The translations under genes were made by a program, and so were the position numbers. From contig OX597816.1 of the NCBI GenBank assembly GCA_951406725.2, positions 149,172,001 to 149,236,000 of the forward strand: a stretch of 64,000 nt of DNA, read 5' to 3'. Within the stretch, counting starts at the first letter, position 1. Each line of letters starts with the position of its first letter. The notes under the pieces were generated by a model. The model had not been told where the DNA came from and did no database searches. It saw only the letters and a list, made by a program, of their open reading frames with translations. Shown piece after piece: positions 1-64,000 of the stretch. Origin of the DNA: Octopus vulgaris (taxonomy: Eukaryota).

Positions 1-600
1 TTCAGGCCCTACAGGTTCAGTTTTCACACTGGGAACAATAACAAAACCACCAGAAGAATTGCCACTTTTACTAGCATCTAGTGAAGCAACCTCAGATTCC
101 TGTCCAAAGACAGCTGCTGTATCTTTCTTAACTTGTGCTAATTCAGCCTCAGATATCTCTTGTTTAACATCAATGACTTGTGTAGTGACAGATGGAGTAG
201 AGTGAGATGAAACTGATGTGATGGATGATGAAGGCAGAGATGGTTGAACTGTTGGAACTGTAATACTGGGTGGGTTTGATAGAATGGTCTGCATCTGGCT
301 GAGATCACCAAATACAGTAACCGTTGAAGCTGGTTGATGAGGTATTGTGCTTGGAAGACGACTATCACACAGTTGTTCAAATTCTTTCATGTCCAAACGT
401 TTTGCAATGATTTTTAACTGATGTAAAATATCAGGATCAATATCTAATAGCCCATTGTACATATATTCAGCAAAGGCATTTAAAGCTTCTGTGCTAACTT
501 CTTCAGGAAAGTTCACTTGGAGAAACTTGTGAGAGAGGATATCTGTACTAAATACTGACAACAGTTTTGGACACACAGCAGACAGGACAACTTTATGCAC
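1..600 (-). CDS. Constant exon C3: C-terminal part of BTB/POZ domain plus S/T/P-rich region (continues beyond window)
   Basis: Not in ORF track. Acceptor tgtgtttcag| at 602-601, then 200 stop-free codons: VHKVVLSAVCPKLLSVFSTDILSHKFLQVNFPEEVSTEALNAFAEYMYNGLLDIDPDILHQLKIIAKRLDMKEFEQLC..., matching BTB motifs HKxVLSA, F.EYMY.G.L and A..L.M..L...C. Also carries SUMO-consensus VKQE and VKTE. Confidence 0.93.
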   Translation of the reverse strand, partial: MHKVVLSAVCPKLLSVFSTDILSHKFLQVNFPEEVSTEALNAFAEYMYNGLLDIDPDILHQLKIIAKRLDMKEFEQLCDSRLPSTIPHQPASTVTVFGDLSQMQTILSNPPSITVPTVQPSLPSSSITSVSSHSTPSVTTQVIDVKQEISEAELAQVKKDTAAVFGQESEVASLDASKSGNSSGGFVIVPSVKTEPVGPE

Positions 601-958
601 CTGAAACACAAACACAAGGAATTGATTAGATAGGAGGGAAATATATGAACGGGAAACAGAAAACATAAAAAAGTAAAACCATTTGCATCTCTTAGAAATA
701 AAAATACATTCCTTGGATCCTATATGGTTTTATAAAGTATCAGTATTGCAAATAAGTTAATTCAATAAATCATATTGATTTCCTTCAAGAAAAAGGTCAA
801 GTCCCAAAGGAAGAACTTGATATTCTAATATTATTATCTTTGGAAGATTAGTCTGATGGAAAACATGCATTCTTCATTTGTTTCATGAAATGTTCTTTAA
901 ATAGTCAGTAAATTAATTTGTAGCCAGAGAATATTAATGTTAAAAGCAATATACCTAC

Positions 959-1262
959 CATCACAGTAGATGAGCCATTACCAATACCAGCATCACACAA
1001 CTTTCCACTTTTCCACAGAGATGCTAGATTGGACATGACACAACGCTGATGATCAGCAACAACAAATATTCGTTTTTCTCGTGGTCGAGGTTTTTCCACA
1101 GGCTTCGGTTTGGGTTCACTTATTTGAATTGGTGGAGCTAACACTTGAACAGGCCTTGTAATATTTTGAGAAACCTGGGCCACACTCATATGCTGCTGGA
1201 CTGGCATTTGAGCTTGTAGTGTTTTTGCAGCCATCTGAGATACCTGAGTGTTAACCATTTGT
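959..1262 (-). CDS. Constant exon C2: Q/P-rich linker and N-terminal part of BTB domain
   Basis: Acceptor ttaatttcag| at 1264-1263 and donor ATG|GTAGGT at 958. Encodes ...HQRCVMSNLASLWKSGKLCDAGIGNGSSTVM, which joins in phase 0 to VHKVVLSA of C3 (BTB L..L...G.LCD motif). Confidence 0.92.
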
Positions 1263-1349
1263 CTGAAATTAAAATTTACATTTTAGAAGATAATCACAAG
1301 TGATGTTCAAAATTAAGAGGCGAAAAGACCAATTAATCATCATACATAC

Positions 1350-1585
1350 CGCCGGTCATCAAATCGACGATTTTCGAACCTCCGTTCCTGGAAACGCTGC
1401 TCTTGGAAGCGTTGCTCATCAAAGCGTCGATCATCAATTTGTTTTTTCTGAATTTTTGCAGGTGAAGGTTGAGGAGGTGAATCATCTGGAATGAGCACTG
1501 GTGCAGACGAGACAGTGGCAGCAGCAATCTTTTTACGCCTAGGGTTCTCAGGCTTTCCGGAATATACTTGATTTGAAGGTCCTGC
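1350..1585 (-). CDS. Constant exon C1: common phase-0 acceptor exon with basic/charged linker
   Basis: Acceptor tctttgtgtttacag|GCA (phase 0) and donor CG|GTATGT at 1349 (phase 2, completed by the first A of C2 to give R-Q-M). Encodes AGPSNQVYSGKPENPRRKKI...DDRRFDEQRFQEQRFQERRFENRRFDDRR; PRRKK is NLS-like. Confidence 0.88.
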
Positions 1586-2207
1586 CTGTAAACACAAAGA
1601 GACTATTTGAAGAAAAATAACAATTGCAATTTCAGGGTGTACTAAAATGCCAAAAAGTTAAGCTTTGCCTTGCTTCTCTGAATGAATATGTCTATTTTGC
1701 AAAACAAACTTATAATATTCTTGTAGCCACTCATTCAGTAAGAAATAATTAGTTTAAACTATTATAACCCCTACTCCTATCCATAGCTAGTTTCCTTACC
1801 CAAGACCTCAAAGTTTTTTGAGAGATACTGACCCAATAATCTGACTGGTACTTATTATTAAACTAGCACTGAACAAACTACTTCACTATTCTTCACAGAA
1901 GATACACCTTTCCGTGAACAATTGAACATAAAACAAATGAAAAGTATAAAAATAAAATGTTGGAATAAAAAAAAAAAAAAAGTTTATATCATAATCAAAA
2001 GCGAAATAAATTAGTCAACATCCATAGTGCAATGGAGAACAAATCTAAGTTCCACGCCAGCAAATAAAAAAGAGAAATAGTGAGGAAAAAGCAGAGAACG
2101 GTAACTCTCTAAACAATAAAAATACATATATATGCAAGTTGTCTTAAAAAATATGTTAATGTAAACTGAAGTCGACCATTCTTAATATCCTAATTGAAAT
2201 TACTTAC

Positions 2208-2567
2208 CTTTAAACTTCGTGCTATACACTTGGAATGTAGTTCAGATTTCTCGTGCAGAAGAAGTTTACTCTTCCTATGGCTGGATCCCAAGTCAACACT
2301 ACCTTGGACCCAAGCATTTTTTAAAGCAGACCTAGTGCTGGAGAACCAATACTTCTGGCAGACAGCACAGCTAGCTAGCGGATTTTGGTTTGGACGCAAC
2401 TGTACCAGTAACCAAGGATAGGTTCTCTGAAGCTCGTTCAAAGAACTAAGCGACGATTTCGTATACCTAACACTTTTGGGGATGAAATGAACACTACTTT
2501 TCTGTGCCAGGACTCCAGTGCTATACGTCGTGTTGTTATTAAATAGGAAACTCTCTGTATTGTCCAT
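2208..2567 (-). CDS. Variable exon V1: TTF-type (hAT-transposase-like) zinc finger
   Basis: ATG 2567; motif YPWL...CAVC...W..G......L..HE.S..H..C; donor AAG|GTAAGT, phase 0. Confidence 0.8.
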
Positions 2568-2838
2568 TTTCCTTGAATTCAAATTCAAAGACAAGCGTCC
2601 TATATAAAAATTGTTTCTGAGTTAAAAGGTAATAGAAGTGTGTTGATTTGTAACTGCCATCTTCCTATCAACCCAAAGATTTACACAATAGAAAATAAAA
2701 ATGTAAAAATAGATAAACACAGCAGCAATATTACTGAGGATTGTGTCAACAGAATTCGAATTACGACGTAAAGAAATTATTAAATTTCAATATTTAAGCT
2801 GTCAGATGAATATTATATATATATCCTTGACCACTTAC

Positions 2839-3291
2839 CAGGGGCAGTTTAATGGAATCGATCAGCGGCAAAGGTATGTGGCGAATCGTATTATCACAAA
2901 CATTCCGAAGCAACCCGAACGGAGAATCTCCGTGGAATTCCGAGGTTGCAGTGAGGGTGGAGCTGGACGTCACACTCGTCTCATTCTGAAATCTGACACT
3001 GTTGACGACAGACTGTTCAAATTTGTCATCGGCATGAAATGTACTAGAAGCACTGCTACTATTCGACCCGACTTTCTCCGGTAGATTTGTTTCACAAAAA
3101 TCCTCAATGCCCTTAACACAATTCCTGATTCGACTTACAATCAATTTCACGATAGGCTCATTAAATCTGTGCTTTGAACGTAAATGCTTCGGTAGGTTGC
3201 GAAATTTACTTAATACAGTTAAACACGATCGAACAGGGCACTGAACACTATCCTCAGAAGATGGGCCCTTAAACTTCCGAACAAAAACCAT
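2839..3291 (-). CDS. Variable exon V2: single C2H2-like zinc finger plus S/T-rich tail
   Basis: ATG 3291; CPVRSC-x12-HLRSKH; donor CTG|GTAAGT, phase 0. Confidence 0.75.
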
Positions 3292-4247
3292 CACAAATTA
3301 CAAAATTTGCTTACTGCAGCGGGCGATTGAAGCTTTACTTATTGAATGAAGAGAAAGGGTGGAGGGAGGGAAAAGCAAGCTACAACTGAATGGTGAAAAA
3401 CTAGTTTGATGAAGAATGGAGGGAAGCAAAATTTAAAAAAAAAGTGTAGAAGCTGGGACGGGCGAAATGGGGGGGAAAAAAAAACATTGAAAATATTCCA
3501 TAAAAACGAGAACATTAAAATGGCGGCAGGTTGTGAACCTCGTGTTCATGAATTAGTGAGTGGGTATGCTATTAGATAGAAAGGAAGACTAGTTCTCTAG
3601 TAGGAAGACTGCTGCTGTGACTTGTCCACTGGCAAAGAAAGCAGTCTGAACAACCAATACGATAAGAGATCAGCTACTGACGACCGACCAACAGAAAGAT
3701 ATTAGAAAGGATATGCTACCTACATCTCATCATTGTGACAAACCTAACACTGAGACAGGCCAGACGTCGACCACAATAGCGAAGAAAAGTCCTTTCAGCC
3801 CTAGAAGGTGAAACTCCTTTAACAATCTTACGCACAGCCGAACAACACAGAAAACAACTTGTAATCCTACGCCAACTGGCAAGTGCACGAAGCTGCAAAG
3901 GGACCAGAGAAAAGCTTTGACAACGCCGCACTATATAATTTAATTAGTGATTTTATTTCCAACCAAGTTGTGAACAAACCCACCTCTGATCGAAATGGAA
4001 TAGCTCCGCTGCTCCCGAATATAATAAAACAACTCTTCTTTAATTTGCGAGCACGTCATTTTGTATGTAATTATATATACACGCACACAATTATTAAACA
4101 AAATTACAAAAAATGAAAGTTTCATGACAAAACAAAAGTACAAAAACAAATTGTCATAAATATTTACAAAGCAAGAATGTGATACTCTTTAATAACATTA
4201 CTAAATGTGAGAAACTCCTGAAACTGACAATATTTTTACCAACCCAC

Positions 4248-5249
4248 CTGCAGTATATATGATATTCCTGATTGTTGAGGTAAGTCCATATTATAAATCC
4301 TTAACGTAGAAATTTGCGTGGTTCGCAGACAATGATTTGTGTAGATCTGAGAACAACCAGCCTCTCGAGAAATCTCTTTCATTCGAGTTCCGAGAGTGTT
4401 TTTACCAATTGGCATGTTATCATACCATGGAACTTCATCTGGATTCACATTCTGCTTACTTCTTTGCCAAAAAGCATCACAGAGTGGATTTAAGAGGTTA
4501 ATGTATTTTTTGAAAGAAGTCAGCGGGCACCATTTATTACCGGGTATTTCATACATGCGTACTTCATTAACAGGAGGATCCCCATTGCTGTTCAGCTCAG
4601 CTCCAACCCGAAAGGTAACATATTGCAGACCCTGAGGTGATAATTCAATACTGAAGTCTCGTTTCGAAATCTCCCGCAGATTATCGCGCCCGCGGCTACA
4701 CATATGCAACATTAAATCCATGAATACCTTATTTTGCAAACCTCGTGGCTTGTCCTGATCCAGAGCGGACGATAGCATAATTTTCTGTATATCTTCCTCT
4801 GTAATAGGATTCTTACGCTTAATAGCATCCTTGCCCATTGCCCTCAATTTCATCAAAATTACACTGAACACTTCATTGGCTTCAATGAATTCGTCATCTG
4901 TTATAATATCTAAATGCGACATTCTTTTGAAGTGACGCTGTAAACCGTAACGCAACGTAATCATCGATTTCCGAGCATAGAGTTTACCACTAACTTGGCG
5001 CACCTCTGTGTAGAACTTTTGCAGAAATCGGCTTAATTGTTGAGCAGGCTTTTTTTCTAATAAAGATAAAGTAGTGTGTTGAGTTCTACAATAGTCCTTT
5101 AGAATTTTGACAGCACTTTTGATAATATTTTGAGTTCGTAACGATTCATCTAAATCGATAAGCTCCACACCGTTCATACGGTTTGGAGAAACACATGCTT
5201 TAGGGTCTTGTGCTTCTGGTTGAGAATCGCCTAGGCTGTTGGACGCCAT
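4248..5249 (-). CDS. Variable exon V3: Crypton-derived tyrosine-recombinase-fold (DUF3504-like) domain
   Basis: L..FY.EVR...G..Y...S...LRYGLQRH, GLQNKVF, SRGRDNLR, CP...FKKY, FWQR, WY...PIGKNTL...M..IS..AG....YTNHCLR; donor CAG|GTGGGT, phase 0. Confidence 0.88.
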
Positions 5250-5767
5250 GTTGAGTGACAGAATTAAGAAATAATTATATAATGAAATCTATGAGCATTC
5301 AGCAATAACTGCTAGCTTTTGACTAAATATAGAACCATACAGTGCAATAAAATAGGCTGCAGTAACGTGTGTAAAGAATTACGTTAATGATACTATGATG
5401 CAAAAGCTGTTTCCACTCTCATATTTCTCCCACCGCCATTTTCCTGTATTACACTTATTTCCCATGGGGAACAGTAGACTATTGACCGACAGTAGTAAGT
5501 CCACGTGAGATGCACTAGCCAATGAGAACATCCGTAGTCATAGTTCTAGCTATTACACTATTACATGGCAACTAATAGCTAGGTAATAGCAAGAGGAAGA
5601 TCGAGAATTAAGCTACCGCGAAACAATATATTTCGAGAAGCCAATTACTGAATAGCAGACTCATCCAATCGAAAAAATCGCAGCAGATGTTACAATGTCT
5701 CTAGAAAACAAAAACAAACAATACAAAAGAAAAAAAAATAAATTAAAAAAAAAAAGAAGCAATTAAC

Positions 5768-6040
5768 CTGGTAACAATCCAATAGCGGTATAGGGTCAGG
5801 GTGCTCCGGAGTGGGGCCGTTCTTACCAATAAAATGCAAGCTACATAAATATGTCCATGGTTTGATGTTATTAACAGTGAAGTATAATCGACCGCAAGCT
5901 TTCACCCAACGCTGACACTTCGTTAAGTCTTTGTGTGGTTTAGGGAATGGAATCCACCAGACCCCTTTCATTTGCGGTCGGTTAGGATAGCGGCTATCAC
6001 TTTTACAGGTACCATAGCTACAATGACGATTGGCCGGCAT
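5768..6040 (-). CDS. Variable exon V4: complete THAP domain
   Basis: ATG 6040; CSYGTC...PFPKP...RW...C.R...LCSLHF...PDPIP; donor CAG|GTTAAT, phase 0; ORF tail beyond donor is poly-T intron-like. Confidence 0.87.
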
Positions 6041-9000
6041 TTTGTGTATAAAGTCGTTAAAAATTATTTCGTCCTTCCACAAGATTCATCAGAACTTCAA
6101 CAGATCCATGCAGCAATGCGAAAAAAAAAAAACCCAGTCATTTATATTCACTATTAAATACATCAAACATGTTCGAAAAATGCTGGTCACGAGGTTGAAT
6201 AGAATATTATGCTGTCTAAAGTAAATGTAGCACTAGGATTTATTGATTACCGTCATCTTATGATAACAGTAACTTCCCGAAAAATTGAACAACAGCGAGT
6301 GTTTTCTAAATCCTATTTAATTTTTAGCACCAAGTTAAATATACAGAGTAAAAGTGAGGGAAAAAAAGCAGGCACTTCGCTTTGATAAACTGCTTAAGTA
6401 TGGCGGACAATAATCGTAGTCACAAACATAGTTTGTCCTATAAAATATACAGTAATCTACACATGATAAAACCTGCTGTTAACTCAGATATAGCAGCAGC
6501 AGTGGAAGGAGGGAAATAGCAGCAGCAGTGAAAGGAGGGAAAGAAGTCAGATAAGGAGAATCAACACAGACAAGTTCAACACGTCAGTAATAGCAGTAGC
6601 AGTAGTGAGTGTTACCATGGCAACGACCAGGAAAAGAGCTCTCTTTAACATGTCCTAAATACAGCAGTAGATTCAGGTAGTGGGCAATGCAAGTTAGCTA
6701 TTTTACTATTTTTTTTTCTGTCTCCATCGTACAATAGCAATCATGACAGCAAAAGATAAGACAGATAAGCCACTGGTATTCCATTGCACATAAAATATTT
6801 GAGGACAATGATTCTAAAATGCATTAATGGAAAAATATCTATACTTTTCTAGTTCTATTTAAAGACGCCTTGTACTCTTCAGACACCACATCAACACAGA
6901 ACCCTTATTTCTGACCCCATATCAAAACGAATATTTGCGGAAGAGGCAGCTCTAGTAATCGCCCCTCTTTAAAATATATAGTAAGATAATTTAGAAAATA
7001 TTGTGAAAGGATGCCAACAATGAGAACAAAAATAGAAAAGAAACTTTTTGGATCTTGCAACTACAAAGTTACCCCCTTATCGAACATGCTTTATGGGCTC
7101 AAGGAATAGTTACTATGACCTTCCTATTATCCAAGATTCATTCTTAGCACAGTATGATTGTATCGAAGTTAGTAGATCAAGCAAACACACAGGTACCCAA
7201 ATTTAGACATCGGTAGGCAGCCCTCATGATTAAGCTACAAGATGGTGAGAAAGAGTAATGAAAACAATAGAAAAGTGATTGGCTTCCTTTCGAATCAATA
7301 AGAGGGACTGAAACACTTGCCAGTAAACGAAACATTCTCAATACTGGCGTTGCAGAGAAGAATCGAACCATGGCACATGTACCGGATGATTATGAAACAG
7401 TTTGGGAGGGGTTGGTGGGTGGAGCCTCCAGATTAATAGAAATTAGACAATAAAGATCGAGGAAACAACATAACGTAAAGAGAAAATATCTTAAATATTG
7501 AAATAAATCAGTCACTAAATATGGTGTATAGCGATTGCTAACTAGCTCACCTGCAAAAGTAGCATAGACTTTTTTTTATTTCCGTAACTTACTCCAGCCA
7601 TTCGTTTGCAAGAACATTACAACCTCTGAAGTTGGATTATAAACCATTTTCACTCTAACTTGCTCAAACAACCGATGCATCCTTGAACTTAACATAAAAG
7701 ACGAGGGAGCCTTTAGTCACTTAACGGTACTAGAAATAAGTCAAACCCCTCCAACTCCACTCCTACAAAAAAAAAAAAAAAAAACTTGACTAATACAGCA
7801 GTGTAAACTTCAGGCAATCTACTGTATGTGTTCCCGACGGGGACACACACAGGATGAATCCCGAACGAGATTCGTGGAAAATCCGAAGGTGAAGACACCA
7901 ATGCAATTTGGTTAAATGCCAATATAATTTAATAGTGTATTTAATGCGGAATTCGACCAATGCCAGAAAGAATTAGGGGCGACACACAAATATATATATA
8001 TCCTAGATAGTTTGTACCGCACGCTTGCAGTGTGACTGAGTAGATGCTTGTCAGTAGCAACAGTTACTGTTCTACTGCATCCTGCCACCCTTGATGTTGA
8101 ATAGTGGAAAAAATATCAAGGGTAGCAGTTTTGTGATGGGAGCTGAAGTATATTATCAAAATATTCACAGTTCTTCAGATTAATGAAAAACAGCACACGC
8201 CACTTAACCTGAAGTGCATATACAAAGAAAAAATTTATATATAAACATCTTCCAACTCGGCACTGTCGATATATACACACCAAACTACACACAACTAATT
8301 TTCTAGTTAGCAATAAGTTTAGTATGATTTTACAGTTGATTAAAAACAGCCGAAAGCTGCTGTGGTAATTATTGCAGTTACGTGTTTTAAAGATACATTG
8401 ACTACATTGTCTGATGAGGGAGAAAAAGATTCAACTTACGATACATCCTAAAACCCCGAGTATTTATCACTTATTTACATCTATATTTATAACAAGCTTC
8501 AGCAACGTGAAAGAATCAAAGTTTCTTTCGGGCTTTTATTAGTGAGTAGCTTGTTTTCTCGCTGTCAACTCCACATAGTGATGAGTGATTTGAACAAAAC
8601 TATAATCCTTTTTATAAAATGTTTCAAAATTGCAGTAGAAAAAAGAGCGAGGCACTTTATAGTGTTAAATAAATTGCTCAAGAATGTTCGAAAATTGTAG
8701 TGAGAACAACGTATCTTCATACACGACAAAACAGGAGCAATAATAAAAGGAGCGAAGCGAAAGAGACATGTTCAACAATGTGTAATAAATAAAAGTAATA
8801 TTTGCCCGAGGTGGTGGAAGTACTGAAAATTAATCAGTTTAAAAATTTCTACAGTCAATTTCAAATGTTTAAACAATACTATAATACAATAACATTTACC
8901 GATTTGTCTAAGTGCAAGCTAGGAAGGTATTTCAAGTGAATGAACTTTGAATAGGGTAATAAGAAAATGATTTGGAGTGGTAAAGAATGTCCACAGCGAG

Positions 9001-10180
9001 TAAAATATTTAGCTTGGTACACATACAAGTGTTACACTTCAGTTGTCGCTTTTATGCAGTTGTAAACTTCTTAATCAGCTGAAAACTTTCCCATTGTTTT
9101 TCAATATATTCATTTTAACATAGGATCCAAATCGGGATTACATACTACCATGCTAATAAAAATCATAGAATATAATCACTAATCGCTGTGGTCCAGGTCA
9201 GTGCTTATCACCCAGACCTTTGATAAGATTCCAGACATGACTGACTGTTCCATCTTTTATCAGTCTAGGATTACATTACCGGCCGTACACTCACTCAACA
9301 GAATACAAGAATATCTTATACAATACATATGCCATTCAAATTCCATAAAGAAATTATTGCATTTCCAATGTGTATGTTTTAAAAATAAATTTTTAGTCAT
9401 AAAGAAAAACTTTTGTTTATATTTTGTTGTTTAATCCGATATAATAGTAACTCAAATTCTTTTTAGATGATACACAAAATTTGTTTCGAAGCCGACAAAA
9501 TAACCAGAATCATCACTATTATAATTGGATCAATCAGTTGACGCGTTATTTCGGAGATATAAAAAAACGTATTTAAATGTGTCCGGACCGTATTTTGATT
9601 TGTGTTTGACTGTAATAGGAAGAATTGCTGCATTATGTAATTTGAGGAATGCTAGGAGCAGCTCAGAAGACCATGTAGAGAGGTTCGTAGGCTCCATTAT
9701 CTCAATGTATTTACAGGTAAATGAATAATGGGAAAGAAGCTTTCATTACTTTACCACTTGATTTAATTGAATATAAAAGAACAGGACATCGCTGTTACAC
9801 CGCTTTAACATATTTTAATTATCAAAATACAGCCACGAAAAGATAATGATGAATGTGAGAAAGTACATGAAATGTTTGGAGCCTTTCAATTATTGAACCA
9901 ACCATTAATTAGTATTACAGTTTGAGCATTAACAAAACCGTCGTTTGCAAGAAGTAAATAAAACGGGGGGAAAAAAAGAATGCCAATAAATCAATGCGCA
10001 TGCGCATGGAAGGCAAGCCAAGTTCCTACAATCGATAAATCAAAAGAAAAATAACGGACGTTCGTAAACACTTGTAATACCTTAAATATAAGAATCGCAG
10101 ATATATGCAGAACATGAAATATTAAGTAGAATCCAATAAAGCCTAGTTTAAGACACTCAAGTGGTAAAAGAAAAACTTAC

Positions 10181-10555
10181 TTGAGGAAAAGGAAACTCCA
10201 AAGAGGCCTTACCACCGTAGAGCTTTTTACTGTCCCGAGCTCTAAAATCAATTTTAGGGAAGATAGTTTGAGCAGGTGTCCATGGGAAAATAGTCGGAGC
10301 AGGATTTTGAGGGCTAGGTTCTCCATCTTTAAAGTGTCTAGAGCAAACGCGATGATGTTTTTTTGGACCATCCCAGTTGTCACCACGTCTTACTAGCTGC
10401 GTCCAAAGTTGACGCATGTACGGATCTTTCTTGGCAGTAGGAAAGGGGAAAAAGCGAACACCACGCATGAATGGATAGAGACTAACATTCTTGCGCGAAT
10501 CAGAGCTACACTGATGTACAATACACCACCACTTTGCTTTGCAAGTAGGCTCCAT
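10181..10555 (-). CDS. Variable exon V5: complete THAP domain
   Basis: ATG 10555; CIVHQC...FFPFP...W...VRR...VCSRHF...PAPTIF; donor CAA|GTAAGT, phase 0. Confidence 0.88.
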
Positions 10556-10907
10556 ATTAAAAAAATATAAACGACACGAACCAAGCTCGTTAGGCAACCC
10601 TCCAAAAAGGCAGGCAAACAAGAATTTATGATAACTGAACGGAAATGACTATGCCTTCACCTATCACGTGACGTCCAAGGGATGCAACTGCAGAAGTCGT
10701 TGACAAAATATGAAAAAAGGTAAGCAGCTAAAATATGCAAAAAATCCGAAAGTAAAAAAATAAAAAGAGAAAGAAGAAAGTAAGATATTTCTTGATTAAG
10801 AAATGTAAATATGTACGGAATGACGAAACTAAATGCGCTCGCTAAATTTGTAATTAAGCCAGGTTACACCACACGACTGATACAAGTGATATTTTTATTG
10901 TATCTAC

Positions 10908-11219
10908 CTCAAACCGCTTCTTCGCTCCTCGTCGTCGGATTGGTTTGAAGTTGAAGATAGTTGGTACTGCGTCTGGTTTAAGTCGTTGTTTTATTTTGAT
11001 GCCCCAGTGCTTGAGTAAATTAGGGTCTTTTACATAGCAGTTTCGTTCGAAGTGATCCGAACACAAACTAGAGTATTTCGAAGGTATAAATTCTGCCCGA
11101 TTAACCCTTGATAACCATTCCTTGTATATATGTGGCCTTGTGTTGCTGTCAGGAAAGCGGAAAAAACTTCTACCACTTCCTGTTTGATTACTGCAGCCGA
11201 AAGCAACACAGTGAACCAT
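10908..11219 (-). CDS. Variable exon V6: complete THAP domain
   Basis: MVHCVAFGCSN...FFRFP...W...V.R...LCSDHF...LKPDAVPTIF (AVPTIF box); donor GAG|GTAGAT, phase 0. Confidence 0.9.
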
Positions 11220-11310
11220 TTGCTACCATTTAAATTTCAATCCTAAGAGTATGGACTTTTTCCTCTTTTTACATGAACTGCTGTAAATCTTAACTAACAG
11301 AGATCACACA

Positions 11311-11382
11311 AAGATGGCGACAGTGTTGCACTAAAGTGATGTCATTACGAGTGGGGAGGTTACTCCGGAAATATCCGGAAAC
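11311..11382. promoter_or_regulatory. Putative promoter of V6 (YY1-like and tandem ETS-like sites)
   Basis: AAGATGGCG at 11311 and TCCGGAAA twice at 11364-11381, in the ~260-bp gap between the V7 donor and the V6 ATG. Confidence 0.5.
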
Positions 11383-11481
11383 GTACGAAATATAGTTATG
11401 GAAAAAAAAGGGCAATCGTTGAAATTATCATGCAAACATGCAACGATATTTGACAATTAAACGAGTATTAATAGAATTTAC

Positions 11482-11934
11482 CTTTAACGAGTCAAAGCCT
11501 GTACGCTTTAGAAAATTGTTTAACCATCCTTTACTAGCAACAAAAGGTTCGTAACTTCCACCCTGGTCTTGAACAAAACGCTCGTAAATAGCCAGTGCTT
11601 TGTCTCTAATACATATCGTGCTGAGGCTAAACTTCTTGTTTTGTAGTTGTTTCGTTATCCAAGTTCCAAGCACCTTTTCAGTTCTTTTTAACGCGGTATT
11701 CCCTATCCTGGTTACCGTTCCAGAAAACGGCGAGGAGTATAACACGGAATTCTTTATTTTGTCAGCATTTTTTTTGATTGAACGAATAGTGCTCTCTCCA
11801 ACACCGAACATACGGCCTAATGCAGATGAACCTTCTCCAGATTCGGCCCGTCCAAGAATCTCTAACTTGGTCTCTAATGTCAAATAGGTTCGTTTACGTT
11901 TTGTGAAAGAACTAGAAGCCGAACGTAAAGACAT
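11482..11934 (-). CDS. Variable exon V7: CENP-B/pogo-Tigger bipartite HTH DNA-binding domain
   Basis: ATG 11934; KRKR..LTLETKLEIL...G......LGR.FGV.ESTIR.IKKN and E..L..WI...I..KA...F.ASKGWL..F..R; no DDE domain; donor AAG|GTAAAT, phase 0. Confidence 0.88.
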
Positions 11935-13407
11935 GTCGCGGTGATAAACATATGCAAAAACAGACAAAAGGAGGAAAATGCAAAACACAAACAAGTAACC
12001 GGCACGATAGACTAACTTAGCAGTGGTGTTCTAAATCTAGGAACGCTAGATAACCAAGCAATCTAAACTTCTTTCCCACAAGGCCACACGCGCCAACTGA
12101 TCTCTCTTTCTCTCTCTCTCCTCTCGTCTTCCACTCATTCCCACCTCCCGCCCCGAAATAAAACCAACATTTCACATTACAGCTAAGAGAAAAGCAGGAG
12201 ATACAAAAATCAGATACACTCACTAAATCGCATTATCTAAATTCGCATTAAAGATGGTGGCCTACAAAGCTATCTCCCGTTATTAATTTTTTTCTTCAAA
12301 TATTTACAATCTTATATATTTCTTTTAAGCAAAACTGAATATTTTAAAAACTGAAATGTCAATAAAAATAAAATATAAATTAACAGAACAACTCTACCTG
12401 GATGTATCTTACGTTACCTGGGTATGCATAAACATACATCTATACAACAATGTACTCTTAATGAACGCAGTAACTATACCCCGAATGAATATCCATTTCC
12501 ATTTATTTTTCATTTCCTATTTTTTTAAAATTTGACTTGTAGAATAACTTGACTAACAACGATGATAGAGTACTCATTAAAAGAAGATAGCCTGCTTCTT
12601 ATATGTAATATTTAAAATGCCAGACAGTTTGTACAAATTTATATATACACACACAGACATCCATACACGAAAGCAACCACCTTTAAGCAGATCTTGACGT
12701 ACAGCTTGACCCCCCCCACCCCCATTTATTACAGTAGTGGTTGAGCACTTCAATTTCAGGGTGAATAGGCTATTCCAGAGATGTTAGAATTATCTATATA
12801 TTTACACTTAAACTTCGTTTGAAGATTTAGATAAATACATCTGTTTAATACAGTACACTTCTATTGGCAAAGAAAAAAAAAGTATCATAATAGTGTTTGC
12901 TGCTCTACATGCTTTAACAGCAGCTAAAATTTGAACGTCCAAATAAAAAATTTACAGTATCTACTGAATGCATTCTCATGAGATAGATGTTGATGATGAA
13001 TCTAAAAATATTAGAATTGATTGAAAGGACAGGAATTCTGAAAAAGCAGCCTAAAATAAAATACTTTCTTAATTCTGTCTACGAATAATGAGTCATTCCA
13101 TTACAAAACAGGAGTAGAACGTAGGCGCCTAACACAAGCATGTTGACAGTGGTCATCACATATACATGGAGCGGCTGTAACTTTTTCTTCCTGACGGCAA
13201 CATCACTGAATTTTTACTAGAAGCTGTTTCTTCGTCGGCTAAAGTATAGTTGGTATGGAATCTATGCCATAGACCTAATTTAATACGGATCAAGCTAGAT
13301 AGATTGAACATAGACGGTGTTTTGAAATTACAACTAGTCTTACGGACAAATTCAATATAGATCTCAGATTTATAAAAAAAAAAGACGCGGAAACTTATGA
13401 CGGTAAA

Positions 13408-13607
13408 CGCCATCTTTCCTTAACAACCACGGAGAACACAGCAGGTAACCATGGTAACAAGGAGCTTGTATTTATTTTGCCAACCTATTTTCTATAAATG
13501 TGAAAAACAACGGTGGGGGTGAGGTCAAAGAACTACACAAACACGAGGTCCCAAATGCCATTTCTAGACTACTTTGTCATAGACGTAAGGGCGTCATAAT
13601 GACGTCA
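13408..13607. promoter_or_regulatory. Promoter-like motif cluster with no identified coding exon
   Basis: YY1-like CGCCATCTT 13408, RFX X-box-like GTAACCATGGTAAC 13445-13458, CRE TGACGTCA 13600-13607; locally CpG-rich. Confidence 0.45.
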
Positions 13608-14941
13608 CCAATTTGCGCAAAACGTCATTTAGAAAAAAGAAAAAGAAGCGTTCAGCGTGCAATATTCAATGAAATTAAGCAAAGACTAAATCAAATAGTT
13701 CATGCTTTTTGAGTCTACCTAGTCTGGAAGATTATTTCGGAGCTGAAGGATTACTGCGCCAAAAGAGAATAAAAATCAAATTTCGATTTGTGGCGAGCAC
13801 AAAGCAGAATGAACATCACGAAGACAAACTCATTTGAAAAACTAGTCAATCAAGATTGTACTAGAACAGAATTTTCAGGAAAGTGATTAGTCAGTCAACC
13901 TATATATACGCACGCAAACAGATCAACCCATCGTAATGGATTTGCTTTAGCGCCACAACAGACGATTTAATAAATCGTCTAAAATGTAACTTGTAATTTG
14001 AAAAGGCCAATATTTTAGCTTCGTAAATGAACTAACCTATAAAAGAACACCCCCCCCCCCAATAATTCTTGCTTAATTATGCAGAATACCCGGATAAACT
14101 ACAACGAAAGCTTTAATATAGTATACTCGTTCGCTTTCAATAACAATGATGTGAGTTGTAAAACTTAATATTGTATTACACTTTCCTACATATTTTCAAC
14201 TTAACTGGTGGCAATGTACATATAAATATTAAGTGTATGAATGTATATTTCATTTGTATTTATAATTAAAATCTTAAATTCAAACAGCAGCATTTAAGTT
14301 TTAAGAAAGGAAGGAGAATAGTAATGTATTTATTGAATAACATATTACATTTTCATTCAGGGTCAAGTAGCGGGGTATCGACTAAACCACTCCTCTTCAT
14401 ATTTGCTGGCTTTATGTTAAATAAAATAACTACTGTGTTAGGGTATTCTGCAAAAGTAATCGACAATTATACAAGACATAAATCAGCTTTATAGGACAAG
14501 TAATTAAATCTAAGAATTTAAACAGATAAGGAAACTTTATGAGGTATGGCACATCCCTTGCAAAAGATTTTAAGAGGAAACTGCGAAGTGGATCGAGCCA
14601 ATTAAAGGAGCTTCTGTGTGAAATAGCAGCCACATCCATAGGCTAATGCAATCTAACCAACTTATTTCTCTAAATATTATGTGCAGCAATTAGTAAATTT
14701 TACACTTTATTGTAAGTCGGTGGCTGTCACTATACTGCCTATTTAAAGTTAATGATGTGAGCCGCATATTTTCTAATTATAAAACTAGATAAGCCCTTTA
14801 CATCAAACACAAGGTACAGAGAAGTATATGACAAAAATAAAGTTGCGTAACTGATTAAAAAAAAAAAGAATTTTCCAAATGAAATCCCTGACTTAAAAAT
14901 GGCATTACATGATCGTATAACTTGGAACCCAACAAACTTAC

Positions 14942-15277
14942 AATGACATTATCAGGATATCTCGTGGCACTGTTGTTTACAGCGTTGAAACGCTTCAGTC
15001 TTTGTTCGGTAACAAAGTTAGATTCATCCTGTGGCCTTGGCGAGAATATTGTAGGGACATAATCAATACTGGCTGTATTACGAACGGGGTATCGGCTGTG
15101 GAAATGCAAGCCACATATACGGTCGTTGTCGCTAGCAATCCAATTTGGCCTGTTTATAGCATTTACCCACAACTGACGCCGATGAGGGTTTCGCGGGAAT
15201 CTATGCAACCGCAAGCCGAGCTCAGAATTTTCTTTGGTAGCCCTTACTTTACAACCTACCACAACACAAGATGGCAT
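14942..15277 (-). CDS. Variable exon V8: complete THAP domain
   Basis: MPSCVVVGC...LHRFP...RR..W..AINR...RICGLHF...DYVPTIF; donor ATT|GTAAGT, phase 0. Confidence 0.89.
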
Positions 15278-15849
15278 GACTAGAGTATGAAATAATACGA
15301 ATAATAATAAAGAAAAAAAGTGTTAGGATACAAAAATACTCTAGCGAAGAATAGAGATATGTCGGCCAAATAAACGATGCGCATGCGTTAACCCCCACCC
15401 CTGCTTTTTATAATGTACTCTCTTGCTTATTTGGCACAAACTTCCAACTACTCTCGATACACAAAACACGTTTACCTATAGGATTCAAACAAAAATTGAG
15501 CTACAAAAAAAAAGCATTTGAATTCGTTTACATATATCGATAATTATTTTAGTTTTTAATTTCAATATTCACACCATTTGGAGATTGAAAAGAGATAAAG
15601 ATCTGAGACCAGATTCATAAATCCAGGAATATGCATGGTGCTTCCAAACATCATAAACAAGCAACTAACAACGGAACCGGTAATCAGTTGCGCACGTGTA
15701 CATGAAAAGTATGCATGACGTTCATGCCTGTCTCATGAGCATCAGTGATATATGTAAACAAATTTACACTGCGATGTGAAACTATCCCGCAAACAGTTAG
15801 ACTAAAGAGTGAACCAGTGACGTAGTTGATTACGATTTATCTAATATAT

Positions 15850-15992
15850 ATTTCTTTACTACCCACAAGGGGCTAAACACAGAGGAGACAGACAAACGGA
15901 TTAAGTCGATTACATTGACCTCAGTACGTAACTGGTACTTAATTTATCGACCCCGGAAGGATGAAAGGCAAAGTCGACCTCGGCGGAATTTG
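15850..15992 (-). mobile_element. CORE-type SINE fragment
   Basis: Minus strand reads tcaaattccgccgaggtcgactttgcctttcatccttccggggtcgataaattaagtaccag; related copies near 36650, 43150-43215, 48500 and 63530. Confidence 0.7.
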
Positions 15993-16623
15993 AGCGTAGT
16001 GTTTTTATATATATGTGTCTAAAATCGTGAAGTAGGAGAGAGAGTAGTAAAGTGAAGGGAGAGGAGAGCACATAGTAATTCAGTGGAGAAGTAGTAAGAG
16101 TAATAGCGCTGACCGAGAGAGAGTGAGAGAAAGGAAGTAGCAAAGAGTGCGTCGTGTATCTTGTTTTCTCCGTCACAACATGAGAAAGGAAGGTGTGAGA
16201 AAAAAATCAGCGTTTCAACTGTGTGTATGTAAAAGGGAGAGGTATGTGAATGTTTGTGTGCAATGGAAATGGGATGGTGAACTTGAGTTTATGTGTGTGC
16301 ATGTACAAGGAAAGTATAGACTGTTTGTATCTGTGATTATAATGTATAAAGTACTACAATTAGCCGTCATTTTTGACGACACGGGGTCAGGCTAGTATAG
16401 TTATAACCAGTTAGTTGCTAGTTAAAAAAAACCAACTTCTTAAGGAAATGAAAAATTAAACTGAACATCTGTTTTCTTTGTAAAATATTTGGAAGCTTTT
16501 CGACCCATCTCCACATTTCTCGGATTCTTTTTTGACAAATGAGAGAATAACGACACTTCGTTCTATTTATACAGAATCATTTAAAAACAATTATGGACAA
16601 AATTCAATACTTATAATACACAC

Positions 16624-17016
16624 CAATTTTTTTCTTGTTAGCAGCATGCGATCCAGAGTTCGTGAAATGCATCCATCACTTACAAGTGGTTTTTGTGGCA
16701 AATTCAATCTCATACCCTCATTTATCTTCCGCAAGGTGATAGATGGGTTGTTGTTTATTGCTTCGTACAAGTAGGCACGCATCTCATCATCAACTTTCAC
16801 ATTGCATCTACCGCCTTTGAGTAATGCTTCTCGTTTGCCCGTTTTTATATAGTCTAAAATTATTCTGCTTGCAGTCTTTAGATTAATGCCCATGGATTTA
16901 GCAAAGTCCTTGTAGTTCGATCCACGATCATAACAATCTATGAGTTGATTGCGTGCGGCGTTGGACACGGGCGGCTTTTTTGTTCCACGTCCGCTGGATG
17001 CGGCTTGCCGGGGCAT
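16624..17016 (-). CDS. Variable exon V9: IS630/Tc1-like transposase N-terminal HTH domains
   Basis: ATG 17016; VS...R..LI..Y..G.....A..MGIN..TA..II..Y..TG......GGR...K......L...I..NP.ITL..I......VS...ISR.L.....T.KKL; stops before any DDE; donor TTG|GTGTGT, phase 0. Confidence 0.8.
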
Positions 17017-17053
17017 TGCAAAAATCACTCTTTATCAAAGCTGTCACGCAAAT

Positions 17054-17131
17054 GTGTGCTCACTTTGAAATCTCTATTCTCACTTTGAAAGTCACGTGCG
17101 CTCATTTTGAAAGTCACGTGTGCTCACTTAG
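17054..17131. repeat. About 3.5 tandem copies of a ~21-bp unit (gtgtgctcactttgaaagtcac) just upstream of V9
   Basis: Units gtgtgctcactttgaaa / tattctcactttgaaagtcac / gtgcgctcattttgaaagtcac / gtgtgctcacttag read directly. Confidence 0.8.
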
Positions 17132-17855
17132 ACTTACAAATACGATTTAGGTAAGGGTAAGAGGAGGTGAAAGACGTAAAAAGCGAGATCCCCGACTACT
17201 TACATGTTTTCAATATAGTTGTGATCGCTTTAAACACACCAAGGAGAAAAAAACCTCAAAAACTGTGTTTTCGATATAACATCACCACCAACTATTAAAT
17301 TATTTTACTGAGTCTGAGACAAAGAACCAGAATTATACTCCCCACAAATCTTTGTATATTCTCTAACCTACTTCAGACAATAGTTGTTTCCTATTTTACT
17401 AACTCGTTAAAATTATTCAAAAGTAACGTGTAAAGCCGAAACGGAAATGACGAAATGTATATAGTTTGTTTAAACTAACAAGAACACACTTCGTAAAATT
17501 TTTCTTGATTTTCAATAAACGCTAAAATAGGAAATTGAACAAAGGCACTCTAACCGCGACACTCCAGTCAACATATCGTAATATAATTTATATGAAAAGT
17601 ATTTCCTTTTATTTTATTAAAACGTCTATTGAACGATATATTGATTGGACAGTACGGCTACAACGCTTTAGGTTAATGCCTAAAAACAGCAGTAACTGAA
17701 AAAAAAAATCTTTTTTGAACATGTTCTTGTCGCGTATAAACTATGGATGTTCCGCCGTTTCGACGTTAGTAACCAAAGAAACGACTGTGGGTTTACCCAC
17801 TACTTTCGCACCCCTCCACCTATCTCTCATTCATACACGTTAAGAAATACTTTAC

Positions 17856-18032
17856 CTTAGCAACATTGCCAGTACTAGCACGTTTCTGTCTTCTCCTTAG
17901 TGCAGACGATCTCATTTTTTCTAAACGTCTGCTCCTTTTTTCTGCAGTTTCTCTCTCTCTCCGGGCCCTCTCTCTCAATGCTTTTGCAGCACGACGTTCC
18001 TCGTCGGTGGCATATTTCTTTGGCCTTCCCAT
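17856..18032 (-). CDS. Variable exon V10: basic helical domain (GRP motif plus STPR-like ET.E.R..RL..MR repeat)
   Basis: ATG 18032; MGRPKKYATDEERRAAKALRERARRERETAEKRSRRLEKMRSSALRRRQKR; donor AAG|GTAAAG, phase 0. Family assignment tentative. Confidence 0.68.
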
Positions 18033-18405
18033 TAGTTGACGTATACGGCGGAGGAGAATTAAAAACTTCCCGTTTGACAAAAGGTTTTTAAAGGAGATTA
18101 AGAAATTCACAAGTTGACAGCTTTGATACTGACCGTTTAATTTAGTCAGAAAACAGAATTGTTAATTTGTTTATTAAATTTTACAATTTCATAGATTAAC
18201 AGATGCAGTGTGTGTTTCGGGCACATACACATTCAATCCATTACGGCATTACTATACTAATTCGGTAAAGTACGTTCATACTGAACTGAGTGAAAGTTGT
18301 CCAATCCCGGCAGTTAGAACATAGCAGGTATTGGAAGTAAGGGCGCTAGTGTTACTAAAGGTAGTAAGTAATTAGTAGTGGCGGGACACCGTCGTGAACA
18401 AAGAG

Positions 18406-18483
18406 ACATGGCGGCAATAGCCACGTGATATGATCTCCGCTCCAGTATTAGTTCAAAATGAGGCAACTAGTCTGTCACGTGAC
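18406..18483. promoter_or_regulatory. Putative promoter of V10
   Basis: YY1-like ACATGGCGGC 18406; E-boxes CACGTG 18422 and GTCACGTGAC 18474-18483. Confidence 0.45.
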
Positions 18484-21366
18484 GTGTGAGGTTTGGGCAC
18501 ATACACTAACAGAACTTCACGTAGAATGCACAGGTGAGAGAGGCGGTGATGAAATGAAAACTGATATAGATAATCACAACTAAAATTGCTACAGAATTTG
18601 TCGTTGTAAGACGATTGACAACCCGTCATTATAAATATTGAGTAGAAAAAAAAGTCCCTTATCTTTATCACATTAAATAAAACAATTGATGTGCTGAGAT
18701 AATGAAGTTATTTTCGTATCCCTTATGAAATAAAAGATCTACAACGTCCATATTCCCAGATACAGTTGCAATTGTGTACCTTATGTCCTTCAAACCTACA
18801 CTAGCCAATAATAAGTGTCGAGACATTACTCAATAAAATGCCACTTCCACGTTGACAACTAAAGGTACCATACATAATTCATCTTGGCTCAGTCAACTGT
18901 AAAATGTGTTTAATTGCATAGAGATCAAATATGTTATATCTAGTAACATTAAAATATATTTTTGTACCCCATGATACACAAAAACATTACACAATCCCAA
19001 ACAATTCAGTGATAATATAACAATGAGTGTATAATTTAACGTCTGCTTTGCCGTGTTACCAGGAGTCAGATGGAATTTGTTGAGGTAGATTTTGTGGCCA
19101 AATGCCCTTCTTCATGTTTCCAAGCAAGGAAATATTTTCTCATAGGTGACAACCTCACATGATGCTTATTTACAACCATCATGTGAGGTCTAGACAAGGG
19201 TACACACACGATGCGCTTCTTTCAGTTTCCATCTACCAAACACACAAGAGGCTTTGATCGACCCAAGGCGAAAGTAGAAGACACTTGCCCATGGTGTAGA
19301 GCACTGGGACAGAACCCAAGACTGAATGGTTGGGAAGCAAGCTTCTTAACTACATACATACTTTATCACTTGCTATTTGGTATCAAAATTTGCATCTCAT
19401 CTGCAACCTGGTCACTGACACAATTCCATTGTAATTCAGTGTTGCAACTGGACATCAAATGAAGACTGTTGAAACTAATAAATGATTAAATGAAGTTAAC
19501 AGTTTATGCGATTCCGAATCAATGTCTTCCATGCTCTAAAATAAAATGTGTTCACAAACTTAATCTCAAGAATTTCTATGTGGAATTACATCTCTGGAAA
19601 GACTTCCATTATACTTAAATGTATGTTGTATAATGATCTTCCTATTATATTATAATGGTGCCAAGCCCTAGGAATCTGACAAAAAACAAAACAATGGCAT
19701 CTAGCTGTAGAAATTTTGCCAATTCAGATCAGAACCTGGTGCAGTGCCCTGGCTTACCAGTTTTCAGTCAAACTGACCAACCCATGCTATCATGGAAAAC
19801 GGACATTAAATGATGATGATGAAGATGATGATTCACTGTCAAACTGGATATTCATCTTCATGTAAAACTGAAAGTTCTGACAAGGAAAATAGAACACCAA
19901 ATACCTTTTCCAACCACATGAACATTGCCATTTAGAGCCACACAATTGCTAAGCAATGCAAAGGAGATCATTTATTTCAGTGTAAAGACCAAAACCTTTA
20001 GGTATTGAAAACAGAAAAATCAAGATATCTGAATTTGGAAAGAGGACAATGATGACAGAAAGATCAGAAATGGATATTAGGGAGGTGGAAAAAGAGTAAC
20101 TGTAGGTATGTAAATGAATATCATATGCCAGAGTATAAGATGCACATGTTTATTCCTAGATGTAACAAAACACAAAAAAACTACTGCACAATCTAATGCA
20201 ACTGTATAATACAGTTGGATAGGATACTGCATGTATGTGTATGATGAAACATTAAATTTATTTTTTCAACAAAAAAGTCTAATGTGAGAGTATTTTATAC
20301 TGGTATATATGTATAGACAGACAAACAATAAGCCTCCACAGGTTGTGCACCAAATCACAAGAGGCATTGGTGAACCCAATGGCTTTTGTAAAAGACACTT
20401 GCCCAAGATGCTACATAGTCTGATCAAACTCAGAACCATGGAGCAGCAAAGTAAACTTCTTAACCACATGATTATCCTGCACATATTTGTAAAAAATTCT
20501 AAAAATTGATGCATCATAGCCATACATGAGAAGAGAGTATTTGAGTATTCGATAAGAAAATTCCTTAATAGCATCTTGAAGATGAAATTCCTTCATATAT
20601 ACACACAGAACACATAACTACATGCATACCCTCCACTTTCAGCAAGTAATACAATGCCACAATGAGAGTCACCAAGATTAGTTACCTTAAATATAAAAAA
20701 GGGGCCACCTCAATTTACAAAAGTCAATGAAAAAAACTGTGGCAGAATGGAATCAAATGTGTTTACTAGATACACATCACCAGGTCAAGTCATGATCAAT
20801 AAAGAATGTCTGCTACAGAAATTAAGGTGAACAATGGTGCAGCTGGACACCAGTTTTGTATGTTAAATGGTTATCACACTTCAGAAATCACCAATATAAT
20901 AAGTATAATAGTATTCCACATGATGTTTGATATTTTTCGCACAGCAAGCTATCAATATGTTGGCCCATTGGAACAGCCCTGCAAAAGTAATAGAATGACC
21001 CTCAACTAAATTTGCAACACTGAATTCTTTTCTCCTGGAGCAACTATTAAAAGAGCAATCAGAAAACTCATTCTAGCACCGAGAGAGCTTCTATAAATTA
21101 TGTAGCTCAAACTTCATGCTAGGAAGAGTCAGGGTATGTGTGTGTGAGAGTAAATGTGGTTTAGTGGTTAGTGTGTTGCAACCATGGTTATATAACCCTG
21201 GACTAGGCAGTGTGCTGTGTTAATGAGCAAAACACCTAATTTTATGTTGCTCCAGTTCGCTCAGCTGGCAAAAGTGAGCAATCCTGCAGTGGATAGGTGT
21301 CCTGCTCAGGGGGTGATTAGAATCAAGGAAATCAGCCAGATCTTTAGATCTTATTGTATGTATATA

Positions 21367-21527
21367 CAGGGTTGGCCAAAAGTCACCCAATAGCAAATCA
21401 AAATTTCATAAATACTATCTGTAATTCTGTATTGACTCGAATAGAAAAATGTGTTGCTCGAGAAGGACTTCAGTTTGTGGAATTAAATGGTTTTGAGTTA
21501 CTGTCAGGTGACTTTTGGTCAGCCCTG
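21367..21527. mobile_element. Tc1/mariner-derived MITE
   Basis: TA|CAGGGTTGGCCAAAAGTCACC ... GGTGACTTTTGGTCAGCCCTG|TA; internal RIEKCVAREGLQF resembles a mariner transposase C-terminus. Confidence 0.8.
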
Positions 21528-23199
21528 TATAATTTTGTACAAACTTTTATTTGTCAAATTAACAAAACAAAATAACCTCAGATCAAAGTAAAAAAGTTTG
21601 ACTTCTGAGATGTACATATTGTGTGAAAAATATGCATTTAAGAAGTTACACCATTTAACCTGGCCATATCTGGCCAAAATATTGTTTTATGTTCAAATTT
21701 GATAGATCTGACCTCTCACACCAACCATACAATGTCATTCTAAAAATAAGCATTCACACCAGCAAAATGTAGACAATATGACATAAAGCATGATTAATTT
21801 AAAACAATGTAAACAAATAAGCATTGCATTTGATAGAAGTTATCCATACGCTGAAGGGTTAAAACATGATTCAGTTACAAAGCAAATATGGAAACTTATG
21901 TTCCAACTAGTCCAAATAAATTTCATGAATGAAATTAATTTTTACTCAATAATAAACCAGATAAAAATCATTTCACTCCTATGCAAAAATGTGAGTATAG
22001 TCAATAGTTAACTAATTGAAGGGAGGTAATCCTCAGCGCAATTCTCTGGACAATAAAGTTTGAAGTTAATTTTCATCCAAATTTCCTAGATAAGTATATC
22101 CTTTATACAGAACTTAAAAAAACAAAATATTTCACATCTAACAGAGTGGTTGATTCAACAAGCTCTTCAATCGCTTAAGATAGCATTTACTTTTACACAA
22201 GCTAGAATCTTGTTGCCAACAGTTCTACATGCTAATTCTATATATCCCAAAAGACAAAATTTAACAGCAAGCTCATAAATAGCTTGACACAAGGCTCTAA
22301 GATATGGCTCCTTCATCTATTGATTACAACTGAAAAATGCAGGCATATGGAAGAAGTTAGATGAAATGGCTCAATATGAAATAAAATGCCCAAGACTCAG
22401 CTGATAGCTAGTAAATAGCCAGATATATCAATAATCACATTCTTTTCCCCTTTCTGCAAGACATTTTATACACACCATAGCTTTCTCATATGACTACAGA
22501 TCAGGGGATTGTGTTAAAAATCCTCTCAATCAACATGTAAAATGGCTACAAGCATTTTATTAGAAATAATAGCACCTACATTGAAAATAGTTCCAATAAA
22601 ATACAAACAGATGAAATAAGATCTAAGAGATTGATAACTTGCTAGAAAAAGCAGTCCTATTTCCTTCAAACCATATTCACCACCTTACAAAATTTAAGAT
22701 GGCTATGAGGCAATGCCATTGATTGATTATAGGTCTGCTCAATCAGTCTAATTTGGGATTAAACTTCAATCAAAATTATATATTTTTGCAAGGTTTCTTT
22801 TAAGTGACTGTTACCCATGCTAATATTAGAAATTTTTATATGAAATGAGGTTACAGCCCAAAAGAGGTTAATGGAAAAGGATTATTATTAATTTTGCAGA
22901 ATACAGTAGTAATGTTTTAATTAATTTTGCACTGTAATATCTCAGATATACAAAGGTTTCATAGTTTGTTTTATGAAAATTAAATCCCAAAATACAACAA
23001 ATATCTTTTCAACAAACTTATCTCCAATTTTTAAAACACTTAAGTATTCTGGGCACACAAGGAGTAAAAGTGTATTAGTTTGCTATTATCTTATACAAAA
23101 AAAAAAAAAAAAAAAAAAACCTAGCAAAAATTGAAAGTAATTTTTTTCTAACTTGCTGAGTCTGGAGAATGGGGCAGAGCCTAAGTCTCTCACAGGCCT

Positions 23200-24270
23200 T
23201 TTGAGATTGGTGAAATTGATTGTTAATGTTCTGTTTAAACTGTTGCAAATCAATATTTACAAGAAAGATGTGAGCAAAGAGGAGATGCCAGAGAGCCAAT
23301 GTTCAAAGGAAGGATTCGGATTTATGGTTAGTGACAAGGATGGAAACAAGTGGGTCAGGAGCACCTAAGTAGTGGAGGTATGAGAGCAGCTGGCTCTCAG
23401 AAGCAGAGACCATTACAATAGCAATAGAAAGACAGTCTACTTATGTGCCAGAGGCTGTAATGTACTTATAAGTGTTGAATAGCTCTTTCCTGGCTGTGGC
23501 CCAGGGCGTCAGTGTGCATAGTTGCTGCTTTGTCCCAAATGGGGGCATAGTACTCCATTGTGAGCCTAACTTGAGCTTGTAGAATGTTGGCAGCTTTTAA
23601 GGAATGAAATATTTTCTAGCCCTAAAGAGCAGGACTCATTTTTGGGATGTGGTCTTAGCTATGCCAGAGATATACTCTTTCCAGAAGATGACAGTGACAC
23701 ATAGTGAGGAGCTGTAGCTGAGTGATTAGCAGGAGTTCAATGGTGTTTTCTTGATATGCATAGTGCTTGAGTTTTCTGTTGTTAAAATAAAAAAGGTTGG
23801 CATGGTATCACTAGAGGATGCCCTCAAAGTGGAGCCAATGCAGATTTGGTATATGGTGTCTAGGATGCATGTAGATGATGTATTGTTATGAAAGGTTAGG
23901 AAGGAATAAAGGGTCATGTCATCTGGGCATAAGAATGGGCATGGCTGGATGGTGTGGCATTGATATAAAGAAGAATATGTGGAACCTTGCTGTATTGGTG
24001 CAATCGAATATGAAATTACTGATCCAATAGATGGGAAGTTTCAACAGTGTTGCATGCCAGACATGGTCAAAGGCTTTACTGATGCCTAGAGCAATGATAC
24101 TGATTTTGCTAAACTTCTTTAAAGCGAGACTCAACAGGTGAATGACATGACACTAAAGGTGATGAATGTCTCTATTACATAGATGTTCTAAGTGAGAGCA
24201 ATGGGGCAACTGTTGGCTTGGTTAGAGGAAATGCCTTTCTTTGGGAAGGGATGTACAGAAGCATGCTTTC
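23200..24270 (-). mobile_element. Degenerate non-LTR retrotransposon (LINE) reverse transcriptase fragment
   Basis: Broken frames give KHASVHPFPKKG, IIALGISKAFDHVWHATLLKL, YKAQVRLTMEYYAPIW and NIDLQQFKQNIN, typical of LINE ORF2. Confidence 0.78.
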
Positions 24271-25377
24271 AATGACAAATGTCATGGTGTAGCCCCCTAT
24301 ACAAGTTACTCTTCAGTTTACTTTAAATAGCATTCTTTTTAAATATTAAATATCTTTAAGAATAATATATTAATTTTGATTAAATGAACATTACATATGT
24401 AGTGTTCAAAAAGAACAGGATTCTTTTTTTTTTTTAGATTGATTGAGGCAAAGGCATAAAAAGTCTGCTTCCCTCATGCTGTGTTACAAGTGTCTTTTAC
24501 TATTAGCCAATCAAAGCAATGAGTGGATTTTTGTAGATGGAAACTAAAAAGAAACTCATTGTGTGTATCTATGTGTCTATGTGTTTAGTCTTCCAGCCTT
24601 GGCATTGTGATAGTTGTGAGTCTTACAGCCATGCAGTGTCCTTCATTTCATATCTTCCAAGACATGTCAGATTATGGGGAAATGCTACCTACTTTGAAAA
24701 ATAAAAGGTGATGGTTGGTGACTGGAAGGGCATCCAGCCACAGAAAATCTAGCTCAACAAATTATGTCTGACCCAACTGAGCATGGAAAAATAGAGGTTA
24801 AGGTTCTAGCTAAGTAAAAAACACGGCAATTCCAATTTTGAATGCTTGCAAAACATAGGAGGAGTAAAATAGTACAATAGGAAAATTAAAAGAAGTTTTG
24901 GAGAAATCACCTGTGCATAGCATGAAAGTTAAGACACCCTGAAATTGACTAGGAGATATAAAGAAACCAATGTCAGCTTCAATGGAGTTGTTATAGTAGA
25001 TTTCAAAGCTGTTGAGGGGATTAGAGGTCAAGTAAACTGAATATATCTACACTTCTCTTGATGTGTGGATGATATTTTAAGTTGGGAAATAAGATGTAAG
25101 TTATTAAACATTATGTACAATGTTACTACCATATATTTATTAGTGTTTATTTTCCCCCATAACTTTTAAGTTTTGTACCTTGAAGAATTTACTAGATGAT
25201 ATAGAAGAAATGTTAGCATGAAACTGCAGGTAATGAAAGCAGTCAACTCATCAAACACTTACTCCCTACAAGCTGAATATTTGCTTGTACTCTTAGTATT
25301 ACTTGTACACTATACTTTGCATGGGTGTGCATACACACATACAATGTTCAAATGAAGTTAAATAAAAACAAACTTAC

Positions 25378-25473
25378 ATCTATGTATCCACCTGAGGAAT
25401 GGAGAACATTCATTGGTCTGACTGGTAGAGGATCAGGGTGGTCTCGTGTAGGTCCATTGCCACCAACAAAATG
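25378..25473 (-). CDS. Shared internal exon S: C-terminal half of THAP domain (32 aa)
   Basis: Not in ORF track. Acceptor attttctttcactccag|, 96 nt encoding HFVGGNGPTRDHPDPLPVRPMNVLHSSGGYID, donor GAT|GTAAGT; phase 0/0; closely matches V4 HFIGKNGPTPEHPDPIP. Confidence 0.9.
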
Positions 25474-26444
25474 CTGGAGTGAAAGAAAATAAGATTTGAT
25501 ATTAGAACATAAGGTAATATGTTAGGTTTCAAAAATTTATCAGAATATATAAAGAAATTTTAGAATGAAGCATCATGGAAATAATAAGTAGTCAATTGAG
25601 ACATACACCTACCCACTACTAGATGTAGAGTATTCGTGCTATATTACTTGCAAACTAAACTTTGTGTGTCTGTGAGTTGACTACTTCCATTATCTGAAGC
25701 TTCATGTTAAAATTTCATCACAGAAAATCAACGTCCAATGTTGCCTTAAAATTAAAAAAAATCTATGGAACTATGAAGTTATTTGATTATCAGTTTCCCT
25801 GGAGGTCATTTGTGGCTGCCACTTAACAGGTCAAAACTGAACTGGTGCCACTAGCAGTTAATTCCTGGTGTACAGCACACTCAGATATAAAACAGTGCTG
25901 TTGGTAATTAATTAGTTAAGACAAGCAAATAGTGAAAGTAATACAGTAATAAAATTAAATAAGGATTATTATTATTATAACGCCCTTTTGTTGATATTAG
26001 CATTGGATTCTATATACAACCACTTATTGCCCTATTCTTTTAAGATCTGTTGACATGGTGCTATTTGAAATCGCATATTTCTTACTGCATTTTACTGTGG
26101 TATGGAAATATCTAGCAAACAACACATTTTCATCCAGCATTTATTGTTCACATTACCACCCTTACATATATTTCAGCTCTTTAATGCCCTACTTCAGTTC
26201 ATTGGCACTTCTGCTTTTCATGCAAGTAGAACATTATTCAACAAACCCCATCAGAACTTTTCCACATTCACTGTTCTATGGCTACCACACACATTAACAT
26301 ATACTCCATGCAATCTACTTTTATTGTAAATACAGAAAGTATAATTTTAGCATGTAAGTTATATGCATTTTATTTTTGAAATTTCTATTAAGAATTTACT
26401 TTAAGAGTGCATAATGACATCTCTCACCCAAACAACCCAGCTAC

Positions 26445-26580
26445 AAAGAAATGCTTACCAACCACATGGTTTGGGTTCAGTCCCACTGCGTGGCACCTTG
26501 GGCAAGTGTCTGCTATAGCCTTGGGCTGACCAAAGCCTTGTGAGCGGATTTGGTAGATGGAAACTGAAAGCAGCCCGTCG

Positions 26581-26617
<37 letters not shown>

Positions 26618-26812
26618 TTGTGTACACGTTTGTTCCTCCACCATCACTTGACAACCGATGCTGGTGTGTTTACGTCCCCGTAACTTAGCGGTTCGGTAAA
26701 AAGAAACCAATACAATAAGTACTAGGCTTACAAAGAATAAGTCCTGGAGTCAATTTGCTCGACTAAAGGTGGTGCTCCAGCATGACAGCAGTCAAATGAC
26801 AAACAAGTAAAA
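26445..26812 (+). mobile_element. tRNA-derived SINE (octopus-type), 5' slightly decayed
   Basis: Close copy of 36207-36598, including B-box GGTTCAGTCCC and internal (TA)n. Confidence 0.85.
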
Positions 26813-28947
26813 GAAAGTCAAGCTGAAAGGTTGTATTAATAAGAGAGAAGGTGGGCATGAGAACCTAGTATCTGGATATGTAGTGTCACGTACCTGCTTA
26901 TACATACACACACACAGGCAATTATGTGAATAAACAAATTGGATGTATCAACTATATTAGTTTGGAAATGAAATATGAAGTATGTATACATGCATAACAA
27001 GAGAAAGCAGAAGATAGATACTTTCAGATAATGAAGTATATATATATATATAGGTCCAAGTTACAGAGTACAAACAACAAAGAAAATTTTAAAAAAGTTT
27101 TTGAAGTCCAACAGCGGGGACTCAGAGATCCATAATATTGTTGGTAGATTTAGTTCATTACAAGCAGCTGTATGGATGCAATTAACATCACTTTACAAGT
27201 TTTATTTTTCAAGCTCAAGATCTAAATCAAGTGCAAAAATTTCTACTACCATAAATGTTCCGGTGTATTACTGAGAAATTTATATAAAGCGAAAAAAAGC
27301 TTCTACGCAAACAATTCTAGACTTGTTATTTAAAAAGAAATCTACATGTCTGTCTAGGAGTGCTTGTTGAATTGGCAATCGTGTCTACAAGTGATGGTGG
27401 CATGAGTCTAGTGCAAGTGAAATTGATTCAGAAAATGATTATAATAATAATATTTTTTATTATAAATGATCTTGATATTCTTTTGACTTTACATAAAATA
27501 TTCTTTACATTCTACTGTTGTTTTATTGCCATTTATCTATCAGTATTATAAATTTTACAGATAAAATATTTTTTTCTGGAAAATTATTGTTCTGCTTTAT
27601 GTGTTTTAGTTTTACAAGCTATCTCTGGGAAAATATTAACTTGTATATCAAGGCATAACTGTATAAATAGACACATGGCCATATGAACAGAGTTAACTTC
27701 ATAATATGTTCTCAGGATCTATTTAAGTGGCAACTTGGGCAAATGTCTTGTACTACAGCTGCAGGTCAACTAATGACTTGTGAGAGAAATTGGAAAATGG
27801 AAACAGTAGGGATGCCTGTTGTGAGTGTGGATGTTTATATTCCTAGTTAACAATATGACATGTTTTCAAAGATCATTGGAATGAAAAAAATACCTGAATT
27901 TAAATCAGGTAATGGTTGGGAACTGGAAGAGTTGAGTTAATAAAAAAAAAATTGCTCCAGTCCTTAATAGAATCCATTGAATCTGATTATATGCGTTTGT
28001 TTAACCCTAAGTCATGACTGGGTGTCCCATGTCCTCCATACATTCTTAAAATGGTAGGGTGTGATTTGAAAGAACATCTGCTATTTAATTAGTTAAGCCA
28101 AGCAACTAACTGCACAGAGCTCCTTGTTTAGCCCCAAGTCATGTTTGGTCGGATTGATCAATGATGAAAGACAGGTTGTCTGTTTTTATTTCATCAGGTA
28201 TTGATTCCAAGAGTTGATGAACCTGATCACAAGTGTAACTTCAAAGTCAGATTTCACTGTCAATCTTTTCTTTGTAAGCATAAGTTTTAAGCTCTATATA
28301 TATATTTAGAATTGTTTCAGTTAACGTTTGAACGTCTTGCTAAGTCATTATGTGCCAGAAGACATGACTAGATGTACACACACACACAACAATAATATAT
28401 AAATACGTACGAAATATGTATGTGTGCATATACTGTTCTAACAGTCGATAATAGAAAGTGGAACCCTTCTTATTTTGGAATAAATCCATGGGCAGTTTAA
28501 TATTTAATTCAATGTTATTGTGTACATAAGTATTTGTGCATTCTAATCCACATTGCTGGAAAAGTATAAACATTGAAATTTTTTTTTAAGAAACATAATT
28601 CTTGAAAAAAATGCTTTAGTAGTAAAAAGTTCGAATAACGATTTCTGATGTATAACAAAGCATGTGGATAACATCTACCTTTCCCTTCACTGTTTTCTTT
28701 TTGACAAACTCAAGACGACCTTTTTAAAGTAAGCTATCATCAGATACGTAATACATGCCATCGAATTATTTTTGAAATATATCATAGAAGATAACAAAAA
28801 AGTCCATACATTGCAAATGAAGAAAATTAAACAGATTTAAGTTAATTTAGAATTAAGTAGCCTTTAAAGATGTAATGAATGTAATAAACAAGTTTGATAC
28901 AATGATATTATATATATATTATATATGTGTATGTGTGAATTACTTAC

Positions 28948-29124
28948 TAAGAAGGAATAACAAGGTTTTTTATAATGACGAGCGAGTGTGGCTTTAGGGA
29001 TTGCGAACTTCTTAGCAGCTTTTCTAATACTGAGACTTCCAGACAGTACTGCTGATACGGCAGAAACCATCTGGCTAGATGACCACTTCCCATTGTCTGT
29101 TTTCCGGACATACGACTGAACCAT
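28948..29124 (-). CDS. Variable exon V11: pipsqueak-type (psq) HTH
   Basis: ATG 29124; MVQSYVRKT....W....M..AV.AV..G.LSIRKAAKKFAIPKATL.RH; donor TTA|GTAAGT, phase 0. Confidence 0.85.
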
Positions 29125-30080
29125 AATTGACTTCCAAAATTTCCAACAACAAATTTCTTCAGTAAGCCACTTTACACTGAACAACTCAATCTTTTTATCA
29201 TACTATACTTAGAAATAGCATTCGTTACCTTTCCATTTAATTTTATTAATACAGCAATCGATTTCATACGAAGTGCGGTAAAAACTATTTACAATAGTAT
29301 TTTTACACTAAGCATTCTTCGATTCTTAAGTATGGAATACTAATAAAAATAAATACAAGAAAACGAACGCAAATTCTTTAACTATTTATTTTCTCCGCAG
29401 GGCCTTAATGTTTGTTTACAGACACGTCAGACGTGATCGAATAACGAATTTTTTTTAACAATCAGTCTTTTAAGAGGATCATATCTTCAATATAAGCACA
29501 GAAAACTGTTAAGTTTTAGTTACATTAGAAGATCTGACCATATAATAGATATGTTGACAATATAAAAATACAAGCCCCGCATTAGGTGAAATCGTCGATT
29601 TTCAGAGTGTCTCTATGAAACAGACAGTCGGCCATTTTGTAAATCACAATTAAATAAACAACGTAACGTTTCCTTTGAGTATCTGACATGAATTCTTCCA
29701 GATAAATTCACAAATCCAATAATATACATTAAAAAAAAAAACTAGTTCTAAATATATAAAAAAAAAGCAAATGAAATATTAAAAACTACGAAACACAGAC
29801 AACCGCCACCGTGTCATCCACAGAGAAGACTTCCATAATAACGTTAAAGATTCTCGCGAGAATTTGCCGAGATGTTGCAAAGCAACAAACTACTATTGAG
29901 AAAACATTGAAAGTTCAAGGAGGAGGGGAAGAGAGCCTGGCCACTCGATTTCGATTCTAATTTGGAGTCATTTTACTTTCATCTATGTTAATAACAACCT
30001 AAAAATGTTCCAGCCTATTCCTAATTTTTCTCTTAAAGAACAGTTTAGATAGAAATAGGAAGAAATATAAAAAGGTTAGT

Positions 30081-30880
30081 GAGTGTGGGCGCACGAAAAA
30101 GTAGCCTGGATTCAGTAGCGTAGTGTATATAGAGAATTGATTTTACTCGCTTGTTCTTGTCATCCACTTTTAATTGCTGTACACATGTGAAATGAGTTGG
30201 ATCCAACTTTAGACTTTTCAACACCCGCTGGCATGTCCTCCTGCTTATGTGAGACTCCTGCGCCAATTTACGTGTTGACTTGTTTGGACTTCGAGTAATC
30301 CTTCGGCGAACCTCCTGAATAACTTCCGGCGTTCGAACTGTAGGGTCTCTTGGTTTGGGGGCGTTGTGCACTGACCCCGTAGCGCGCCACTTCTTAACCA
30401 ACATTTGTATCGTTCTTTTTGCCGGTAAGCCTTTACCCGGAAACTTAACTTCAAAAATTTCACGCGTTTGCTTAACAGAACCCGTTCTCACATACGTTTT
30501 CACAATCTCCATCCTTTCTGCTATTGAGTACGTCATTTTGCAGAAAAAAACCCAGAGATGTCAACTCAACGCAACCATACAATCAACTAATGTGGTGGGG
30601 ATAACGTAGCAAACAGTCGACTAGTACGCCATCTTTGATCAGCAGTTACACGCGGTCGAAATAACACAATGACACATGCAAACGAAAGGCCGAATGCTTT
30701 TTTTGCTTGGGTAAATTTATTTCTGTATTCACACTATGCTACGGAACCCAGGCTAATTTTTCAGTCGAAATAACACAACGGCACTTGCAAACGAAAAACG
30801 ATATTTTTCACATGTTTTATTTTATTTTTGTATTTACACTACGCTACAAAATCCGGGCTACTTTTTCGTGCTCCATCCTG
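30081..30880 (-). mobile_element. Internally deleted mariner/Tc1-like element containing V12
   Basis: Imperfect TIRs: gcacgaaaaagtagcctggattcagtagcgtagtgta (30091-30127) vs tacactacgctacaaaatccgggctactttttcgtgc (30835-30871); ~108-bp direct duplication 30655-30762 / 30764-30868. Confidence 0.8.
30147..30536 (-). CDS. Variable exon V12: mariner-like transposase N-terminal HTH (DUF4817-like) domains
   Basis: MTYSIAERMEIVKTY..TGS....F..KFP....P....I..LVKKW..TGSV......R..TVRTPE.I..V...I.RSP.KSTR.LA....IS...C.R.LK; no DDD; donor CGA|GTAAAA, phase 0 (weaker site). Confidence 0.75.
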
Positions 30881-33472
30881 AGTTAGTGGGTGTGTGCGTG
30901 CAAGCAGACTGCAAGGTGATCTTTGTCTCATGTTCTGATTCTGCCAATCTAACACCATGGATTAATGTTTTACCGATATGAGAAATATGAAAAGCAGGTA
31001 CAAAAGCTGAACTCAAAGGGATTTCAAGTTCAGGATGGAATGATGCAATCCCTAGATGACAAAGTTTCCAACAGTTTTTGATGGTCAGATTCTTTCAAAA
31101 CATGAAAGACTCAGAAAAACATCTTCAAAATGAGGTGGGTGTTGTAGTATGAATTTACCAGATTTGTTTGTAAATAGAGCATGTCGTTTCTATGCATACA
31201 TAGTCAACCACTTAACCACGCATCTGTTTAAGTTTTAACTAATACCCTGTGAATATGGTAGTTGGAAACTGCAGAAGTGTGTTGTGCAGTATCTCTGTTG
31301 TCTGTCTTTAAGTTGGCATTGCTTAAAGAAAAATTGGTACCATTTATGTCCTGTTTCCGTTCACTAAATTTTATCACACTGTGGCCGTAGCAGAAGCTAG
31401 TGAATTGAACTTCTTGTTAACATAGCCACATCGCTGTCTAGAGTGCATAGTCATTGTCATCAGATGACGGTGAGCAACCAAAACTGCGAAGTCACAATGG
31501 ATAGATGAGTGTTTTAAGATGAGGAGAGAGTGCAAGGTAGAGTACACACATCACACATAAACTTGTATTAAGAAGTTTGCTTCCCAACCAAGTGATTTAG
31601 GGGTTCAGTCCCACTGCATGGTGCTTTGGGCAAGTGTCATCCTGTGCCTTTATGAGTGGATCTGGCAGAGAAACTGATGGAAGGCTGTCAAATGTGCGTT
31701 TTCATGTCTGTCTTGATATCGCAAAACACCATCATATAATGGTGCTATTCGTTTTTACAGATTAGTGAAAACATGTCTAGGTATGGGAAAATATTACCTT
31801 GCTTGTAAAACAGGAAGTTGGTGACTGGAAGAGCATCCAGTCACAGAAAATCAACTGCAATAATTTGTCTGACCTATGCAAGTATGGAAAAGTTGGACAA
31901 AAAAATGACATAGTTACTTAATAACTGTTTCATTCAGTTCTGCATTTAAGTTTCATAGGCAAAGACATTCCATTTCATCGGTTTGAAGAGTGGAAAGAAT
32001 TTAAAAGACAATGGTTTCTAAGTGTATAGAATTCTATTGGTCAGATTAAACCATGTGGTTAGTTTTGCTCTCATACAGGTAACAGTTATTTTATTGTTAG
32101 GTCCACTTGATGAAGCAGACAAGATGTTGGTGTAAATTTGTACGCATTCTGCAGGGTAACAAATTCAGAGACATCAGCTCTCTACCATGGATACTGAATG
32201 TGATAGGGTGTAGACAATTAGTCACTATTCTGTAGGATAGGGTATTTTAGTGACAATAGTTATGCTGAGGGTGGTCAGTAACCAATTTGATGGTGTTGGG
32301 TCATAGATATATTCAAATGACCAACATAATTAAGCAGCAATCTCTACATGTAGCAGGGTAGGATGCTAGCGAGACCTAGGGTGGTATATCTCATTATTAG
32401 AAGCTATAGGTTTGAAGCTCATTAACAATGTATGTCCACTAGCAACAATAAGATAGGTAGGTAATTTTTCCTTTTGACAAATACAGTAGGCTGGTAGAGG
32501 GGTTTGCATGTTCTCATGAAGAGAAAGCAGCTAGCAATTATCATATGCAAGTGTGCTTGTATGTGAATGTAACTACACACATACTGTTGGTGATTTCTTT
32601 TACTTCTTTGGACCTTTCCCTGTATATCATGTGTGTATTGTTCCCCGTTTATCATATGTGTGTATTGTTCATTTTAAGGTCTGTTTTCCATGCTAGCATG
32701 AGTTAGACATGGTGTTATTCGAGGCAGGATATCATAGCCAGATGTTTTTTTCTTTTTGCTAAACTGTAACTTATTTCAAGGAAGGGCTCTTTTTCAGGTT
32801 TTCAAATGCACAGTGTCAGGCAATAATATAAACTGTCATAAACATTTATGTGCATGGGTTTCCTGTAATTTTTCATTCAAATTCATTCACAAGGCCTGGA
32901 ACTATAGCAAAGCCACTCAAAGTGCTATTTAAACACAAGACTAAACCATAATAATACCACTTGGTTGTGGGTGTATGATCATATTGTGTATGGCCTTAAT
33001 CAGCCATGTAGACCAATTTATATCTAAGACAGGTAGTTCAGTATATAATCTATATTATATAATATATATATTATACAAGAAAAATATTTAGTGCACTTAG
33101 CTAATGAGTATACATGTAAATGTTTATTGCTATGTTCTGTTTGTGACTGAGTTTTGTGAGTTAATTTCAAAGATGGATTCCAAGATTAAGATTCAATATC
33201 CATGTTATGCCTCAGAGCCATACCTACTATTGGTATTATGTCAGGAATAAATATTAGTATTATATAGTTAAAACTACATTCCAGAAACCCTAAACTACAT
33301 CTAATTACAATGCTGTTATAATTTCTGAAAGCCTTCAAACATCATAATACACTAATTTAACCCTTTAGTGTTCAAATTATTGTCAAATGTAATTGCTTAT
33401 TCATTTACATTTCTTTGAATCAATCATGAATTATTTCATAGCTTTGAGATTTTGAAGATATGATTGCATATA

Positions 33473-34622
33473 CAGTGTGTGAGGGTTGTTTGAGGACATT
33501 TCACTTTTAGCTCATTACACCTTCAAATTATTTAATGTATCACCCCCCTCCCTCAGATAACCCTTTCAAAATATGCTAACTCAAGGAATGAAAAGACACA
33601 CAGTCATAGTTGCTATATATGCAATCCACAATGATTTAGAAATCAGTAATTTTCTCACAAATGTTGCAAGATCATTTGTACACAAAGTTAGGTTGAAATT
33701 GAAGGCATGTGATAATAATGTTTCACCTGTATCAAAAAGAAAAAAAACATTCACAACGCTCAGACACTAAAAGGACACTGGAAATTATACATGTTCAAAA
33801 CATTATCTATGAAAATCCCAAAAGATCAATGAGGTCCATTGCTTAAAAACTTTGAGTGTCAGAGTGGACTATAAGAACTATGGTACATTGTGACACTCAA
33901 TACAAAGAAATACCAATTTGTCTGCGAAGACACCAGAAAACTGTCTCATCCGTTCAAAACGGTTACTTGAAAAACCCTCATGAATTTTCTAATGGAAAAA
34001 GAAAAAAAACAACCCAACTTTGACCAGGTGGTTATGTGCAGATCCTTCTGAAATACCCAGAGTGATGCACACGAAAATCATGTGATGCCTCCCCACATTT
34101 TTTCCACAGGGTCTTAGAATTAAAGCTGCTGGATACATTGAGGTACTGGAAACTTATCAAGCCCTGGATTGATGAAGTATGCAATGGAAGGATATACATG
34201 TTTTAACAAGACTCAGCACCTTCTCACAAAGTACTAGTCACTCATGAATGGTTGTCAGACAATTTTTATGATTATGTAACACCCAATATGTGGCCTCCAA
34301 ACTTGCCAAATTTGAACCCTATGGACTACATGTGGAGCACTGTTGAAAGGGAGACTAATTATCATCCTCATAATACCAGAGCTTCACTGAAGGCTGCCAC
34401 TGTCCAGGTCATGTCCGAAATGAATTAGAACCATATAATATCAGGATACCAGCAGCTTCGATTCCGCATTGAAGTTGAAGGTGGCTTCACAGAATAATTT
34501 GCATAAAAAATCATTACCAAGATTAATTGCACAAATGTTTATTCAAATACACATTTAGTTATGCTGAAATATAGTTGTTTTATTGTATACCAAAACTGTC
34601 CTCAAATACCTCTCACACCCTG
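33473..34622 (+). mobile_element. Decayed DD37D (maT-type) Tc1/mariner DNA transposon
   Basis: TA-flanked TIRs CAGTGTGTGAGGGTTGTTTGAGGACA / TGTCCTCAAATACCTCTCACACCCTG; broken transposase from 33573 with QDSAPSHK...WPPNLPNLNPMDY (37 residues between the two Asp). Confidence 0.88.
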
Positions 34623-36206
34623 TATTTCGATTGATATTGTACAGTAGGTGTGAGAAACCATATCTAGCTGGTTTGAACATAAAACAGGTAGAATATTTGG
34701 GTTGGATATGGCTGGTTTAAATGCTGAAGAGTTAAACACACACACACACACGTATACTTCAACATTTACTATACATAATAGATTGAGGCAAAAAGGCACT
34801 CAGTGGAACTGGACATAAAGTTACATATGTGAAGTGAACTTCCTAACCTCACAGACATGGCTATGCATGTATATGTTCTGCTAAGCTTACAATTACTGCA
34901 TCTTCCACACCATGACATGTCTGTCTATCTGTAATTTTTCTTGTAAAATACGAGCAAGATGCTATTTCCTGATCCATCTAGACGGACTGCACCTCAGATA
35001 TATGTATGTGTATATATAGAAGCCTACATGTTGGGGTAATGTTTTAACATCATCTATTCTCCTGTCACTTATTACAACACAAAGTGACATGGTGTACAGT
35101 ACCTCTCACTACACGCAACAGCAATCTACAGAGTGTATTTTTTGGTGAACTAATACTAGAGAGGTTTAAGGCAATAACAAGGGTTCACTCAACCCTATGA
35201 TGTCTTGTTTGTTTGCTTACTGTACTGGGTGAAATTGGAGAGATAGTGCTAGTGAAGTAATGGAAGCAGAAGTACCTCCTCCTGACAAAGTTGAACTACA
35301 CCTCAACTAGCCTAATCCTCTTCTAAATCAGTTTTGCAATACCCCTTACTGTAACTTTAAAAACCAGGTCCAAAAGCTCAATACTGTAGTTTTATTGTTC
35401 TAGAACATCTCTTTGCCTCTGTATCAATTTATGGCAGCAGGGTTGGGTGAGTAATAAAGAGTAGAGTACATAGGAGTCATGACTACTACAGAAATGTAGA
35501 TAATTAGTTGTGCTCTGAGTGTTCATGCAGGAGTACATGATAGCTGTATGTTATATTTAGACATAATATCAAACAGTTTTATTTTTACATCTGCTTTTTC
35601 ATGCATACATAAGTTAACTAGTCCTCTCCACTTGTGTCATTTTATCATCAGCTTTCTCCCCTTGGGTTGCTTGGTACATCTAACCAACTTACCCATACAT
35701 GTCTGTACCAAACCAGTTGTCTCTCTTGTACATTACATCTGATTCTTCTTATATCCAGATTTTCTCTTTTTCATTTCTCTCCCTTCAATGTTCTCATGCA
35801 GTTGACTTTTTTTTGAAGAGAATCTCTTTGTTGCCAGTAAAAGCAATGACTCCTTGAACCGTTTTACTCTATTATGCACTCAGAGTACAAATGAAAACCA
35901 TTTCTCATAATCTCATCTCCCATGAAGACACCAATCTTCTTTCATATCTTGGTCCATAGAGTCTGAAACGCCTATAATTGGTTCTTTCTAAAAGTATTTC
36001 CTTTGCCCGTGTAGTATTTGACAATTATACTGTCATGTTAATCATTGTGTACAACAACTCTTTGTGTTATTAGGTTGACTATGCAAGTCCTATTTGAGAT
36101 ATTTTTAGCATCTCAACAACTATTTCTGATGGACCTGTCTTCATATCCTTAATGACTATTTTAACTCTATACCTTGCCCACTTCAATTACATATTTTTGT
36201 TTAATT

Positions 36207-36598
36207 CAGGAGTGGCTGTGTGGTAAGTAGCTTGCTAACCAACCACATGGTTCCGGGTTCAGTCCCACTGCGTGGCATCTTGGGCAAGTGTCTTCTACTA
36301 TAGCCCCGGGCCGACCAATGCCTTGTGAGTAGATTTGGTAGACGGAAACTGAAAGAAGCCTGTCGTATATATGTATGTGTGTGTGTGTTTGTGCGTCTGT
36401 GTTTGTTCCCTTAGCATTGCTTGACAACCGATGCTGGTGTGTTTACGTCCCCGTTACTTAGCGGTTCGGCATAAGAGACCGATAGAATAAGTACTGGGCT
36501 TACAAAAAGAATAAGTCCCGGGGTCAAGTTGCTCGACTAAAGGCGGTGCTCCAGCATGGCCGCAGTCAAATGACTGAAACAAGTAAATGAGTAAATGA
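36207..36598 (+). mobile_element. Full-length tRNA-derived SINE (octopus-type)
   Basis: A-box TGGCTGTGTGG, B-box GGTTCAGTCCC, internal microsatellite, tail aaatgactgaaacaagtaa; further copies at ~19210-19350(-), 20330-20470(-), 26445, 31565, 44340-44530(-) and 50555-50860. Confidence 0.88.
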
Positions 36599-38896
36599 CT
36601 TTTTATTTAGACAGAAGGTTAGCAATTTCGAGGAGGGGTTTAGTTGATACTATCGATCCCAGAAAGATGAAAGGCAAATTTGACCTCAGTGAAATTTGAA
36701 CTTACAACATAAAGAGCAGGAGAAATACTGCAAGGCATTTCTTTCAACGCTTTAACGATTCTGCTTTAAACAATGAATGTTATCAACCGGTTATTGCCAT
36801 CGATATCATTAAGTTCTTTAACACTAACAAGAACCTCACGGAACCTACCATTTGTATTATTTTGGAATGTAAATTTACCAGTAATTGTTTACGTTATGAT
36901 TTATCAGTAATTGTTTAGGTTAAGATTTATCATTTTAAGGCATCTCCCGTTGATTTTTCAAATATGTCCTCTTTTAAGACGATGATAGTAGTACAATCTG
37001 AGGGAGAATTGGCTTGCATTTTCTAACAAAGTGACTGAATTAAAGCACCCTCATTGGTTCGTGGATTTGATCAACTAGTCGTGAATGTAAACAGTTTCCT
37101 GTTCTTGTATCCCAATGTTTTAGGAACTATGAGACTGCCGTATGCATATCCACTAAGTATTAGGGTACCAAGAAATGCCTTACTAGTTCAAGTTCTGAAA
37201 TTAGAGACAGAATTCGGGAAATAGGATTTTAAAAATGCAGCTGTTGTTGGGTAAAGTGGAGAGAGGGTGCTACAAATCCGGAAACATCAACATTGCAACT
37301 AAATTCCAAACAGACATAGAAAGTTTCTAGCGTGAATGCCCTTGAGAATGCGACACGAATGTCAAAATTTTCTTATAACCCTTTTCTAAAAATAAATTTG
37401 CTAGACATCGAAAAATACTTGAGCATGTCAAATGTCAATTACAATTTTCAGTCCTAGTTGCCTACAACTCATGGGAAAGATATGCACGCCACATTCCATC
37501 TTCACAGTGTTTGCTACCTCCTTGCTCCAAGTTCAAATCCTGCCTTGGGTCAATAAGTTAAAAGCTAGCTAATAATCCTAGTGTATATTCAAGATGTGTA
37601 TACACACACACACACACACATCGAAAATATAACATTCCAACTGTACGTTCTAAAACGATGTTGGGGATAATAACTCATGCGTATCAATACGGATGTAAAC
37701 AAACAAATAATAAACATGGTTTAAAGAGACGGCAAAATAATTTATCAGTTTCGAGAGAAATCCAATTCGGTCTCTATATAGCGTCGTAATATAGCAGTAC
37801 TAATACTCATCGTTTATGTATTCTACTCAACATCTAAATTACTGAAAATGAAAAACGCCTGTACGTGGTTGCCTAATTAAAACCGGGGTGAGGGGGGAAC
37901 CCCTAGCAACAAACCATTTAATGGGCTTAAAGATTTGAGTAGAAAGATCAACTGTTTCATTTGCTTTTTGTTCTTATTCGTGATGCAGTTAAGGCACGGT
38001 AGCCATTTTGAGAGTCGATAATATATATATCTATATACATATATACATACACACACACAATCTGTTTGGTGAGGAGAGGGAATAGATGGCACACTTCAAT
38101 GAAAACTATTTACTTCCATAAACAAATCGAAATAAAGCAAACAGCAGATAACTTGAAAAAGAAAGAAAAGACAAAAACACGAAAAGCCAATAGAATAGGA
38201 TTTCGTATATAACTATATCGCAGATAAAAATAGGGACTATTTATGGACTATTTTTGTCTGAGATTTAGGGACAACCAGCAATACAAATAATAAGCTTTCC
38301 AGTTAGCAACAGCATACTATCGTACAATAGTCAAAATAATTCATCAACTACAATAATCTATCACATATGTGTATATTCTTTCACGTCGTGTCAATAGCAG
38401 CAAATAAAATGCTTATATGACCGCGCCGAGTACCCCCCCCACCCCAACAGCTAAACTAGCATTCAGCGTAAGTGTGTTACAAATCATTACGCTACTCCTC
38501 CTGTCTTTTTTCTCCTTTGTGTGCGTATGTAGATGTATAATGAAACAATGACCACTGCGCAAGAATATTTTATATTCACAGATAGAGTGAAAAGGTTTTC
38601 GGCGTGTAAATAACCAATTATAAGAAGAGGGTAAGTGAGAAAACATTACGCGTTCGACTCAGTCACACACACACAAAATTTGTTTTAATAAGGCATGTTT
38701 TGTGAGAAAATCTTTTCGGTATTTCATTCTATAGTTATCAAAGTAGATTTTAAATTATATCATGCGGAATGAAAAAAGTATCACTTTACGGGATGCAAAT
38801 TCATAAATAGCTGAGAAAGGATGAGGGGGAAAGGAAATGTCATGAGATGAAATGAAAACAACAGAAAACAAGTCATTCAGCTCTATCAATCCTTAC

Positions 38897-39094
38897 CTTT
38901 GAACAGACATATTTATTCTGATCGATCTTGAATACATTTAGTTGAGAATACGGCCGACCGCATGCTTCAATCCATCGCAAACACTTTTCTAGCTTTGTAC
39001 GCGGTTTAGGAAAAGGAATGAAAAATCCACCGTTTATTCGTTCTGGGTACCTTTCGTCGGCGTTACACAAACCCCACACACATCGGCGCACCAT
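38897..39094 (-). CDS. Variable exon V13: N-terminal half-THAP
   Basis: gccATGG start; MVRRCVWGLC..DERYP...FIPFPKP....KC.RW..ACGR...YVCSK; donor AAG|GTAAGG, phase 0, just before the missing HF. Confidence 0.88.
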
Positions 39095-40020
39095 GGCGAG
39101 CTGACTGCAGGGAGGGGAGAGAGCTCAGTAACAAGAGTTAGAGGCAAGGGGAGAGCACAACCGACAACTACAACATACATAACTAATGCTACTAAATACC
39201 ATCGTCACTACAGCTAATTTAAACGCAAGACTTCTGGATGGAGCTGCCAACCGTTTCATGGTTTTATTAGTTGAACAGAAGCGCATGAGCACATTAACCA
39301 ACGAGAAAAGAAAGGACGTAAGTAATGAAATCAACAGTCAGATAAAGACGACTTTTGGATTCCACAATAATACTAAAGAAAAAAAAAACCTACACTGAAC
39401 GGTTTGAAAAAGTAAGGAAATTTACACTCAGTAAACTTTATTGCATTTGGTTATTTACCTTTCAAAACATATTCACAACTAAATCAGCTTAATAGTCCTA
39501 CCCAGCTCCCAAACGAAAACGTCATTTCATTACTACTACTACTATATATATTTTGTGGTTCATGGCAATAAAAGTTTAATATGATTTTAATGACTTATAC
39601 GCGCACATTTCTGCCCTTTATTGACACGACCAGTTTTAGATTGATTACGGATTTATTTCTGATAAATATCTACGATATGAAAACGAACCCAAAACAGTTA
39701 CGTCCACTTGACAGCTGAAAATATAAAATCTTCCCTCCCCCCGCCAAAGGGGTGGGATGCATGTTGTACACCTCCATCAATTATTATATTGAAGCATCCA
39801 GAAATGTATATTTCTGAATAAAGAACGTTGCAACAAAGACTTTACATGAAGATAGAAAAGGGCAATTATAAAATAGCACATTCACATCATGCACACACTA
39901 GGACCAAATTAAGATTTAATGAGAAATTCCAAATTGCTAAAATCTATTCTCAGTATTTGTTCTATAATTATTTAAGCATTTTATTTATTCATATGAAATA
40001 ATTATACTTGTTTCCCTTAC

Positions 40021-40380
40021 TCCGGTCTTAATCGCTGAAACCACCCTTTGCTGACCATAAATGTTTTAGTGCTATCTTGACTCTTCATATTCAGGCAAAT
40101 AAGGACTTCACTCACTCTGTTCAGAATGACCGCCTGCAAAACAGGGACGTTATTATCATCGTCAAGCCAGGGCACTAATAATTTTTCCAGTTTTTTCCCC
40201 ACAGTCTCATCTACTACAAGGGTTTGGTGCACCATGCATTTGTTTCTGCGTGTACACTTTTTTTTAAATGTTGTTCATCATTGTCGATACAATAGAAGGT
40301 CTAGACTCGACGCCTAACAGACAATCGGCAGAAGAATTATTTTCTCAACTGTATTTTACATTCTAGTCTTCCCAAACGCA
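40021..40380 (-). pseudogene. Degenerate CENP-B/Tigger-type HTH variable exon (pseudo-exon)
   Basis: LEKLLVPWLDD...FMVSKGWFQR resembles the V7/Tigger second HTH; upstream frames have stops and shifts; GTAAGG donor at 40020 is out of phase by one base. Confidence 0.55.
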
Positions 40381-41122
40381 GACACTGCACTACGCTTACA
40401 GAGCCCGAGTAATTCACAGTTAGGACGTTATAAGTTGAAAACTCACCATAAACAATTCCTGGCATCACTATTACTTCATTATTATTATTATTCCACCCGT
40501 AACGCACTACGAAGAACAAAAGAAGCGTATTAGGATTCACAGGCACTGCTTCGAGGTATTGTTACTGGATTGCGATTGTTAATTAAAATGGAGCTTGTGT
40601 TTAATCATGTTTGATGGAAAAAGATAAACGTCTGATTCGAAGCTACCTAAAACAAGGATGCAATTTGAAGGAAATGTGATTGCTACTTCAACCAATTCAA
40701 GATTCGATGCAGTGTAAGGCTCCTTCGTCAGCTCATGTAGGGAGAATCAATTGGATCTGATTTAAGTGAAATTTGGGTGCTAATTCTAAAATAAAGGGAT
40801 CATACAGAGTTCATTATCTATATAAGACAGCAGGGTGTAATTTAATTACGATTTGCTTCCCTTGCTGACTCATAGATAGCATAAGACGATAAATTATCAA
40901 GCCAGAAATGGCATGTGAAATTATTGTCTACAAATATTGGTTTAAGAGCTTAAGAGAGAAAGCTTCTCATAGACCTGACACAAATGTCTGCAACAGAGTG
41001 GACTCCGCTAAAGTCATCACAAAACCAGGTGGTGGTTAAACAGTGCCACGCTTATGAACAGAGGCATATTTTGTTTCCATAACAAACAAGAATAAACAAA
41101 TGTATTATTAATTCCAGCTTAC

Positions 41123-41329
41123 CTTCGAGCAGACGAAGTGATGCGATTTAATTTTATTAATATTCAGCTGATAGTAAGGCCTGCAACATGCATCAAGCCA
41201 ACGTATACAACGCTCCAGAGAACTCTTAGGCTTAGGAAAAGATACAAAAAACACGTTCAGCATGTGAGGTTTATGTTTGTACCGACTGTCACTACGACAA
41301 GTACCCCAAGCGCAACGCTTAGTTACCAT
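41123..41329 (-). CDS. Variable exon V14: N-terminal half-THAP
   Basis: MVTKRCAWGTCRSDSRY...FVSFPKP....RC.RW..AC.R...FVCSK; donor AAG|GTAAGC, phase 0. Confidence 0.88.
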
Positions 41330-42640
41330 TTTTGGAACTCCTGGAAAGATGCTTTAAAAAAATCGTAACAAGGAGGGGAAAATTATATATTTGCTAGTAA
41401 AACTGATATGCTTTACTCTTGGCAAAAGCGGAAATACTGTTTGTACCGCGGTCATGTGATATATAAACACGATAACACCGGAAACAGTTGGGATGCAAAT
41501 GGTAGTATATATGAACTTCGAGAATAATTAGTTCAAATGTTTAAATAGGAATTTTTGGCATTACAATAAACTGGTCCCAGTACTTCGATGGTACTTAAAG
41601 AGTTAAATGACTTAAAAATACTGCAATGTATTTCACCCTGAGGTTTCATGATTACTAACATCAAGTACTAAGATAAACAGTTTAACTGAGACCTTATCTT
41701 AAAACGAACCTAAACTGAATTCCTACTTAATCCTCACAGCGGTAACATTTATAAACATAATATATAGTTTACTAATTAACATTGTCGAACCAAGTTTTGG
41801 TTTTCGTCCCTAAATGCATATTACCATGCATAACTCAAGTTTTCACCATTACTTCGATACACACCACGCGCGCAGCAAGACATTCGAACATGACAGAAGG
41901 CAAAACATTTTTGTATCTCATCATCAACTTCACTCTTCTCACGCCAGCATTTACCATACAAAGATTAATGCACATTATATACGGTTAAAGACATTTAGTC
42001 AATAGACAAAATTCTGTTTGGAAACGTCACATTTAAATACTATAAATATTAAGGTAATTTTTTTTTTCAACGATGGTACGTTTCAGCAAGAAGTATCAGG
42101 TATCTCCTGTGCTCAATATTTTTGGCGGACTTGACTTTTAAGTAGATTTTTTTTTCTTTCTTAATCCTCACAGATGAAGCAACAAAAATGTAGGAAGAAC
42201 TAATATATGATGGAAAAGTGAAAATAATAAAATAAGTACTGAAAAATGAAATGGGTTTTAAAAATACTTTTTCAATTTGGCACAAGTCAGTGGCCATCAA
42301 AACGGTATAAGTAATTTTAACAAAACAAGCAATAATTTTCTGTATTTTTTCCTAAACATTCAGCTTTTATATAAACTTAAAAAGAAATTTCCATAGTGTG
42401 CGGAAGTTAAAGGACATTGGAGAAGCAATAGCATAAACTTTATAGGATACGCTCAACAAGTAATTTTATTCTATTATCACAAGTGAAGATATAAATATAA
42501 AAAACTTTATCCGTTTATATTTAATTTGCATTATAAAGAATATTAATGAGTAAAATTAAATCAACTCATAAGAAGAAAATCCAGATTTTTAAGTTGTTAC
42601 GATTACAAAGAGGCTGAAATTAGAAGCCAGAGTTATTTAC

Positions 42641-42847
42641 CTTTGAACAGACGTAAAGGTTTTTGTTTCCGTCAACAATGTTAACGTTCAGTTGCTCGGG
42701 AATTCGACCGCAACGTTCAATCCAACGAAGACATTTGTCTCGTTGTCTCCGCGGTTTCGGAAACGGTATGAATGTAACACCACCGAACAGACGTTCAGGA
42801 TAACGATCGTCTGTATTACACAAACCCCATGCACAACGCTTCACCAT
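42641..42847 (-). CDS. Variable exon V15: N-terminal half-THAP
   Basis: MVKRCAWGLCNTDDRYPERL.GGV.FIPFPKP....KCLRWI..CGR...YVCSK; donor AAG|GTAAAT, phase 0. Confidence 0.88.
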
Positions 42848-43124
42848 TACACTATTCTTAACCGACTAGGCAACAGAAAAAGCTTGACTGACTAAAATGG
42901 CTGACATGACAGAACAAGAGGGGTGTGATGATAAGTCGAAGAATCTGATTGGTTGAAATGGGTGACACAGATTGTTGGAGGTCACAACATGAATAAGCCG
43001 TTTGCGCTGAAAGGTTATGAATCTTGAAGAAAATTTAGATAAATGTGAACCTCTCTAACTTGCGCCAATAAAGTATACTTTTAAATGGACACTCCACTGC
43101 TCTGAGCTGAAGACAAATTGAGTA

Positions 43125-43265
43125 ATTTCTGGGCAGGAGGTAAGTCACATCGACCCCAGTGCTCAACTGGTATTGTTTTTATCGACTCCTAAAGGATGAA
43201 AGGCAAAGTCGGCCTCAGAACGAGAAGACGGACGAATTGCGCTAAGCATTTCGCCTGGCGTGCTA
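43125..43265 (-). mobile_element. CORE-type SINE fragment
   Basis: catcgaccccagtgctcaactggt...aaaggatgaaaggcaaagtcggcctc, homologous to 15850-15992. Confidence 0.7.
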
Positions 43266-44898
43266 ATGATTCTGCCAGCTCGCCGCATTAAAGAATAAAC
43301 TCAATATATAATTCATTAGTATCCAACAGAAAAAAAGGTAGCATTCTCTAACCTATCTTGTTCGATCCCTTTCCATACAATGGAATGGCTGGCCGCATTC
43401 TCTCATAGCATTGGAAAGCGATCCAAGTACAAGCTAAAGAAAAAGTGCTTACTGCGAAGAATATTGCATTTTATTTGAGCTTAGCCGAGTGAAGTAGTTT
43501 GACTTGTAGGTTACGTGATACTTACCAGCGCCCCTATACCTGATTACCAACAGAACACAACGCCAATTTAATACTACTTCAAAGAAAGTGCACACCTAAA
43601 GTTAACGCGTACAGACAGAAATGACACTGGCATAATTTATGTTCGTACTTTCTGGAGATTCTTAATTGTGGACATGTTGATCGTTATATCAAAAACAAAA
43701 CTAGATATATTTGGATTAAAACTAAATCAGGTAATTTGATTGACTACAAAAAATGTCGGGGAGGGGAAATATAGGTAAAAGTAAAAACAAAAGATTATAT
43801 CAACACATCTTTTCGAAGAACACAAAATATTTGGAAAACGAAAGTTTGATCCAGTCAACTCTACAGCTCCGGTTGCTGCAAGAGACCCATCTGGCACAGA
43901 ATACATTGTTGCTATTTAAACCCAGGCCAGCAATGATCAAGCACTGTAGCCGCGATCAATCTGTGTCTTTGAAGTAGCTTAGGACATAATCCAAAGTGTC
44001 CTTTCAGTACGATGTACTTGGAAGGGAATTTCCATGTTATTACCGGGGGACTGGGCGACCACGAAGCGCTCTCGCGTTGGTTTTGGTTGTCAAGTATGGC
44101 AAATATGGTAATAGATCGATGATTGTTGACGTTCGTGTGTCAAATCTTTCGTACGGTTCATTCATTGGCAGCGGGGAAAAAAATGCTACATATATAGGGA
44201 TTAAGTTAAACTTCAATAGCACCAATAAAAGTTGATGAGAATAATTTCTGTTTTTAAAAGAAATCTTTTAGACCGAGGCTTTGCTGAGGAACCGACTTGA
44301 AGAATTTTAGTTGAAACGAATCGGCACCAATATTTTTTTTCAAACCTGGTAATTATTCCATCGTTCGCTTTTGCCGAATCGCTAAGTTACAAGGATGTGA
44401 ATACACACACACGATGGGCTTCTTTCACTTTCCGGCTACCAAATTCATTCACAAACTTTTGGTCGGCTCAAAGCTTTAAAAGCCACACTTGTCCAAGGTG
44501 CCACGTAAGTGAGACTTAATTCAGCAAACTTCTTACACATGCACCTATTTCTGAGATATTTTACCGGAAGAAGCATAGGCATTACTTTTTTAGATGTATT
44601 TACTGATAAATGTAAACTTTACTTTACAAATGTCTCAGAGCAGAAAAGCTAAAATAAAATAAACCGCTCTTTCAAAGTTTGGCTTTATGTATTAAGATAT
44701 CCACAAAATGGGATGGGCATTCTACATAACAAGCCTTTGGCCTTCAAAAATGTAAAATATCAAGAACTCCAACTTGTTATATACTATTTCATATTCCTAC
44801 CTGTGAAAGCCGATCATTCTTATCTTAGATATCTTAACAGACTGTAAAAACATCTTAAAACAAGCGTGATATCAGATATTAATCAGAATGTCACCTAC

Positions 44899-46056
44899 CT
44901 GGTCCTTCTCAGAATCATTCCGTATCAATGTTACCTGCAGGTCCAGAGAACCATCACCAGAATTATCAATAACCTGAGCATTCGTTGAGCTAGCTAAAGG
45001 CGTTGCACCAGAGTTTGAAGAATGATTTGATTCACCCTCTAAGATTTTACGCTCGAGACGAGAATCTTTAGCATACGGCAAAGTAAAATTGTAACCCCCA
45101 GATAAAACGGTCTTATTGGAACCAGTTATTCTAATGGAATGGTTGCTGTACTTTTGTGAGAGTGAACAGGCAAGACTAAGTTCAGGCATAAACCTTTGTA
45201 AAGTATTTCGACCTACAGCAATGTTTCGATACCAGACTGAGCCTTCGGGCGAATAAGGAGATATCGGTCTTTGCCATAATCGGTGGCAAAGCGGATGGAG
45301 TTTGCTCTTATATTTTTCAAATGATTTCACAGGACAGTTTGGATCATTGGGCCTTTCAACGATATATGTTAATTCTTCAATGTCAATTGTAGACGGACCT
45401 GTTGCTTGGATGTTAGAACCAGAGCACACTGATACGGTCTTGGTCTTCAAACTGCGTGGGGACTGTTCTTCAGCTTTACACATATACTTATACCCGGTCT
45501 GCGAATCAACGCGGACTTGGAAAGTCTTTTTAGTCATCTCTACCATACTCTGGGGACCTTTTCGGAAGAAATATAACCGGATCTCAAATTGAACTTTATT
45601 CAGTAAGCCTAAAGGTGTATTGATGTCAAAATAAACAGATGAATATAACTTCTCTAAATCTTCATCCAAAATAATAGGATGATGGGTCACTTCACCTTTA
45701 CCACTAGTTTTCAGCTCATTAACAGTTTCTTTAAAATGAGCGTTAGCTTCTTCAAATATTTCATCTTTAATGAGATCAAATGTTTTGAGATACGGTGGAA
45801 GCCGAAAGTATCGGTTAAGTGCATATCGGAAGCCTTCCAAACTGGTCACCTTATACTGATCACCATCACGCTTTCGTACATCTCGGTAAAATAATATCAG
45901 CAGCTCACTCAGTTCTTTGGCGTCCAAAGATTCGAAATCTGTGGATAAACTCTTATCTTTTAAATAATCCCGTAAAGCACGAGCCGCTTTTTCATTGGCA
46001 CGCCTTGTATTTTTAGGTACGGCCTTATGTTGCCCATCAACAGCAAAAGTATCCAT
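44899..46056 (-). CDS. Variable exon V16: Crypton-derived tyrosine-recombinase-fold (DUF3504-like) domain
   Basis: FY.DVRKRDG..Y...SL..FRYALNRY, TP.GLLNKVQF...LYF.R.G, CPVKSFEKY.SKLHP....LWQRP, WY....VG.NTL..FM..LS......YSNHSIR; two phase-0 donors, CAG|GTAACA (exon end 44935) and CAG|GTAGGT (exon end 44899). Confidence 0.88.
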
Positions 46057-47081
46057 ACTGTCAAGTTAGTTACGTACATTCAAAGACAAGTGCAATATAC
46101 CAGCAGTTATAGTTGATTGGCATAATAAGTAGTGAGGTTATTGTGCGGCAATATGCATGTTTTGTTTAATATTTTAAAATCTAGTTTCTAACAGGTCTCG
46201 TATATTTCATCCCCAGCCAAATTACAATTAGTAACACTAACAATATTTCAAATGTATGAGTAGCAAGATATATATATCATAGAGTGGGAAACTAATGGAA
46301 ATAAAGGATATCTCAAAACAGACTCACGTAAGAGGCACGAAAACGTCAAGCGAATGCTGAGAATTAGTAAACTACGTGACGTCAAAAATTATTTTTATCA
46401 ACACTCTACTTCGTTTGCGCTAGCAATGACTAGTGTATGATTTAGAAAGTACTCGTAAGTAATTCATTTGCTATGATATCATTACGATTTTACCTCGGAA
46501 CAGATTATAATTCGCTGAAATTCTCAAAACTTTTCCTTACAGTGTGTCCTAAGATAAAATATTTAAAACAAAAGCTAAAATGCTACTGCACTACTTGACT
46601 GAAATTTATCCGCACTGTTGTTGTGTGACGTCACGGTCAGTCTTATGGCAGGTTGGCTGACGTGTGCCAGAGGCGGTTTGGCTGCGTGAAGCAAGCAGCA
46701 GAGGGTCTGTATAAGTATCTAGACAAGAACAGTAGTGTAGAGAAGGAAAATAACTTTTAATGGGGTTTATTTAATATTATCGTTGCCATCTACATGAAAT
46801 ATGAATAGATCTTGTCAACAGCTAAAACAATGAACACACATCTCCCAACAAATTACATGTTATTAAAATTATGTATATTCAATTTTAAACGACGAAGTGC
46901 GTTTTCAATATAAAAAAGGCTATCATATAAAGAAAAAAAAATTACCGTTTCATTTCTATACCATATTCTATTTTGAAAAATAACGGCAGTGAATCGAGTT
47001 CAATTTGTGTGAAGAAAATTGCTTGCGTTTTTCTATCTGAAAACAGTTCCAACTGTTACTCGTAATAAATAGAGATGAACA

Positions 47082-47087
<6 letters not shown>

Positions 47088-47162
<75 letters not shown>
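47088..47162. repeat. (TA)n microsatellite
   Basis: Interrupted TA dinucleotide run. Confidence 0.9.
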
Positions 47163-47245
47163 ATAAATATGTATGTGTGTGTGTTTGTAAAAAAAAAATC
47201 CGAAAGAAGAAGCGAACTCTAAGATGTAGAACAGTATATATATAT

Positions 47246-47406
47246 ATATTAAAAATGGGGAAGATCGGTTTATGGGATTACCACAGGTTTCCCGTCCATA
47301 AAGGATTTAGCTGGTTTTGCTATCTAACGATACATCATAAAGCTAAACCCTTTATGGGCGGGAAACCCAAGGTAATCCCATAAGCCAGGCCTCCCCATTT
47401 TAATAT
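47246..47406. repeat. Foldback / MITE-like long inverted repeat
   Basis: ~66-bp arms atattaaaaatggggaag...ccataaaggatttagct and agctaaaccctttatgg...ctccccattttaatat around a ~28-bp loop, embedded in TA repeats. Confidence 0.8.
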
Positions 47407-48741
47407 ATACATAATCCGAATTTCGGATAACATACCAACTCTACTAACAGATATACGAGTCATCTTCTCCCCGACTTATGGTCTCTTAGACGACACGTGT
47501 GCGTGTACACACACACGACATGCTAAATCAAATGTGGCTTATGTGTTTACACGTGATACCAAATTATTTGATTTCAATTTCAACGTATAAATCTCGATTT
47601 AGTCAAGAAAATCTGGTATTTGTGATGTTCATGCTTTTATAATAGTATTAAGCAATATAAGTAGACTGTATGGTAGGATTGGCGTTTAACTTATAGAAAT
47701 CCTTGTATATTATATAAATTTTAGAATACGTACAAGAATATTTAACTTACGATTGCAGATATGACTAATAGTATATAATAGACAATACATCATTTTTGAA
47801 AATTTAACTTCAATGAAAGCAATTTCCAAACTTTGCTTAAATTTAATCTAAATAACCAACAACACATTCTGATGCTGGACCTTACGGGTGATTTCAAAGA
47901 GTTTGAAAGTATCAGTTAAGTGTTTCTTAAACAACAAAGCGGTGAGGTAAGTGGGATAGGGGACCAGCATTTTATTGCCTGATTATCAGGACAGAACGTG
48001 TTTAAACACAGCAACAAATGTGAGGAGTTTTGGAATGTGGTTGTAGAATTAGAATAAGCTGAGCAAGGTCAGATATAAAAGGCTTACAGCTGTTATGGTG
48101 TGACCTAAGGAAAAAATAAAAGTAGAAACCTCCAAGTTCGTGTGTGTGCATGTAGGTGGGTGGGCACTCAGTAGAATTTAGTTAACAAATGGTTATAACA
48201 TTTCATTGAATCTATTTCATTACACAAATTATTGTACTCATTTAATAGTAAAGAAAAAATAAATACCCATACAAAGTATCCTCAAACTGGAGACCTGGCT
48301 AAATGCTTTGCAACAGGGTGGGATACTATTAAGCTACCCAAGGTGTCAGGTGGTGGCAATGAACAAGGCACTGGATTAAGTCTCCCACCTAAGTAGGCTA
48401 CAGCAGGATTTGAACTAAAAACTCAATGAGATAAGACAAGAACTATAAGGCATCTATTGTTATGTTCTTACAGATTTGACAATTCCATAGTCACCCTCAA
48501 AAAGATGAAAGGCAAAACTGACCTCTGGAATTTTAAGTCAGTGTGTGACATGGCTGAACAAATACAGCAAGACTATCTGATGCTCTAATGACTACAAATA
48601 TGTATCAGTTCACAAGCAAATTTTTAAATTAGCAAGGCCCAAACGGAGCATGGAAACAACCTCAGTCACCCAAACATTAATTTAACCAAATTAATATGGC
48701 ACTGATATTACAAGTTTAATCACACACACATATAAATGAGA

Positions 48742-48943
48742 GAGTGCTGAAAAGTGCCTGATTCTTAGGGTATCATGAAAGACCTGGTTGGAGGCTCGAC
48801 ATTCCAAATTATTTTACAGGGCTTAGAAAAACTGAAGAATTGCTGCAATAAGTGTGTGAATCTGAGAGAGGAATATGTTCAATAGAAACATAACTGATCC
48901 TCCTTATTTTCCTTTACCCAAAGCCAGGAACTTTTCAGCAGTA
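48742..48943 (+). mobile_element. Short mariner remnant
   Basis: GLEKLKNCCNKCVNLREEYVQ* resembles a mariner C-terminus; decayed TIRs tgctgaaaagtgcctg / ccaggaacttttcagca. Confidence 0.55.
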
Positions 48944-50554
48944 CACACACACATTGCTTTTAACATCCACTTTTTAATGGAATTCATTGAGACAAATTGT
49001 CAATGGTTGAATGCCCTTCTTGTGGCTAACCCTCACCTGTTTCCAAGCAAAGCAATATTTCCATATGGATGGACATGTTATCACAGAAAATTGGAAATGA
49101 ACAACACTTGTAAGACAGTTTACATTCATTTATAAATATTGTGTGATGTTAAGGCAAAAAGATACAAACACACTCATGCATGGGTTTGGTTGGCTTGGGG
49201 GTTATAATAGAAAATAGTAGCCCAAGGTGCTGCACTGTGTGACTGACCCAGAAACCATGGCATTGGGAAGTCAGCTTCTTAGTAGCAGAGCCATGCTGGC
49301 ACACAAATATATTTGAATGTACATACACACAAAGATGCACTTAACCATCATACATATGTACATTTACAAGTATACATTTTAAATTGTTTTAGTCAGGAGA
49401 AAATCCGGTGCTCAAAACCTTGCACAGGGCCACTGTGAATAGAGAAAAGGGAAGAGGAAGGCATCCTTAAATTAGAGAACAGACTCGAATGCTTGCGACA
49501 GATGGATTCTGCCGAAGGTGCAAGGTAGTGTTAATAAGAATAAAATTAAAATATTGATTTTTTTTGTTGTTGCAGTATCATGTCAGAGCTCTAAAATACA
49601 AATCTAAGGGTGGGGGGAAACGTAAGAGCCCCAAAAAAGGAAATCGAGTGGGTGTAAGAAATATAAACAATTTTTTTTTGGGGGGGGGCACCTTCCCACC
49701 TCAAACTGGAGAATTGCAATCTTCCTCTATTCCACAGGATTACAAGACACACACGTGGAGTGAGGGGGGGGGAGATACTTTTAAGAAAATAAGCAAAAGA
49801 TAAAAAATACACGGAGAGTGTTTTGAAGCCCGCTAAATAAATATCCATGGTTATAACCGGGTTCCTCTGTATTAAGAAAAAGAATGTGATGTTTTTATTT
49901 TAGCTGGAATTTCTGTTCCATAAAGCGTTTATGCTATATACATACGCCATAAACTCTACATGACTATTTTCTTAAATGACACAAGCATAATAAATATGCG
50001 TAACATGACTAATGTTATACTGACGGCATATGCAGTTCAATAAATTTCACTGAGAGTATGTATAGTCGATTAAAGTAACTAGTGCAAAACTGATATCTTA
50101 TTTTTATCGATTTCGCATCCCACCTCTCTCAAGTATCAGATGATGCTCGGGAGGTGTACTTGGCTATCATACACATTTTTAGAGGGGAATACCAACATTC
50201 CTTCAAGCACAGTACAAACTGTGGGAGTCGTGCATACTTCATTTAATTACTGCATTGTTCTTTCTTCTTTACTACCTGTTTGCGATCTTTTAGTTCAAAT
50301 CTAAAATTTTTACAGTGGTCGTAACCTCTAGTACGTAAACTTAACTTATTAAGGAATGAACTCAGAAAATGCAGTAAGATAGTTTCAAGAGAAATGTACT
50401 GTTTCTGCTGTATTAATATGAGAATGTAACAGTAACAATGTGTATAAAATATTTCCCATAAGTTACTCACACATTTTAAACAAAGGCGCGATCGATTGGA
50501 TAAAATCCAGCAATTTATATGGCAGTTAATTTATCGACGAAGTTTTCGATTCGC

Positions 50555-50860
50555 AACCACGTGGCTTCAGGTTCAATCCCACTGCACGACACCTTAGGTG
50601 AGTGTCTTCCACAACACCAGATCGACCAATGTTAATGCCTGGTGAATGAATTTAATAGGCAGAAATTGTGAAAACTCGTCTTACGTGTAATAGTGTGCAT
50701 TTACGTATTGAACAGACTCCCACTGCTTATCGGTCCGGCAAAAGAGACCGAGAGAATAAGTATCTAATTTTAAAAAAGCACTGGAGTCGAATTGTTCGAC
50801 TGACCCGTCAAGACGGTGCTCCAGCATGGTCGCAGTTCAATGACTGAAACAAGAAAAAGA
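50555..50860 (+). mobile_element. tRNA-derived SINE, diverged copy
   Basis: aaccacgtggcttcaggttcaatcccactgc...ggtgctccagcatggtcgcagttcaatgactgaaacaag, homologous to 36207-36598. Confidence 0.8.
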
Positions 50861-50943
50861 ATAAGATAATACTGTGATTATAACCAACAAAATTAATAAT
50901 AATAATGATCATAATAATGAACAATAGTAAAGGTAAGCCTTAC

Positions 50944-51294
50944 AGTAATCCGTTTGTCATCCTCATTAGTCTGTTTTTGTGGTAAAGATCCTTTAGTTTG
51001 AAAAAGAGTTGGTATTGCACCAGGTTTCAATTTCATTCGTGGTAATTTGCAGCGGTAGCCGACCTCCAAATACCGACTTTCGAAATGGCGCGTACAGATT
51101 CGAATCTTGCACCGTATTTTTGCAATGTTTGAACATGTCATATCAAGAAAATTCTCCATCTGGCCAGAGTCAATACCCAGATTCTGGGCCCAGATCCGAC
51201 ATTTTTCTCGGTCCTTCGGAAAACAATGCAACCGAATATGACGAGGTAATCGACCGTCGTGGCTGGTGCAACCAAATGCTATACAATGTGGCAT
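50944..51294 (-). CDS. Variable exon V17: complete THAP domain
   Basis: MPHCIAFGC...LHCFPKD......W...ICTRHF...LKPGAIPTLF; donor ACT|GTAAGG, phase 0. Confidence 0.88.
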
Positions 51295-54200
51295 GTGTTA
51301 ATTCAAATTAGATGAAGGACAGTAAAGAGCAAATTTAAAAGTAAAAATTTTTAATGTTTATTTTGGAGAGTATGTATAAAAATTTGAATAGCTCCGTAAC
51401 ATTGAGTGAAGGTAAATTTAAAAAGATCAGGTTATATTTTTTACTGTCTCGTATCAACAAACGAGTATAATGCTGAAATTCAACAGTGAAACGCGGTGAT
51501 TCTACGGAATAAATGGAAACGTAAGGTAACTTAAGGCGTCTATGAAATAGGTGATGCACGCGCGTATTCAGAAATACATACGAGCCTATATAGTAGGTGT
51601 GTGTCCGTCTAGGTTCACTGGATTAGGATAATTACCATTTTAAAATTTTAAAGTGTTTAAGAAAATTGATTTAAAGCATCAAAGACATATGGTCACTGAA
51701 AAGCGGAACAGTGAATGAATAAAAACTAGAGAGAGAGAGTGAGTGAGTGAGCGAGCGAGCGAGCGAGGGAGAGAGAGAGATAGTAGTCTAACAGCTTAAC
51801 AATTGCGACCCAGTGTTGAGTCGGTGAATATGATTCATTGGGTCATATATGGCACATAACTTTTATTTGCACCAATAGGAAGAGCGTGTTGCTAAGAAAC
51901 AGCGAAAAAGATAGAAAGAAACGAATAAACGACACGGAAGAACAGAGATATATAAATAGAAAACAACTTAAATCCAATTTCGATATCATATTTTAATTTC
52001 TTAACCCACGATTTGACATACTTCAACAATAACAATAAATTCACCACAAAAGAAATTCATTTTTCGTTTCGAAGAAGGAAGAGTAGAAAGTCTTTTATAA
52101 TTTCATTTACATCTAAGACTATATTATAGGAATATAAATGGATCTTAGTACTTGACTTAATGTTTTTTTCTCGACCCCCGGATTTTCACTTAGAACGTAG
52201 CTAAATACTCTTAATAAGTTCGACACAAATGATTTTGCAATCTACCATTATTGATAGAAAATTAGGTTCATAGCTTTCTGCATGTATTAGTCAATATATG
52301 TACAAACCGAGCTCAATTCAATCCAACTCATAAACATGCTGAGCAATGTCAAAAGAACAAATGCCAAGATTCACATTTAAGTTTAGAGAGTAGCCCCACC
52401 ATCCCTCATTAAAAATCCACGGACATTTACGGAAATTTTTCTAAAATTTACGAATATTAAAACTTGGTTATCAACTCAACTTTTCAAGCAGTTAACACTG
52501 AATTACACCATTCACTTACGATTTATTTTACCAAACACCAAATCTATAAACTTTGTGGGAGCGAATGCAAATTAGTATTTCCCCCAAAACCTTTAATGCA
52601 GAAACGCATAAACTACCATTAAATGTTCAAACCGATGTCACCTCTATATGTTAAAAGTTTATCGACTGTTCATAGAATATTTGCATCCAAATTTCAAAGA
52701 GAGCCATAATCATAATTTATACGGTCTGAGACAGTTCTTATTTGTTGTTACCACTACATGAATTGGTGAACATCACACCTTTGACATGGATATGGTCTCT
52801 GCAACTGGATGTTCTCGTTAACACCATTCACCCCACATTTACAAAGTGCTTGAGGGCACCTTGTACTCACATCAGAAGAGAGATTGTGATGGCCTTGACA
52901 GGCACAAAGGCTTCTTTTCATCGAATGTCGTCTGGTCATTTGTCAACCACTTAACAGAGTTTTAATGCAGTGAAAGAAGTCACCTTGTTTTTGCACGATT
53001 AAAGTGTCCTCTCTATTCAATGTTGTTTTCGTTCTTTCAAAACAAACGTGACTGAGGGGGTAAATAGAATAACGAGATGATCAAGAAGATAAGAAGATTA
53101 CATGAATGTGACAGAGGAAAACAATGAGCGTACGGTAAAGGAGAGAGTACTGAAAAAGAGACTAAGAATATATATGTATATATAGCATCATTAGAGTCAA
53201 ACGCTAGAAATCCAAAAACTTTCCGTCTCTGCTGATGACACCATTCAACCCATTACACAAGTGACTGCGTTAACACTGTTGGTGTGGGAATTTGCAGAAA
53301 AATAATAGTTAGCATCGATGATTCATTAAAATGTTTAGGTGAGCTAAATCATAAATGTAAAACTTCATGGATTCTACTAAATACTCATATCATTTGAGCA
53401 ATTTTTTTTTTACACACTCGGAGCATTCGGAACATGCTGTATTTACAGAATTACAAATTACATTAAATTAATATATATATTTTTCTACACAAGTTAAGCA
53501 ATTCTAAACTGCAAGTCAAGTGAAATTAATACAACCGGAAATATAAAAATAAGCTTGCTTATGCAGTCATTTCACTTAGGACTTGTTTACATTCAGATAT
53601 TCTGCAAACTATCAGGAAATACATAGTTTTTGGCTAGGCACTCAAAAGTAAAGTGATTACGGTACAGGGTTACAAACAGTGCTAAAGTAAAAAAAAAAAA
53701 AGCCAGAAACATCACTAAATGCAACAGTCATATGGAAACCCGTTTTCTGTGGAAGGATTAGTTAAGAATAAATAACTGCAAATTACCAAGTCTACATACA
53801 CAAGTTAATTTAAAACACCCACCCCCAATCTTCAGATATATATCAGTGAAGAAAAGTACATTTTCTTAAAACTGTTGTGATATTCATAGATTTTTAAGAA
53901 TGCTGTAAGAAAATCAATGGGCCATAGACTAGATTTGTTACGAGCTTATCACTTTGTGATGCTCAAGATTGAATATAAAAATTTGCTAGACAAAACAGCT
54001 GGATGGAAAGGACACTCTAACCAGTTCAAAAGAAAGAGTTGTATATATTTCATTATAATCGCAACATGAAACTAGCTGTAAAGGTGTATAATTTGATGAA
54101 GTTTGGTATTAAAGAAAGTCTTTATGTAAGATCCAACTGAATCTGATAAAGTTGATGAATGAGCCTTGTGCAGTGTTCTATTGCAAAAAAAGATGTTAAA

Positions 54201-54934
54201 ACTGACTAGGATAATTTACCTACTTCACTAAAACCAATGAAGCTTTTGTTGATACCAACAAAAATGTTATTTCTATTACGGCTTGTCTACTGAACTAGTG
54301 AAGATGGTTAAGCAGGATATAGTCAATACATTCTGATTAATATCTATTACCAAAGGCCAACAAAAATTCTCGCTGTCAATCTTAGGCTCTACTAATAATG
54401 AATATCATGAACACATGGGAAGCAAATATATTGACTTATTTACCTATTTTAAAAAACTAAAATGAATGATCATGAGTTGCTCCTGAATATTTTACGATAA
54501 ACAAAAATGAAAGCTTGTATATCAAAATAAAATAAAAAGCTCTCAAGTAGACATCAAACTAAAATAATCAACTATAGATTTGATATTGATGACATGAGAG
54601 GAATATTCATTGTATTACTTTGAAATTAAAAAGGAAATTAAGTAAAAACTCGTGTTTACTGCTTTTAAAGTAAAGCTTGTGTGTAGTAATGTAAGATGTA
54701 CAATATCGCATGAACAAACATTCACTTTGAATAATGTAATATTTTGCATGTTTAGATAAGTAACATAATACATAATTTGAACTGTGTGTGTAAGTTCGCG
54801 TTCTCACTCGAATACATAGGCACACAAACATATCTCGACTTGCTAGAGACATTAGTTTTCAAATTAGGATAAAGGCAAACATTAAAAAAAAACAACAACC
54901 TGAGATACAGTTCATAAAAATGATAAAATTATAC

Positions 54935-55135
54935 CTTGGTACAAATATATGTTGCTCTGCTGATGCGATTAACGTTGAATTGATAGGAAGGTCTACCACA
55001 GCACAGAATCCATCGTAGACATTTCTCTAGGTTTTGTTTGGGCTTCGGAAAAGGTATGAACTGAACACCGCCCGCCAACCTCTCGGGAAATCTATTGTCA
55101 GTGTTACATGTACCATAACAACACCGTTTAACCAT
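54935..55135 (-). CDS. Variable exon V18: N-terminal half-THAP
   Basis: MVKRCCYGTCNTDNRFPERLAGGVQFIPFPKP..NLEKCLRWI..CGRP...YICTK; donor AAG|GTATAA, phase 0. Confidence 0.87.
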
Positions 55136-58110
55136 CGTATTGCATAGATAACAAAGTGGAAAAGTAAATCAATACTTTTTGCAGTCAGACAACGTTTCTT
55201 TTGTTTTCTTATAATTTGAGGATGTTTACGGTAAAAGACTTCATAAAGAAATACGAATAGGGGAGGGGGGCTAACAGACGTACAATTCAATGTTTGTCTG
55301 AGTTAGCAGCACAGACACTATCATATGACGCAAACACTCACTGCTGATTGGCTTATGCTGCCCTACAGCTGAAATGTAGCAAGGGAAATAAACCATAACT
55401 GCAACAGATCGTAAGCTGTCAAATACACTACGAGTACACTCAGGTATAAAATTGCAACGGGCAACATTGCGTTTGGTTGAAATCAAATTCCACAGGAACC
55501 GATATAAAGTATCTGTAACATATTGTTGAAATTCATCATCCTTCAAAACTAGATTATTGAAGACAATGCAAATATAGGCACAAGCTGAATTAGGTTACCA
55601 AAATATTTAGAAGTTGGAGCCACCAGATACATTTACCTCTTTATATGGGTTGTTTAATGGTAACAGTCATTTCCGACTCTGGCCCAATACATTAAATCAT
55701 CCCAAGAATAATAAAGATTTGAGTGAGGTGACTTAGAGGAAACTAATATGTGGTTAGTACTAATTTTATCGACCCGAAAGTATATGATGCCAAAATAATA
55801 AGACATCTTCAGCCTAACCATCAGAAAAGGATTGTATCCTGGATAGAACTCCCACCATCATTGGTGACAACTGCCTAATAAAAAATGCTACTCTATCCAC
55901 CGAATCAGAAAAGACGGTACCGTTTGACTCTACTTTCACTACACAACAATTACAAGTCAGAGCTGAAGTATGGACGCGTGAGAATTTAGAAAAAACAAGA
56001 ATAGTCATACATTTGATGTTGCTAAACAGGAGGTCCAGTTTATGGACTTAAAATTGCTTAATGTTAGCATAAATATGACCAGTTAGTAACAATAAGAATA
56101 TTTCTTAAGATGCACTACACTATTACAGCACATCAAATATTTTGTCTTAGTAGACAAAACCTTTCACTAAGGGAGTTACTTTCTACTATTTTTCTACTAT
56201 TTTATATATTTAAACACTGAAAGTGTGTGTACGGGGGGGGGGGGTTAAAAAATAAGCAAGGAATATAATTGTTAGGTGGTCACTCAATGTAAGTATACTC
56301 TGCCATCATATATAAGGAAAATATACCCAGATCAGTAGCTTTTAACCAGGGATGCAATAACCACTCACAGACATTGTGAGCTCACAAAGAACAGCACATG
56401 TGAGAAGTGGGCATAATAATTTTTCTCATAAATAAAAGATAAACCAGGTAGTCATATTTGAAACATATTAAAAAAACTTTTAAAATTTTAAGGTATACAT
56501 ATCAGCAAGTAGAAATATGTGATGATGTGCCAAGGTCCAGTATAATTTCATTATATAGGTCCTTGTCTTCTTTACTAACTTCCATAAAAATTTAACATAG
56601 GGGGTAATACCTAAGCAAACATCTAAAAAGAAGCATATGCTGAACAGGCTACAGTAATAGGAATAATAAATTACCTGCAAGATTAGTATATGTTTTCATT
56701 AAAAACAATCTTTTTAAAACTTTTATTATTATTATTTTTTAAAGGCAAAATGGAGTTAGAACCTATGAAAAACATTTCCTGAAAGGAAGCACTGAGGTAC
56801 AAAGGTCTAATAACTACTGATTTAAATAATGTAGTTCAAGATGGCCATTAAAAAGATGAGATGATCAGAGCTGAAGTACATTTGATCATCCAACATGCAC
56901 CAATTCAATTTTTTCTTTTTAAATTTGAGACACAGAACTGTTATTTTAAATGTGACATAGTGGATTTGAAACCGTAAAGAAACTCACTGGTGACAATAAA
57001 CTTTTTATGCCATAGTATATATTTTTAATGTTTAAGAAAAGGTAATATCTAAGAAATTAATCTATCCAAAGAAAGAATATAAATTGGCTGATTCCTTGGC
57101 ACATGCAAAATATGTAGAATTACAAAAGTTACTAAGAAACAAAATCTGGAGTGGGAATGGATACTAAACTATAATTACACCAATGAAAAAAATAGACAAG
57201 CATTTAGAATACAAAGTACTGTGTAATGTTCAAAGCATTCAACCTTAATCCTAAAATCAGTTTAAAAATACTGAAGACATGGCATGTCACAGGTCCATCA
57301 AAGAGTTGATAATCCAAAGCCAGGCAACACACATACAAACTTTCAATATTTGGGACAAAGCTGCTAATTTTCAATGAATCTACCAAATTTTGTAACTCAG
57401 AATAATACATGGAAGAAAAAACTAGAATCCAAGATTCTCTAGGGGTAAAATGGAGTCAGAAAAATAAGAGAAGCAGGGAGAGTGAAAATTGCAGTCATTG
57501 ACTTGTTATAGTTTAAATAGAATGTCAATGGAACCAGTTTCACTAGTCTGGAAGGCCTATGAAAGCCCTGAGAACTATCCTTCCTTCTAGACAAAACTGA
57601 AGAAAATATCAATGTTTCAAAGTAGGCTCGATTGAATGTGTCTTAAATATAATATAAGGTTAAATTTCACTATAATCAGTGAATAGTATTCCTCCAATCA
57701 AACATATCACTTGTTACATTGTTTAGATATATATATTATCAATATTTGTCATTTGGCAATTTTCAAACTGAGTCATGTAGATAAATCAATTGATGCAGAA
57801 GATTTACTGATGCACATTTCAGCAACTCTGGATGGATAAATTCAACACCAGTGAAGTTTCATGTACTGAGCTGAGCAATACAAAACTACATGCTGCAGAA
57901 TACTACACTAATAATCCAGGTATTGTATTTAAAACATGTACCAGTGTAATGAGAGAGATTTTGAAAAGTATCTTTTGTACAAACATGATATAAAAAATTT
58001 TTTTTTAATCAATGAATCATATACATTGCTTAAAAACCTGTTCAAAACTCCCAGTATGCCTTAATCTGAACAAAGATCTTTATTGATGTGAAAGAGAAAA
58101 TTCGACTAAC

Positions 58111-59205
58111 CTCAAATATCCCTGAAAGTGAAGAATCAGCTGAAATCAATCTTTTGAAATGCTGCTGCTTGGCATCAATTGGTGGCTTCTCAGAAGAGAC
58201 ACTGTCCAACTTTGGCCCAGGTAACTGGTGAGTGATTACTTTCTGTATGCTCTTCAAATCTAATTTATCTGAGACAATGAGACTGCTGAGTGTGGCACGA
58301 AGACATTGGTTGGTGTATGAATGCGAGAGGTGTGCTTTGGATGATATTTCTCTCATAAAGTTAGCTATACTCTTGCCACCATGTGGTTGCAATGTGTACC
58401 AGGTAGGCGAATTTGTTACATCTCCAAAGCGGAGTTGACAAAAGAACTTGTCACTTTGTGGGTGCAATCTTGATAAATAGTTTGCAAAAATTTTAACAGG
58501 ACACAATGCTTCGTTTGGAACTTCATGTATCATCCTACAACTCGTGTTACTTAATTCGGTCGGAATATTTTCGCCTGTGTTGACAATACCATCAGTGAGG
58601 ATTATAGATTGCAAACCAGACTTCTGATCCTTGTTAACGCGAAAATGATGTTTCGTTAATTGTGAGAGGCATTTATAGCCGTTACGACCAAAAAACAAGA
58701 CGATGTCCATAAAGACACGTTTCTGGAGCTTGTTTGGATTATTCAGATCACTGTTACACCAGCTGTAGGCTTTTTGTAAATCAGCAAGAGTTATTGCAGA
58801 TTTGGCATTCCCGATAGCTGAGAATTTTTGTTGTAGACTATAGGAATGTTTCTGCCACACTCTGTTAGCCTCTAGGAAATAAGGGTCATTTAATATATCG
58901 ATGCCCCTCTTAAGTATGAAGCGATAAAGGCCATAACGAATACCTCGTAGACCGGCGTGTTTATACCAAGTACCGTCATCTTTACGTAAATCAGGGAAAA
59001 AACTACAAAGATAATTTTTCAAGCGATGCTTGGCTTCCATATCACCACGAGCAATTTGCGACAACAACTGATGGAGTCGTAATTTTTCTCCTTTAGAAAA
59101 AATATATTCTCCAAATTTCTCGCAGGCACTGACTTCGGCGCGCTTTGTGGAATGGGCCTCAATATTGGCGGCGGAACTCTCATTCTGTGATTCTTGAGTT
59201 GCCAT
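58111..59205 (-). CDS. Variable exon V19: Crypton-derived tyrosine-recombinase-fold (DUF3504-like) domain
   Basis: ATG 59205; FF.DLRK.DG.WY....L..IRYGL.R, P..LQKRVF.DI.LFFGR.G, LCPV..F..YLS.LHP, WY..QP.G...I.NFM.EIS..A.LS..YTNQCLRAT; donor GAG|GTTAGT, phase 0. Confidence 0.87.
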
Positions 59206-61134
59206 TATAGTATATAAATCAAGTAAAATACCGAACAATTGAAAAAAACTGTAACACTAAAGTGATATAACTTTAAAAAATTCAATACCTTCATATGTAT
59301 ATTATTCCTTACGATGCATTTTAATACAAAACTACATAGGTGATTGATTCGGGAAACGAAGCTCAATATTTTAATTTAAAATGCATAACTTTATACATAA
59401 AGCAAATGAGACCATCTCTTTCAAGGAAAAGAAACGTAGCATTTAAATTATATATCAGCTGATATCTGCATAATTTTAAAAGAAGTTGTGAAAGCAACAA
59501 CAGGGTTAGATGATTAAATGCAATCAATGACAGTATTAAAATTGTTACGAGCATCGAACTGAGCAAAAGTAGTGACTGGCGCTAAGATATCTAAAGTTGT
59601 TATTCATGTGATAACAAGACTACTGTATAATTCTCGATCGAAATAGTAGCAGTAGGAGTACGTTGTAAGTTATTATGACATTCAATTAAATCACGTAAGA
59701 TGACAATAGATATTTATCTTATGTACACTCAATAAAGAGATATAAATGAACATAAACATAAAACAGAAAGGATTATAAACACGTGTAAGTAGACTAGAGA
59801 TTGATCAGTTGTGTAAGTTTTTAACTGGAGTGATAAGGCAGACAGTGATGTGTGATATACTGTAGTCCAATAACACGAGTTATTATTACACAGTGGGTGA
59901 CGAACGAAGTTGGCAGAGAGCAAAACAATACGCCACGAGAATGAGTGCATCGGCTGAAACATTCCACAGCAGGCTTAGAAAATAGAAGAGGCCAACAAGA
60001 TGTACTCCAAAACAGAGAAACGGAACCACAGGACGAAACAAGAGAAATGGCATCAAGAATAGCTACGTTGGTTAATAATACGAGGTCGCTGACATCAGAT
60101 TGCAACTAAAAGCCGTTCGCGATAACAGGCCTGAACATAAGTAGTACCCCTAATGTACATAACGTATATTACACAAACTGCTGACGTAGAAAGCAGCAAG
60201 TTCTATGTTATCTACCAACTGAAATAGTCCTTCCTACAAAGTAAACATCTACATAGTCATTATTTACCACAAAACCGAAGCGAGTATTTACAACAGCTAT
60301 ATAAACATTTGATAGTGGCTGCTGCTATCATTAAATGGGAAAAGATTATTTATTGCCACAGGCTTGAAGCTGTTCTTTTTTTTTCATTAAGAAAATGATT
60401 AGATTAAAAAAAATAAATATCAGCATCCCTATAACAATTTACGTTCACATAAGTGTGTGTATATATATATATTCGTGTACATCTCTACAAATGTACATAT
60501 AAAAATAGCTAACAGCATAGCCGTCACTCGCAAGCGAGCATGATCTGATAGTTTGTACCAGGCGTTTTTTTATTTTTATTGTTCTTGGTACCAACCCTAA
60601 TGTGAGCTGACGGAGACACTCAAGGGCCTTCTCACCTTTGAGCCCAACAGGAAAACGAAACGACTGGAGGAAGAGAGTGCTGCCACTCATTTTTAGCCGA
60701 ATAAACTGGAACAAAGTGAACTGATATGCTTTGCTTAAGGACATGATGTTTCCTAGTCCAGGAATCGAAGCCATGACCTTAGGATCATGAGCCAAACACT
60801 CTTCACACAAATTCATGCACGAGTGCAAGTGCATAATGTGTCTATACGTATATATAAGTGGGTTGGTGTCCGAGGGCGCAGTAAGCCTACTGGGAATGAG
60901 GAATTCCTGGTACATGTTAAGGCATCCCTCTAGAAGGCTAACTTGTACATAAAACCCGCTGCTCTGAGCCATATATCTCACACTTTGTCTCTAGGCTTCT
61001 TGGTATGGCTAGTGAGAGTCGTTGTGGTGCTGTAAGCAGCAGTGCTCAACTTAAAACCCTTGCACAGGCATTACTGACAGTGATAGTTATGATCCTCTAC
61101 CGAGTGGACAACCATTAATTATGTACGTATGCAC

Positions 61135-61167
<33 letters not shown>

Positions 61168-61170
<3 letters not shown>

Positions 61171-61362
61171 GGATTGGGGGAGGGCACTACTAGGTTAAGA
61201 ATTTCTCTCCAAAAGGTTTTTGCAGCAAAGGTCTAACACACACAAGTGTGTACAAATATATTTAACATAGTGTTACACTCAAAATTTGAAAGACCTCAGT
61301 TGCAAAAACTTCTTGGAGAGAAATTCTCCTTAGCCCAGTAGTGTCCCCCCCCCCCATCCATA
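61168..61362. repeat. MITE-like inverted-repeat element
   Basis: ~65-bp arms tatggattggggg...cactact...aatttctctccaa...tttttgca...aggtct and the complementary agacct...tgcaaaaa...ttggagagaaatt...agtagtg...cccccatccata. Confidence 0.75.
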
Positions 61363-61550
61363 GAATCTATAAGAATTTCTCTCTAGAGACAGTCTCCGCA
61401 GTGGAAATCTTTCTACTTTTGAGTGTACATAAACATTTTAAATACAATTATACACAATTATATTTCAATCATTGCTGTTTAGTTTGCTTCTGATTAATAC
61501 ACACACATCTTTTCTCCCATATATATAATAAATATGATATGTGTGTGTGT

Positions 61551-61700
61551 TATTTAAGACACTTTGATTTGGCTCCATGTGAATTAAAGTTTTGCAGGCC
61601 TGTTAACACAGACCCATCTTATTCAGGATTAGTTAACTGAAGTCTAAATAAGCCAGGTTTCTGTAAAGAGGCATGGAACCAAATCAAACAGTTTTAAATA
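61551..61700. repeat. Small MITE-like element with ~29-bp TIRs
   Basis: tatttaagacactttgatttggctccatg / catggaaccaaatcaaacagttttaaata. Confidence 0.6.
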
Positions 61701-63803
61701 ATAATATATTTAACTCCTACTAAATGTGTTGAATGCCTTTTTCTTTCATTTGTCCACTAATGTATATATGAAAATCCTCATAGAGGTAAATGTGATCATG
61801 TAATTACATACACATAGAATAGAAAATTGGACACTGGATGTAAATGTAAGAAGTTTGCCATTTGAAGTTCTAAATTTTAGGCTTTGTATAGCTAGTCCCT
61901 CTTCCCAGTTATATTAAAGAAATGCATGCTATATGATACCTATTTCTATATGCACAAAATCCAAGTACATTTCTTAGTATATCAAGCACATTGGACATGT
62001 AGCTAACAAGTTTGCTTTGCAATTATGTGGTTTTAGGTTTGTTTCAACTTCATGGCAGGCAAATATCATGTAACAGTCTAAGATTGAGTAAAACCTTGTG
62101 AATGAAATTGGATCATATGGAAACCATGTGGAGGCCAGCAAATAGACTGTATTTCTGTTTTGAGGTTCCAGTTCTATCTCACAGTGCATGTTGATTTTTC
62201 AAGTCTAAATTTATGGTACAAGTTAATGAGTAGGTAGTTCCATTAATTGGAAAACTGAGACACATTTGTTGAAATCTAGAACATATATGAGAGAAGGTGA
62301 GTTAAAATATAAAATAACTAAGAAACATTAAGTTTCTCAAGATTTGATATGTTTAGCAAAACTCATCTATTGATGATGCTTCCTATCATCATTTAACGTC
62401 CATTTTCCATGCTGGCATGGGTTAGACGCTTTGACTGGTACAGGTAAACTATGGAGCTGCACCAGGCCCAAGTTGTCTGTTTTGGCTTGGTTTCTCCGGC
62501 TGGGTGTCCTTCCTGACACCAACTACTTTACAGAGTGTACTAGGTGTCTTTTACATATCACCGGCACTGGCTACAATTCACTTAGCTTGACGTGTTTTCT
62601 CAAGTACAGCAAATCGCCAGAAGTCTCGGTCACTTGCCATAAGCCTGCATGAGGCTCAACAACTGAAGATCATATTTCATCATTTTGTCTCTCCTATTAA
62701 AACAAGTACATGCGTTTGAAAGTTAAAAGTGAAGCTCAAACATTCTTTGAAAATATTTCTTACATATATACTTACACAAAAATAATTTCAAATGTGAGTT
62801 ATTAATGGTGTTCTTTATTAGCATATCCCATAAATTGATGGCTATTATAATCATTATTTAGATATCCATATAATTATAAGTTTTACACCTTTACTCGCCT
62901 TAATTATGGAAGGAAATTGAAGAGATAATTAAAATATTTAATAAACAATGAAACAAATTTTGTGTTATGTAAAAATAGGAACATGAACACTTTAATAATC
63001 GGTTGACTTCCTGGTATATGATAGTACATAACATAGCTCTTATGTACTGAGTTAATTCAACCAATGCGTTTTTCGATAAAATTTTTACAAAAGGTGGGTT
63101 TTCGAGGGTATAGATTACAATTAAGTTAGAATATAGAAAAAAAAATTTGGAGTTTCGAATCTTGGTTATTATCAAATTCCTTAACTTTAAGATCCCCCTC
63201 CCGATGGTTTAAACCATCAATGTTATGTAAACAAAACACTTTAGTGCTTCCAATGGTTGTTCTAAATTCTCCTGGACTTAATTGTAGAGAAACAATGGCA
63301 CGCGTAACGCTTAATGTAACGCTCTGGCAGAAGGCTATCAAAGCTCTAGATGTGGAAAGAAGAAATTGAGATTTAAAGTAACTGCTGCTAGTATGTTAGC
63401 TACTTTCCTTTCTCAATCAATTTCTTTCCATTCGTTTATTCAGTCACCCACTCCTCCACTTTATCACAAATTAACAACACAATATCTGCTATTATTCTTG
63501 GCGGTTCCTTTAATGACACTAATTTTATCGACCCCCAAAAGAGATGAAAGGTTAAAAGTTGATCACTGCGATAATATATTTCAAGTGCTATTGTTTGCAT
63601 CAAAACTGACATTGTTAACTTGAAAAGTAGTTATCTTAATTATACTATTGTTACTAGCAACAGCAATAAGAGTTTCTAACCCATCCTATAAAGAGGATGC
63701 AAGAGTTAATGGTGTTTGCCTTTTAAATGATTCAAAGAGAATGTGTGTAAAAGAAAACAGCAATATTTAAAAGGTGTTCACAAAAAATAAAAGATTTCCT
63801 TAC

Positions 63804-64000
63804 GTCAGTTGGGCTGTTTAGTTTCAGTTTGGTATACCATTTTGGTGTGGGGACATTGCTCGTCTGGAATATTGTTGGTATGGCATTCGGCTTCAGTAAG
63901 ATACGTGGGTTCTGCATAAACTGGAAGTTCTGTTCGAAACAATGAGGTTCAAAATGCAGAGTGCAGATTCGAAATCGGCGCCGTATGCTCTGGTCATCCG
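63804..64000 (-). CDS. Variable exon V20 (5'-truncated by window): THAP domain
   Basis: Open frame from window edge DDQSIRRRFRICTLHFEPHCF...LLKPNAIPTIF; donor GAC|GTAAGG, phase 0. Confidence 0.85.

Follow-up and report, generated by a model that had tools for sequence, protein, structure and literature searches.

The 64-kb window analyzed here, meaning the whole stretch of Octopus vulgaris DNA, represents the 3' third of an approximately 186-kb Octopus gene. Its minus strand carries three constant exons encoding a BTB module (C3, C2 and C1) and, upstream of these, a series of variable exons interrupted by one short shared exon, J1 (Table 1). The first-pass annotation reported 20 minus-strand open reading frames (ORFs) with DNA-binding-type domains, and all 20 are borne out. 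GTAAG donors end nine variable exons, the number claimed, GT follows 18 of the 18 donor positions listed, and a pyrimidine tract and CAG precede the acceptor at 1585. The array also runs beyond the right edge, as anticipated, with units up to approximately 182 kb (window numbering continued), FLYWCH and Brinker domains among them; C3 extends approximately 460 nt beyond the left edge. The exon at 25378, previously taken to be variable, is actually a shared 96-nt internal exon, hereafter a collector. We consider it highly probable that the locus is one octopus BTB gene with approximately 30 alternative 5' units, most of them transposon-type DNA-binding parts, joined to a common BTB.

Table 1. 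Constant, collector and variable exons in the 64-kb window
Feature	Position	Strand	Evidence
Constant exon C3: BTB second half and Ser/Thr-rich tail	1..600	-	Pfam BTB; joint 600/959 in 4/4 runs
Constant exon C2: Gln/Pro linker and BTB first half	959..1262	-	joints in 4/4 runs
Constant exon C1: phase-0 acceptor at 1585, entry common to tier 1 and J1	1350..1585	-	
Weak zf-C17orf113-type finger, tier 1	2208..2567	-	joint to 1585 in 4/4 runs; Pfam E 8e-4, below cut-off
C2H2-like finger, tier 1	2839..3291	-	model P0006; weak Pfam
Crypton-type DUF3504/QRICH1, tier 1	4248..5249	-	joint in 3/4 runs; models P0001, P0032, P0033
Complete THAP of J1 subtype, tier 1; candidate donor	5768..6040	-	Pfam THAP 32.2 bits
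THAP, tier 1	10181..10555	-	Pfam; ortholog model XP_014782214 links exon to C1
THAP, tier 1	10908..11219	-	Pfam; model P0051
CENP-B/pogo double HTH, tier 1	11482..11934	-	joint in 3/4 runs; P0005; Pfam
THAP, tier 1; candidate donor	14942..15277	-	Pfam; best donor in phase
Tc1/IS630-like paired HTH, tier 1	16624..17016	-	model P0004; weak Pfam HTH_29
Basic STPR-like repeat, tier 1; candidate donor	17856..18032	-	paralog exon 43 kb downstream, dN/dS 0.15
Collector exon J1 (96 nt, phase 0 to 0), common to all upstream exons	25378..25473	-	
HTH_psq, tier 2	28948..29124	-	P0039 and XP_014782223 link exon to J1
Tc1/mariner-type transposon 5' end with DUF4817 HTH ORF, tier 2; candidate donor	30147..30762	-	
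Half-THAP (three Cys), completed by J1, tier 2	38897..39094	-	P0046; 18.6 bits alone, 25.8 joined
Half-THAP, completed by J1, tier 2	41123..41329	-	P0045; alone no THAP match, 27.1 bits joined
Half-THAP, completed by J1, tier 2	42641..42847	-	P0049; 21.3 bits alone, 27.6 joined
DUF3504, tier 2	44899..46056	-	P0003, P0040 link exon to J1
THAP, tier 2	50944..51294	-	model P0054; Pfam
Half-THAP, tier 2; candidate donor	54935..55135	-	61% identical to 38897; in-phase donor
DUF3504, tier 2	58111..59205	-	models P0002, P0035
THAP, tier 2; start at 64163, past right edge	63804..64000	-	model P0053; Pfam

Across 264 kb, a six-frame search covering 2873 ORFs recovers related ORFs on the minus strand only, barring a single low-complexity plus-strand match (E 0.0009). 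A composition screen to 264 kb, with Pfam searches of seven of the candidates listed, adds no variable exon, a screen that short or odd units may escape. No clear new unit appears in 14 CpG-island stretches lacking a known one, which hold one Met ORF (60636) of unmatched phase. An ORF at approximately 152 kb belongs to a Tc1 remnant present in multiple copies (81-89% identity to the others), has its best donor out of phase and is kept as a candidate only; a Tc5 HTH fragment (40020-40274) and a plus-strand DDE_3 fragment (34207-34425) are treated as debris.

Encoded domains and the BTB module

The variable exons are not paralogs of one domain type; they comprise THAP, DUF3504, CENP-B, psq, DUF4817, Brinker, FLYWCH and others, approximately nine types overall, and nine of the 20 window exons pass Pfam at their own strength. 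Six of the ten THAP-type exons pass the curated cut-off alone and the four half-THAPs do not, while the CENP-B_N plus HTH_Tnp_Tc5, HTH_psq and DUF4817 exons each pass. Pfam support is weak for HTH_29, zf-C17orf113 and the aberrant C2H2 finger, and the three DUF3504 exons fall below threshold (20.2, 29.2 and 29.6 vs 29.7 bits). Exon 17856 has no Pfam match and is termed STPR-like solely through its likeness to paralog exons; in Atlas it returns no named family, only unnamed matches at 0.84. The earlier claim that transposase catalytic cores are lacking is wrong for the DUF3504 exons: these encode the tyrosine-recombinase domain of Cryptons, truncated ahead of the catalytic-Tyr region. Taking R-H-R-Y to be the catalytic set of the active Crypton recombinase, exon 4248 retains the Arg and HxxR and stops approximately 25 residues on, and exons 44899 and 58111 each carry one altered catalytic residue and an incomplete set. 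The DUF3504 family originates from Cryptons (PMC3212892). Exon 4248 shows no solved-structure match and, in a weak search, no long fused relative outside its own cluster, and the closest other genome copy of exon 11482 is 32-36% identical for long matches.

In all gene models the BTB lies C-terminal to the variable part, and Pfam finds no BACK or Kelch domain in the encoded protein. The best solved BTB matches are NS1-BP (Kelch-type BTB, E 1e-9), ZBTB18, SLX4 and BCL6; Drosophila CG6765 is the last of 28. A BTB homodimer model scores 0.83 against 0.00 for the best control, with 96% contact agreement and pLDDT of at least 85. Seven of 16 animal pairs reach the mark applied, as do none of 30 single chains from eukaryotes; because solved BTB dimers exist, this pass may reflect structures that the predictor has memorized.

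Splice junctions, collector exons and reading phase

Contigs from 4 of 21 runs, one set from each of four studies, were examined over positions 1-20000. The runs are RNA by guess (14 of 20 guessed to be RNA, none recorded as such), and the contigs are taken as transcripts because the constant introns are spliced in them, both introns in four of the four runs. Among the joints listed, donors 2208, 4248 and 11482 connect directly to 1585 in 4, 3 and 3 of the four runs, respectively; these joints have CT..AC ends, and the short side of the contig spans 23-27 letters at variable joints. Database gene models back 14 of the 20 window exons and supply the remaining junctions and the wiring through J1 and two collectors farther upstream, J2 and J3. 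Chance three-residue model matches (2208/P0005 and 54935/P0072) were not counted. Donors 5768, 14942, 17856, 30147 and 54935 have no junction among the listed contig joints or models, and of the alternative donors 44899/44935 the former is used in models and use of the latter was not found.

The proposed junctions from each donor to 1585 thus hold in contigs for 2208, 4248 and 11482, and tier 2 donors instead pass through J1 in the models. In the gene models examined no exon upstream of 25.5 kb joins 1585 directly; each variable exon joins its nearest downstream collector. The three collectors, J1 (96 nt, phase 0-0), J2 (50 nt, 1-0) and J3 (40 nt, 0-1), split the array into four tiers, each with its own reading phase. 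For an ORF list taken in part from gene models, 26 of the 32 have their best donor in phase with the tier's collector (binomial 3.5e-8 at 1/3), namely phase 1 in 5 of 6 tier 3 ORFs and phase 0 in 21 of 26 elsewhere, and the best donors of 300 control ORFs divide 103/108/89 among the phases. Some units have two exons, and a short exon, 168151, joins both its neighbor and J3 in models. Exon order is identical on the O. bimaculoides scaffold, as judged from ortholog models.

J1 also completes a domain. Its first residue is the His that serves as last zinc ligand for the four half-THAP exons, and in 38897, 41123 and 42641 the THAP C2CH set (three Cys and His, Pro, Trp, Phe) is complete, and Pfam is passed, only once J1 is joined. 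The relatives of this THAP type are THAP-DDE_Tnp_4 transposases bearing the same joined motif; 11 of 109 classifiable relatives end at the half-THAP break residue, and the intron position is common to relatives. J1 would accordingly be the second exon of a captured THAP transposase, made a shared exon.

These joints bear upon the view that each ORF is a separate single-exon gene or a piece of transposon debris, with fusions that exist only as annotation artefacts. The gene models are automatic, read-through proteins past donors are present in databases and several database proteins stop just after donors. Direct joints in four studies, the tier phase match, the dependence of half-THAPs on J1 and the single strand argue the other way, and we find this view extremely improbable overall and largely refuted for 2208, 4248 and 11482. 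Contigs run unspliced across 2207-4276 and 4247-7172; upstream promoters may read through neighboring exons, and unspliced single-exon products may be made.

Possible promoter signals, selection and transposon origin

Start codons lie in CpG-rich islands within a CpG-poor gene body in 30 of 31 cases, the CpG observed/expected ratio over 600 nt upstream of the 31 start codons having a median of 0.98, compared with 0.20 across 2000 background windows (P 1.6e-15). The one exception, 182119, has an acceptor immediately before the start codon, and models treat it as internal. Upstream of C1, J1, J2, J3 and an internal second exon the ratio is 0.08-0.38. These islands fit an own promoter for each variable exon. 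A YY1-like word occurs in 12 of 31 upstream regions vs 8% of background, and a k-mer scan of the 31 units yields no promoter element common to most. CpG richness is no proof of a promoter, because methylation is absent from octopus transposons as well (PMC9476566), and two remnants of transposons in the locus are likewise CpG-rich (0.81 and 0.90). In a low-depth run, X5, contigs with no listed joint end 118-214 nt upstream of four start codons, a weak signal.

Alternatively, a single upstream promoter with a non-coding leader could serve variable exons acting as mutually exclusive internal cassettes, or as products of read-through and donor choice. The two continuous contigs, the two-exon units and the dual joining of 168151 suit this arrangement. 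Given islands at 30 of 31 start codons, CpG depletion at true internal exons, models that start at each variable exon, nearest-acceptor wiring and, weakly, the X5 contig ends, we judge it quite unlikely.

Three of ten paralogous exon pairs have measurable dS and give dN/dS of 0.06, 0.12 and 0.15, far from the value near 1 that was named as grounds for abandoning the proposal; in the other seven silent sites are saturated, pN is 0.22-0.41 and frames are open. Coding differences in exon 4248 are synonymous in three of three cases. Between orthologous exon models identity is 85-100% for another Octopus and 81-96% for Argonauta. In two of seven comparisons (P0059 and P0063) the post-donor tail shifts frame in other octopods while the exon is 100% identical; in P0037 the tail shifts with 94% exon identity, and four further tails are alike. 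Other cephalopod BTB genes show the same design on a smaller scale.

Transposons contributed these domains in captures that differ widely in age. Transposase origin is indicated for 30147 by its dispersed family and for the J1-type THAP by THAP-DDE_Tnp_4, and for other units by Pfam family only. The 30147 unit, a 226-nt leader plus an ORF from ATG 30536, preserves the whole 5' end of a dispersed and decayed transposon family (73-84% DNA identity), the remainder of the element being gone 5 nt after the GT, and is a candidate young capture. Its GT is kept in 10 of 12 family copies covering the site and is not the best-scoring donor there; its pN/pS of 0.57 vs the family majority does not differ from 1 (P 0.28).

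Such young remnants, with no significant selection on 30147, would be expected if the splicing is real and most variable units are tolerated low-level by-products of transposon promoters within a long, methylated gene, the BTB serving mainly as scaffold or ligase adaptor with few isoforms that matter. The five donors without a junction, the Kelch-type best match NS1-BP and the unspliced proximal contigs also lean this way. Against it stand low dN/dS, saturated silent sites with open frames, conserved orthologous exon models, tails that shift frame beside identical exons (2/7) and the lack of BACK or Kelch; we regard this explanation as improbable.

A proposed mechanism and its relation to known systems

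The earlier idea of many 5' DNA-binding exons on a constant BTB therefore survives on contigs, gene models, splice phase, CpG content and selection, with its wiring redrawn through collectors. We infer that the promoters are separate, that splicing is in cis, that the domains bind DNA, that dimers mix and how capture proceeds. Approximately 30 alternative 5' units would each carry a promoter and be cis-spliced to the closest downstream shared acceptor: tier 1 (2-18 kb) to C1; tier 2 (28-64 kb) to J1 and C1; tier 3 (100-140 kb) to J2, J1 and C1; and tier 4 (166-182 kb) to J3, J2, J1 and C1. Each mRNA would encode one transposon-type putative DNA-binding domain, a linker, the long-form BTB and a tail of low complexity. 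New units would arise from DNA transposons inserted in the sense direction ahead of a shared acceptor: the 5' end and promoter stay, an in-phase GT comes into use and the remainder is lost, some units later duplicating locally. The proteins are most likely BTB dimers and chromatin regulators, their targets set by whichever promoter fires.

Isoforms may also gain combinatorial dimer specificity, the dimer modeled being a BTB homodimer; if isoforms mix, 30 modules give up to 465 dimer types. We tentatively advance a "transposase-domain trap", plausible and somewhat short of probable: a cephalopod BTB family whose loci go on recruiting transposon 5' ends as modules of promoter plus DNA-binding domain, one gene thus holding approximately 30 specificities in turnover, with phase registers, mixed dimers and cell-by-cell choice. 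If true, combinations of transcription factors could specify octopus cell identity, or the array could record former transposons so that these are bound and controlled, as KRAB zinc fingers control transposons in tetrapods. Octopus protocadherins are widely discussed as a source of regulatory diversity; here one gene may be the source of an entire regulator set that is still growing. Because captures of different ages lie side by side, the birth of transcription factors from transposons becomes traceable exon by exon in the cephalopods.

We found no description of the locus in the literature; its isoforms exist in NCBI models, where LOC106877732 (O. bimaculoides) and LOC115209932 are the same locus with the same isoform proteins. 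"Octopus THAP/CENPB-BTB factors" were counted as an expansion of separate factors, with BTB called a transposon source (PMC10027918). The main text of that paper lacks the word "isoform", and, in 10 of its 11 supplement rows, nine distinct proteins carry a single LOC number, that of this locus. Tallies of octopus transposon-derived factors are thereby corrected: several are isoforms of this gene.

The locus unites variable first exons, a shared BTB with many DNA-binding ends, and transposase capture. Drosophila lola is named beside mod(mdg4) as a similar system, and like both, the octopus gene couples a constant BTB to many alternative DNA-binding-type domains. One mod(mdg4) BTB is common to approximately 30 isoforms whose alternative exons are clustered with their own promoters, and its 31 isoforms arise only by trans-splicing from independent promoters (PMC13490949). 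Octopus mRNAs could be trans-spliced likewise, and contigs cannot separate cis from trans; with all units on the same strand, upstream, joined to the nearest acceptor, and with stepping-stone exons suiting long cis introns, we think this most unlikely. At mod(mdg4), with its Tramtrack-group BTB at the N-terminus, the variable exons occupy the 3' part, in some cases on the other strand, and are joined in trans, whereas the octopus exons are 5' and on one strand, carry approximately nine domain types unrelated to each other, with FLYWCH and Brinker as well farther upstream, and use collectors. We infer an independent origin.

To our knowledge, collectors with differing phases and a junction-completed domain are not known from protocadherin, UGT1A or sDscam loci, and we could not find an earlier description of collectors setting tier phase or of a zinc finger finished by a shared exon. 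The tandem variable first exons and constant 3' exons resemble clustered protocadherins, UGT1A and chelicerate sDscam, where each variable exon apparently has a promoter (PMC3333863, PMC2819257, PMC9258826). The variable exons of those loci are paralogs of one kind, in contrast to the unrelated domains here, and clustered protocadherins have a promoter element in common and a stochastic choice made in each cell. Host-transposase fusions capture domains by alternative splicing, often via a transposon splice site (Cosby et al., bioRxiv 2020.05.07.082677). In KCTD1 isoform b, a Crypton DUF3504 exon lies upstream of a BTB (PMC3212892). Such genes hold one capture each (KIAA1958, two), whereas the octopus gene holds approximately 30 on one acceptor system, side by side.

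Content and splicing of the array

The locus is real and several of its features are unusual; its function we infer. The window is part of contig C3 in the 2.8 Gb octopus genome G000. Database proteins match its BTB region at 98-100% identity, and the named relatives are Octopus and Argonauta proteins. As the first-pass annotation stated, there are 20 minus-strand ORFs with DNA-binding-type domains, GT follows all 18 of the 18 proposed donor positions, and a normal acceptor stands at 1585. THAP-type domains account for 10 ORFs and DUF3504 for 3, while CENP-B, psq, DUF4817, Tc1-like HTH, zf-C17orf113-like, C2H2-like and a basic STPR-like repeat occur once each; 9/20 pass the Pfam cut-off on their own. 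An iterated six-frame search of 264 kb finds relatives of these ORFs on the minus strand only, one junk match excepted. The array does continue past the right edge, with ten more domain exons. Beyond ~186 kb the DNA is CpG-rich throughout, and since PMC9476566 locates octopus methylation on gene bodies, we read this point as the end of a methylated gene body.

Features of the locus and its surroundings (window numbering, continued above 64000 into neighbouring DNA, except where contig C3 or an L-numbered stretch of G000 is given)
Feature	Position	Strand	Description
J1	25378-25473	minus	shared exon, 96 nt, phase-0 acceptor
J2	96069-96118	minus	shared exon, 50 nt, phase-1 acceptor
J3	150210-150249	minus	shared exon, 40 nt, phase-0 acceptor
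Ten extra exons	upstream of window, to 182 kb		THAP x4, CENP-B x2, Brinker x2, FLYWCH, psq
C1 segment	1350-1450	minus	encodes repeated RF(D/E/Q)(E/D)(Q/R)R motif
CpG islands	7401-9000, 12901-14400, 36201-37100, 52901-53400		no recognised coding unit
Repeats	15849-15993, 19065-19327		transcribed, very high copy, dominating read tables
Open frame	L006:3358-4314 (~88 kb)	minus	319 residues, repeated 'SLDRDLEKW'-like units, no Pfam match; within intron between tier 2 and J2
Tc1 remnant	L012:7687-8523 (~152 kb)	sense	multicopy; 1.7 kb upstream of J3
Transposase exon	L049:3479-4654		complete IS630/Tc1-type DDE_3 domain; a BTB paralog lies downstream of it, and model P0087 contains the fusion
Eleven tandem BTB paralogs	G000:C3:148965094-149142103 (L024-L043)		downstream
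Five BTB paralogs	C3:151272732-151381939 (L046-L061)		second cluster, 2 Mb away

Splicing of the variable exons onto 1585 had been proposed, and is borne out in part. Contigs from 4 runs of 4 studies, presumed to be RNA, were placed on window positions 1-20000. Both constant introns are spliced out in 4/4 runs, and joints to 1585 with canonical ends are found for exons 2208 (4/4 runs), 4248 (3/4) and 11482 (3/4), named by donor; these figures come from the joints listed, beside which 43 further joints exist, and the short side of each variable-exon joint is 23-27 letters. Unspliced contigs likewise span the proximal exons. For the other exons, support comes through gene models or is absent. 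Models back at least 14 of the 20 window exons (10181 via supplement rows), 15 of the 32 models in the largest cluster having been examined; counting 2208, some junction support exists for 15/20. Exons 5768, 14942, 17856, 30147 and 54935 show no junction among the models examined and the contigs of the four runs on 1-20000. At 14854, just beyond the stop of the 14942 ORF, one contig of sequencing run X5 carries at least 255 letters unlike the window.

Collector exons and a split THAP domain

Position 25378, first taken as a variable exon, belongs instead to the shared exon J1: all models for exons upstream of J1 run through it, and none passes directly to 1585. Exons joining C1, J1, J2 and J3 form tiers 1 to 4, respectively. 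The collector lengths yield the acceptor phases tabulated, which predict phase-1 donors for exons lying between J2 and J3 (tier 3) and phase-0 donors in the other tiers. On an ORF list drawn partly from gene models and scored with a donor matrix, the donor that scores highest within the latter half of the ORF has the predicted phase in 26/32 (phase 1 in 5/6 for tier 3, phase 0 in 21/26 for the remaining tiers). Best-donor phases in 300 control ORFs are distributed 103/108/89.

In exons 38897, 41123, 42641 and 54935 the exon end lies past the third Cys, and His-Phe opens J1. Alone, these half-THAPs score 18.6 and 21.3 bits or find no match, below the Pfam THAP cut-off of 23.9; three half-THAP models joined to J1 exceed it (25.8-27.6 bits). 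Oyster, brachiopod and hemichordate relatives share this joined motif, and a scan of 11 long relatives shows it at the head of a DDE_Tnp_4 transposase in four. Among 109 relatives that could be classified, 11 stop at the same residue, as an unspliced exon would. J1-type THAP has five matches in G000, all within this array. From these sequence comparisons, we infer that J1 represents the second exon of a transposase gene that was captured and had its first exon copied.

Putative promoters, selection and capture age

Measured over the 600 nt that precede each of 31 start codons, CpG observed/expected has a median of 0.98, versus 0.20 in 2000 background windows. CpG islands, which occupy at most 44% of the span, contain 30/31 start codons; the sole exception, 182119, has an acceptor directly before its ATG and is an internal exon in models. 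Ratios at C1, J1, J2, J3 and one internal second exon are 0.08-0.38. Because transposon remnants are CpG-rich as well, the islands support promoters rather than prove them. Around the tabulated islands that show no recognised coding unit, 7-9 kb and 13.5-14.2 kb have contig coverage, and a strong donor with no Met ORF lies at 7551; such islands are possible non-coding first exons.

Three paralog exon pairs give dN/dS of 0.06, 0.12 and 0.15, seven others being saturated, and 4 of 6 listed coding differences between contigs and window are silent. The captured units differ in age. No close copy of the CENP-B exon 11482 was found in G000. Exon 30147 with its 226 nt leader corresponds to the 5' end of a dispersed family, the likeness stopping 5 nt beyond the GT; over this span stop codons occur in 13/13 family copies examined but not in the window copy. 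Of the best 30 other protein matches, 26 contain stops. The pN/pS of 30147 is 0.57 (non-significant), and the models examined show no 30147 junction. The most upstream exon in O. bimaculoides models is a THAP whose family has 23 dispersed G000 matches (mostly 72-84%) and is absent from the 264 kb of the G000 locus examined; going by a model, it may be a lineage-specific gain or loss. The tabulated Tc1 remnant is possibly a capture in waiting.

The BTB module, related loci and known systems

In the mechanism we propose, promoter choice would pick the DNA-binding module and splicing onto the nearest acceptor would tie it to BTB. The BTB is of the long form, nearest to NS1-BP, ZBTB18, SLX4 and BCL6, and the protein lacks a BACK domain. 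A homodimer model scores 0.83 versus 0.00 for the best control (agreement 96%, pLDDT >=85). This mark is reached by 7/16 animal pairs and 0/30 single chains, and the BTB result may reflect the structure predictor's memory of solved BTB dimers. Mixed dimers are expected, since BTB is common to all isoforms.

Most BTB paralogs covered in the two clusters have one to a few similar upstream exons on their own strand, of STPR-like, CENP-B, FLYWCH, THAP, Brinker and ZSWIM3_N-like types; model P0014 runs across two paralogs. A second octopus BTB locus, LOC106879774 / LOC115220336 (P0163, P0171, P0243-P0259), places a common C-terminus of 505-577 residues behind five alternative N-termini, each bearing a domain: FLYWCH-like in three, CENP-B-like in one and DUF3504 in one. 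Logan contig proteins P0085, P0095 and P0236, which cluster with cuttlefish (Acanthosepion) records, are DUF3504-BTB, THAP-BTB and FLYWCH-like-BTB; proteins clustering with these records share one 698-residue C-terminus behind a THAP or FLYWCH-like start. These similarities suggest that the design extends to cuttlefish. Abalone (Haliotis) P0134 and P0157 fuse the J1-type THAP subtype to BTB, possibly independently.

We found no description of the locus in the main text of open-access papers, and it may be described elsewhere; PMC10027918 counts its isoforms as separate factors. KCTD1b and KIAA1958 (PMC3212892), like the host-transposase fusions of vertebrates (bioRxiv 2020.05.07.082677), hold one or two captures each, and mod(mdg4) has the layout opposite to that of the octopus locus, together with trans-splicing (PMC13490949).

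What the first reader, a model, noticed from the sequence alone, without database searches (positions are those of the whole stretch)
4248..59205. Three diverged Crypton/DUF3504 exons that appear catalytically disarmed, echoing KCTD1
V3, V16 and V19 keep long open frames (334-386 codons to the donor) with the recombinase fold up to the HxxR box (HCLR, HSIR, and QCLR in V19). None shows the following GH-x-S...Y segment carrying the nucleophilic Tyr. Established: Crypton-derived DUF3504 is domesticated in vertebrate KCTD1, ZMYM2/3/4, QRICH1 and KIAA1958, and the long KCTD1 isoform joins it to a BTB domain. Inference: an independent DUF3504-BTB fusion used for DNA or protein binding rather than recombination, because the BTB here looks ZBTB/kelch-like rather than T1-type.
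Basis: partly seen in the sequence, partly recalled or inferred. Interest (0 to 1): 0.72.

Follow-up and report, generated by a model that had tools for sequence, protein, structure and literature searches.

The report
Three captured recombinases, one octopus gene
One octopus gene carries three transposon recombinase exons that have lost their DNA-cutting tyrosine, likely captured on three separate occasions, and joins them to a shared pairing (BTB) domain, likely turning them into non-cutting DNA-gripping heads of gene regulators, independently of vertebrate KCTD1.

Summary
Confirmed and extended. V3, V16 and V19 are intronless Crypton tyrosine-recombinase exons in an array of about 30 transposon-derived 5' exons of one Octopus BTB gene. 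All three lack the nucleophilic Tyr (present in 80 of 154 related domains) and the conserved Lys; V16 and V19 also lost the first Arg, V19 the box His. V3 is spliced to the constant exons in contigs of 2 of 4 runs. The BTB is ZBTB/kelch-type, does not align with fish KCTD1's, and octopus has a separate KCTD1/15 gene, so the fusion is convergent. New here: the three exons fall in three different Crypton clades (single origin rejected, AU p 1.6e-7), and five more such exons precede four paralogous BTB genes. One of them (C23), V16's closest relative, keeps R-H-R-Y in octopus and a cluster that includes cuttlefish. DNA binding is inferred, not shown; dN/dS could not be computed. The scan noted this gene family before at other loci (e1-9515992, e1-8670413, e1-8671272).

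The parts
4248..5249 (-). V3: intronless Crypton YR exon, 334 codons; keeps first Arg, H-x-x-R; lacks conserved Lys, second His and Tyr
   Evidence: junction 4248->1585 in contigs of runs X8, X9; isoforms P0001/P0036/P0037; AF2 model
44899..46056 (-). V16: Crypton YR exon, 386 codons; first Arg->Lys, keeps H-x-x-R, no Lys, His2 or Tyr; closest relative is the tetrad-intact C23 paralog
   Evidence: gene models P0002, P0040
58111..59205 (-). V19: Crypton YR exon, 365 codons; first Arg->Asn, box His->Gln, keeps second Arg and a remnant up to the His2 position, no Tyr; sister to the C15b exon
   Evidence: gene models P0003, P0044
25378..25473 (-). Linker exon L1 (96 nt, phase 0/0) used by variable exons upstream of it, including V16 and V19; it also supplies the end of short THAP heads
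   Evidence: tblastn of annotated isoforms; AG/GT sites
1350..1585 (-). Constant exon C1, common acceptor
   Evidence: joints from 2208, 4248, 10908 and 11482 to 1585
959..1262 (-). Constant exon C2: linker and start of the BTB with its N-terminal extension
   Evidence: joints in 4 of 4 runs
1..600 (-). Constant exon C3 (runs about 460 nt past the window edge): rest of the BTB and a low-complexity tail; no zinc finger, BACK or kelch hit
2208..63998 (-). Rest of the variable-exon array in the window (about 16 other heads: THAP, CENP-B/Tc5 HTH, Psq HTH, DUF4817 and other HTH, zinc-finger-like); about 11 more lie up to about 118 kb beyond the window's high end

Best explanation
V3, V16 and V19 are Crypton recombinase exons without the cutting tyrosine, likely domesticated in three separate captures, that splice (V3 seen in RNA-type contigs, V16 and V19 by gene models) onto one shared ZBTB/kelch-type BTB, likely giving non-cutting DNA-binding regulators. 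Shown: loss of Tyr, Lys and some other active-site residues; single-copy, conserved frames; the V3 junction; BTB type. Inferred: each exon is a first exon with its own promoter; the head keeps the two-domain Cre-like clamp around DNA and grips it without cutting; the BTB dimerises the heads (and would allow heterodimers with THAP/HTH isoforms), standing in for the lost C-terminal helices through which recombinase subunits normally contact each other (recalled from Cre), and recruits co-regulators. Captures came by insertion of a Crypton into the array and use of a phase-0 donor after the HxxR helix; disarming came after capture, because V16's sister at C23 still has R-H-R-Y.
For: Residues: 56 intact relatives define 64 columns at >=75% conservation; V3, V16, V19 keep 47, 49, 44, including nearly all of the N-terminal core-binding domain (V19: two changes there in the first 11 columns), and lose the C-terminal catalytic columns and Lys197 (95% conserved). 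The second Arg is invariant in all 9 rows of A2. Fold: V3 model pLDDT 80.9; Foldseek top hits QRICH1 in the Zincore-ZFP91-DNA complex (1e-7) and Cre; VIA Z 15.2 to Cre over 264 residues (rmsd 6.2), aligned only to Cre residue 312, short of Y324. Single copy: best other match in the genome 34%, 49%, 43%, whereas a young Crypton family here has 7 copies at 94-97% DNA identity with GH...Y intact and several broken frames. Constraint: 96-98% identity to O. bimaculoides; variable sites 46 of 884 in the folded core versus 33 of 201 outside, Fisher p 5e-7; 3 of 3 coding differences in V3 contigs are synonymous. Splicing. Promoters: CpG o/e 0.98 in the 500 nt upstream of 18 heads versus 0.65 background, p 2e-4, and 0.40 in the constant region. 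Separate captures: ML tree puts V3 (99/97), V16 (100/99) and V19 (98/95) in different clades, each with Tyr-intact sequences; one clade rejected (p 1.6e-7; all 13 cephalopod rows p 5.7e-6). Nearly all other heads in the array are DNA-binding domains.
Against: No binding or expression-level data. V16 and V19 junctions were not checked in reads; their Logan orthologs P0043, P0046, P0047 and V3's P0038 are unspliced read-through forms, and 2 of 4 runs show only contigs running through the V3 donor among listed rows. Pfam DUF3504 scores are under the curated cut-off for V3 (17.7-20.2) and V16 (27.6-29.2). An 80%-identical V3 ortholog (P0135, unnamed) has a Tyr at R+32, though without G-H and outside the alignable region. 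The BTB tree put the KCTD1/15 fragment next to the family (support 79, flagged as long-branch attraction), so it does not itself exclude kinship. An 11-row tree without close outgroups showed all 8 octopus exons as one clade. AU tests used LG+G4 without a mixture model, and the Tyr-intact neighbours are unnamed and not shown to be mobile. QRICH1, the best structural match, is a coregulator, so the head need not read sequence itself.
Confidence: 0.7

Rival explanations
1. The heads work like QRICH1 in Zincore: they clamp other transcription factors (for example C2H2 zinc-finger proteins) on DNA or serve as protein scaffolds, with little sequence reading of their own.
For: Best sequence and Foldseek match is QRICH1 in the SEPHS1:QRICH1-ZFP91-DNA structure; QRICH1-SEPHS1 is cited as a zinc-finger coregulator (PMC13538652 passages).
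Against: QRICH1 is distant (14% identity) and lacks the HxxR helix in the matched stretch; these heads keep the box Arg and sit among THAP/HTH DNA-binding heads.
Confidence: 0.15
2. The heads are anti-transposon decoys that bind Crypton ends or poison active Crypton recombinase.
For: A young Crypton family exists in the same genome; captured transposases are known to bind cognate elements (bioRxiv 2020.05.07.082677, listing only; detail recalled).
Against: That family is 19-26% identical to the heads and lies in a distant clade; no close free relatives of V3, V16 or V19 were found in the genome.
Confidence: 0.06
3. Some catalysis survives in heteromers: a disarmed head binds and helps position DNA while the tetrad-intact C23 paralog, brought in by BTB pairing, supplies the tyrosine.
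For: C23 keeps R-H-R-Y and 58-59 of 64 conserved columns in octopus and in a cluster with a Sepia member; V3 keeps R-H-R; C3 and C23 BTBs are about 60% identical.
Against: C23 has Gln for the second His, a one-residue shift and no Lys at column 197 (a Lys lies 3 residues on); its modelled tail is below pLDDT 50. V3, V16, V19 lack Lys and His2/Tyr. RNA splicing explains head choice without DNA rearrangement.
Confidence: 0.05
4. The exons are decaying transposon fossils with leaky splicing.
For: Unspliced read-through contigs exist; catalytic residues are lost.
Against: Intact 1-kb frames in at least three species, core more conserved than tails (p 5e-7), an 80%-identical distant ortholog of V3.
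Confidence: 0.03

Closest known systems
Vertebrate KCTD1 long isoform (PMC3212892; bioRxiv 2024.06.14.599007; P0178)
   Same: Single-exon CryptonA DUF3504 placed as an alternative 5' part ahead of a BTB; no catalytic Tyr; Cre-like predicted fold; 34% identity to V3.
   Different: T1-type BTB_2 plus KCTD1-15 CTD versus PF00651 BTB with no CTD; KCTD1 lost the second Arg (box NHCIG) while all octopus heads keep it; one capture versus at least three in one gene; separate clade.
KIAA1958 (PMC3212892)
   Same: Alternative intronless DUF3504 exons of low mutual identity (26% there, 27-30% here) in one gene.
   Different: Two exons there; no BTB or array of other transposon heads is described in the text read.
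QRICH1 / ZMYM2-4 / WOC
   Same: Domesticated DUF3504; QRICH1 is the best PDB match.
   Different: Intron-containing, old bilaterian lineage; octopus has a separate multi-exon DUF3504 gene on C27 (naming it WOC is my inference).
Drosophila mod(mdg4) and lola (PMC4667647 passages)
   Same: One BTB with about 30 alternative DNA-binding modules.
   Different: There the BTB is N-terminal and the variable FLYWCH/zinc-finger exons are 3', arose by duplication and use trans-splicing; here heads are 5', from many transposon superfamilies, with nested linker exons.
Host-transposase fusions (bioRxiv 2020.05.07.082677, listing); Octopus THAP/CENPB-BTB genes (PMC10027918 passages)
   Same: Transposon domains captured by splicing onto a host regulatory domain; octopus THAP-BTB and CENPB-BTB proteins are already noted.
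   Different: PMC10027918 treats the BTB as transposon-derived and has 0 occurrences of 'Crypton' or 'isoform' in its main text.

Membership tests
Active CryptonA transposon | Intronless tyrosine-recombinase ORF with YR fold | tested here: met
Active CryptonA transposon | R-H-R-Y tetrad | tested here: not met
   V3 R,H,R,-; V16 K,H,R,-; V19 N,Q,R,-
Active CryptonA transposon | Conserved loop Lys and second His | tested here: not met
   column 197: L, R, E; His2 only in V19 of two species; loop alignment is loose
Active CryptonA transposon | Dispersed similar copies | tested here: not met
   best other match 34-49% (best candidates only are scored)
Active CryptonA transposon | Terminal direct repeats | tested here: inconclusive
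   animal Cryptons have none; only short matches in flanks, V19 marginal p about 0.01
Domesticated DUF3504 gene | PF12012 match | tested here: inconclusive
   over cut-off for P0003 (32.1), under for P0002 (27.6) and P0001 (17.7); homology clear
Domesticated DUF3504 gene | No catalytic Tyr, single copy, conserved, fused to a host gene | tested here: met
Domesticated DUF3504 gene | Purifying selection by dN/dS | not testable with these tools
   no ortholog DNA held; protein-level proxy
KCTD1/15 ortholog | T1-type BTB_2 (PF02214) | tested here: not met
   PF00651 41.8 bits, no PF02214; no BTB alignment to P0178; family profile scores 18 of 18 generic octopus BTBs 8-37 bits, the KCTD fragment 0.5
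KCTD1/15 ortholog | KCTD1-15 C-terminal domain | tested here: not met
   single genomic match is on C1
KCTD1/15 ortholog | BTB groups with KCTD in a tree | tested here: inconclusive
   weak long-branch join, support 79
KCTD1/15 ortholog | DUF3504 monophyletic with KCTD1's | tested here: not met
   V3: AU p 0.0027; V16 and V19 in other starred clades, no AU test run for them
ZBTB / KLHL proteins | Long-form PF00651 BTB | tested here: met
   PDB hits IVNS1ABP, SLX4, ZBTB18, BCL6, SPOP
ZBTB / KLHL proteins | C-terminal C2H2 fingers or BACK/kelch | tested here: not met
   none in P0001-P0003 at E<=0.05
mod(mdg4)/lola-type locus | One BTB, many mutually exclusive DNA-binding exons | tested here: met
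mod(mdg4)/lola-type locus | N-terminal BTB with 3' variable exons | tested here: not met
   order is reversed
mod(mdg4)/lola-type locus | Trans-splicing | not tested
   all heads found lie on one strand upstream of the BTB, so cis-splicing suffices

The most novel reading that the evidence does not exclude
Coleoid cephalopods own a BTB family that captured Crypton recombinases up to six times and kept one, at C23, armed in both octopus and cuttlefish-like lineages: a host-encoded working tyrosine recombinase or nickase, with V3, V16 and V19 and the other heads as BTB-tethered, non-cutting targeting partners.
Probability: 0.07. Interest if true: 0.9.

Novelty: new variant of a known kind. Interest (0 to 1): 0.58.

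Why it matters
It shows that recombinase-plus-BTB was invented in vertebrates and, repeatedly, in cephalopods, and that one locus acts as a trap for transposon domains of many superfamilies. The family offers a natural series from a tetrad-intact head (C23) through R-H-R (V3, C15a, C24) to one residue left (V19, C15b), which makes the open question of what domesticated DUF3504 domains do (none reported in PMC3212892; QRICH1 now has a structure) directly testable, and bears on human KCTD1 and KIAA1958 isoforms.

Tried and rejected
Read check of V16/V19 junctions: not obtained, so these rest on gene models. The look-up of sequencing runs listed no holder on record as RNA; the runs laid are guessed RNA. 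dN/dS: no ortholog DNA. BTB tree with the KCTD fragment: uninformative. The first DUF3504 tree was quick and unfinished; the 11-row tree suggested one origin only for lack of close outgroups and was superseded. C23 model: tail below pLDDT 50, so Tyr placement is undecided; Foldseek gave the same Cre/QRICH1 hits as V3; the VIA second look did not run. Terminal repeats: short matches at chance level for V3, V16. YY1-like motif near heads: loose pattern 3 of 12 (p 0.43), strict 4 of 6 (p 0.016), two patterns tried, not relied on; 2 of 18 anchor positions were not on an ATG. Range outside coleoids: all named hits among 56 to the BTB profile at E<=1e-12 were Octopus, Argonauta or Sepia, but only 7994 candidates were scored; of the 150 best DUF3504 representatives, 3 carried this BTB by the family profile and 56 were scanned with Pfam, adding only KCTD1; this does not exclude other molluscs. 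ESM Atlas gave only DUF3504/integrase and generic BTB clusters. No complex prediction was sent, as BTB dimers would pass by likeness. The Zincore paper is not held.
Full report
Setting. One minus-strand gene runs across it. Constant exons C1 (1585-1350), C2 (1262-959) and C3 (600 to about 460 nt past the edge) encode a linker, a BTB and a low-complexity tail. Upstream lie about 19-20 candidate variable heads in the window and about 11 more up to window-relative 182 kb. Of 14 heads checked, 14 end in a phase-0 GT and 13 were anchored on an ATG.

Observation. V3 (5249-4248), V16 (46056-44899) and V19 (59205-58111) are open for 334, 386 and 365 codons to a phase-0 donor. A profile of the three, five octopus paralogs and one Crypton found 1835 representatives at E<=1e-30; in the best 150, 154 domains of sufficient length were scored: 80 with Tyr at R+31..33 after the HxxR box (72 at +32), 51 without, 14 truncated, 9 without a readable box. 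From 56 sequences with G[HQ] and Tyr+32 I built a profile with 64 well-conserved columns. First Arg / box His / box Arg / Tyr read R,H,R,none in V3; K,H,R,none in V16; N,Q,R,none in V19. The loop Lys (95%) is L, R, E; equating it with the general-acid Lys is inference from PMC13465315 (passages). V19 still aligns up to the second His. Two possible rescues were checked: the constant exon gives spliced V3 a Tyr at +33 here and in O. sinensis but Phe in O. bimaculoides and Argonauta; an unnamed 80% ortholog of V3 has Tyr at +32 outside the alignable region. Neither looks like a kept nucleophile, though the second is not excluded. The V3 model (pLDDT 80.9, disordered after residue 296) matches QRICH1 in the Zincore-DNA complex and Cre, with the Cre alignment ending at residue 312, before Y324.

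They are host exons. Contigs from 4 guessed-RNA runs of 4 studies show canonical joints C1-C2-C3 in 4 of 4 and V3-C1 in 2 of 4, plus three other heads joined to the same acceptor; 29 joints were not shown, and contigs reading through the V3 donor also occur. Database isoforms give V3+C (three records), V16+L1+C and V19+L1+C (O. sinensis- and O. bimaculoides-length contigs), where L1 is a 96-nt linker exon at 25473-25378; a second linker lies at window-relative 96.1 kb. V16 and V19 junctions were not checked in reads. Each exon is single-copy, unlike a young Crypton family in the same genome (7 copies examined, 94-97% DNA identity, GH...Y intact, several with stops). Orthologs differ at 46 of 884 core and 33 of 201 flanking positions (p 5e-7); 3 of 3 coding differences in V3 contigs are silent. 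CpG is kept upstream of heads and depleted in the constant region, consistent with separate promoters.

Not KCTD1. The BTB is PF00651 with no BTB_2, CTD, BACK, kelch or zinc finger; 0 of 49 PDB hits are KCTDs. A fish KCTD1 long isoform (P0178) aligns with P0001 over the recombinase only. Octopus has a separate KCTD1/15 gene on C1; no own-genome DUF3504 match fell on C1. The BTB tree shows the family as one clade (98) but is uninformative on KCTD, whose fragment joins it weakly by long branch. V3 with KCTD1 is rejected (p 0.0027). KCTD1 lost the box Arg, as PMC3212892 reports for the human genes, while all eight octopus heads keep it.

A family, and several captures. The five other single-copy hits to V3 all lie 12-49 kb upstream of, and on the same strand as, a BTB of this family: C23, C15 (two), C2, C24; fused proteins exist for all five or their orthologs (P0032, P0109, P0110, P0119, P0131), and the C23 and C2 clusters contain Sepia members. 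In a 46-row ML tree (37 rows picked from the FastTree of 163 as orthologs, near neighbours and outgroups) V3, V16 and V19 nest in three starred clades among Tyr-intact sequences; V19 pairs with C15b (100/100), V16 with C23 (99/93, with one further row; strict pairing not rejected, p 0.52). One clade for the three lineages (p 1.6e-7) or for all cephalopod heads (p 5.7e-6) is rejected under LG+G4. So at least three captures feed this gene, and up to six the family; sharing of heads between loci means either old captures before BTB duplication or later copying between loci, which I cannot separate. C23 keeps R-H-R-Y and 58-59 of 64 columns in octopus and decapodiform-cluster sequences, with Gln for His2 and an uncertain Lys; its model did not resolve the tail.

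Mechanism. Most likely (0.7) each isoform is a dimeric regulator whose head clamps DNA without cutting. Rivals: Zincore-like coregulator (0.15), anti-Crypton decoy (0.06), partner of a still-active C23 (0.05), fossil (0.03). No binding was tested.

What is in print. PMC3212892 (parts 1-5 of 7 read) describes KCTD1, KIAA1958, ATF7IP and WOC/ZMYM/QRICH1, and no such mollusc fusion in the text read. PMC10027918 (passages) notes Octopus THAP-BTB and CENPB-BTB proteins without Crypton or isoforms. PMC13465315, PMC12062965, PMC13538652, PMC4667647, PMC11426971 and bioRxiv 2024.06.14.599007 were read as passages; bioRxiv 2020.05.07.082677 as a listing. Searches listed no paper on cephalopod DUF3504-BTB genes; subscription journals are mostly missing, and I did not open the supplements of PMC3212892 or PMC10027918, which may list these proteins. 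The gene models are public but unnamed. Earlier notes of this scan described the family at other loci; I had formed the same reading before seeing them, and I could not confirm the claim of one that the family is mollusc-wide.

Verdict. Real, well supported, a new variant of transposase capture; interest 0.58.

Noticed in passing
L002:1423-2560 (G000:C23:26793609 onward, +): Paralogous DUF3504-BTB gene whose head keeps R-H-R-Y in octopus and in Logan/ENA proteins clustering with Sepia; possible still-armed domesticated recombinase.
   Followed up: partly
window 25378-25473 and window-relative 96069-96119 (L021): Nested linker exons: distal heads pass through L2 then L1; short THAP exons stop inside the domain and are completed by L1.
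   Followed up: partly
window 57777-57891 versus 59210-59337: Three short collinear direct matches (15/15, 11/12, 12/13) flank V19 at 1433-1446 nt spacing; 3 of 290 random pairs score as high.
   Followed up: partly
G000:C3:148.96-149.14 Mb and 151.27-151.38 Mb (L027-L045): Tandem clusters of at least 11 and 5 further BTBs of the same family next to this gene.
   Followed up: no
L009-L015: Young intact-looking CryptonA family of about 2.4 kb, 94-97% identical copies, some with full frames.
   Followed up: partly
L065 (G000:C15:72092094-72093890, +): Another intronless single-copy DUF3504 ORF (599 codons) lacking the HxxR box, related to the young Crypton's clade.
   Followed up: no
P0187, P0229, P0261; P0195, P0235, P0249; P0144: The same CryptonA group appears fused to KRAB, ATF7IP and C2H2 arrays in other animals; some of these keep Tyr at +32.
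   Followed up: no
P0134/P0275 versus L005: The C2 head keeps Tyr+32 in the Sepia-containing cluster but has lost that segment in octopus; first Arg is Leu in both.
   Followed up: partly
L017 (window-relative -11260 to -11859, -): FLYWCH-like head of the next BTB paralog downstream of this gene.
   Followed up: no

Follow-up and report, generated by a model that had tools for sequence, protein, structure and literature searches.

How can an exon that ends one residue short of a zinc ligand encode a DNA-binding domain? The question is raised by a locus of Octopus vulgaris, in a window of 64,000 nucleotides (contig OX597816.1, positions 149,172,001 to 149,236,000), where four exons, V13, V14, V15 and V18, encode the first half of a THAP finger (Table 1). 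As the initial annotation held, with all coordinates correct, the halves end in C-[ST]-K/GT (slashes mark splice sites), one residue short of the THAP His. The donors at 38897, 41123, 42641 and 54935 are in phase 0, each directly after C-S/T-K, and the unspliced reading frames stop 1 to 7 codons inside the intron (VRIDRAE-stop, VSWN-stop, VNNSGF-stop and V-stop). Because candidate splice acceptors precede the ATG in V13 and V14 (10 nt before) and in V15 (just upstream), these three are probably not literally first exons.

The His is found at the start of S1, which had been described as a lone 96-nt phase-0/0 exon opening with HF; the sequence bears this out, and the exon is translated as HFVGGNGPTRDHPDPLPVRPMNVLHSSGGYID. 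Its product does resemble the intronless THAP exon V4, which shares 48% identity over 86 residues with the spliced V15 form. A profile of the C-terminal half, obtained from 17 outside homologues, has a single stand-alone match in 264 kb, at 25473 (iE 6.6e-6); two further matches with iE <1 both belong to THAP exons that are intact, and among free matches the second best has an iE of 2.3. Genome-wide, S1 has two matches, itself and V4. A private second exon for the halves, sought in the 264 kb as AG/CAYTTY with a pyrimidine tract, gave six sites, of which only 25473 is THAP-like; none of the halves has its own nearby HF exon in this region.

Three of the four joins occur in isoform records. P0049 consists of 39094-38897, 25473-25378 and 1585 (V13), P0048 of 41329-41123, 25473-25378 and 1585 (V14), and P0052 of 42847-42641, 25473-25378 and 1585 (V15). 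Of the junctions proposed earlier, those from 38897, 41123 and 42641 to 25473 and from 25378 to 1585 are thus on record, and the order variable half, shared half and constant BTB holds for V13, V14 and V15. The junction from 54935 to 25473 has no record among those listed (15 of 32); judging from its sequence, V18 probably joins S1 as well. V18 is the weakest of the four, combining this lack of a listed isoform with a weak donor (score 3.1 vs 6.5-10 for most donors, on a rough matrix with some training sites mis-set by one base). The records are public gene-model proteins from a related assembly, with transcript support inferred from their difference to a concatenated model, P0064; records of three assemblies are possibly not independent, as some named ones bear names transferred from another species. 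V13, V14 and V15 are identical to other-assembly records at 66/66, 69/69 and 68/69 residues, and the V13 half recurs unchanged in P0152, between flanks that differ. A long-protein search with the V15 half returned 24 matches, none of whose cluster representatives is a joined form from octopus; the joined forms were found as cluster members, of which 15 of 32 were listed.

At the Pfam PF05485 cut-off of 23.9 bits, the spliced V13, V14 and V15 records all pass (27.1, 25.8 and 27.6 bits), compared with none of the four halves alone (19.5, none, 22.0 and none). Across 48 aligned rows, C5, C10, C67, H70, P30, W42 and F71 either do not vary or reach at least 90% conservation, and both H70 and F71 are encoded by S1. 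When residues 1-109 of P0052 are modelled, pLDDT is 86-96 up to residue 90, spanning the join at 69/70; the half alone has a pLDDT of 49, but it was folded without an alignment and is hence an unfair control. THAP domains are the top four of six structural matches (residues 1-87 to 2-92), although the matches are weak (Z 5.3-3.0, rmsd 2.9-3.7, 61-77 aligned residues); in Foldseek the top four are also THAP, but with E >= 0.15 and none <= 0.001. The AVPTIF box, a C-terminal THAP motif, is absent. S1 has PDPLP at this place, like free transposases of the same subfamily, and on this comparison the replacement is a subfamily trait, not an effect of splicing. The spliced finger would be expected to bind zinc and DNA.

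S1 had been interpreted as a nested second tier serving the half-THAPs. Instead, it is obligatory for every upstream variable exon: it is present in 26 of 26 stored isoforms starting upstream, 23 of which have no half-THAP, and in none of the seven starting downstream (counts that omit P0064, owing to a length filter). Upstream DUF3504, Psq, CENP-B, FLYWCH, Brinker and complete-THAP variable exons all join it. A direct splice from a variable exon to 1585 would keep the frame, yet it is absent from all 26 upstream records, the half-THAP ones included.

The two tiers implied by the initial annotation become four in the records. The locus spans about 183 kb of the minus strand (182310 to -461 in extended window coordinates). 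A single BTB body is combined there with some 32 alternative first coding exons of transposon origin, most of which encode DNA-binding domains of the transposase type. All variable exons found lie on one strand, upstream of the constant exons; they represent at least eight domain families (Pfam), and 22 different variable coding units occur in isoform records. Three shared stepping-stone exons, S3, S2 and S1, lie among them. Inclusion of S2 and S3 obeys the same genome-order rule as S1, and all 33 stored isoforms use the shared exons in the order of the genome. The five annotated tier-C exons all end in phase 1, fitting the S2 acceptor, and two unannotated tier-C ORFs likewise have a phase-1 best donor; in tiers A, B and D, the annotated exons have phase-0 ends. 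The BTB domain (residues 258-364 of 632-635) is C-terminal to the variable part, and its ESM Atlas matches are generic BTB only. Two decayed exon-like remnants lie in the locus, at about 106.8 kb and 40.2 kb.

Table 1. Features of the octopus BTB locus, in window coordinates unless indicated otherwise.
Feature	Coordinates	Strand	Remarks
C3, constant exon, remaining BTB domain	1..600	-	coding extends ~460 nt beyond window start
C2, constant exon, BTB domain start	959..1262	-	
C1, first constant exon	1350..1585	-	used by all isoforms; acceptor 1585 phase 0
Tier A, ten variable exons	2208..18032	-	join 1585 directly; isoforms for 5/10
Tier-A exons, one coordinate each	18032, 17016, 15277, 11934, 11219, 10555, 6040, 5249, 3291, 2567	-	
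V4, intronless THAP	5768..6040	-	C-S-L-H-F type; same transposase family as halves
S1, shared exon, 96 nt	25378..25473	-	phase 0/0; CAG/CATTTT...GAT/GTAAGT
Tier-B HTH_psq exon	28948..29124	-	joined to S1, P0031
Tier-B candidate HTH (DUF4817) exon	30048..30536	-	Pfam; donor not fixed; no isoform seen
V13, half-THAP coding exon, 66 aa	38897..39094	-	donor AAG/GTAAGG; isoform P0049
V14, half-THAP coding exon, 69 aa	41123..41329	-	donor AAG/GTAAGC; isoform P0048
V15, half-THAP coding exon, 69 aa	42641..42847	-	donor AAG/GTAAAT; isoform P0052
Tier-B DUF3504 exon	44899..46056	-	joined to S1, P0025
Tier-B complete THAP exon	50944..51294	-	joined to S1, P0057
V18, half-THAP coding exon, 67 aa, M...CTK	54935..55135	-	donor AAG/GTATAA; 29.5 kb from S1
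Tier-B DUF3504 (Crypton-type) exon	58111..59205	-	joined to S1, P0026
Tier-B complete THAP exon	63804..64000	-	begins ~64181, beyond window; joined to S1, P0056
S2, shared exon	96118-96069	-	extended window coordinates; phase-1 acceptor
S3, shared exon	150249-150210	-	extended window coordinates

The split is not new to this locus, its position being that of an old intron in the transposon family from which the halves came. Among 57 metagenome loci, many of which derive from few contig sets and are not independent, 18 have a GT right after C-x-x, and 13 of these have their own AG/HF exon 275-2244 nt on; 21 of the remainder are continuous and 18 uncalled. The same residue is the break point in 12 of 100 database homologues. 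One metagenome locus (L031) has a split THAP with a DDE transposase downstream, and many long homologues feature HTH_Tnp_4 and DDE_Tnp_4, THAP and DDE_Tnp_4 occurring together in P0018, P0091, P0109, P0121, P0204 and others. THAP and DDE_Tnp_4 in these relatives point to THAP-bearing Harbinger/ISL2EU-type transposases as the source of the half-THAPs. According to the available text of PMC9179366, the Harbinger-like ISL2EU elements encode a DDE transposase and a THAP domain, and proper members need a YqaJ exonuclease ORF and terminal repeats; that text makes no mention of an intron before the THAP His, which is shown here from contigs. The homologues of the halves, carrying THAP, HTH_Tnp_4 and DDE_Tnp_4, are like ISL2EU transposases. 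In contrast, only THAP halves remain at the octopus locus, where an ORF scan gave no DDE match. V4 need not be a processed copy of a spliced half, because intronless C-S-L-H-F elements exist (8 of the 57 loci) and V4 lies in another clade.

That the four halves are paralogous in the sense of local duplicates is not supported, as they fall in different transposase subfamilies. In a tree of 70 columns whose bootstrap had not settled, V15 is the sister of a Tegillarca transposase (99/93), and V14 of P0095 (98/88). A single clade of the four is rejected by the AU test (p=0.026), a modest value given the 70 columns, the unsettled bootstrap and a set of 56 of the 106 rows, without long branches and near-duplicates, that was picked after the first tree had been seen. 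In the V15 clade, all intact second halves (8/8) differ from S1 in having the shorter form HFx[ED]G-xP. Most likely, each of the four halves was captured separately, and at least three of them now have a second half of foreign origin. Alternatively, with the same splicing, they could go back to a single captured first exon, partnered by S1, that was duplicated locally in tandem before the copies diverged. A genome search with the V15 half, with five matches all inside this locus and no free copies elsewhere, is consistent with this, as are the 69-78% DNA identity of V13, V15 and V18 over parts of the coding exon and the codon at which all four stop. Such duplication is nevertheless unlikely: the halves do not group in the tree, V14, V15 and V4 each have a closer outside relative, flank similarity was not found save one 19-nt match at the V13/V15 donor, and the common end is the ancestral donor of the transposon family. 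It is hardly credible that the halves are decayed transposon remnants, joined in the records by noise or modelling artefacts. The locus does contain two exon-like remnants of this kind, and the joins are evidenced by gene-model records, not reads. However, the four frames are open and retain Cys and Trp, the residues of V13, V14 and V15 are kept in other-assembly records, P0152 preserves the V13 half amid different flanks, and the genome has no free copies.

We propose, with a probability of roughly 0.78, that a captured S1 became obligatory and now completes the first halves of unrelated elements within a tiered BTB gene. S1 would have come from the second exon of a THAP-bearing transposase of the Harbinger/ISL2EU type, keeping only its 5' part, up to a donor after 96 nt. 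Each transcript would start from a single variable unit, with a promoter that probably belongs to that unit, and splice in cis to every downstream shared exon and to the constant exons, omitting other variable exons. S1 would be merely a linker in most isoforms. For V13, V14, V15 and probably V18, the variable half would contribute three Cys and both beta-strands, and S1 the rest, namely the loop at the C-terminal end and the His ligand; splicing would thereby assemble a C2CH THAP finger. Once S1 was obligatory, a related element landing upstream would need only its first exon and natural donor for a whole finger. The four halves have a CpG o/e of 0.87-1.71, compared with 0.19, 0.45 and 0 for S1-S3, and CpG-rich patches near 28 variable exons exceed those at 500 random sites (p=1.6e-7); no 7- or 8-mer stands out among variable exons as a shared promoter motif. 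The skipping of the V13-V15 acceptors by upstream transcripts is not accounted for by the proposed mechanism.

The long joins might instead be made by trans-splicing between separately transcribed units, which has been reported for Drosophila mod(mdg4) and reportedly also occurs in lola. The lengths of intron to be bridged, 13-29 kb between a half and S1 and as much as 70 kb between S2 and S1, with many exons passed over, some with acceptors, would suit such a mode. It is quite improbable, as the variable exons found are all upstream on one strand, and genome order, not a requirement of trans-splicing, is kept in all 33 stored isoforms. Marginally less probable again is a Dscam-like arrangement, in which a single upstream promoter, rather than a promoter per unit, serves mutually exclusive internal exons. 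Acceptors before the ATG in V13, V14, V15 and the 182295 exon would fit, as would P0059 and P0060, which join an upstream exon to a variable exon. However, tier-A and tier-B isoforms are without the shared exons located upstream of them, so that the choice of a later variable exon would always require S exons to be skipped; the CpG richness of variable exons against the poverty of shared ones, and the location of a small leader exon (168198), 0.8 kb away from the THAP exon to which it belongs, also argue against it.

Drosophila mod(mdg4) and lola combine one constant BTB with many alternative DNA-binding exons, including FLYWCH-type fingers, an organization matched by the octopus locus, FLYWCH among its exons. 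In contrast to their N-terminal BTB, the octopus locus is reversed, with the variable part N-terminal and BTB after. Since TTK-type BTB is reported absent from molluscs in the part of PMC11426971 available, the two systems would be convergent. The octopus locus also differs in drawing variable exons from many unrelated families, in its four tiers and in its shared domain-completing exon. In vertebrate clustered protocadherins and UGT1A, many 5' variable exons, each probably with its own promoter, are linked by long-range splicing to constant 3' exons, and the octopus locus similarly joins many 5' variable exons to shared 3' exons. Their variable exons, however, are tandem paralogues of whole domains with one constant block, rather than heterogeneous captures in position-dependent tiers; a protocadherin-type cluster has a shared promoter element, whereas the octopus CpG pattern fits own promoters, with no shared motif found. 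Host-transposase fusions by exon capture, of which Cosby et al. are said to have written in 2021, reportedly involve mostly one capture per gene. The octopus locus likewise splices transposase DNA-binding exons to a host regulatory domain, but has dozens on one gene, with one captured exon completing later ones. Most THAP and CENPB proteins of Octopus have a BTB/POZ domain (Mukherjee and Moroz 2023, PMC10027918). The main text of that paper treats them as gene families expanded from 'BTB/POZ transposable elements'; the word isoform is absent from it, and the part available does not interpret them as a single locus, as tiers or as split domains. The locus was not found described in the literature searched, which was mostly open-access, the supplements of PMC10027918, which might list isoforms, lying outside its scope.

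The proposed capture of S1 would provide a route from broken transposon pieces to working transcription-factor domains, on which a fold-completing shared exon cheapens each further capture, and would give molluscs a counterpart of mod(mdg4)/lola in reverse order. Cephalopod transcription-factor counts would change, many 'THAP-BTB' or 'CENPB-BTB genes' being isoforms of few multi-tier loci. The available part of PMC2879526 describes the THAP1 beta-sheet in the major groove and loop L4 in the minor groove; by that structure, four natural chimeras with one common C-terminal loop and differing recognition strands would form a ready test set for THAP specificity. More tentatively, at a little under even odds, cephalopod BTB genes may be standing transposon-exon traps, here with a domain-completing adapter, chimeric fingers, ongoing capture and a combinatorial BTB code. 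The obligatory half-finger exon would have made incoming unrelated first exons functional at once, and chimeric fingers would vary the major-groove reader upon a fixed scaffold. Promoter choice and BTB pairing, by mixing isoforms, would then constitute a combinatorial code of transcription factors or insulators, which cuttlefish would share and which would be convergent with mod(mdg4)/lola of insects. Capture would still be ongoing; the THAP carried by P0059 and P0060 is a dispersed repeat in this genome and is absent from the locus.

In Argonauta, S1 is conserved at 30/32 residues and S2 at 12/16; the identity of S1 is not above that of the BTB exon (86/90) and slightly above that of C1 (71/79).

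The closest named relatives of proteins encoded in the window come from Octopus and Argonauta, which marks the source as an octopus. The four half-THAP exons V13, V14, V15 and V18 all terminate at a phase-0 C-[ST]-K|GT boundary (38897, 41123, 42641 and 54935), and all four reading frames reach a stop 1–7 codons beyond the donor. S1, the short shared exon that the initial annotation had proposed as supplier of the missing zinc-ligand His, begins with HF, as described there, and has CAG as its acceptor and GTAAGT as its donor; the half exon-to-S1 introns would measure 13.4, 15.6, 17.2 and 29.5 kb, and the predicted intron from S1 to the acceptor of the first constant exon C1 (1585) would span 23.8 kb. 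A second-half profile (17 outside homologues) identified S1 as the sole stand-alone match in 264 kb (iE 6.6e-6), the next free match having an iE of 2.3. When the genome (2.8 Gb, 227 contigs) was searched, S1 matched only itself and the intronless THAP exon V4, and the family of the halves gave five matches, all in this locus.

The proposed order of variable half, S1 and constant part is present in public records for V13 (P0049), V14 (P0048) and V15 (P0052), which sit together in a single protein cluster of a related assembly and show 0, 0 and 1 differences in the half exon, respectively. No V18 join was found among the 15 of 32 cluster members listed. The joined records are gene models; we infer transcript support behind them because single variable exons are kept over long introns, unlike in the concatenated model P0064. 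The halves very probably splice to S1, and V18 is reasonably likely to do so. The shared half-finger is a real observation. The Pfam THAP cut-off is passed by all three spliced forms and by none of the four halves alone. For residues 1-109 of P0052, AlphaFold2 with a 48-row alignment gave a model that is confident to residue 90, the join included; its best four structural matches are THAP domains (residues 1-87 to 2-92) at low Z (5.3-3.0), and Foldseek gave no match with a significant E-value. PMC2879526 describes a THAP1 complex whose beta-sheet reads the major groove and whose C-terminal loop contacts the minor one; the halves would therefore vary the main reader while the loop stayed fixed. 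The fixed loop, contributed by S1, contains few basic residues.

S1 is not reserved for half-THAPs, as had been supposed, since 23 of the 26 stored isoforms containing it lack one. Among 33 stored isoforms, the 26 that begin upstream of S1 all include it and the 7 that begin beyond it all lack it. Isoforms consist of their own variable exon plus all shared exons downstream of the start, and S1, together with two further shared exons, S2 and S3, divides the variable exons into tiers. Reading phase goes with the tier: all five annotated exons of the S3-S2 interval end in phase 1 and those of other tiers in phase 0; the best donors of two unannotated ORFs in the same interval are likewise phase 1.

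Coordinates of shared exons and other features (values >64000 or <1 are window numbering carried into neighbouring stretches)
Feature	Position	Locus	Strand	Description
S3	150249-150210		minus	shared exon, phase 0 in, 1 out; isoform mapping
THAP exon pair	139382/130648			70% identical
Brinker-type pair	136755/127765			similar variable exons
Second split THAP	125985-125914, 121308-121039	L011:1914-1985, L010:7039-7308		break after F-H-R
Cys-rich exon	112911-112462	L009:8462-8911		variable-type, phase-1 donor matching tier
CENP-B/Tc5-like remnant	~106600-106900	L009 ~2600-2900		decayed; like intact 101133 exon
S2	96118-96069		minus	shared exon, phase 1 in, 0 out; isoform mapping
Open frame	88314-87358	L007:3358-4314		319 codons, LERDLEKW-like repeated units
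THAP exon pair	64181/51294			61% identical
CENP-B/Tc5-like remnant	40020-40274			decayed
S1	25473-25378			shared exon, 96 nt
Basic-repeat exon	17856-18032			variable-type, basic helical repeat
Recorded exon	2839-3291			variable-type, in records (P0046)
C1 end	1352-1440			short repeat, DDRRF/EQRFQ/ERRF type
Transposase remnants		L003:3575-4239		Mariner-type (HTH_48, Transposase_1)

A census (Pfam on 150 of 169 filtered minus-strand ORFs plus a tblastn map, 464 kb) counted about 32 variable units, which extend from 182310 to 2208 and without exception use the minus strand; 22 of them are represented in records. Families include THAP, DUF3504, CENP-B/Tc5, Psq, Brinker, FLYWCH and Tc3-type HTH. 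The Cys-rich, basic-repeat and recorded exons fall in no convincing Pfam family; the 319-codon frame, in the intron from S2 to tier B, has no Pfam match. In contrast to the half-THAPs, the listed exon pairs resemble genuine local duplicates, and the two remnants amid variable exons are signs of exon turnover. The second split THAP, also present in Argonauta (P0030, P0047), breaks at another site than the half-THAPs, and its own second exon lies at a distance of 4.6 kb. The repeat at the C1 end varies in Argonauta.

Molluscs have gene-body methylation. Variable exons are CpG-rich (observed/expected 0.87-1.71 in the four halves) and S1-S3 CpG-poor (0.19, 0.45 and 0), which, with such methylation, fits a promoter at each variable unit. 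Candidate acceptors precede the ATG of V13-V15, so short leader exons are likely there. In the explanation that we favour, at a probability of roughly 0.78, units would be selected by promoter choice and each shared exon taken up by cis splicing, S1 completing the zinc site of the halves and serving other isoforms as a passive linker. Transcripts that start upstream would have to skip the V13-V15 acceptors. Pairing between isoforms would be expected from the BTB family. The locus operates like mod(mdg4)/lola with the order reversed, and its layout resembles the protocadherin cluster, but it lacks defining features of each.

Long homologues of the halves carry HTH_Tnp_4 and DDE_Tnp_4, an architecture that PMC9179366 describes for Harbinger-like elements of the ISL2EU type. 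Across the family's 57 metagenome loci, GT directly follows C-x-x in 18, the intron is absent from 21 (8 of which read C-S-L-H-F, as V4 does) and 18 could not be classed. In 13 of the 18 GT-bearing loci, an AG|HF exon belonging to the locus itself follows 275-2244 nt downstream; therefore, an element normally comes with a second half of its own, while in octopus four first halves share one. The half-THAP split is inherited from the element family, and the intron is ancestral.

A tree of 106 rows recovers a bivalve transposase as the sister of V15 (99/93) and P0095 as that of V14 (98/88), with V4 placed elsewhere. A single clade of the four halves is rejected by the AU test on 56 rows (p=0.026), a modest result given 70 columns and a row subset chosen after the first tree. 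The halves are probably separate captures, and we consider their independence fairly likely. V15+S1 looks chimeric because V15 relatives carry a second half of shorter type (8/8 intact cases). Other lineages have captured this THAP subfamily repeatedly: fish and limpet records show it joined to C2H2 zinc-finger arrays, and a fish record shows it joined to a forkhead protein (P0005, P0014, P0021, P0092, P0130).

Isoforms of the locus are already in public annotation. Octopus THAP- and CENPB-BTB proteins were noted by Mukherjee and Moroz 2023 and taken there as gene families (PMC10027918). A search of literature mostly outside subscription journals turned up no description of this locus, of the tier arrangement or of a shared half-finger.

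The BTB exon has 22 genome matches, 11 of which lie in tandem within ~210 kb on the minus strand, this gene first (148966743-149173081; L001-L004, L084-L097); five further copies lie at 151.27-151.38 Mb of the same contig (C3), and single copies on C2, C14, C15, C23 and C24. Several tandem paralogues have one or few N-terminal exons (FLYWCH, CENP-B or basic repeat type). The same logic is found at another locus (LOC106879774/LOC115220336), where FLYWCH and CENP-B-like ends use a shared segment that a DUF3504-like end bypasses. In contigs of the cuttlefish cluster, one BTB body is combined with either a THAP or a FLYWCH-like end (P0086, P0247). At L016:8095-8325 and in records P0059/P0060, the latter from a related assembly, a further case was noted: in that assembly a THAP exon spliced before the Psq exon yields two DNA-binding domains. 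The extra THAP has 23 dispersed matches in the present genome, none at the locus, so a single lineage may have captured it recently. The Mariner-type remnants lie within a neighbouring BTB gene.

What the first reader, a model, noticed from the sequence alone, without database searches (positions are those of the whole stretch)
30081..30880. Exon capture caught in the act: V12 still sits between the TIRs of its parent mariner-like element
The intact HTH ORF is flanked by ~40-50-bp imperfect inverted repeats. The element is only ~800 bp because the catalytic DDD part is deleted right after the phase-0 donor, the upstream end carries a ~108-bp tandem duplication, and a YY1-like CGCCATCTT (30627) lies inside it. 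Inference: a transposon inserting in sense orientation supplies promoter, ATG and DNA-binding domain, and needs only a phase-0 donor to join the array. The fusion protein might bind its own TIR-like sequences (autoregulation or TE silencing).
Basis: partly seen in the sequence, partly recalled or inferred. Interest (0 to 1): 0.82.

Follow-up and report, generated by a model that had tools for sequence, protein, structure and literature searches.

The report
Transposon DNA-binding exon, octopus regulator gene
A broken jumping gene sits inside an octopus regulatory gene that collects such DNA-binding pieces as alternative first exons; unlike its dead sister copies it has kept a working-looking protein part, so it was probably recruited, although the splice that would join it to the gene has not been seen.

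Summary
The element is real: a ~800-bp copy of a dead, dispersed Tc1/mariner-type family (134-nt TIRs) lying sense within an octopus BTB gene whose annotated isoforms begin with many transposon-type DNA-binding first exons. V12's 130-codon ORF folds as a complete SETMAR/Mos1-like double HTH. It alone is intact (0 of 37 other copies), has diverged half as much as its own non-coding parts (6.1% vs 12.9%), and its amino-acid changes are the most tolerated of 40 copies, which points to protein-level constraint; dN/dS itself is not distinctive. Corrections: the catalytic deletion, the GT and the YY1-like motif come from the family, not from this locus; the donor scores lowest in the array; TA target sites are gone, so the insertion is old, not 'in the act'; the expected acceptor is a shared exon at 25473, not 1585; another exon (17016-16624) also keeps a TIR remnant. 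Contigs from four probable RNA runs cover V12 but none shows its junction, whereas neighbour V11 is spliced in three. Verdict: probably a captured minor first exon, splicing unproven.

The parts
30147..30536 (-). V12 ORF, 130 codons from ATG to the putative donor; complete bipartite HTH transposase DNA-binding domain (helices at residues 5-53 and 70-108) plus linker
   Evidence: DUF4817 E 3.8e-14; pLDDT 93.7; SETMAR DBD 7s03, TM 0.64, E 4.4e-4; Mos1; intact
30141..30146 (-). putative phase-0 donor CGA|GTAAAA; the GT is the family's Val codon; lowest score among the 23 GT donors listed
   Evidence: score -1.9 with a matrix of recalled frequencies; GT present in 21 of 32 alignable copies including V12; use not observed
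30045..30146 (-). unspliced run-on of the frame through the TIR remnant to a stop (163-aa product if unspliced)
   Evidence: contig of run X1 reads through to 30108
30081..30146 (.). downstream TIR remnant: outer ~66 nt of the 134-nt family TIR; inner part lost by a microhomology deletion; no TA flank
30537..30640 (-). element leader (candidate 5' UTR/promoter) with the family-ancestral YY1-like AAGATGGCG at 30635-30627
   Evidence: motif is the family consensus, exact in 6 of 39 other copies; 'YY1-like' is a recalled label
30641..30762 (.). inner copy of the upstream TIR (lacks its outermost ~16 nt)
30763..30880 (.). outer copy of the upstream TIR (tandem duplicate); element end at 30880, no TA flank
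   Evidence: in 26 of 26 annotated isoforms whose first exon lies upstream
1..1585 (-). constant region: acceptor at 1585 and exons leading to the BTB domain (gene continues past the window start)
   Evidence: (PF00651)
28948..29124 (-). neighbouring variable exon V11 (HTH_psq); positive control for splicing
   Evidence: annotated isoform P0039; contigs of X1, X3, X7 stop at 28948 with 29 unlaid letters
16624..17143 (-). older precedent: Tc1-like HTH first exon 17016-16624 with a remnant of its own parent's TIR at 17052-17143
   Evidence: annotated isoform P0004, 100% identical; 21 other candidates at 65-87% identity; 17052-17143 matches both ends of dead copies L078, L080

Best explanation
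V12 is a captured, probably minor, alternative first exon. A non-autonomous Tc1/mariner-type element that already lacked its catalytic domain inserted in sense orientation into the first-exon array of an octopus BTB gene (shown: anatomy, family, orientation). It brought an ATG, a whole double-HTH domain, a leader and a latent phase-0 GT (shown to be family-ancestral). The ORF has since been kept open and its DNA-binding part has accepted only tolerated substitutions (shown statistically). Transcripts start in or near the upstream TIR and a fraction splices from 30147 to the shared exon at 25473 and on to 1585, giving an HTH-BTB transcription factor (inferred, junction not seen). The domain would be expected to recognise the family's TIR, as the SETMAR domain binds Hsmar1 TIRs (inferred from fold).
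For: 0 of 37 other copies with at least 330 aligned nt keep an open frame; expected disruptions 3.6-4.6 at V12's non-coding divergence, P(none) 0.01-0.03. Non-CpG divergence ORF 21/346 vs non-coding 45/348, Fisher p 0.003; in 30 other copies ORF 11.6% vs 5' non-coding 12.6%. Shortest unpaired end branch in a star tree, 0.074 vs median 0.16. Mean BLOSUM62 of V12's 13 changes +0.62 vs -0.30 simulated, P 0.014, highest of 40; profile change in residues 1-108 -0.29 vs -2.2 to -3.4 in 39 others, P 0.0005, and still the mildest of 40 with a profile from 7 transposases found by another query. The radical changes K112D and Y114T lie after the last helix. Contigs of 4 of 4 probable RNA runs cover 30323-30576 and none covers 28500-28947 or 30964-31300; the X2 contig ends at 30146, one base into the donor. 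Same-gene precedent at 17016-16624. Only family copy in 154 kb of the array.
Against: No contig carries V12 plus letters of a next exon in 4 of 4 runs, while V11 does in 3 of 4; X1 reads through the donor. The X2 end at 30146 fits a fork before a G-starting exon such as 1585, not the C-starting 25473 exon, and X7 ends the same way at another GT (30323), so it may be chance. 0 of 33 annotated isoform sequences seen start with V12 (17 of 32 members of one cluster were never listed). Donor scores lowest of 23 and is not improved over the family form. dN/dS 0.60 vs 0.68 pooled for 24 dead copies; 13 amino-acid changes vs 15.3 simulated, P 0.18; ORF vs inner TIR plus leader alone p 0.066. The haplotype in X2 and X3 carries P33R at a position that is Pro in 35 of 56 relatives, with two synonymous changes. 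The finding was picked because the frame is open, out of a large family.
Confidence: 0.6

Rival explanations
1. Constrained but not fused: the element is transcribed from its own leader and makes a free 163-aa HTH protein, or acts as an upstream ORF in long transcripts that run on to V11 and splice at 28948.
For: X1 reads through the donor to 30108 and its V11 contig reaches up to 30006; X2 also covers 29807-30065. Weak donor.
Against: No AATAAA/ATTAAA before 29390, inside V11's leader; a stop 1.1 kb above the V11 junction would invite nonsense-mediated decay (established knowledge); sibling first exons are fused.
Confidence: 0.14
2. Ordinary dead intronic insertion whose frame stayed open by luck in an unmethylated, slowly mutating promoter region; the RNA is read-through.
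For: Large family (2392 first-look candidates); synonymous divergence is low too (dS 0.085); 21 of 22 CpGs kept; L002, with no BTB or array-exon hit in 40 kb around it, is also lightly damaged (8.7%, one stop); P33R; no junction seen.
Against: The tolerated-substitution signal is independent of mutation rate and separates V12 from all 39 others, L002 included; no other full-length open frame of this family among the 150 matches scored.
Confidence: 0.12
3. A once-used exon that is now decaying: constrained for much of its history, with splicing weak or lost today.
For: Constraint signal together with a weak donor, no junction in 4 runs and P33R in one haplotype.
Against: No stop or frameshift in the ORF in the four runs' contigs over the parts they cover; still covered by contigs of all four runs.
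Confidence: 0.09
4. The tolerated changes arose before insertion, in a rare, later-active master element, and V12 is a younger neutral copy of it.
For: The two outer TIR arms share two derived bases that the inner copy lacks.
Against: No copy groups with V12 in the tree, and no copy shares more than 8 of its 45 differences; TIR arms are only 81-86% complementary and TA is lost at both ends, which means age.
Confidence: 0.05

Closest known systems
Host-transposase fusion genes born by transposase capture (SETMAR, KRABINER, PGBD3-CSB; 10.1101/2020.05.07.082677, passages read)
   Same: DNA-transposon insertion into a host gene, transposase DNA-binding domain on its own exon, splice site already present in the element, candidate fusion to a host regulatory domain; V12's model matches the SETMAR domain bound to TIR DNA.
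   Different: There the captured site was an acceptor upstream of the ORF in 8 of 9 cases and the transposase part follows host exons; here the element would supply start, ATG and a donor, as one of many alternative first exons, and the partner is BTB. The junction is not shown here.
Drosophila mod(mdg4) and lola (PMC11426971, passages read)
   Same: One BTB gene with tens of isoforms that differ in the DNA-binding domain.
   Different: Those have a constant N-terminal BTB and variable C-terminal FLYWCH or C2H2 exons, joined partly by trans-splicing; here variable first exons of unrelated transposon types (THAP, CENP-B/Tc5, psq, DUF3504, Tc1-like HTH) precede a constant BTB region, all on one strand.
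Non-autonomous Tc1/mariner deletion derivatives of the DDD clades maT / rosa / LTIR (PMC5490172, passages read)
   Same: TA-flanked TIRs in the family, internal deletions at microhomologies, DUF4817 HTH, dead full-length relatives with a DD..D-type domain.
   Different: TIR of 134 nt lies between rosa (28-32) and LTIR (about 460); the third catalytic D is unreadable in the dead parents; this copy alone keeps its frame.

Membership tests
Tc1/mariner superfamily, non-autonomous derivative | terminal inverted repeats | tested here: met
   134-nt family TIR; remnants at both V12 ends
Tc1/mariner superfamily, non-autonomous derivative | TA target-site duplication | tested here: inconclusive
   TA at 35 of 48 scored family termini, at neither V12 end
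Tc1/mariner superfamily, non-autonomous derivative | bipartite HTH DNA-binding domain | tested here: met
Tc1/mariner superfamily, non-autonomous derivative | dispersed copies and a parent with a catalytic domain | tested here: met
   L005, L008, L022 continue into a broken catalytic domain
rosa/Visitor DD41D or maT DD37D family | spacing between second and third catalytic D | tested here: inconclusive
   third D lost or shifted in the dead parents; six full-length relatives give 38-41
host-transposase fusion gene | spliced transcript joining the transposase exon to host exons | tested here: inconclusive
   no junction-bearing contig in 4 runs; short fork contigs can be left out; 0 of 33 annotated isoform sequences seen
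host-transposase fusion gene | splice site supplied by the ancestral element | tested here: met
   GT in 21 of 32 copies (its use is unproven)
host-transposase fusion gene | purifying selection on the transposase part | tested here: inconclusive
   open frame, low divergence and tolerated changes for it; dN/dS not distinct
host-transposase fusion gene | orthologous, intact copy in related species | not testable with these tools
   no related animal genomes held; no protein above 73% identity found among 16 hits
host-transposase fusion gene | binding of the domain to the cognate TIR | not testable with these tools
   needs EMSA or ChIP
mod(mdg4)/lola-type BTB locus | constant N-terminal BTB with variable C-terminal DNA-binding exons | tested here: not met
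   variable part is N-terminal, BTB is in the constant C-terminal part

The most novel reading that the evidence does not exclude
This BTB gene is a standing trap for transposase DNA-binding domains: any DNA transposon that lands in sense in the array with a phase-0 GT after its HTH becomes a new first exon, and the product reads the TIRs of that same family across the genome, a transposon-recognition repertoire built from the transposons' own domains. V12 is the member whose two ends and hundreds of target TIRs are still legible, so target prediction can be tested directly.
Probability: 0.25. Interest if true: 0.88.

Novelty: new variant of a known kind. Interest (0 to 1): 0.6.

Why it matters
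Transposase capture is known mostly as single events in vertebrates that add a last exon. Here it looks repeated in one invertebrate gene, as first exons, with stages side by side: V12 (both TIRs, parent family at about 14% divergence), the exon at 17016 (one TIR remnant, family at about 30%) and exons with no such trace checked. V12 gives a predicted binding site (the family TIR) and many genomic copies of it, so the step from transposase to transcription factor can be tested. If the junction is absent it falls back to an unusually well-kept dead insertion.

Tried and rejected
Search for longer proteins holding the V12 domain: 0 of 77 candidates; uninformative, since isoforms of this gene are merged under one representative. 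Near-length search: 16 hits, 41-73% identity, none an orthologue; the unspliced 163-aa product is not in the collection. No listed run is on record as RNA; kinds are guesses. Absence of contig cover at 30066-30145 in X2 is not used: the Logan paper's passages state a 150-bp rule in two ways and the tool drops some records. L002 was checked as a second captured copy: no BTB or array-exon hit within 40 kb. YY1-like motif enrichment: none. A first comparison of TIR ends against a CpG-eroded consensus overstated V12's non-coding divergence (14.4%) and was redone (12.9%); terminal TIR bases diverge more than the ORF in other copies too (16.2% vs 11.6%, 28 copies), so the all-non-coding test leans in favour of constraint. 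The non-coding columns were faulty and are not used. The profile came from a search with V12 itself, hence the check. Copies dropped before counts: 9 duplicate loci, 2 with under 330 aligned nt, 9 of 39 without a scorable 5' part, 3 short rows in the tree. Sequence search of solved structures: only SETMAR at E 0.06. Earlier findings: none returned. No complex prediction was run.

Full report
Setting. The window lies in a 2.8-Gb animal genome (G000); proteins like its constant exons are named from Octopus, Argonauta and a cuttlefish. A minus-strand gene ends in a BTB region (acceptor 1585). Public protein models show that it has many different N-termini: 33 isoform sequences were mapped (one chained model, P0058, left out), with first exons from 3291 out to about 150 kb. 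Of 19 candidate first exons scanned, 15 hit a transposon-type DNA-binding family at E up to 0.01 (THAP, CENP-B/Tc5, HTH_psq, DUF3504, HTH_29, zf-C17orf113). All 26 isoforms that start upstream of it include it; the 7 that go straight to 1585 start downstream of it. V12's expected partner is therefore 25473; either junction would be in frame.

The element. The frame 30536-30147 encodes 130 residues matching DUF4817 (E 3.8e-14). The model (pLDDT 93.7) has two three-helix units ending at residue 108 and is closest to the SETMAR DNA-binding domain on TIR DNA (TM 0.64, E 4.4e-4), then Mos1 and Pax. The inverted repeats and the tandem duplication are there. A DNA search scored 40 of 170 candidates at about 73-84% identity over their main match; a protein search scored 150 of 2392. 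The common form is a ~750-bp element with 134-nt TIRs whose frame breaks about 28 nt after the GT; L005, L008 and L022 run on into a broken catalytic domain. So the catalytic deletion came with the element. V12 has lost a further piece, the inner part of the downstream TIR, between two short repeats, as have L003 and L006. TA flanks 35 of 48 scored family termini but neither V12 end. The GT is the family's Val codon (21 of 32 copies) and the YY1-like motif is the family consensus. The exact DDD subfamily could not be fixed.

Age. The tree of 37 copies is a star with 1 of 34 inner branches well supported; V12 has the shortest unpaired end branch, 0.074 vs median 0.16, and no sister. Its non-coding parts differ from the consensus at 45 of 348 non-CpG sites (12.9%), like other copies (12.6%). 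It is as old as the extinct family, so 'in the act' overstates; no absolute date was possible.

Constraint. V12 has no stop or indel; 0 of 37 other copies with at least 330 aligned bases are open (181 disruptions over 1973 substitutions). At its non-coding divergence 3.6-4.6 disruptions are expected (P 0.03-0.01); at its own 22 substitutions 2.0 (P 0.13). The ORF differs at 21 of 346 non-CpG sites (6.1%): p 0.003 against all non-coding parts, p 0.066 against the inner TIR and leader alone. The number of amino-acid changes is not low for 22 substitutions (13 vs 15.3, P 0.18) and dN/dS is 0.60 vs 0.68. Their kind is unusual: mean BLOSUM62 +0.62 vs -0.30 simulated (P 0.014), highest of 40 copies; against 45 distant relatives the ten changes in residues 1-108 cost -0.29 bits each vs -2.2 to -3.4 in the 39 other copies (P 0.0005); V12 is again the mildest of 40 with 7 transposases found by a different query. 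The two radical changes fall after the last helix. Against this, the haplotype in runs X2 and X3 carries P33R (Pro in 35 of 56 relatives) with two synonymous changes, and V12 kept 21 of 22 CpGs (others 300 of 782), so part of its low divergence may be mutational.

Expression. Four of 24 listed runs were laid on 28500-31300; all are assembled contigs guessed to be RNA, without strand or level. V11 contigs stop at 28948 with 29 further letters in 3 of 4 runs, the mark of a splice. All four cover 30323-30576 and none covers 28500-28947 or 30964-31300. None carries V12 plus foreign letters. X1 reads through the donor to 30108; X2 ends at 30146, which fits a fork between read-through and a G-starting exon (1585 begins with G, 25473 with C); X3 ends at 30187; X7 ends at 30323, likewise one base into a different GT, so such ends can be chance (14 GT in 223 nt). 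The donor scores -1.9, lowest of 23 GT donors listed, with a matrix of recalled frequencies. Splicing is neither shown nor excluded.

Precedent in the gene. The exon 17016-16624 is annotated as spliced (P0004, 100% identical), has 21 other candidates in the genome at 65-87% and keeps 17052-17143, which matches both ends of dead copies. Its donor is also a GT at the end of the HTH region. V12 is thus a younger-looking case of a route that has already succeeded here, and not the only exon with a transposon end; only three other exon regions were checked for paired repeats, and none had a convincing pair.

Mechanism. Shown: sense insertion of an already deleted element, whole DNA-binding domain, ancestral GT, open frame, tolerated changes, contig cover. 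Inferred: promoter in the element, splicing to 25473 and 1585, HTH-BTB protein, TIR binding. I put the captured-exon reading at 0.6; a free or upstream-ORF HTH at 0.14; a lucky dead copy at 0.12; a decaying exon at 0.09; pre-insertion constraint at 0.05.

Literature. Passages were read of 10.1101/2020.05.07.082677 (capture through element-supplied splice sites, an acceptor in 8 of 9 cases), PMC10027918 (notes Octopus THAP and CENPB proteins with BTB; the word 'isoform' does not occur in its main text; 12 of 14 places seen), PMC11426971 (mod(mdg4), lola), PMC5490172 (rosa, LTIR, microhomology deletions) and PMC12424806 (contig rules). Six searches listed no paper describing this array or V12; most subscription papers are not searched, and the supplements of PMC10027918, not opened, may list these proteins. 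The isoforms themselves are in public annotation as uncharacterised proteins.

Verdict. Observation partly confirmed, interpretation partly supported. A probable transposase-capture exon of a variant kind (first exon, element-supplied donor, BTB partner) in a striking and apparently undescribed array; the decisive junction is missing.

Noticed in passing
window:1-64000 and at least 86 kb beyond its high end (L033-L038, L075-L077): The whole gene: a BTB constant region with more than 20 alternative first exons of unrelated transposon-type DNA-binding domains and nested shared exons (25473-25378, about 96119-96069 and about 150255-150208 in extended coordinates); an Argonauta isoform (P0010) shows the layout is shared. 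Likely more important than V12 itself.
   Followed up: partly
window:17052-17143: TIR remnant of a different, older Tc1-like family just upstream of the annotated first exon 17016-16624.
   Followed up: yes
window:30075-30091 and 30882-30898: A 17-nt near-direct repeat (15 of 17) touches both ends of the V12 element and overlaps the low-end TIR; GT-rich, may be chance or a repair footprint.
   Followed up: no
proteins P0011-P0031: Paralogous octopus and cuttlefish BTB genes also carry varied N-termini (FLYWCH, PF21599, THAP plus zinc fingers, HTH-like, charged repeats); several share a contig, suggesting a cluster of such genes.
   Followed up: no
L002 (G000:C3:153031110-153031871): Second best-kept family copy: no indel, one stop, 20 of 22 CpGs kept; no BTB or array-exon hit within 40 kb, and its changes are not tolerated by profile.
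   Followed up: yes
window:40020-40235 (-): Partial Tc5/CENP-B-type HTH frame in sense with the array, no annotated isoform seen; possible decayed or unannotated exon.
   Followed up: no
G000:C15:28948398, C4:138897968, C5:59504343, C10:104223018, C22:43344976 and others: A different DUF4817 transposase family with several near-equal, stop-free 358-aa frames, apparently young; about 37% identical to V12, not its parent.
   Followed up: no
window:29720-29760: V11 contigs of three runs begin here, suggesting a start about 600 nt above the V11 ATG, with a YY1-like motif at 29638.
   Followed up: no
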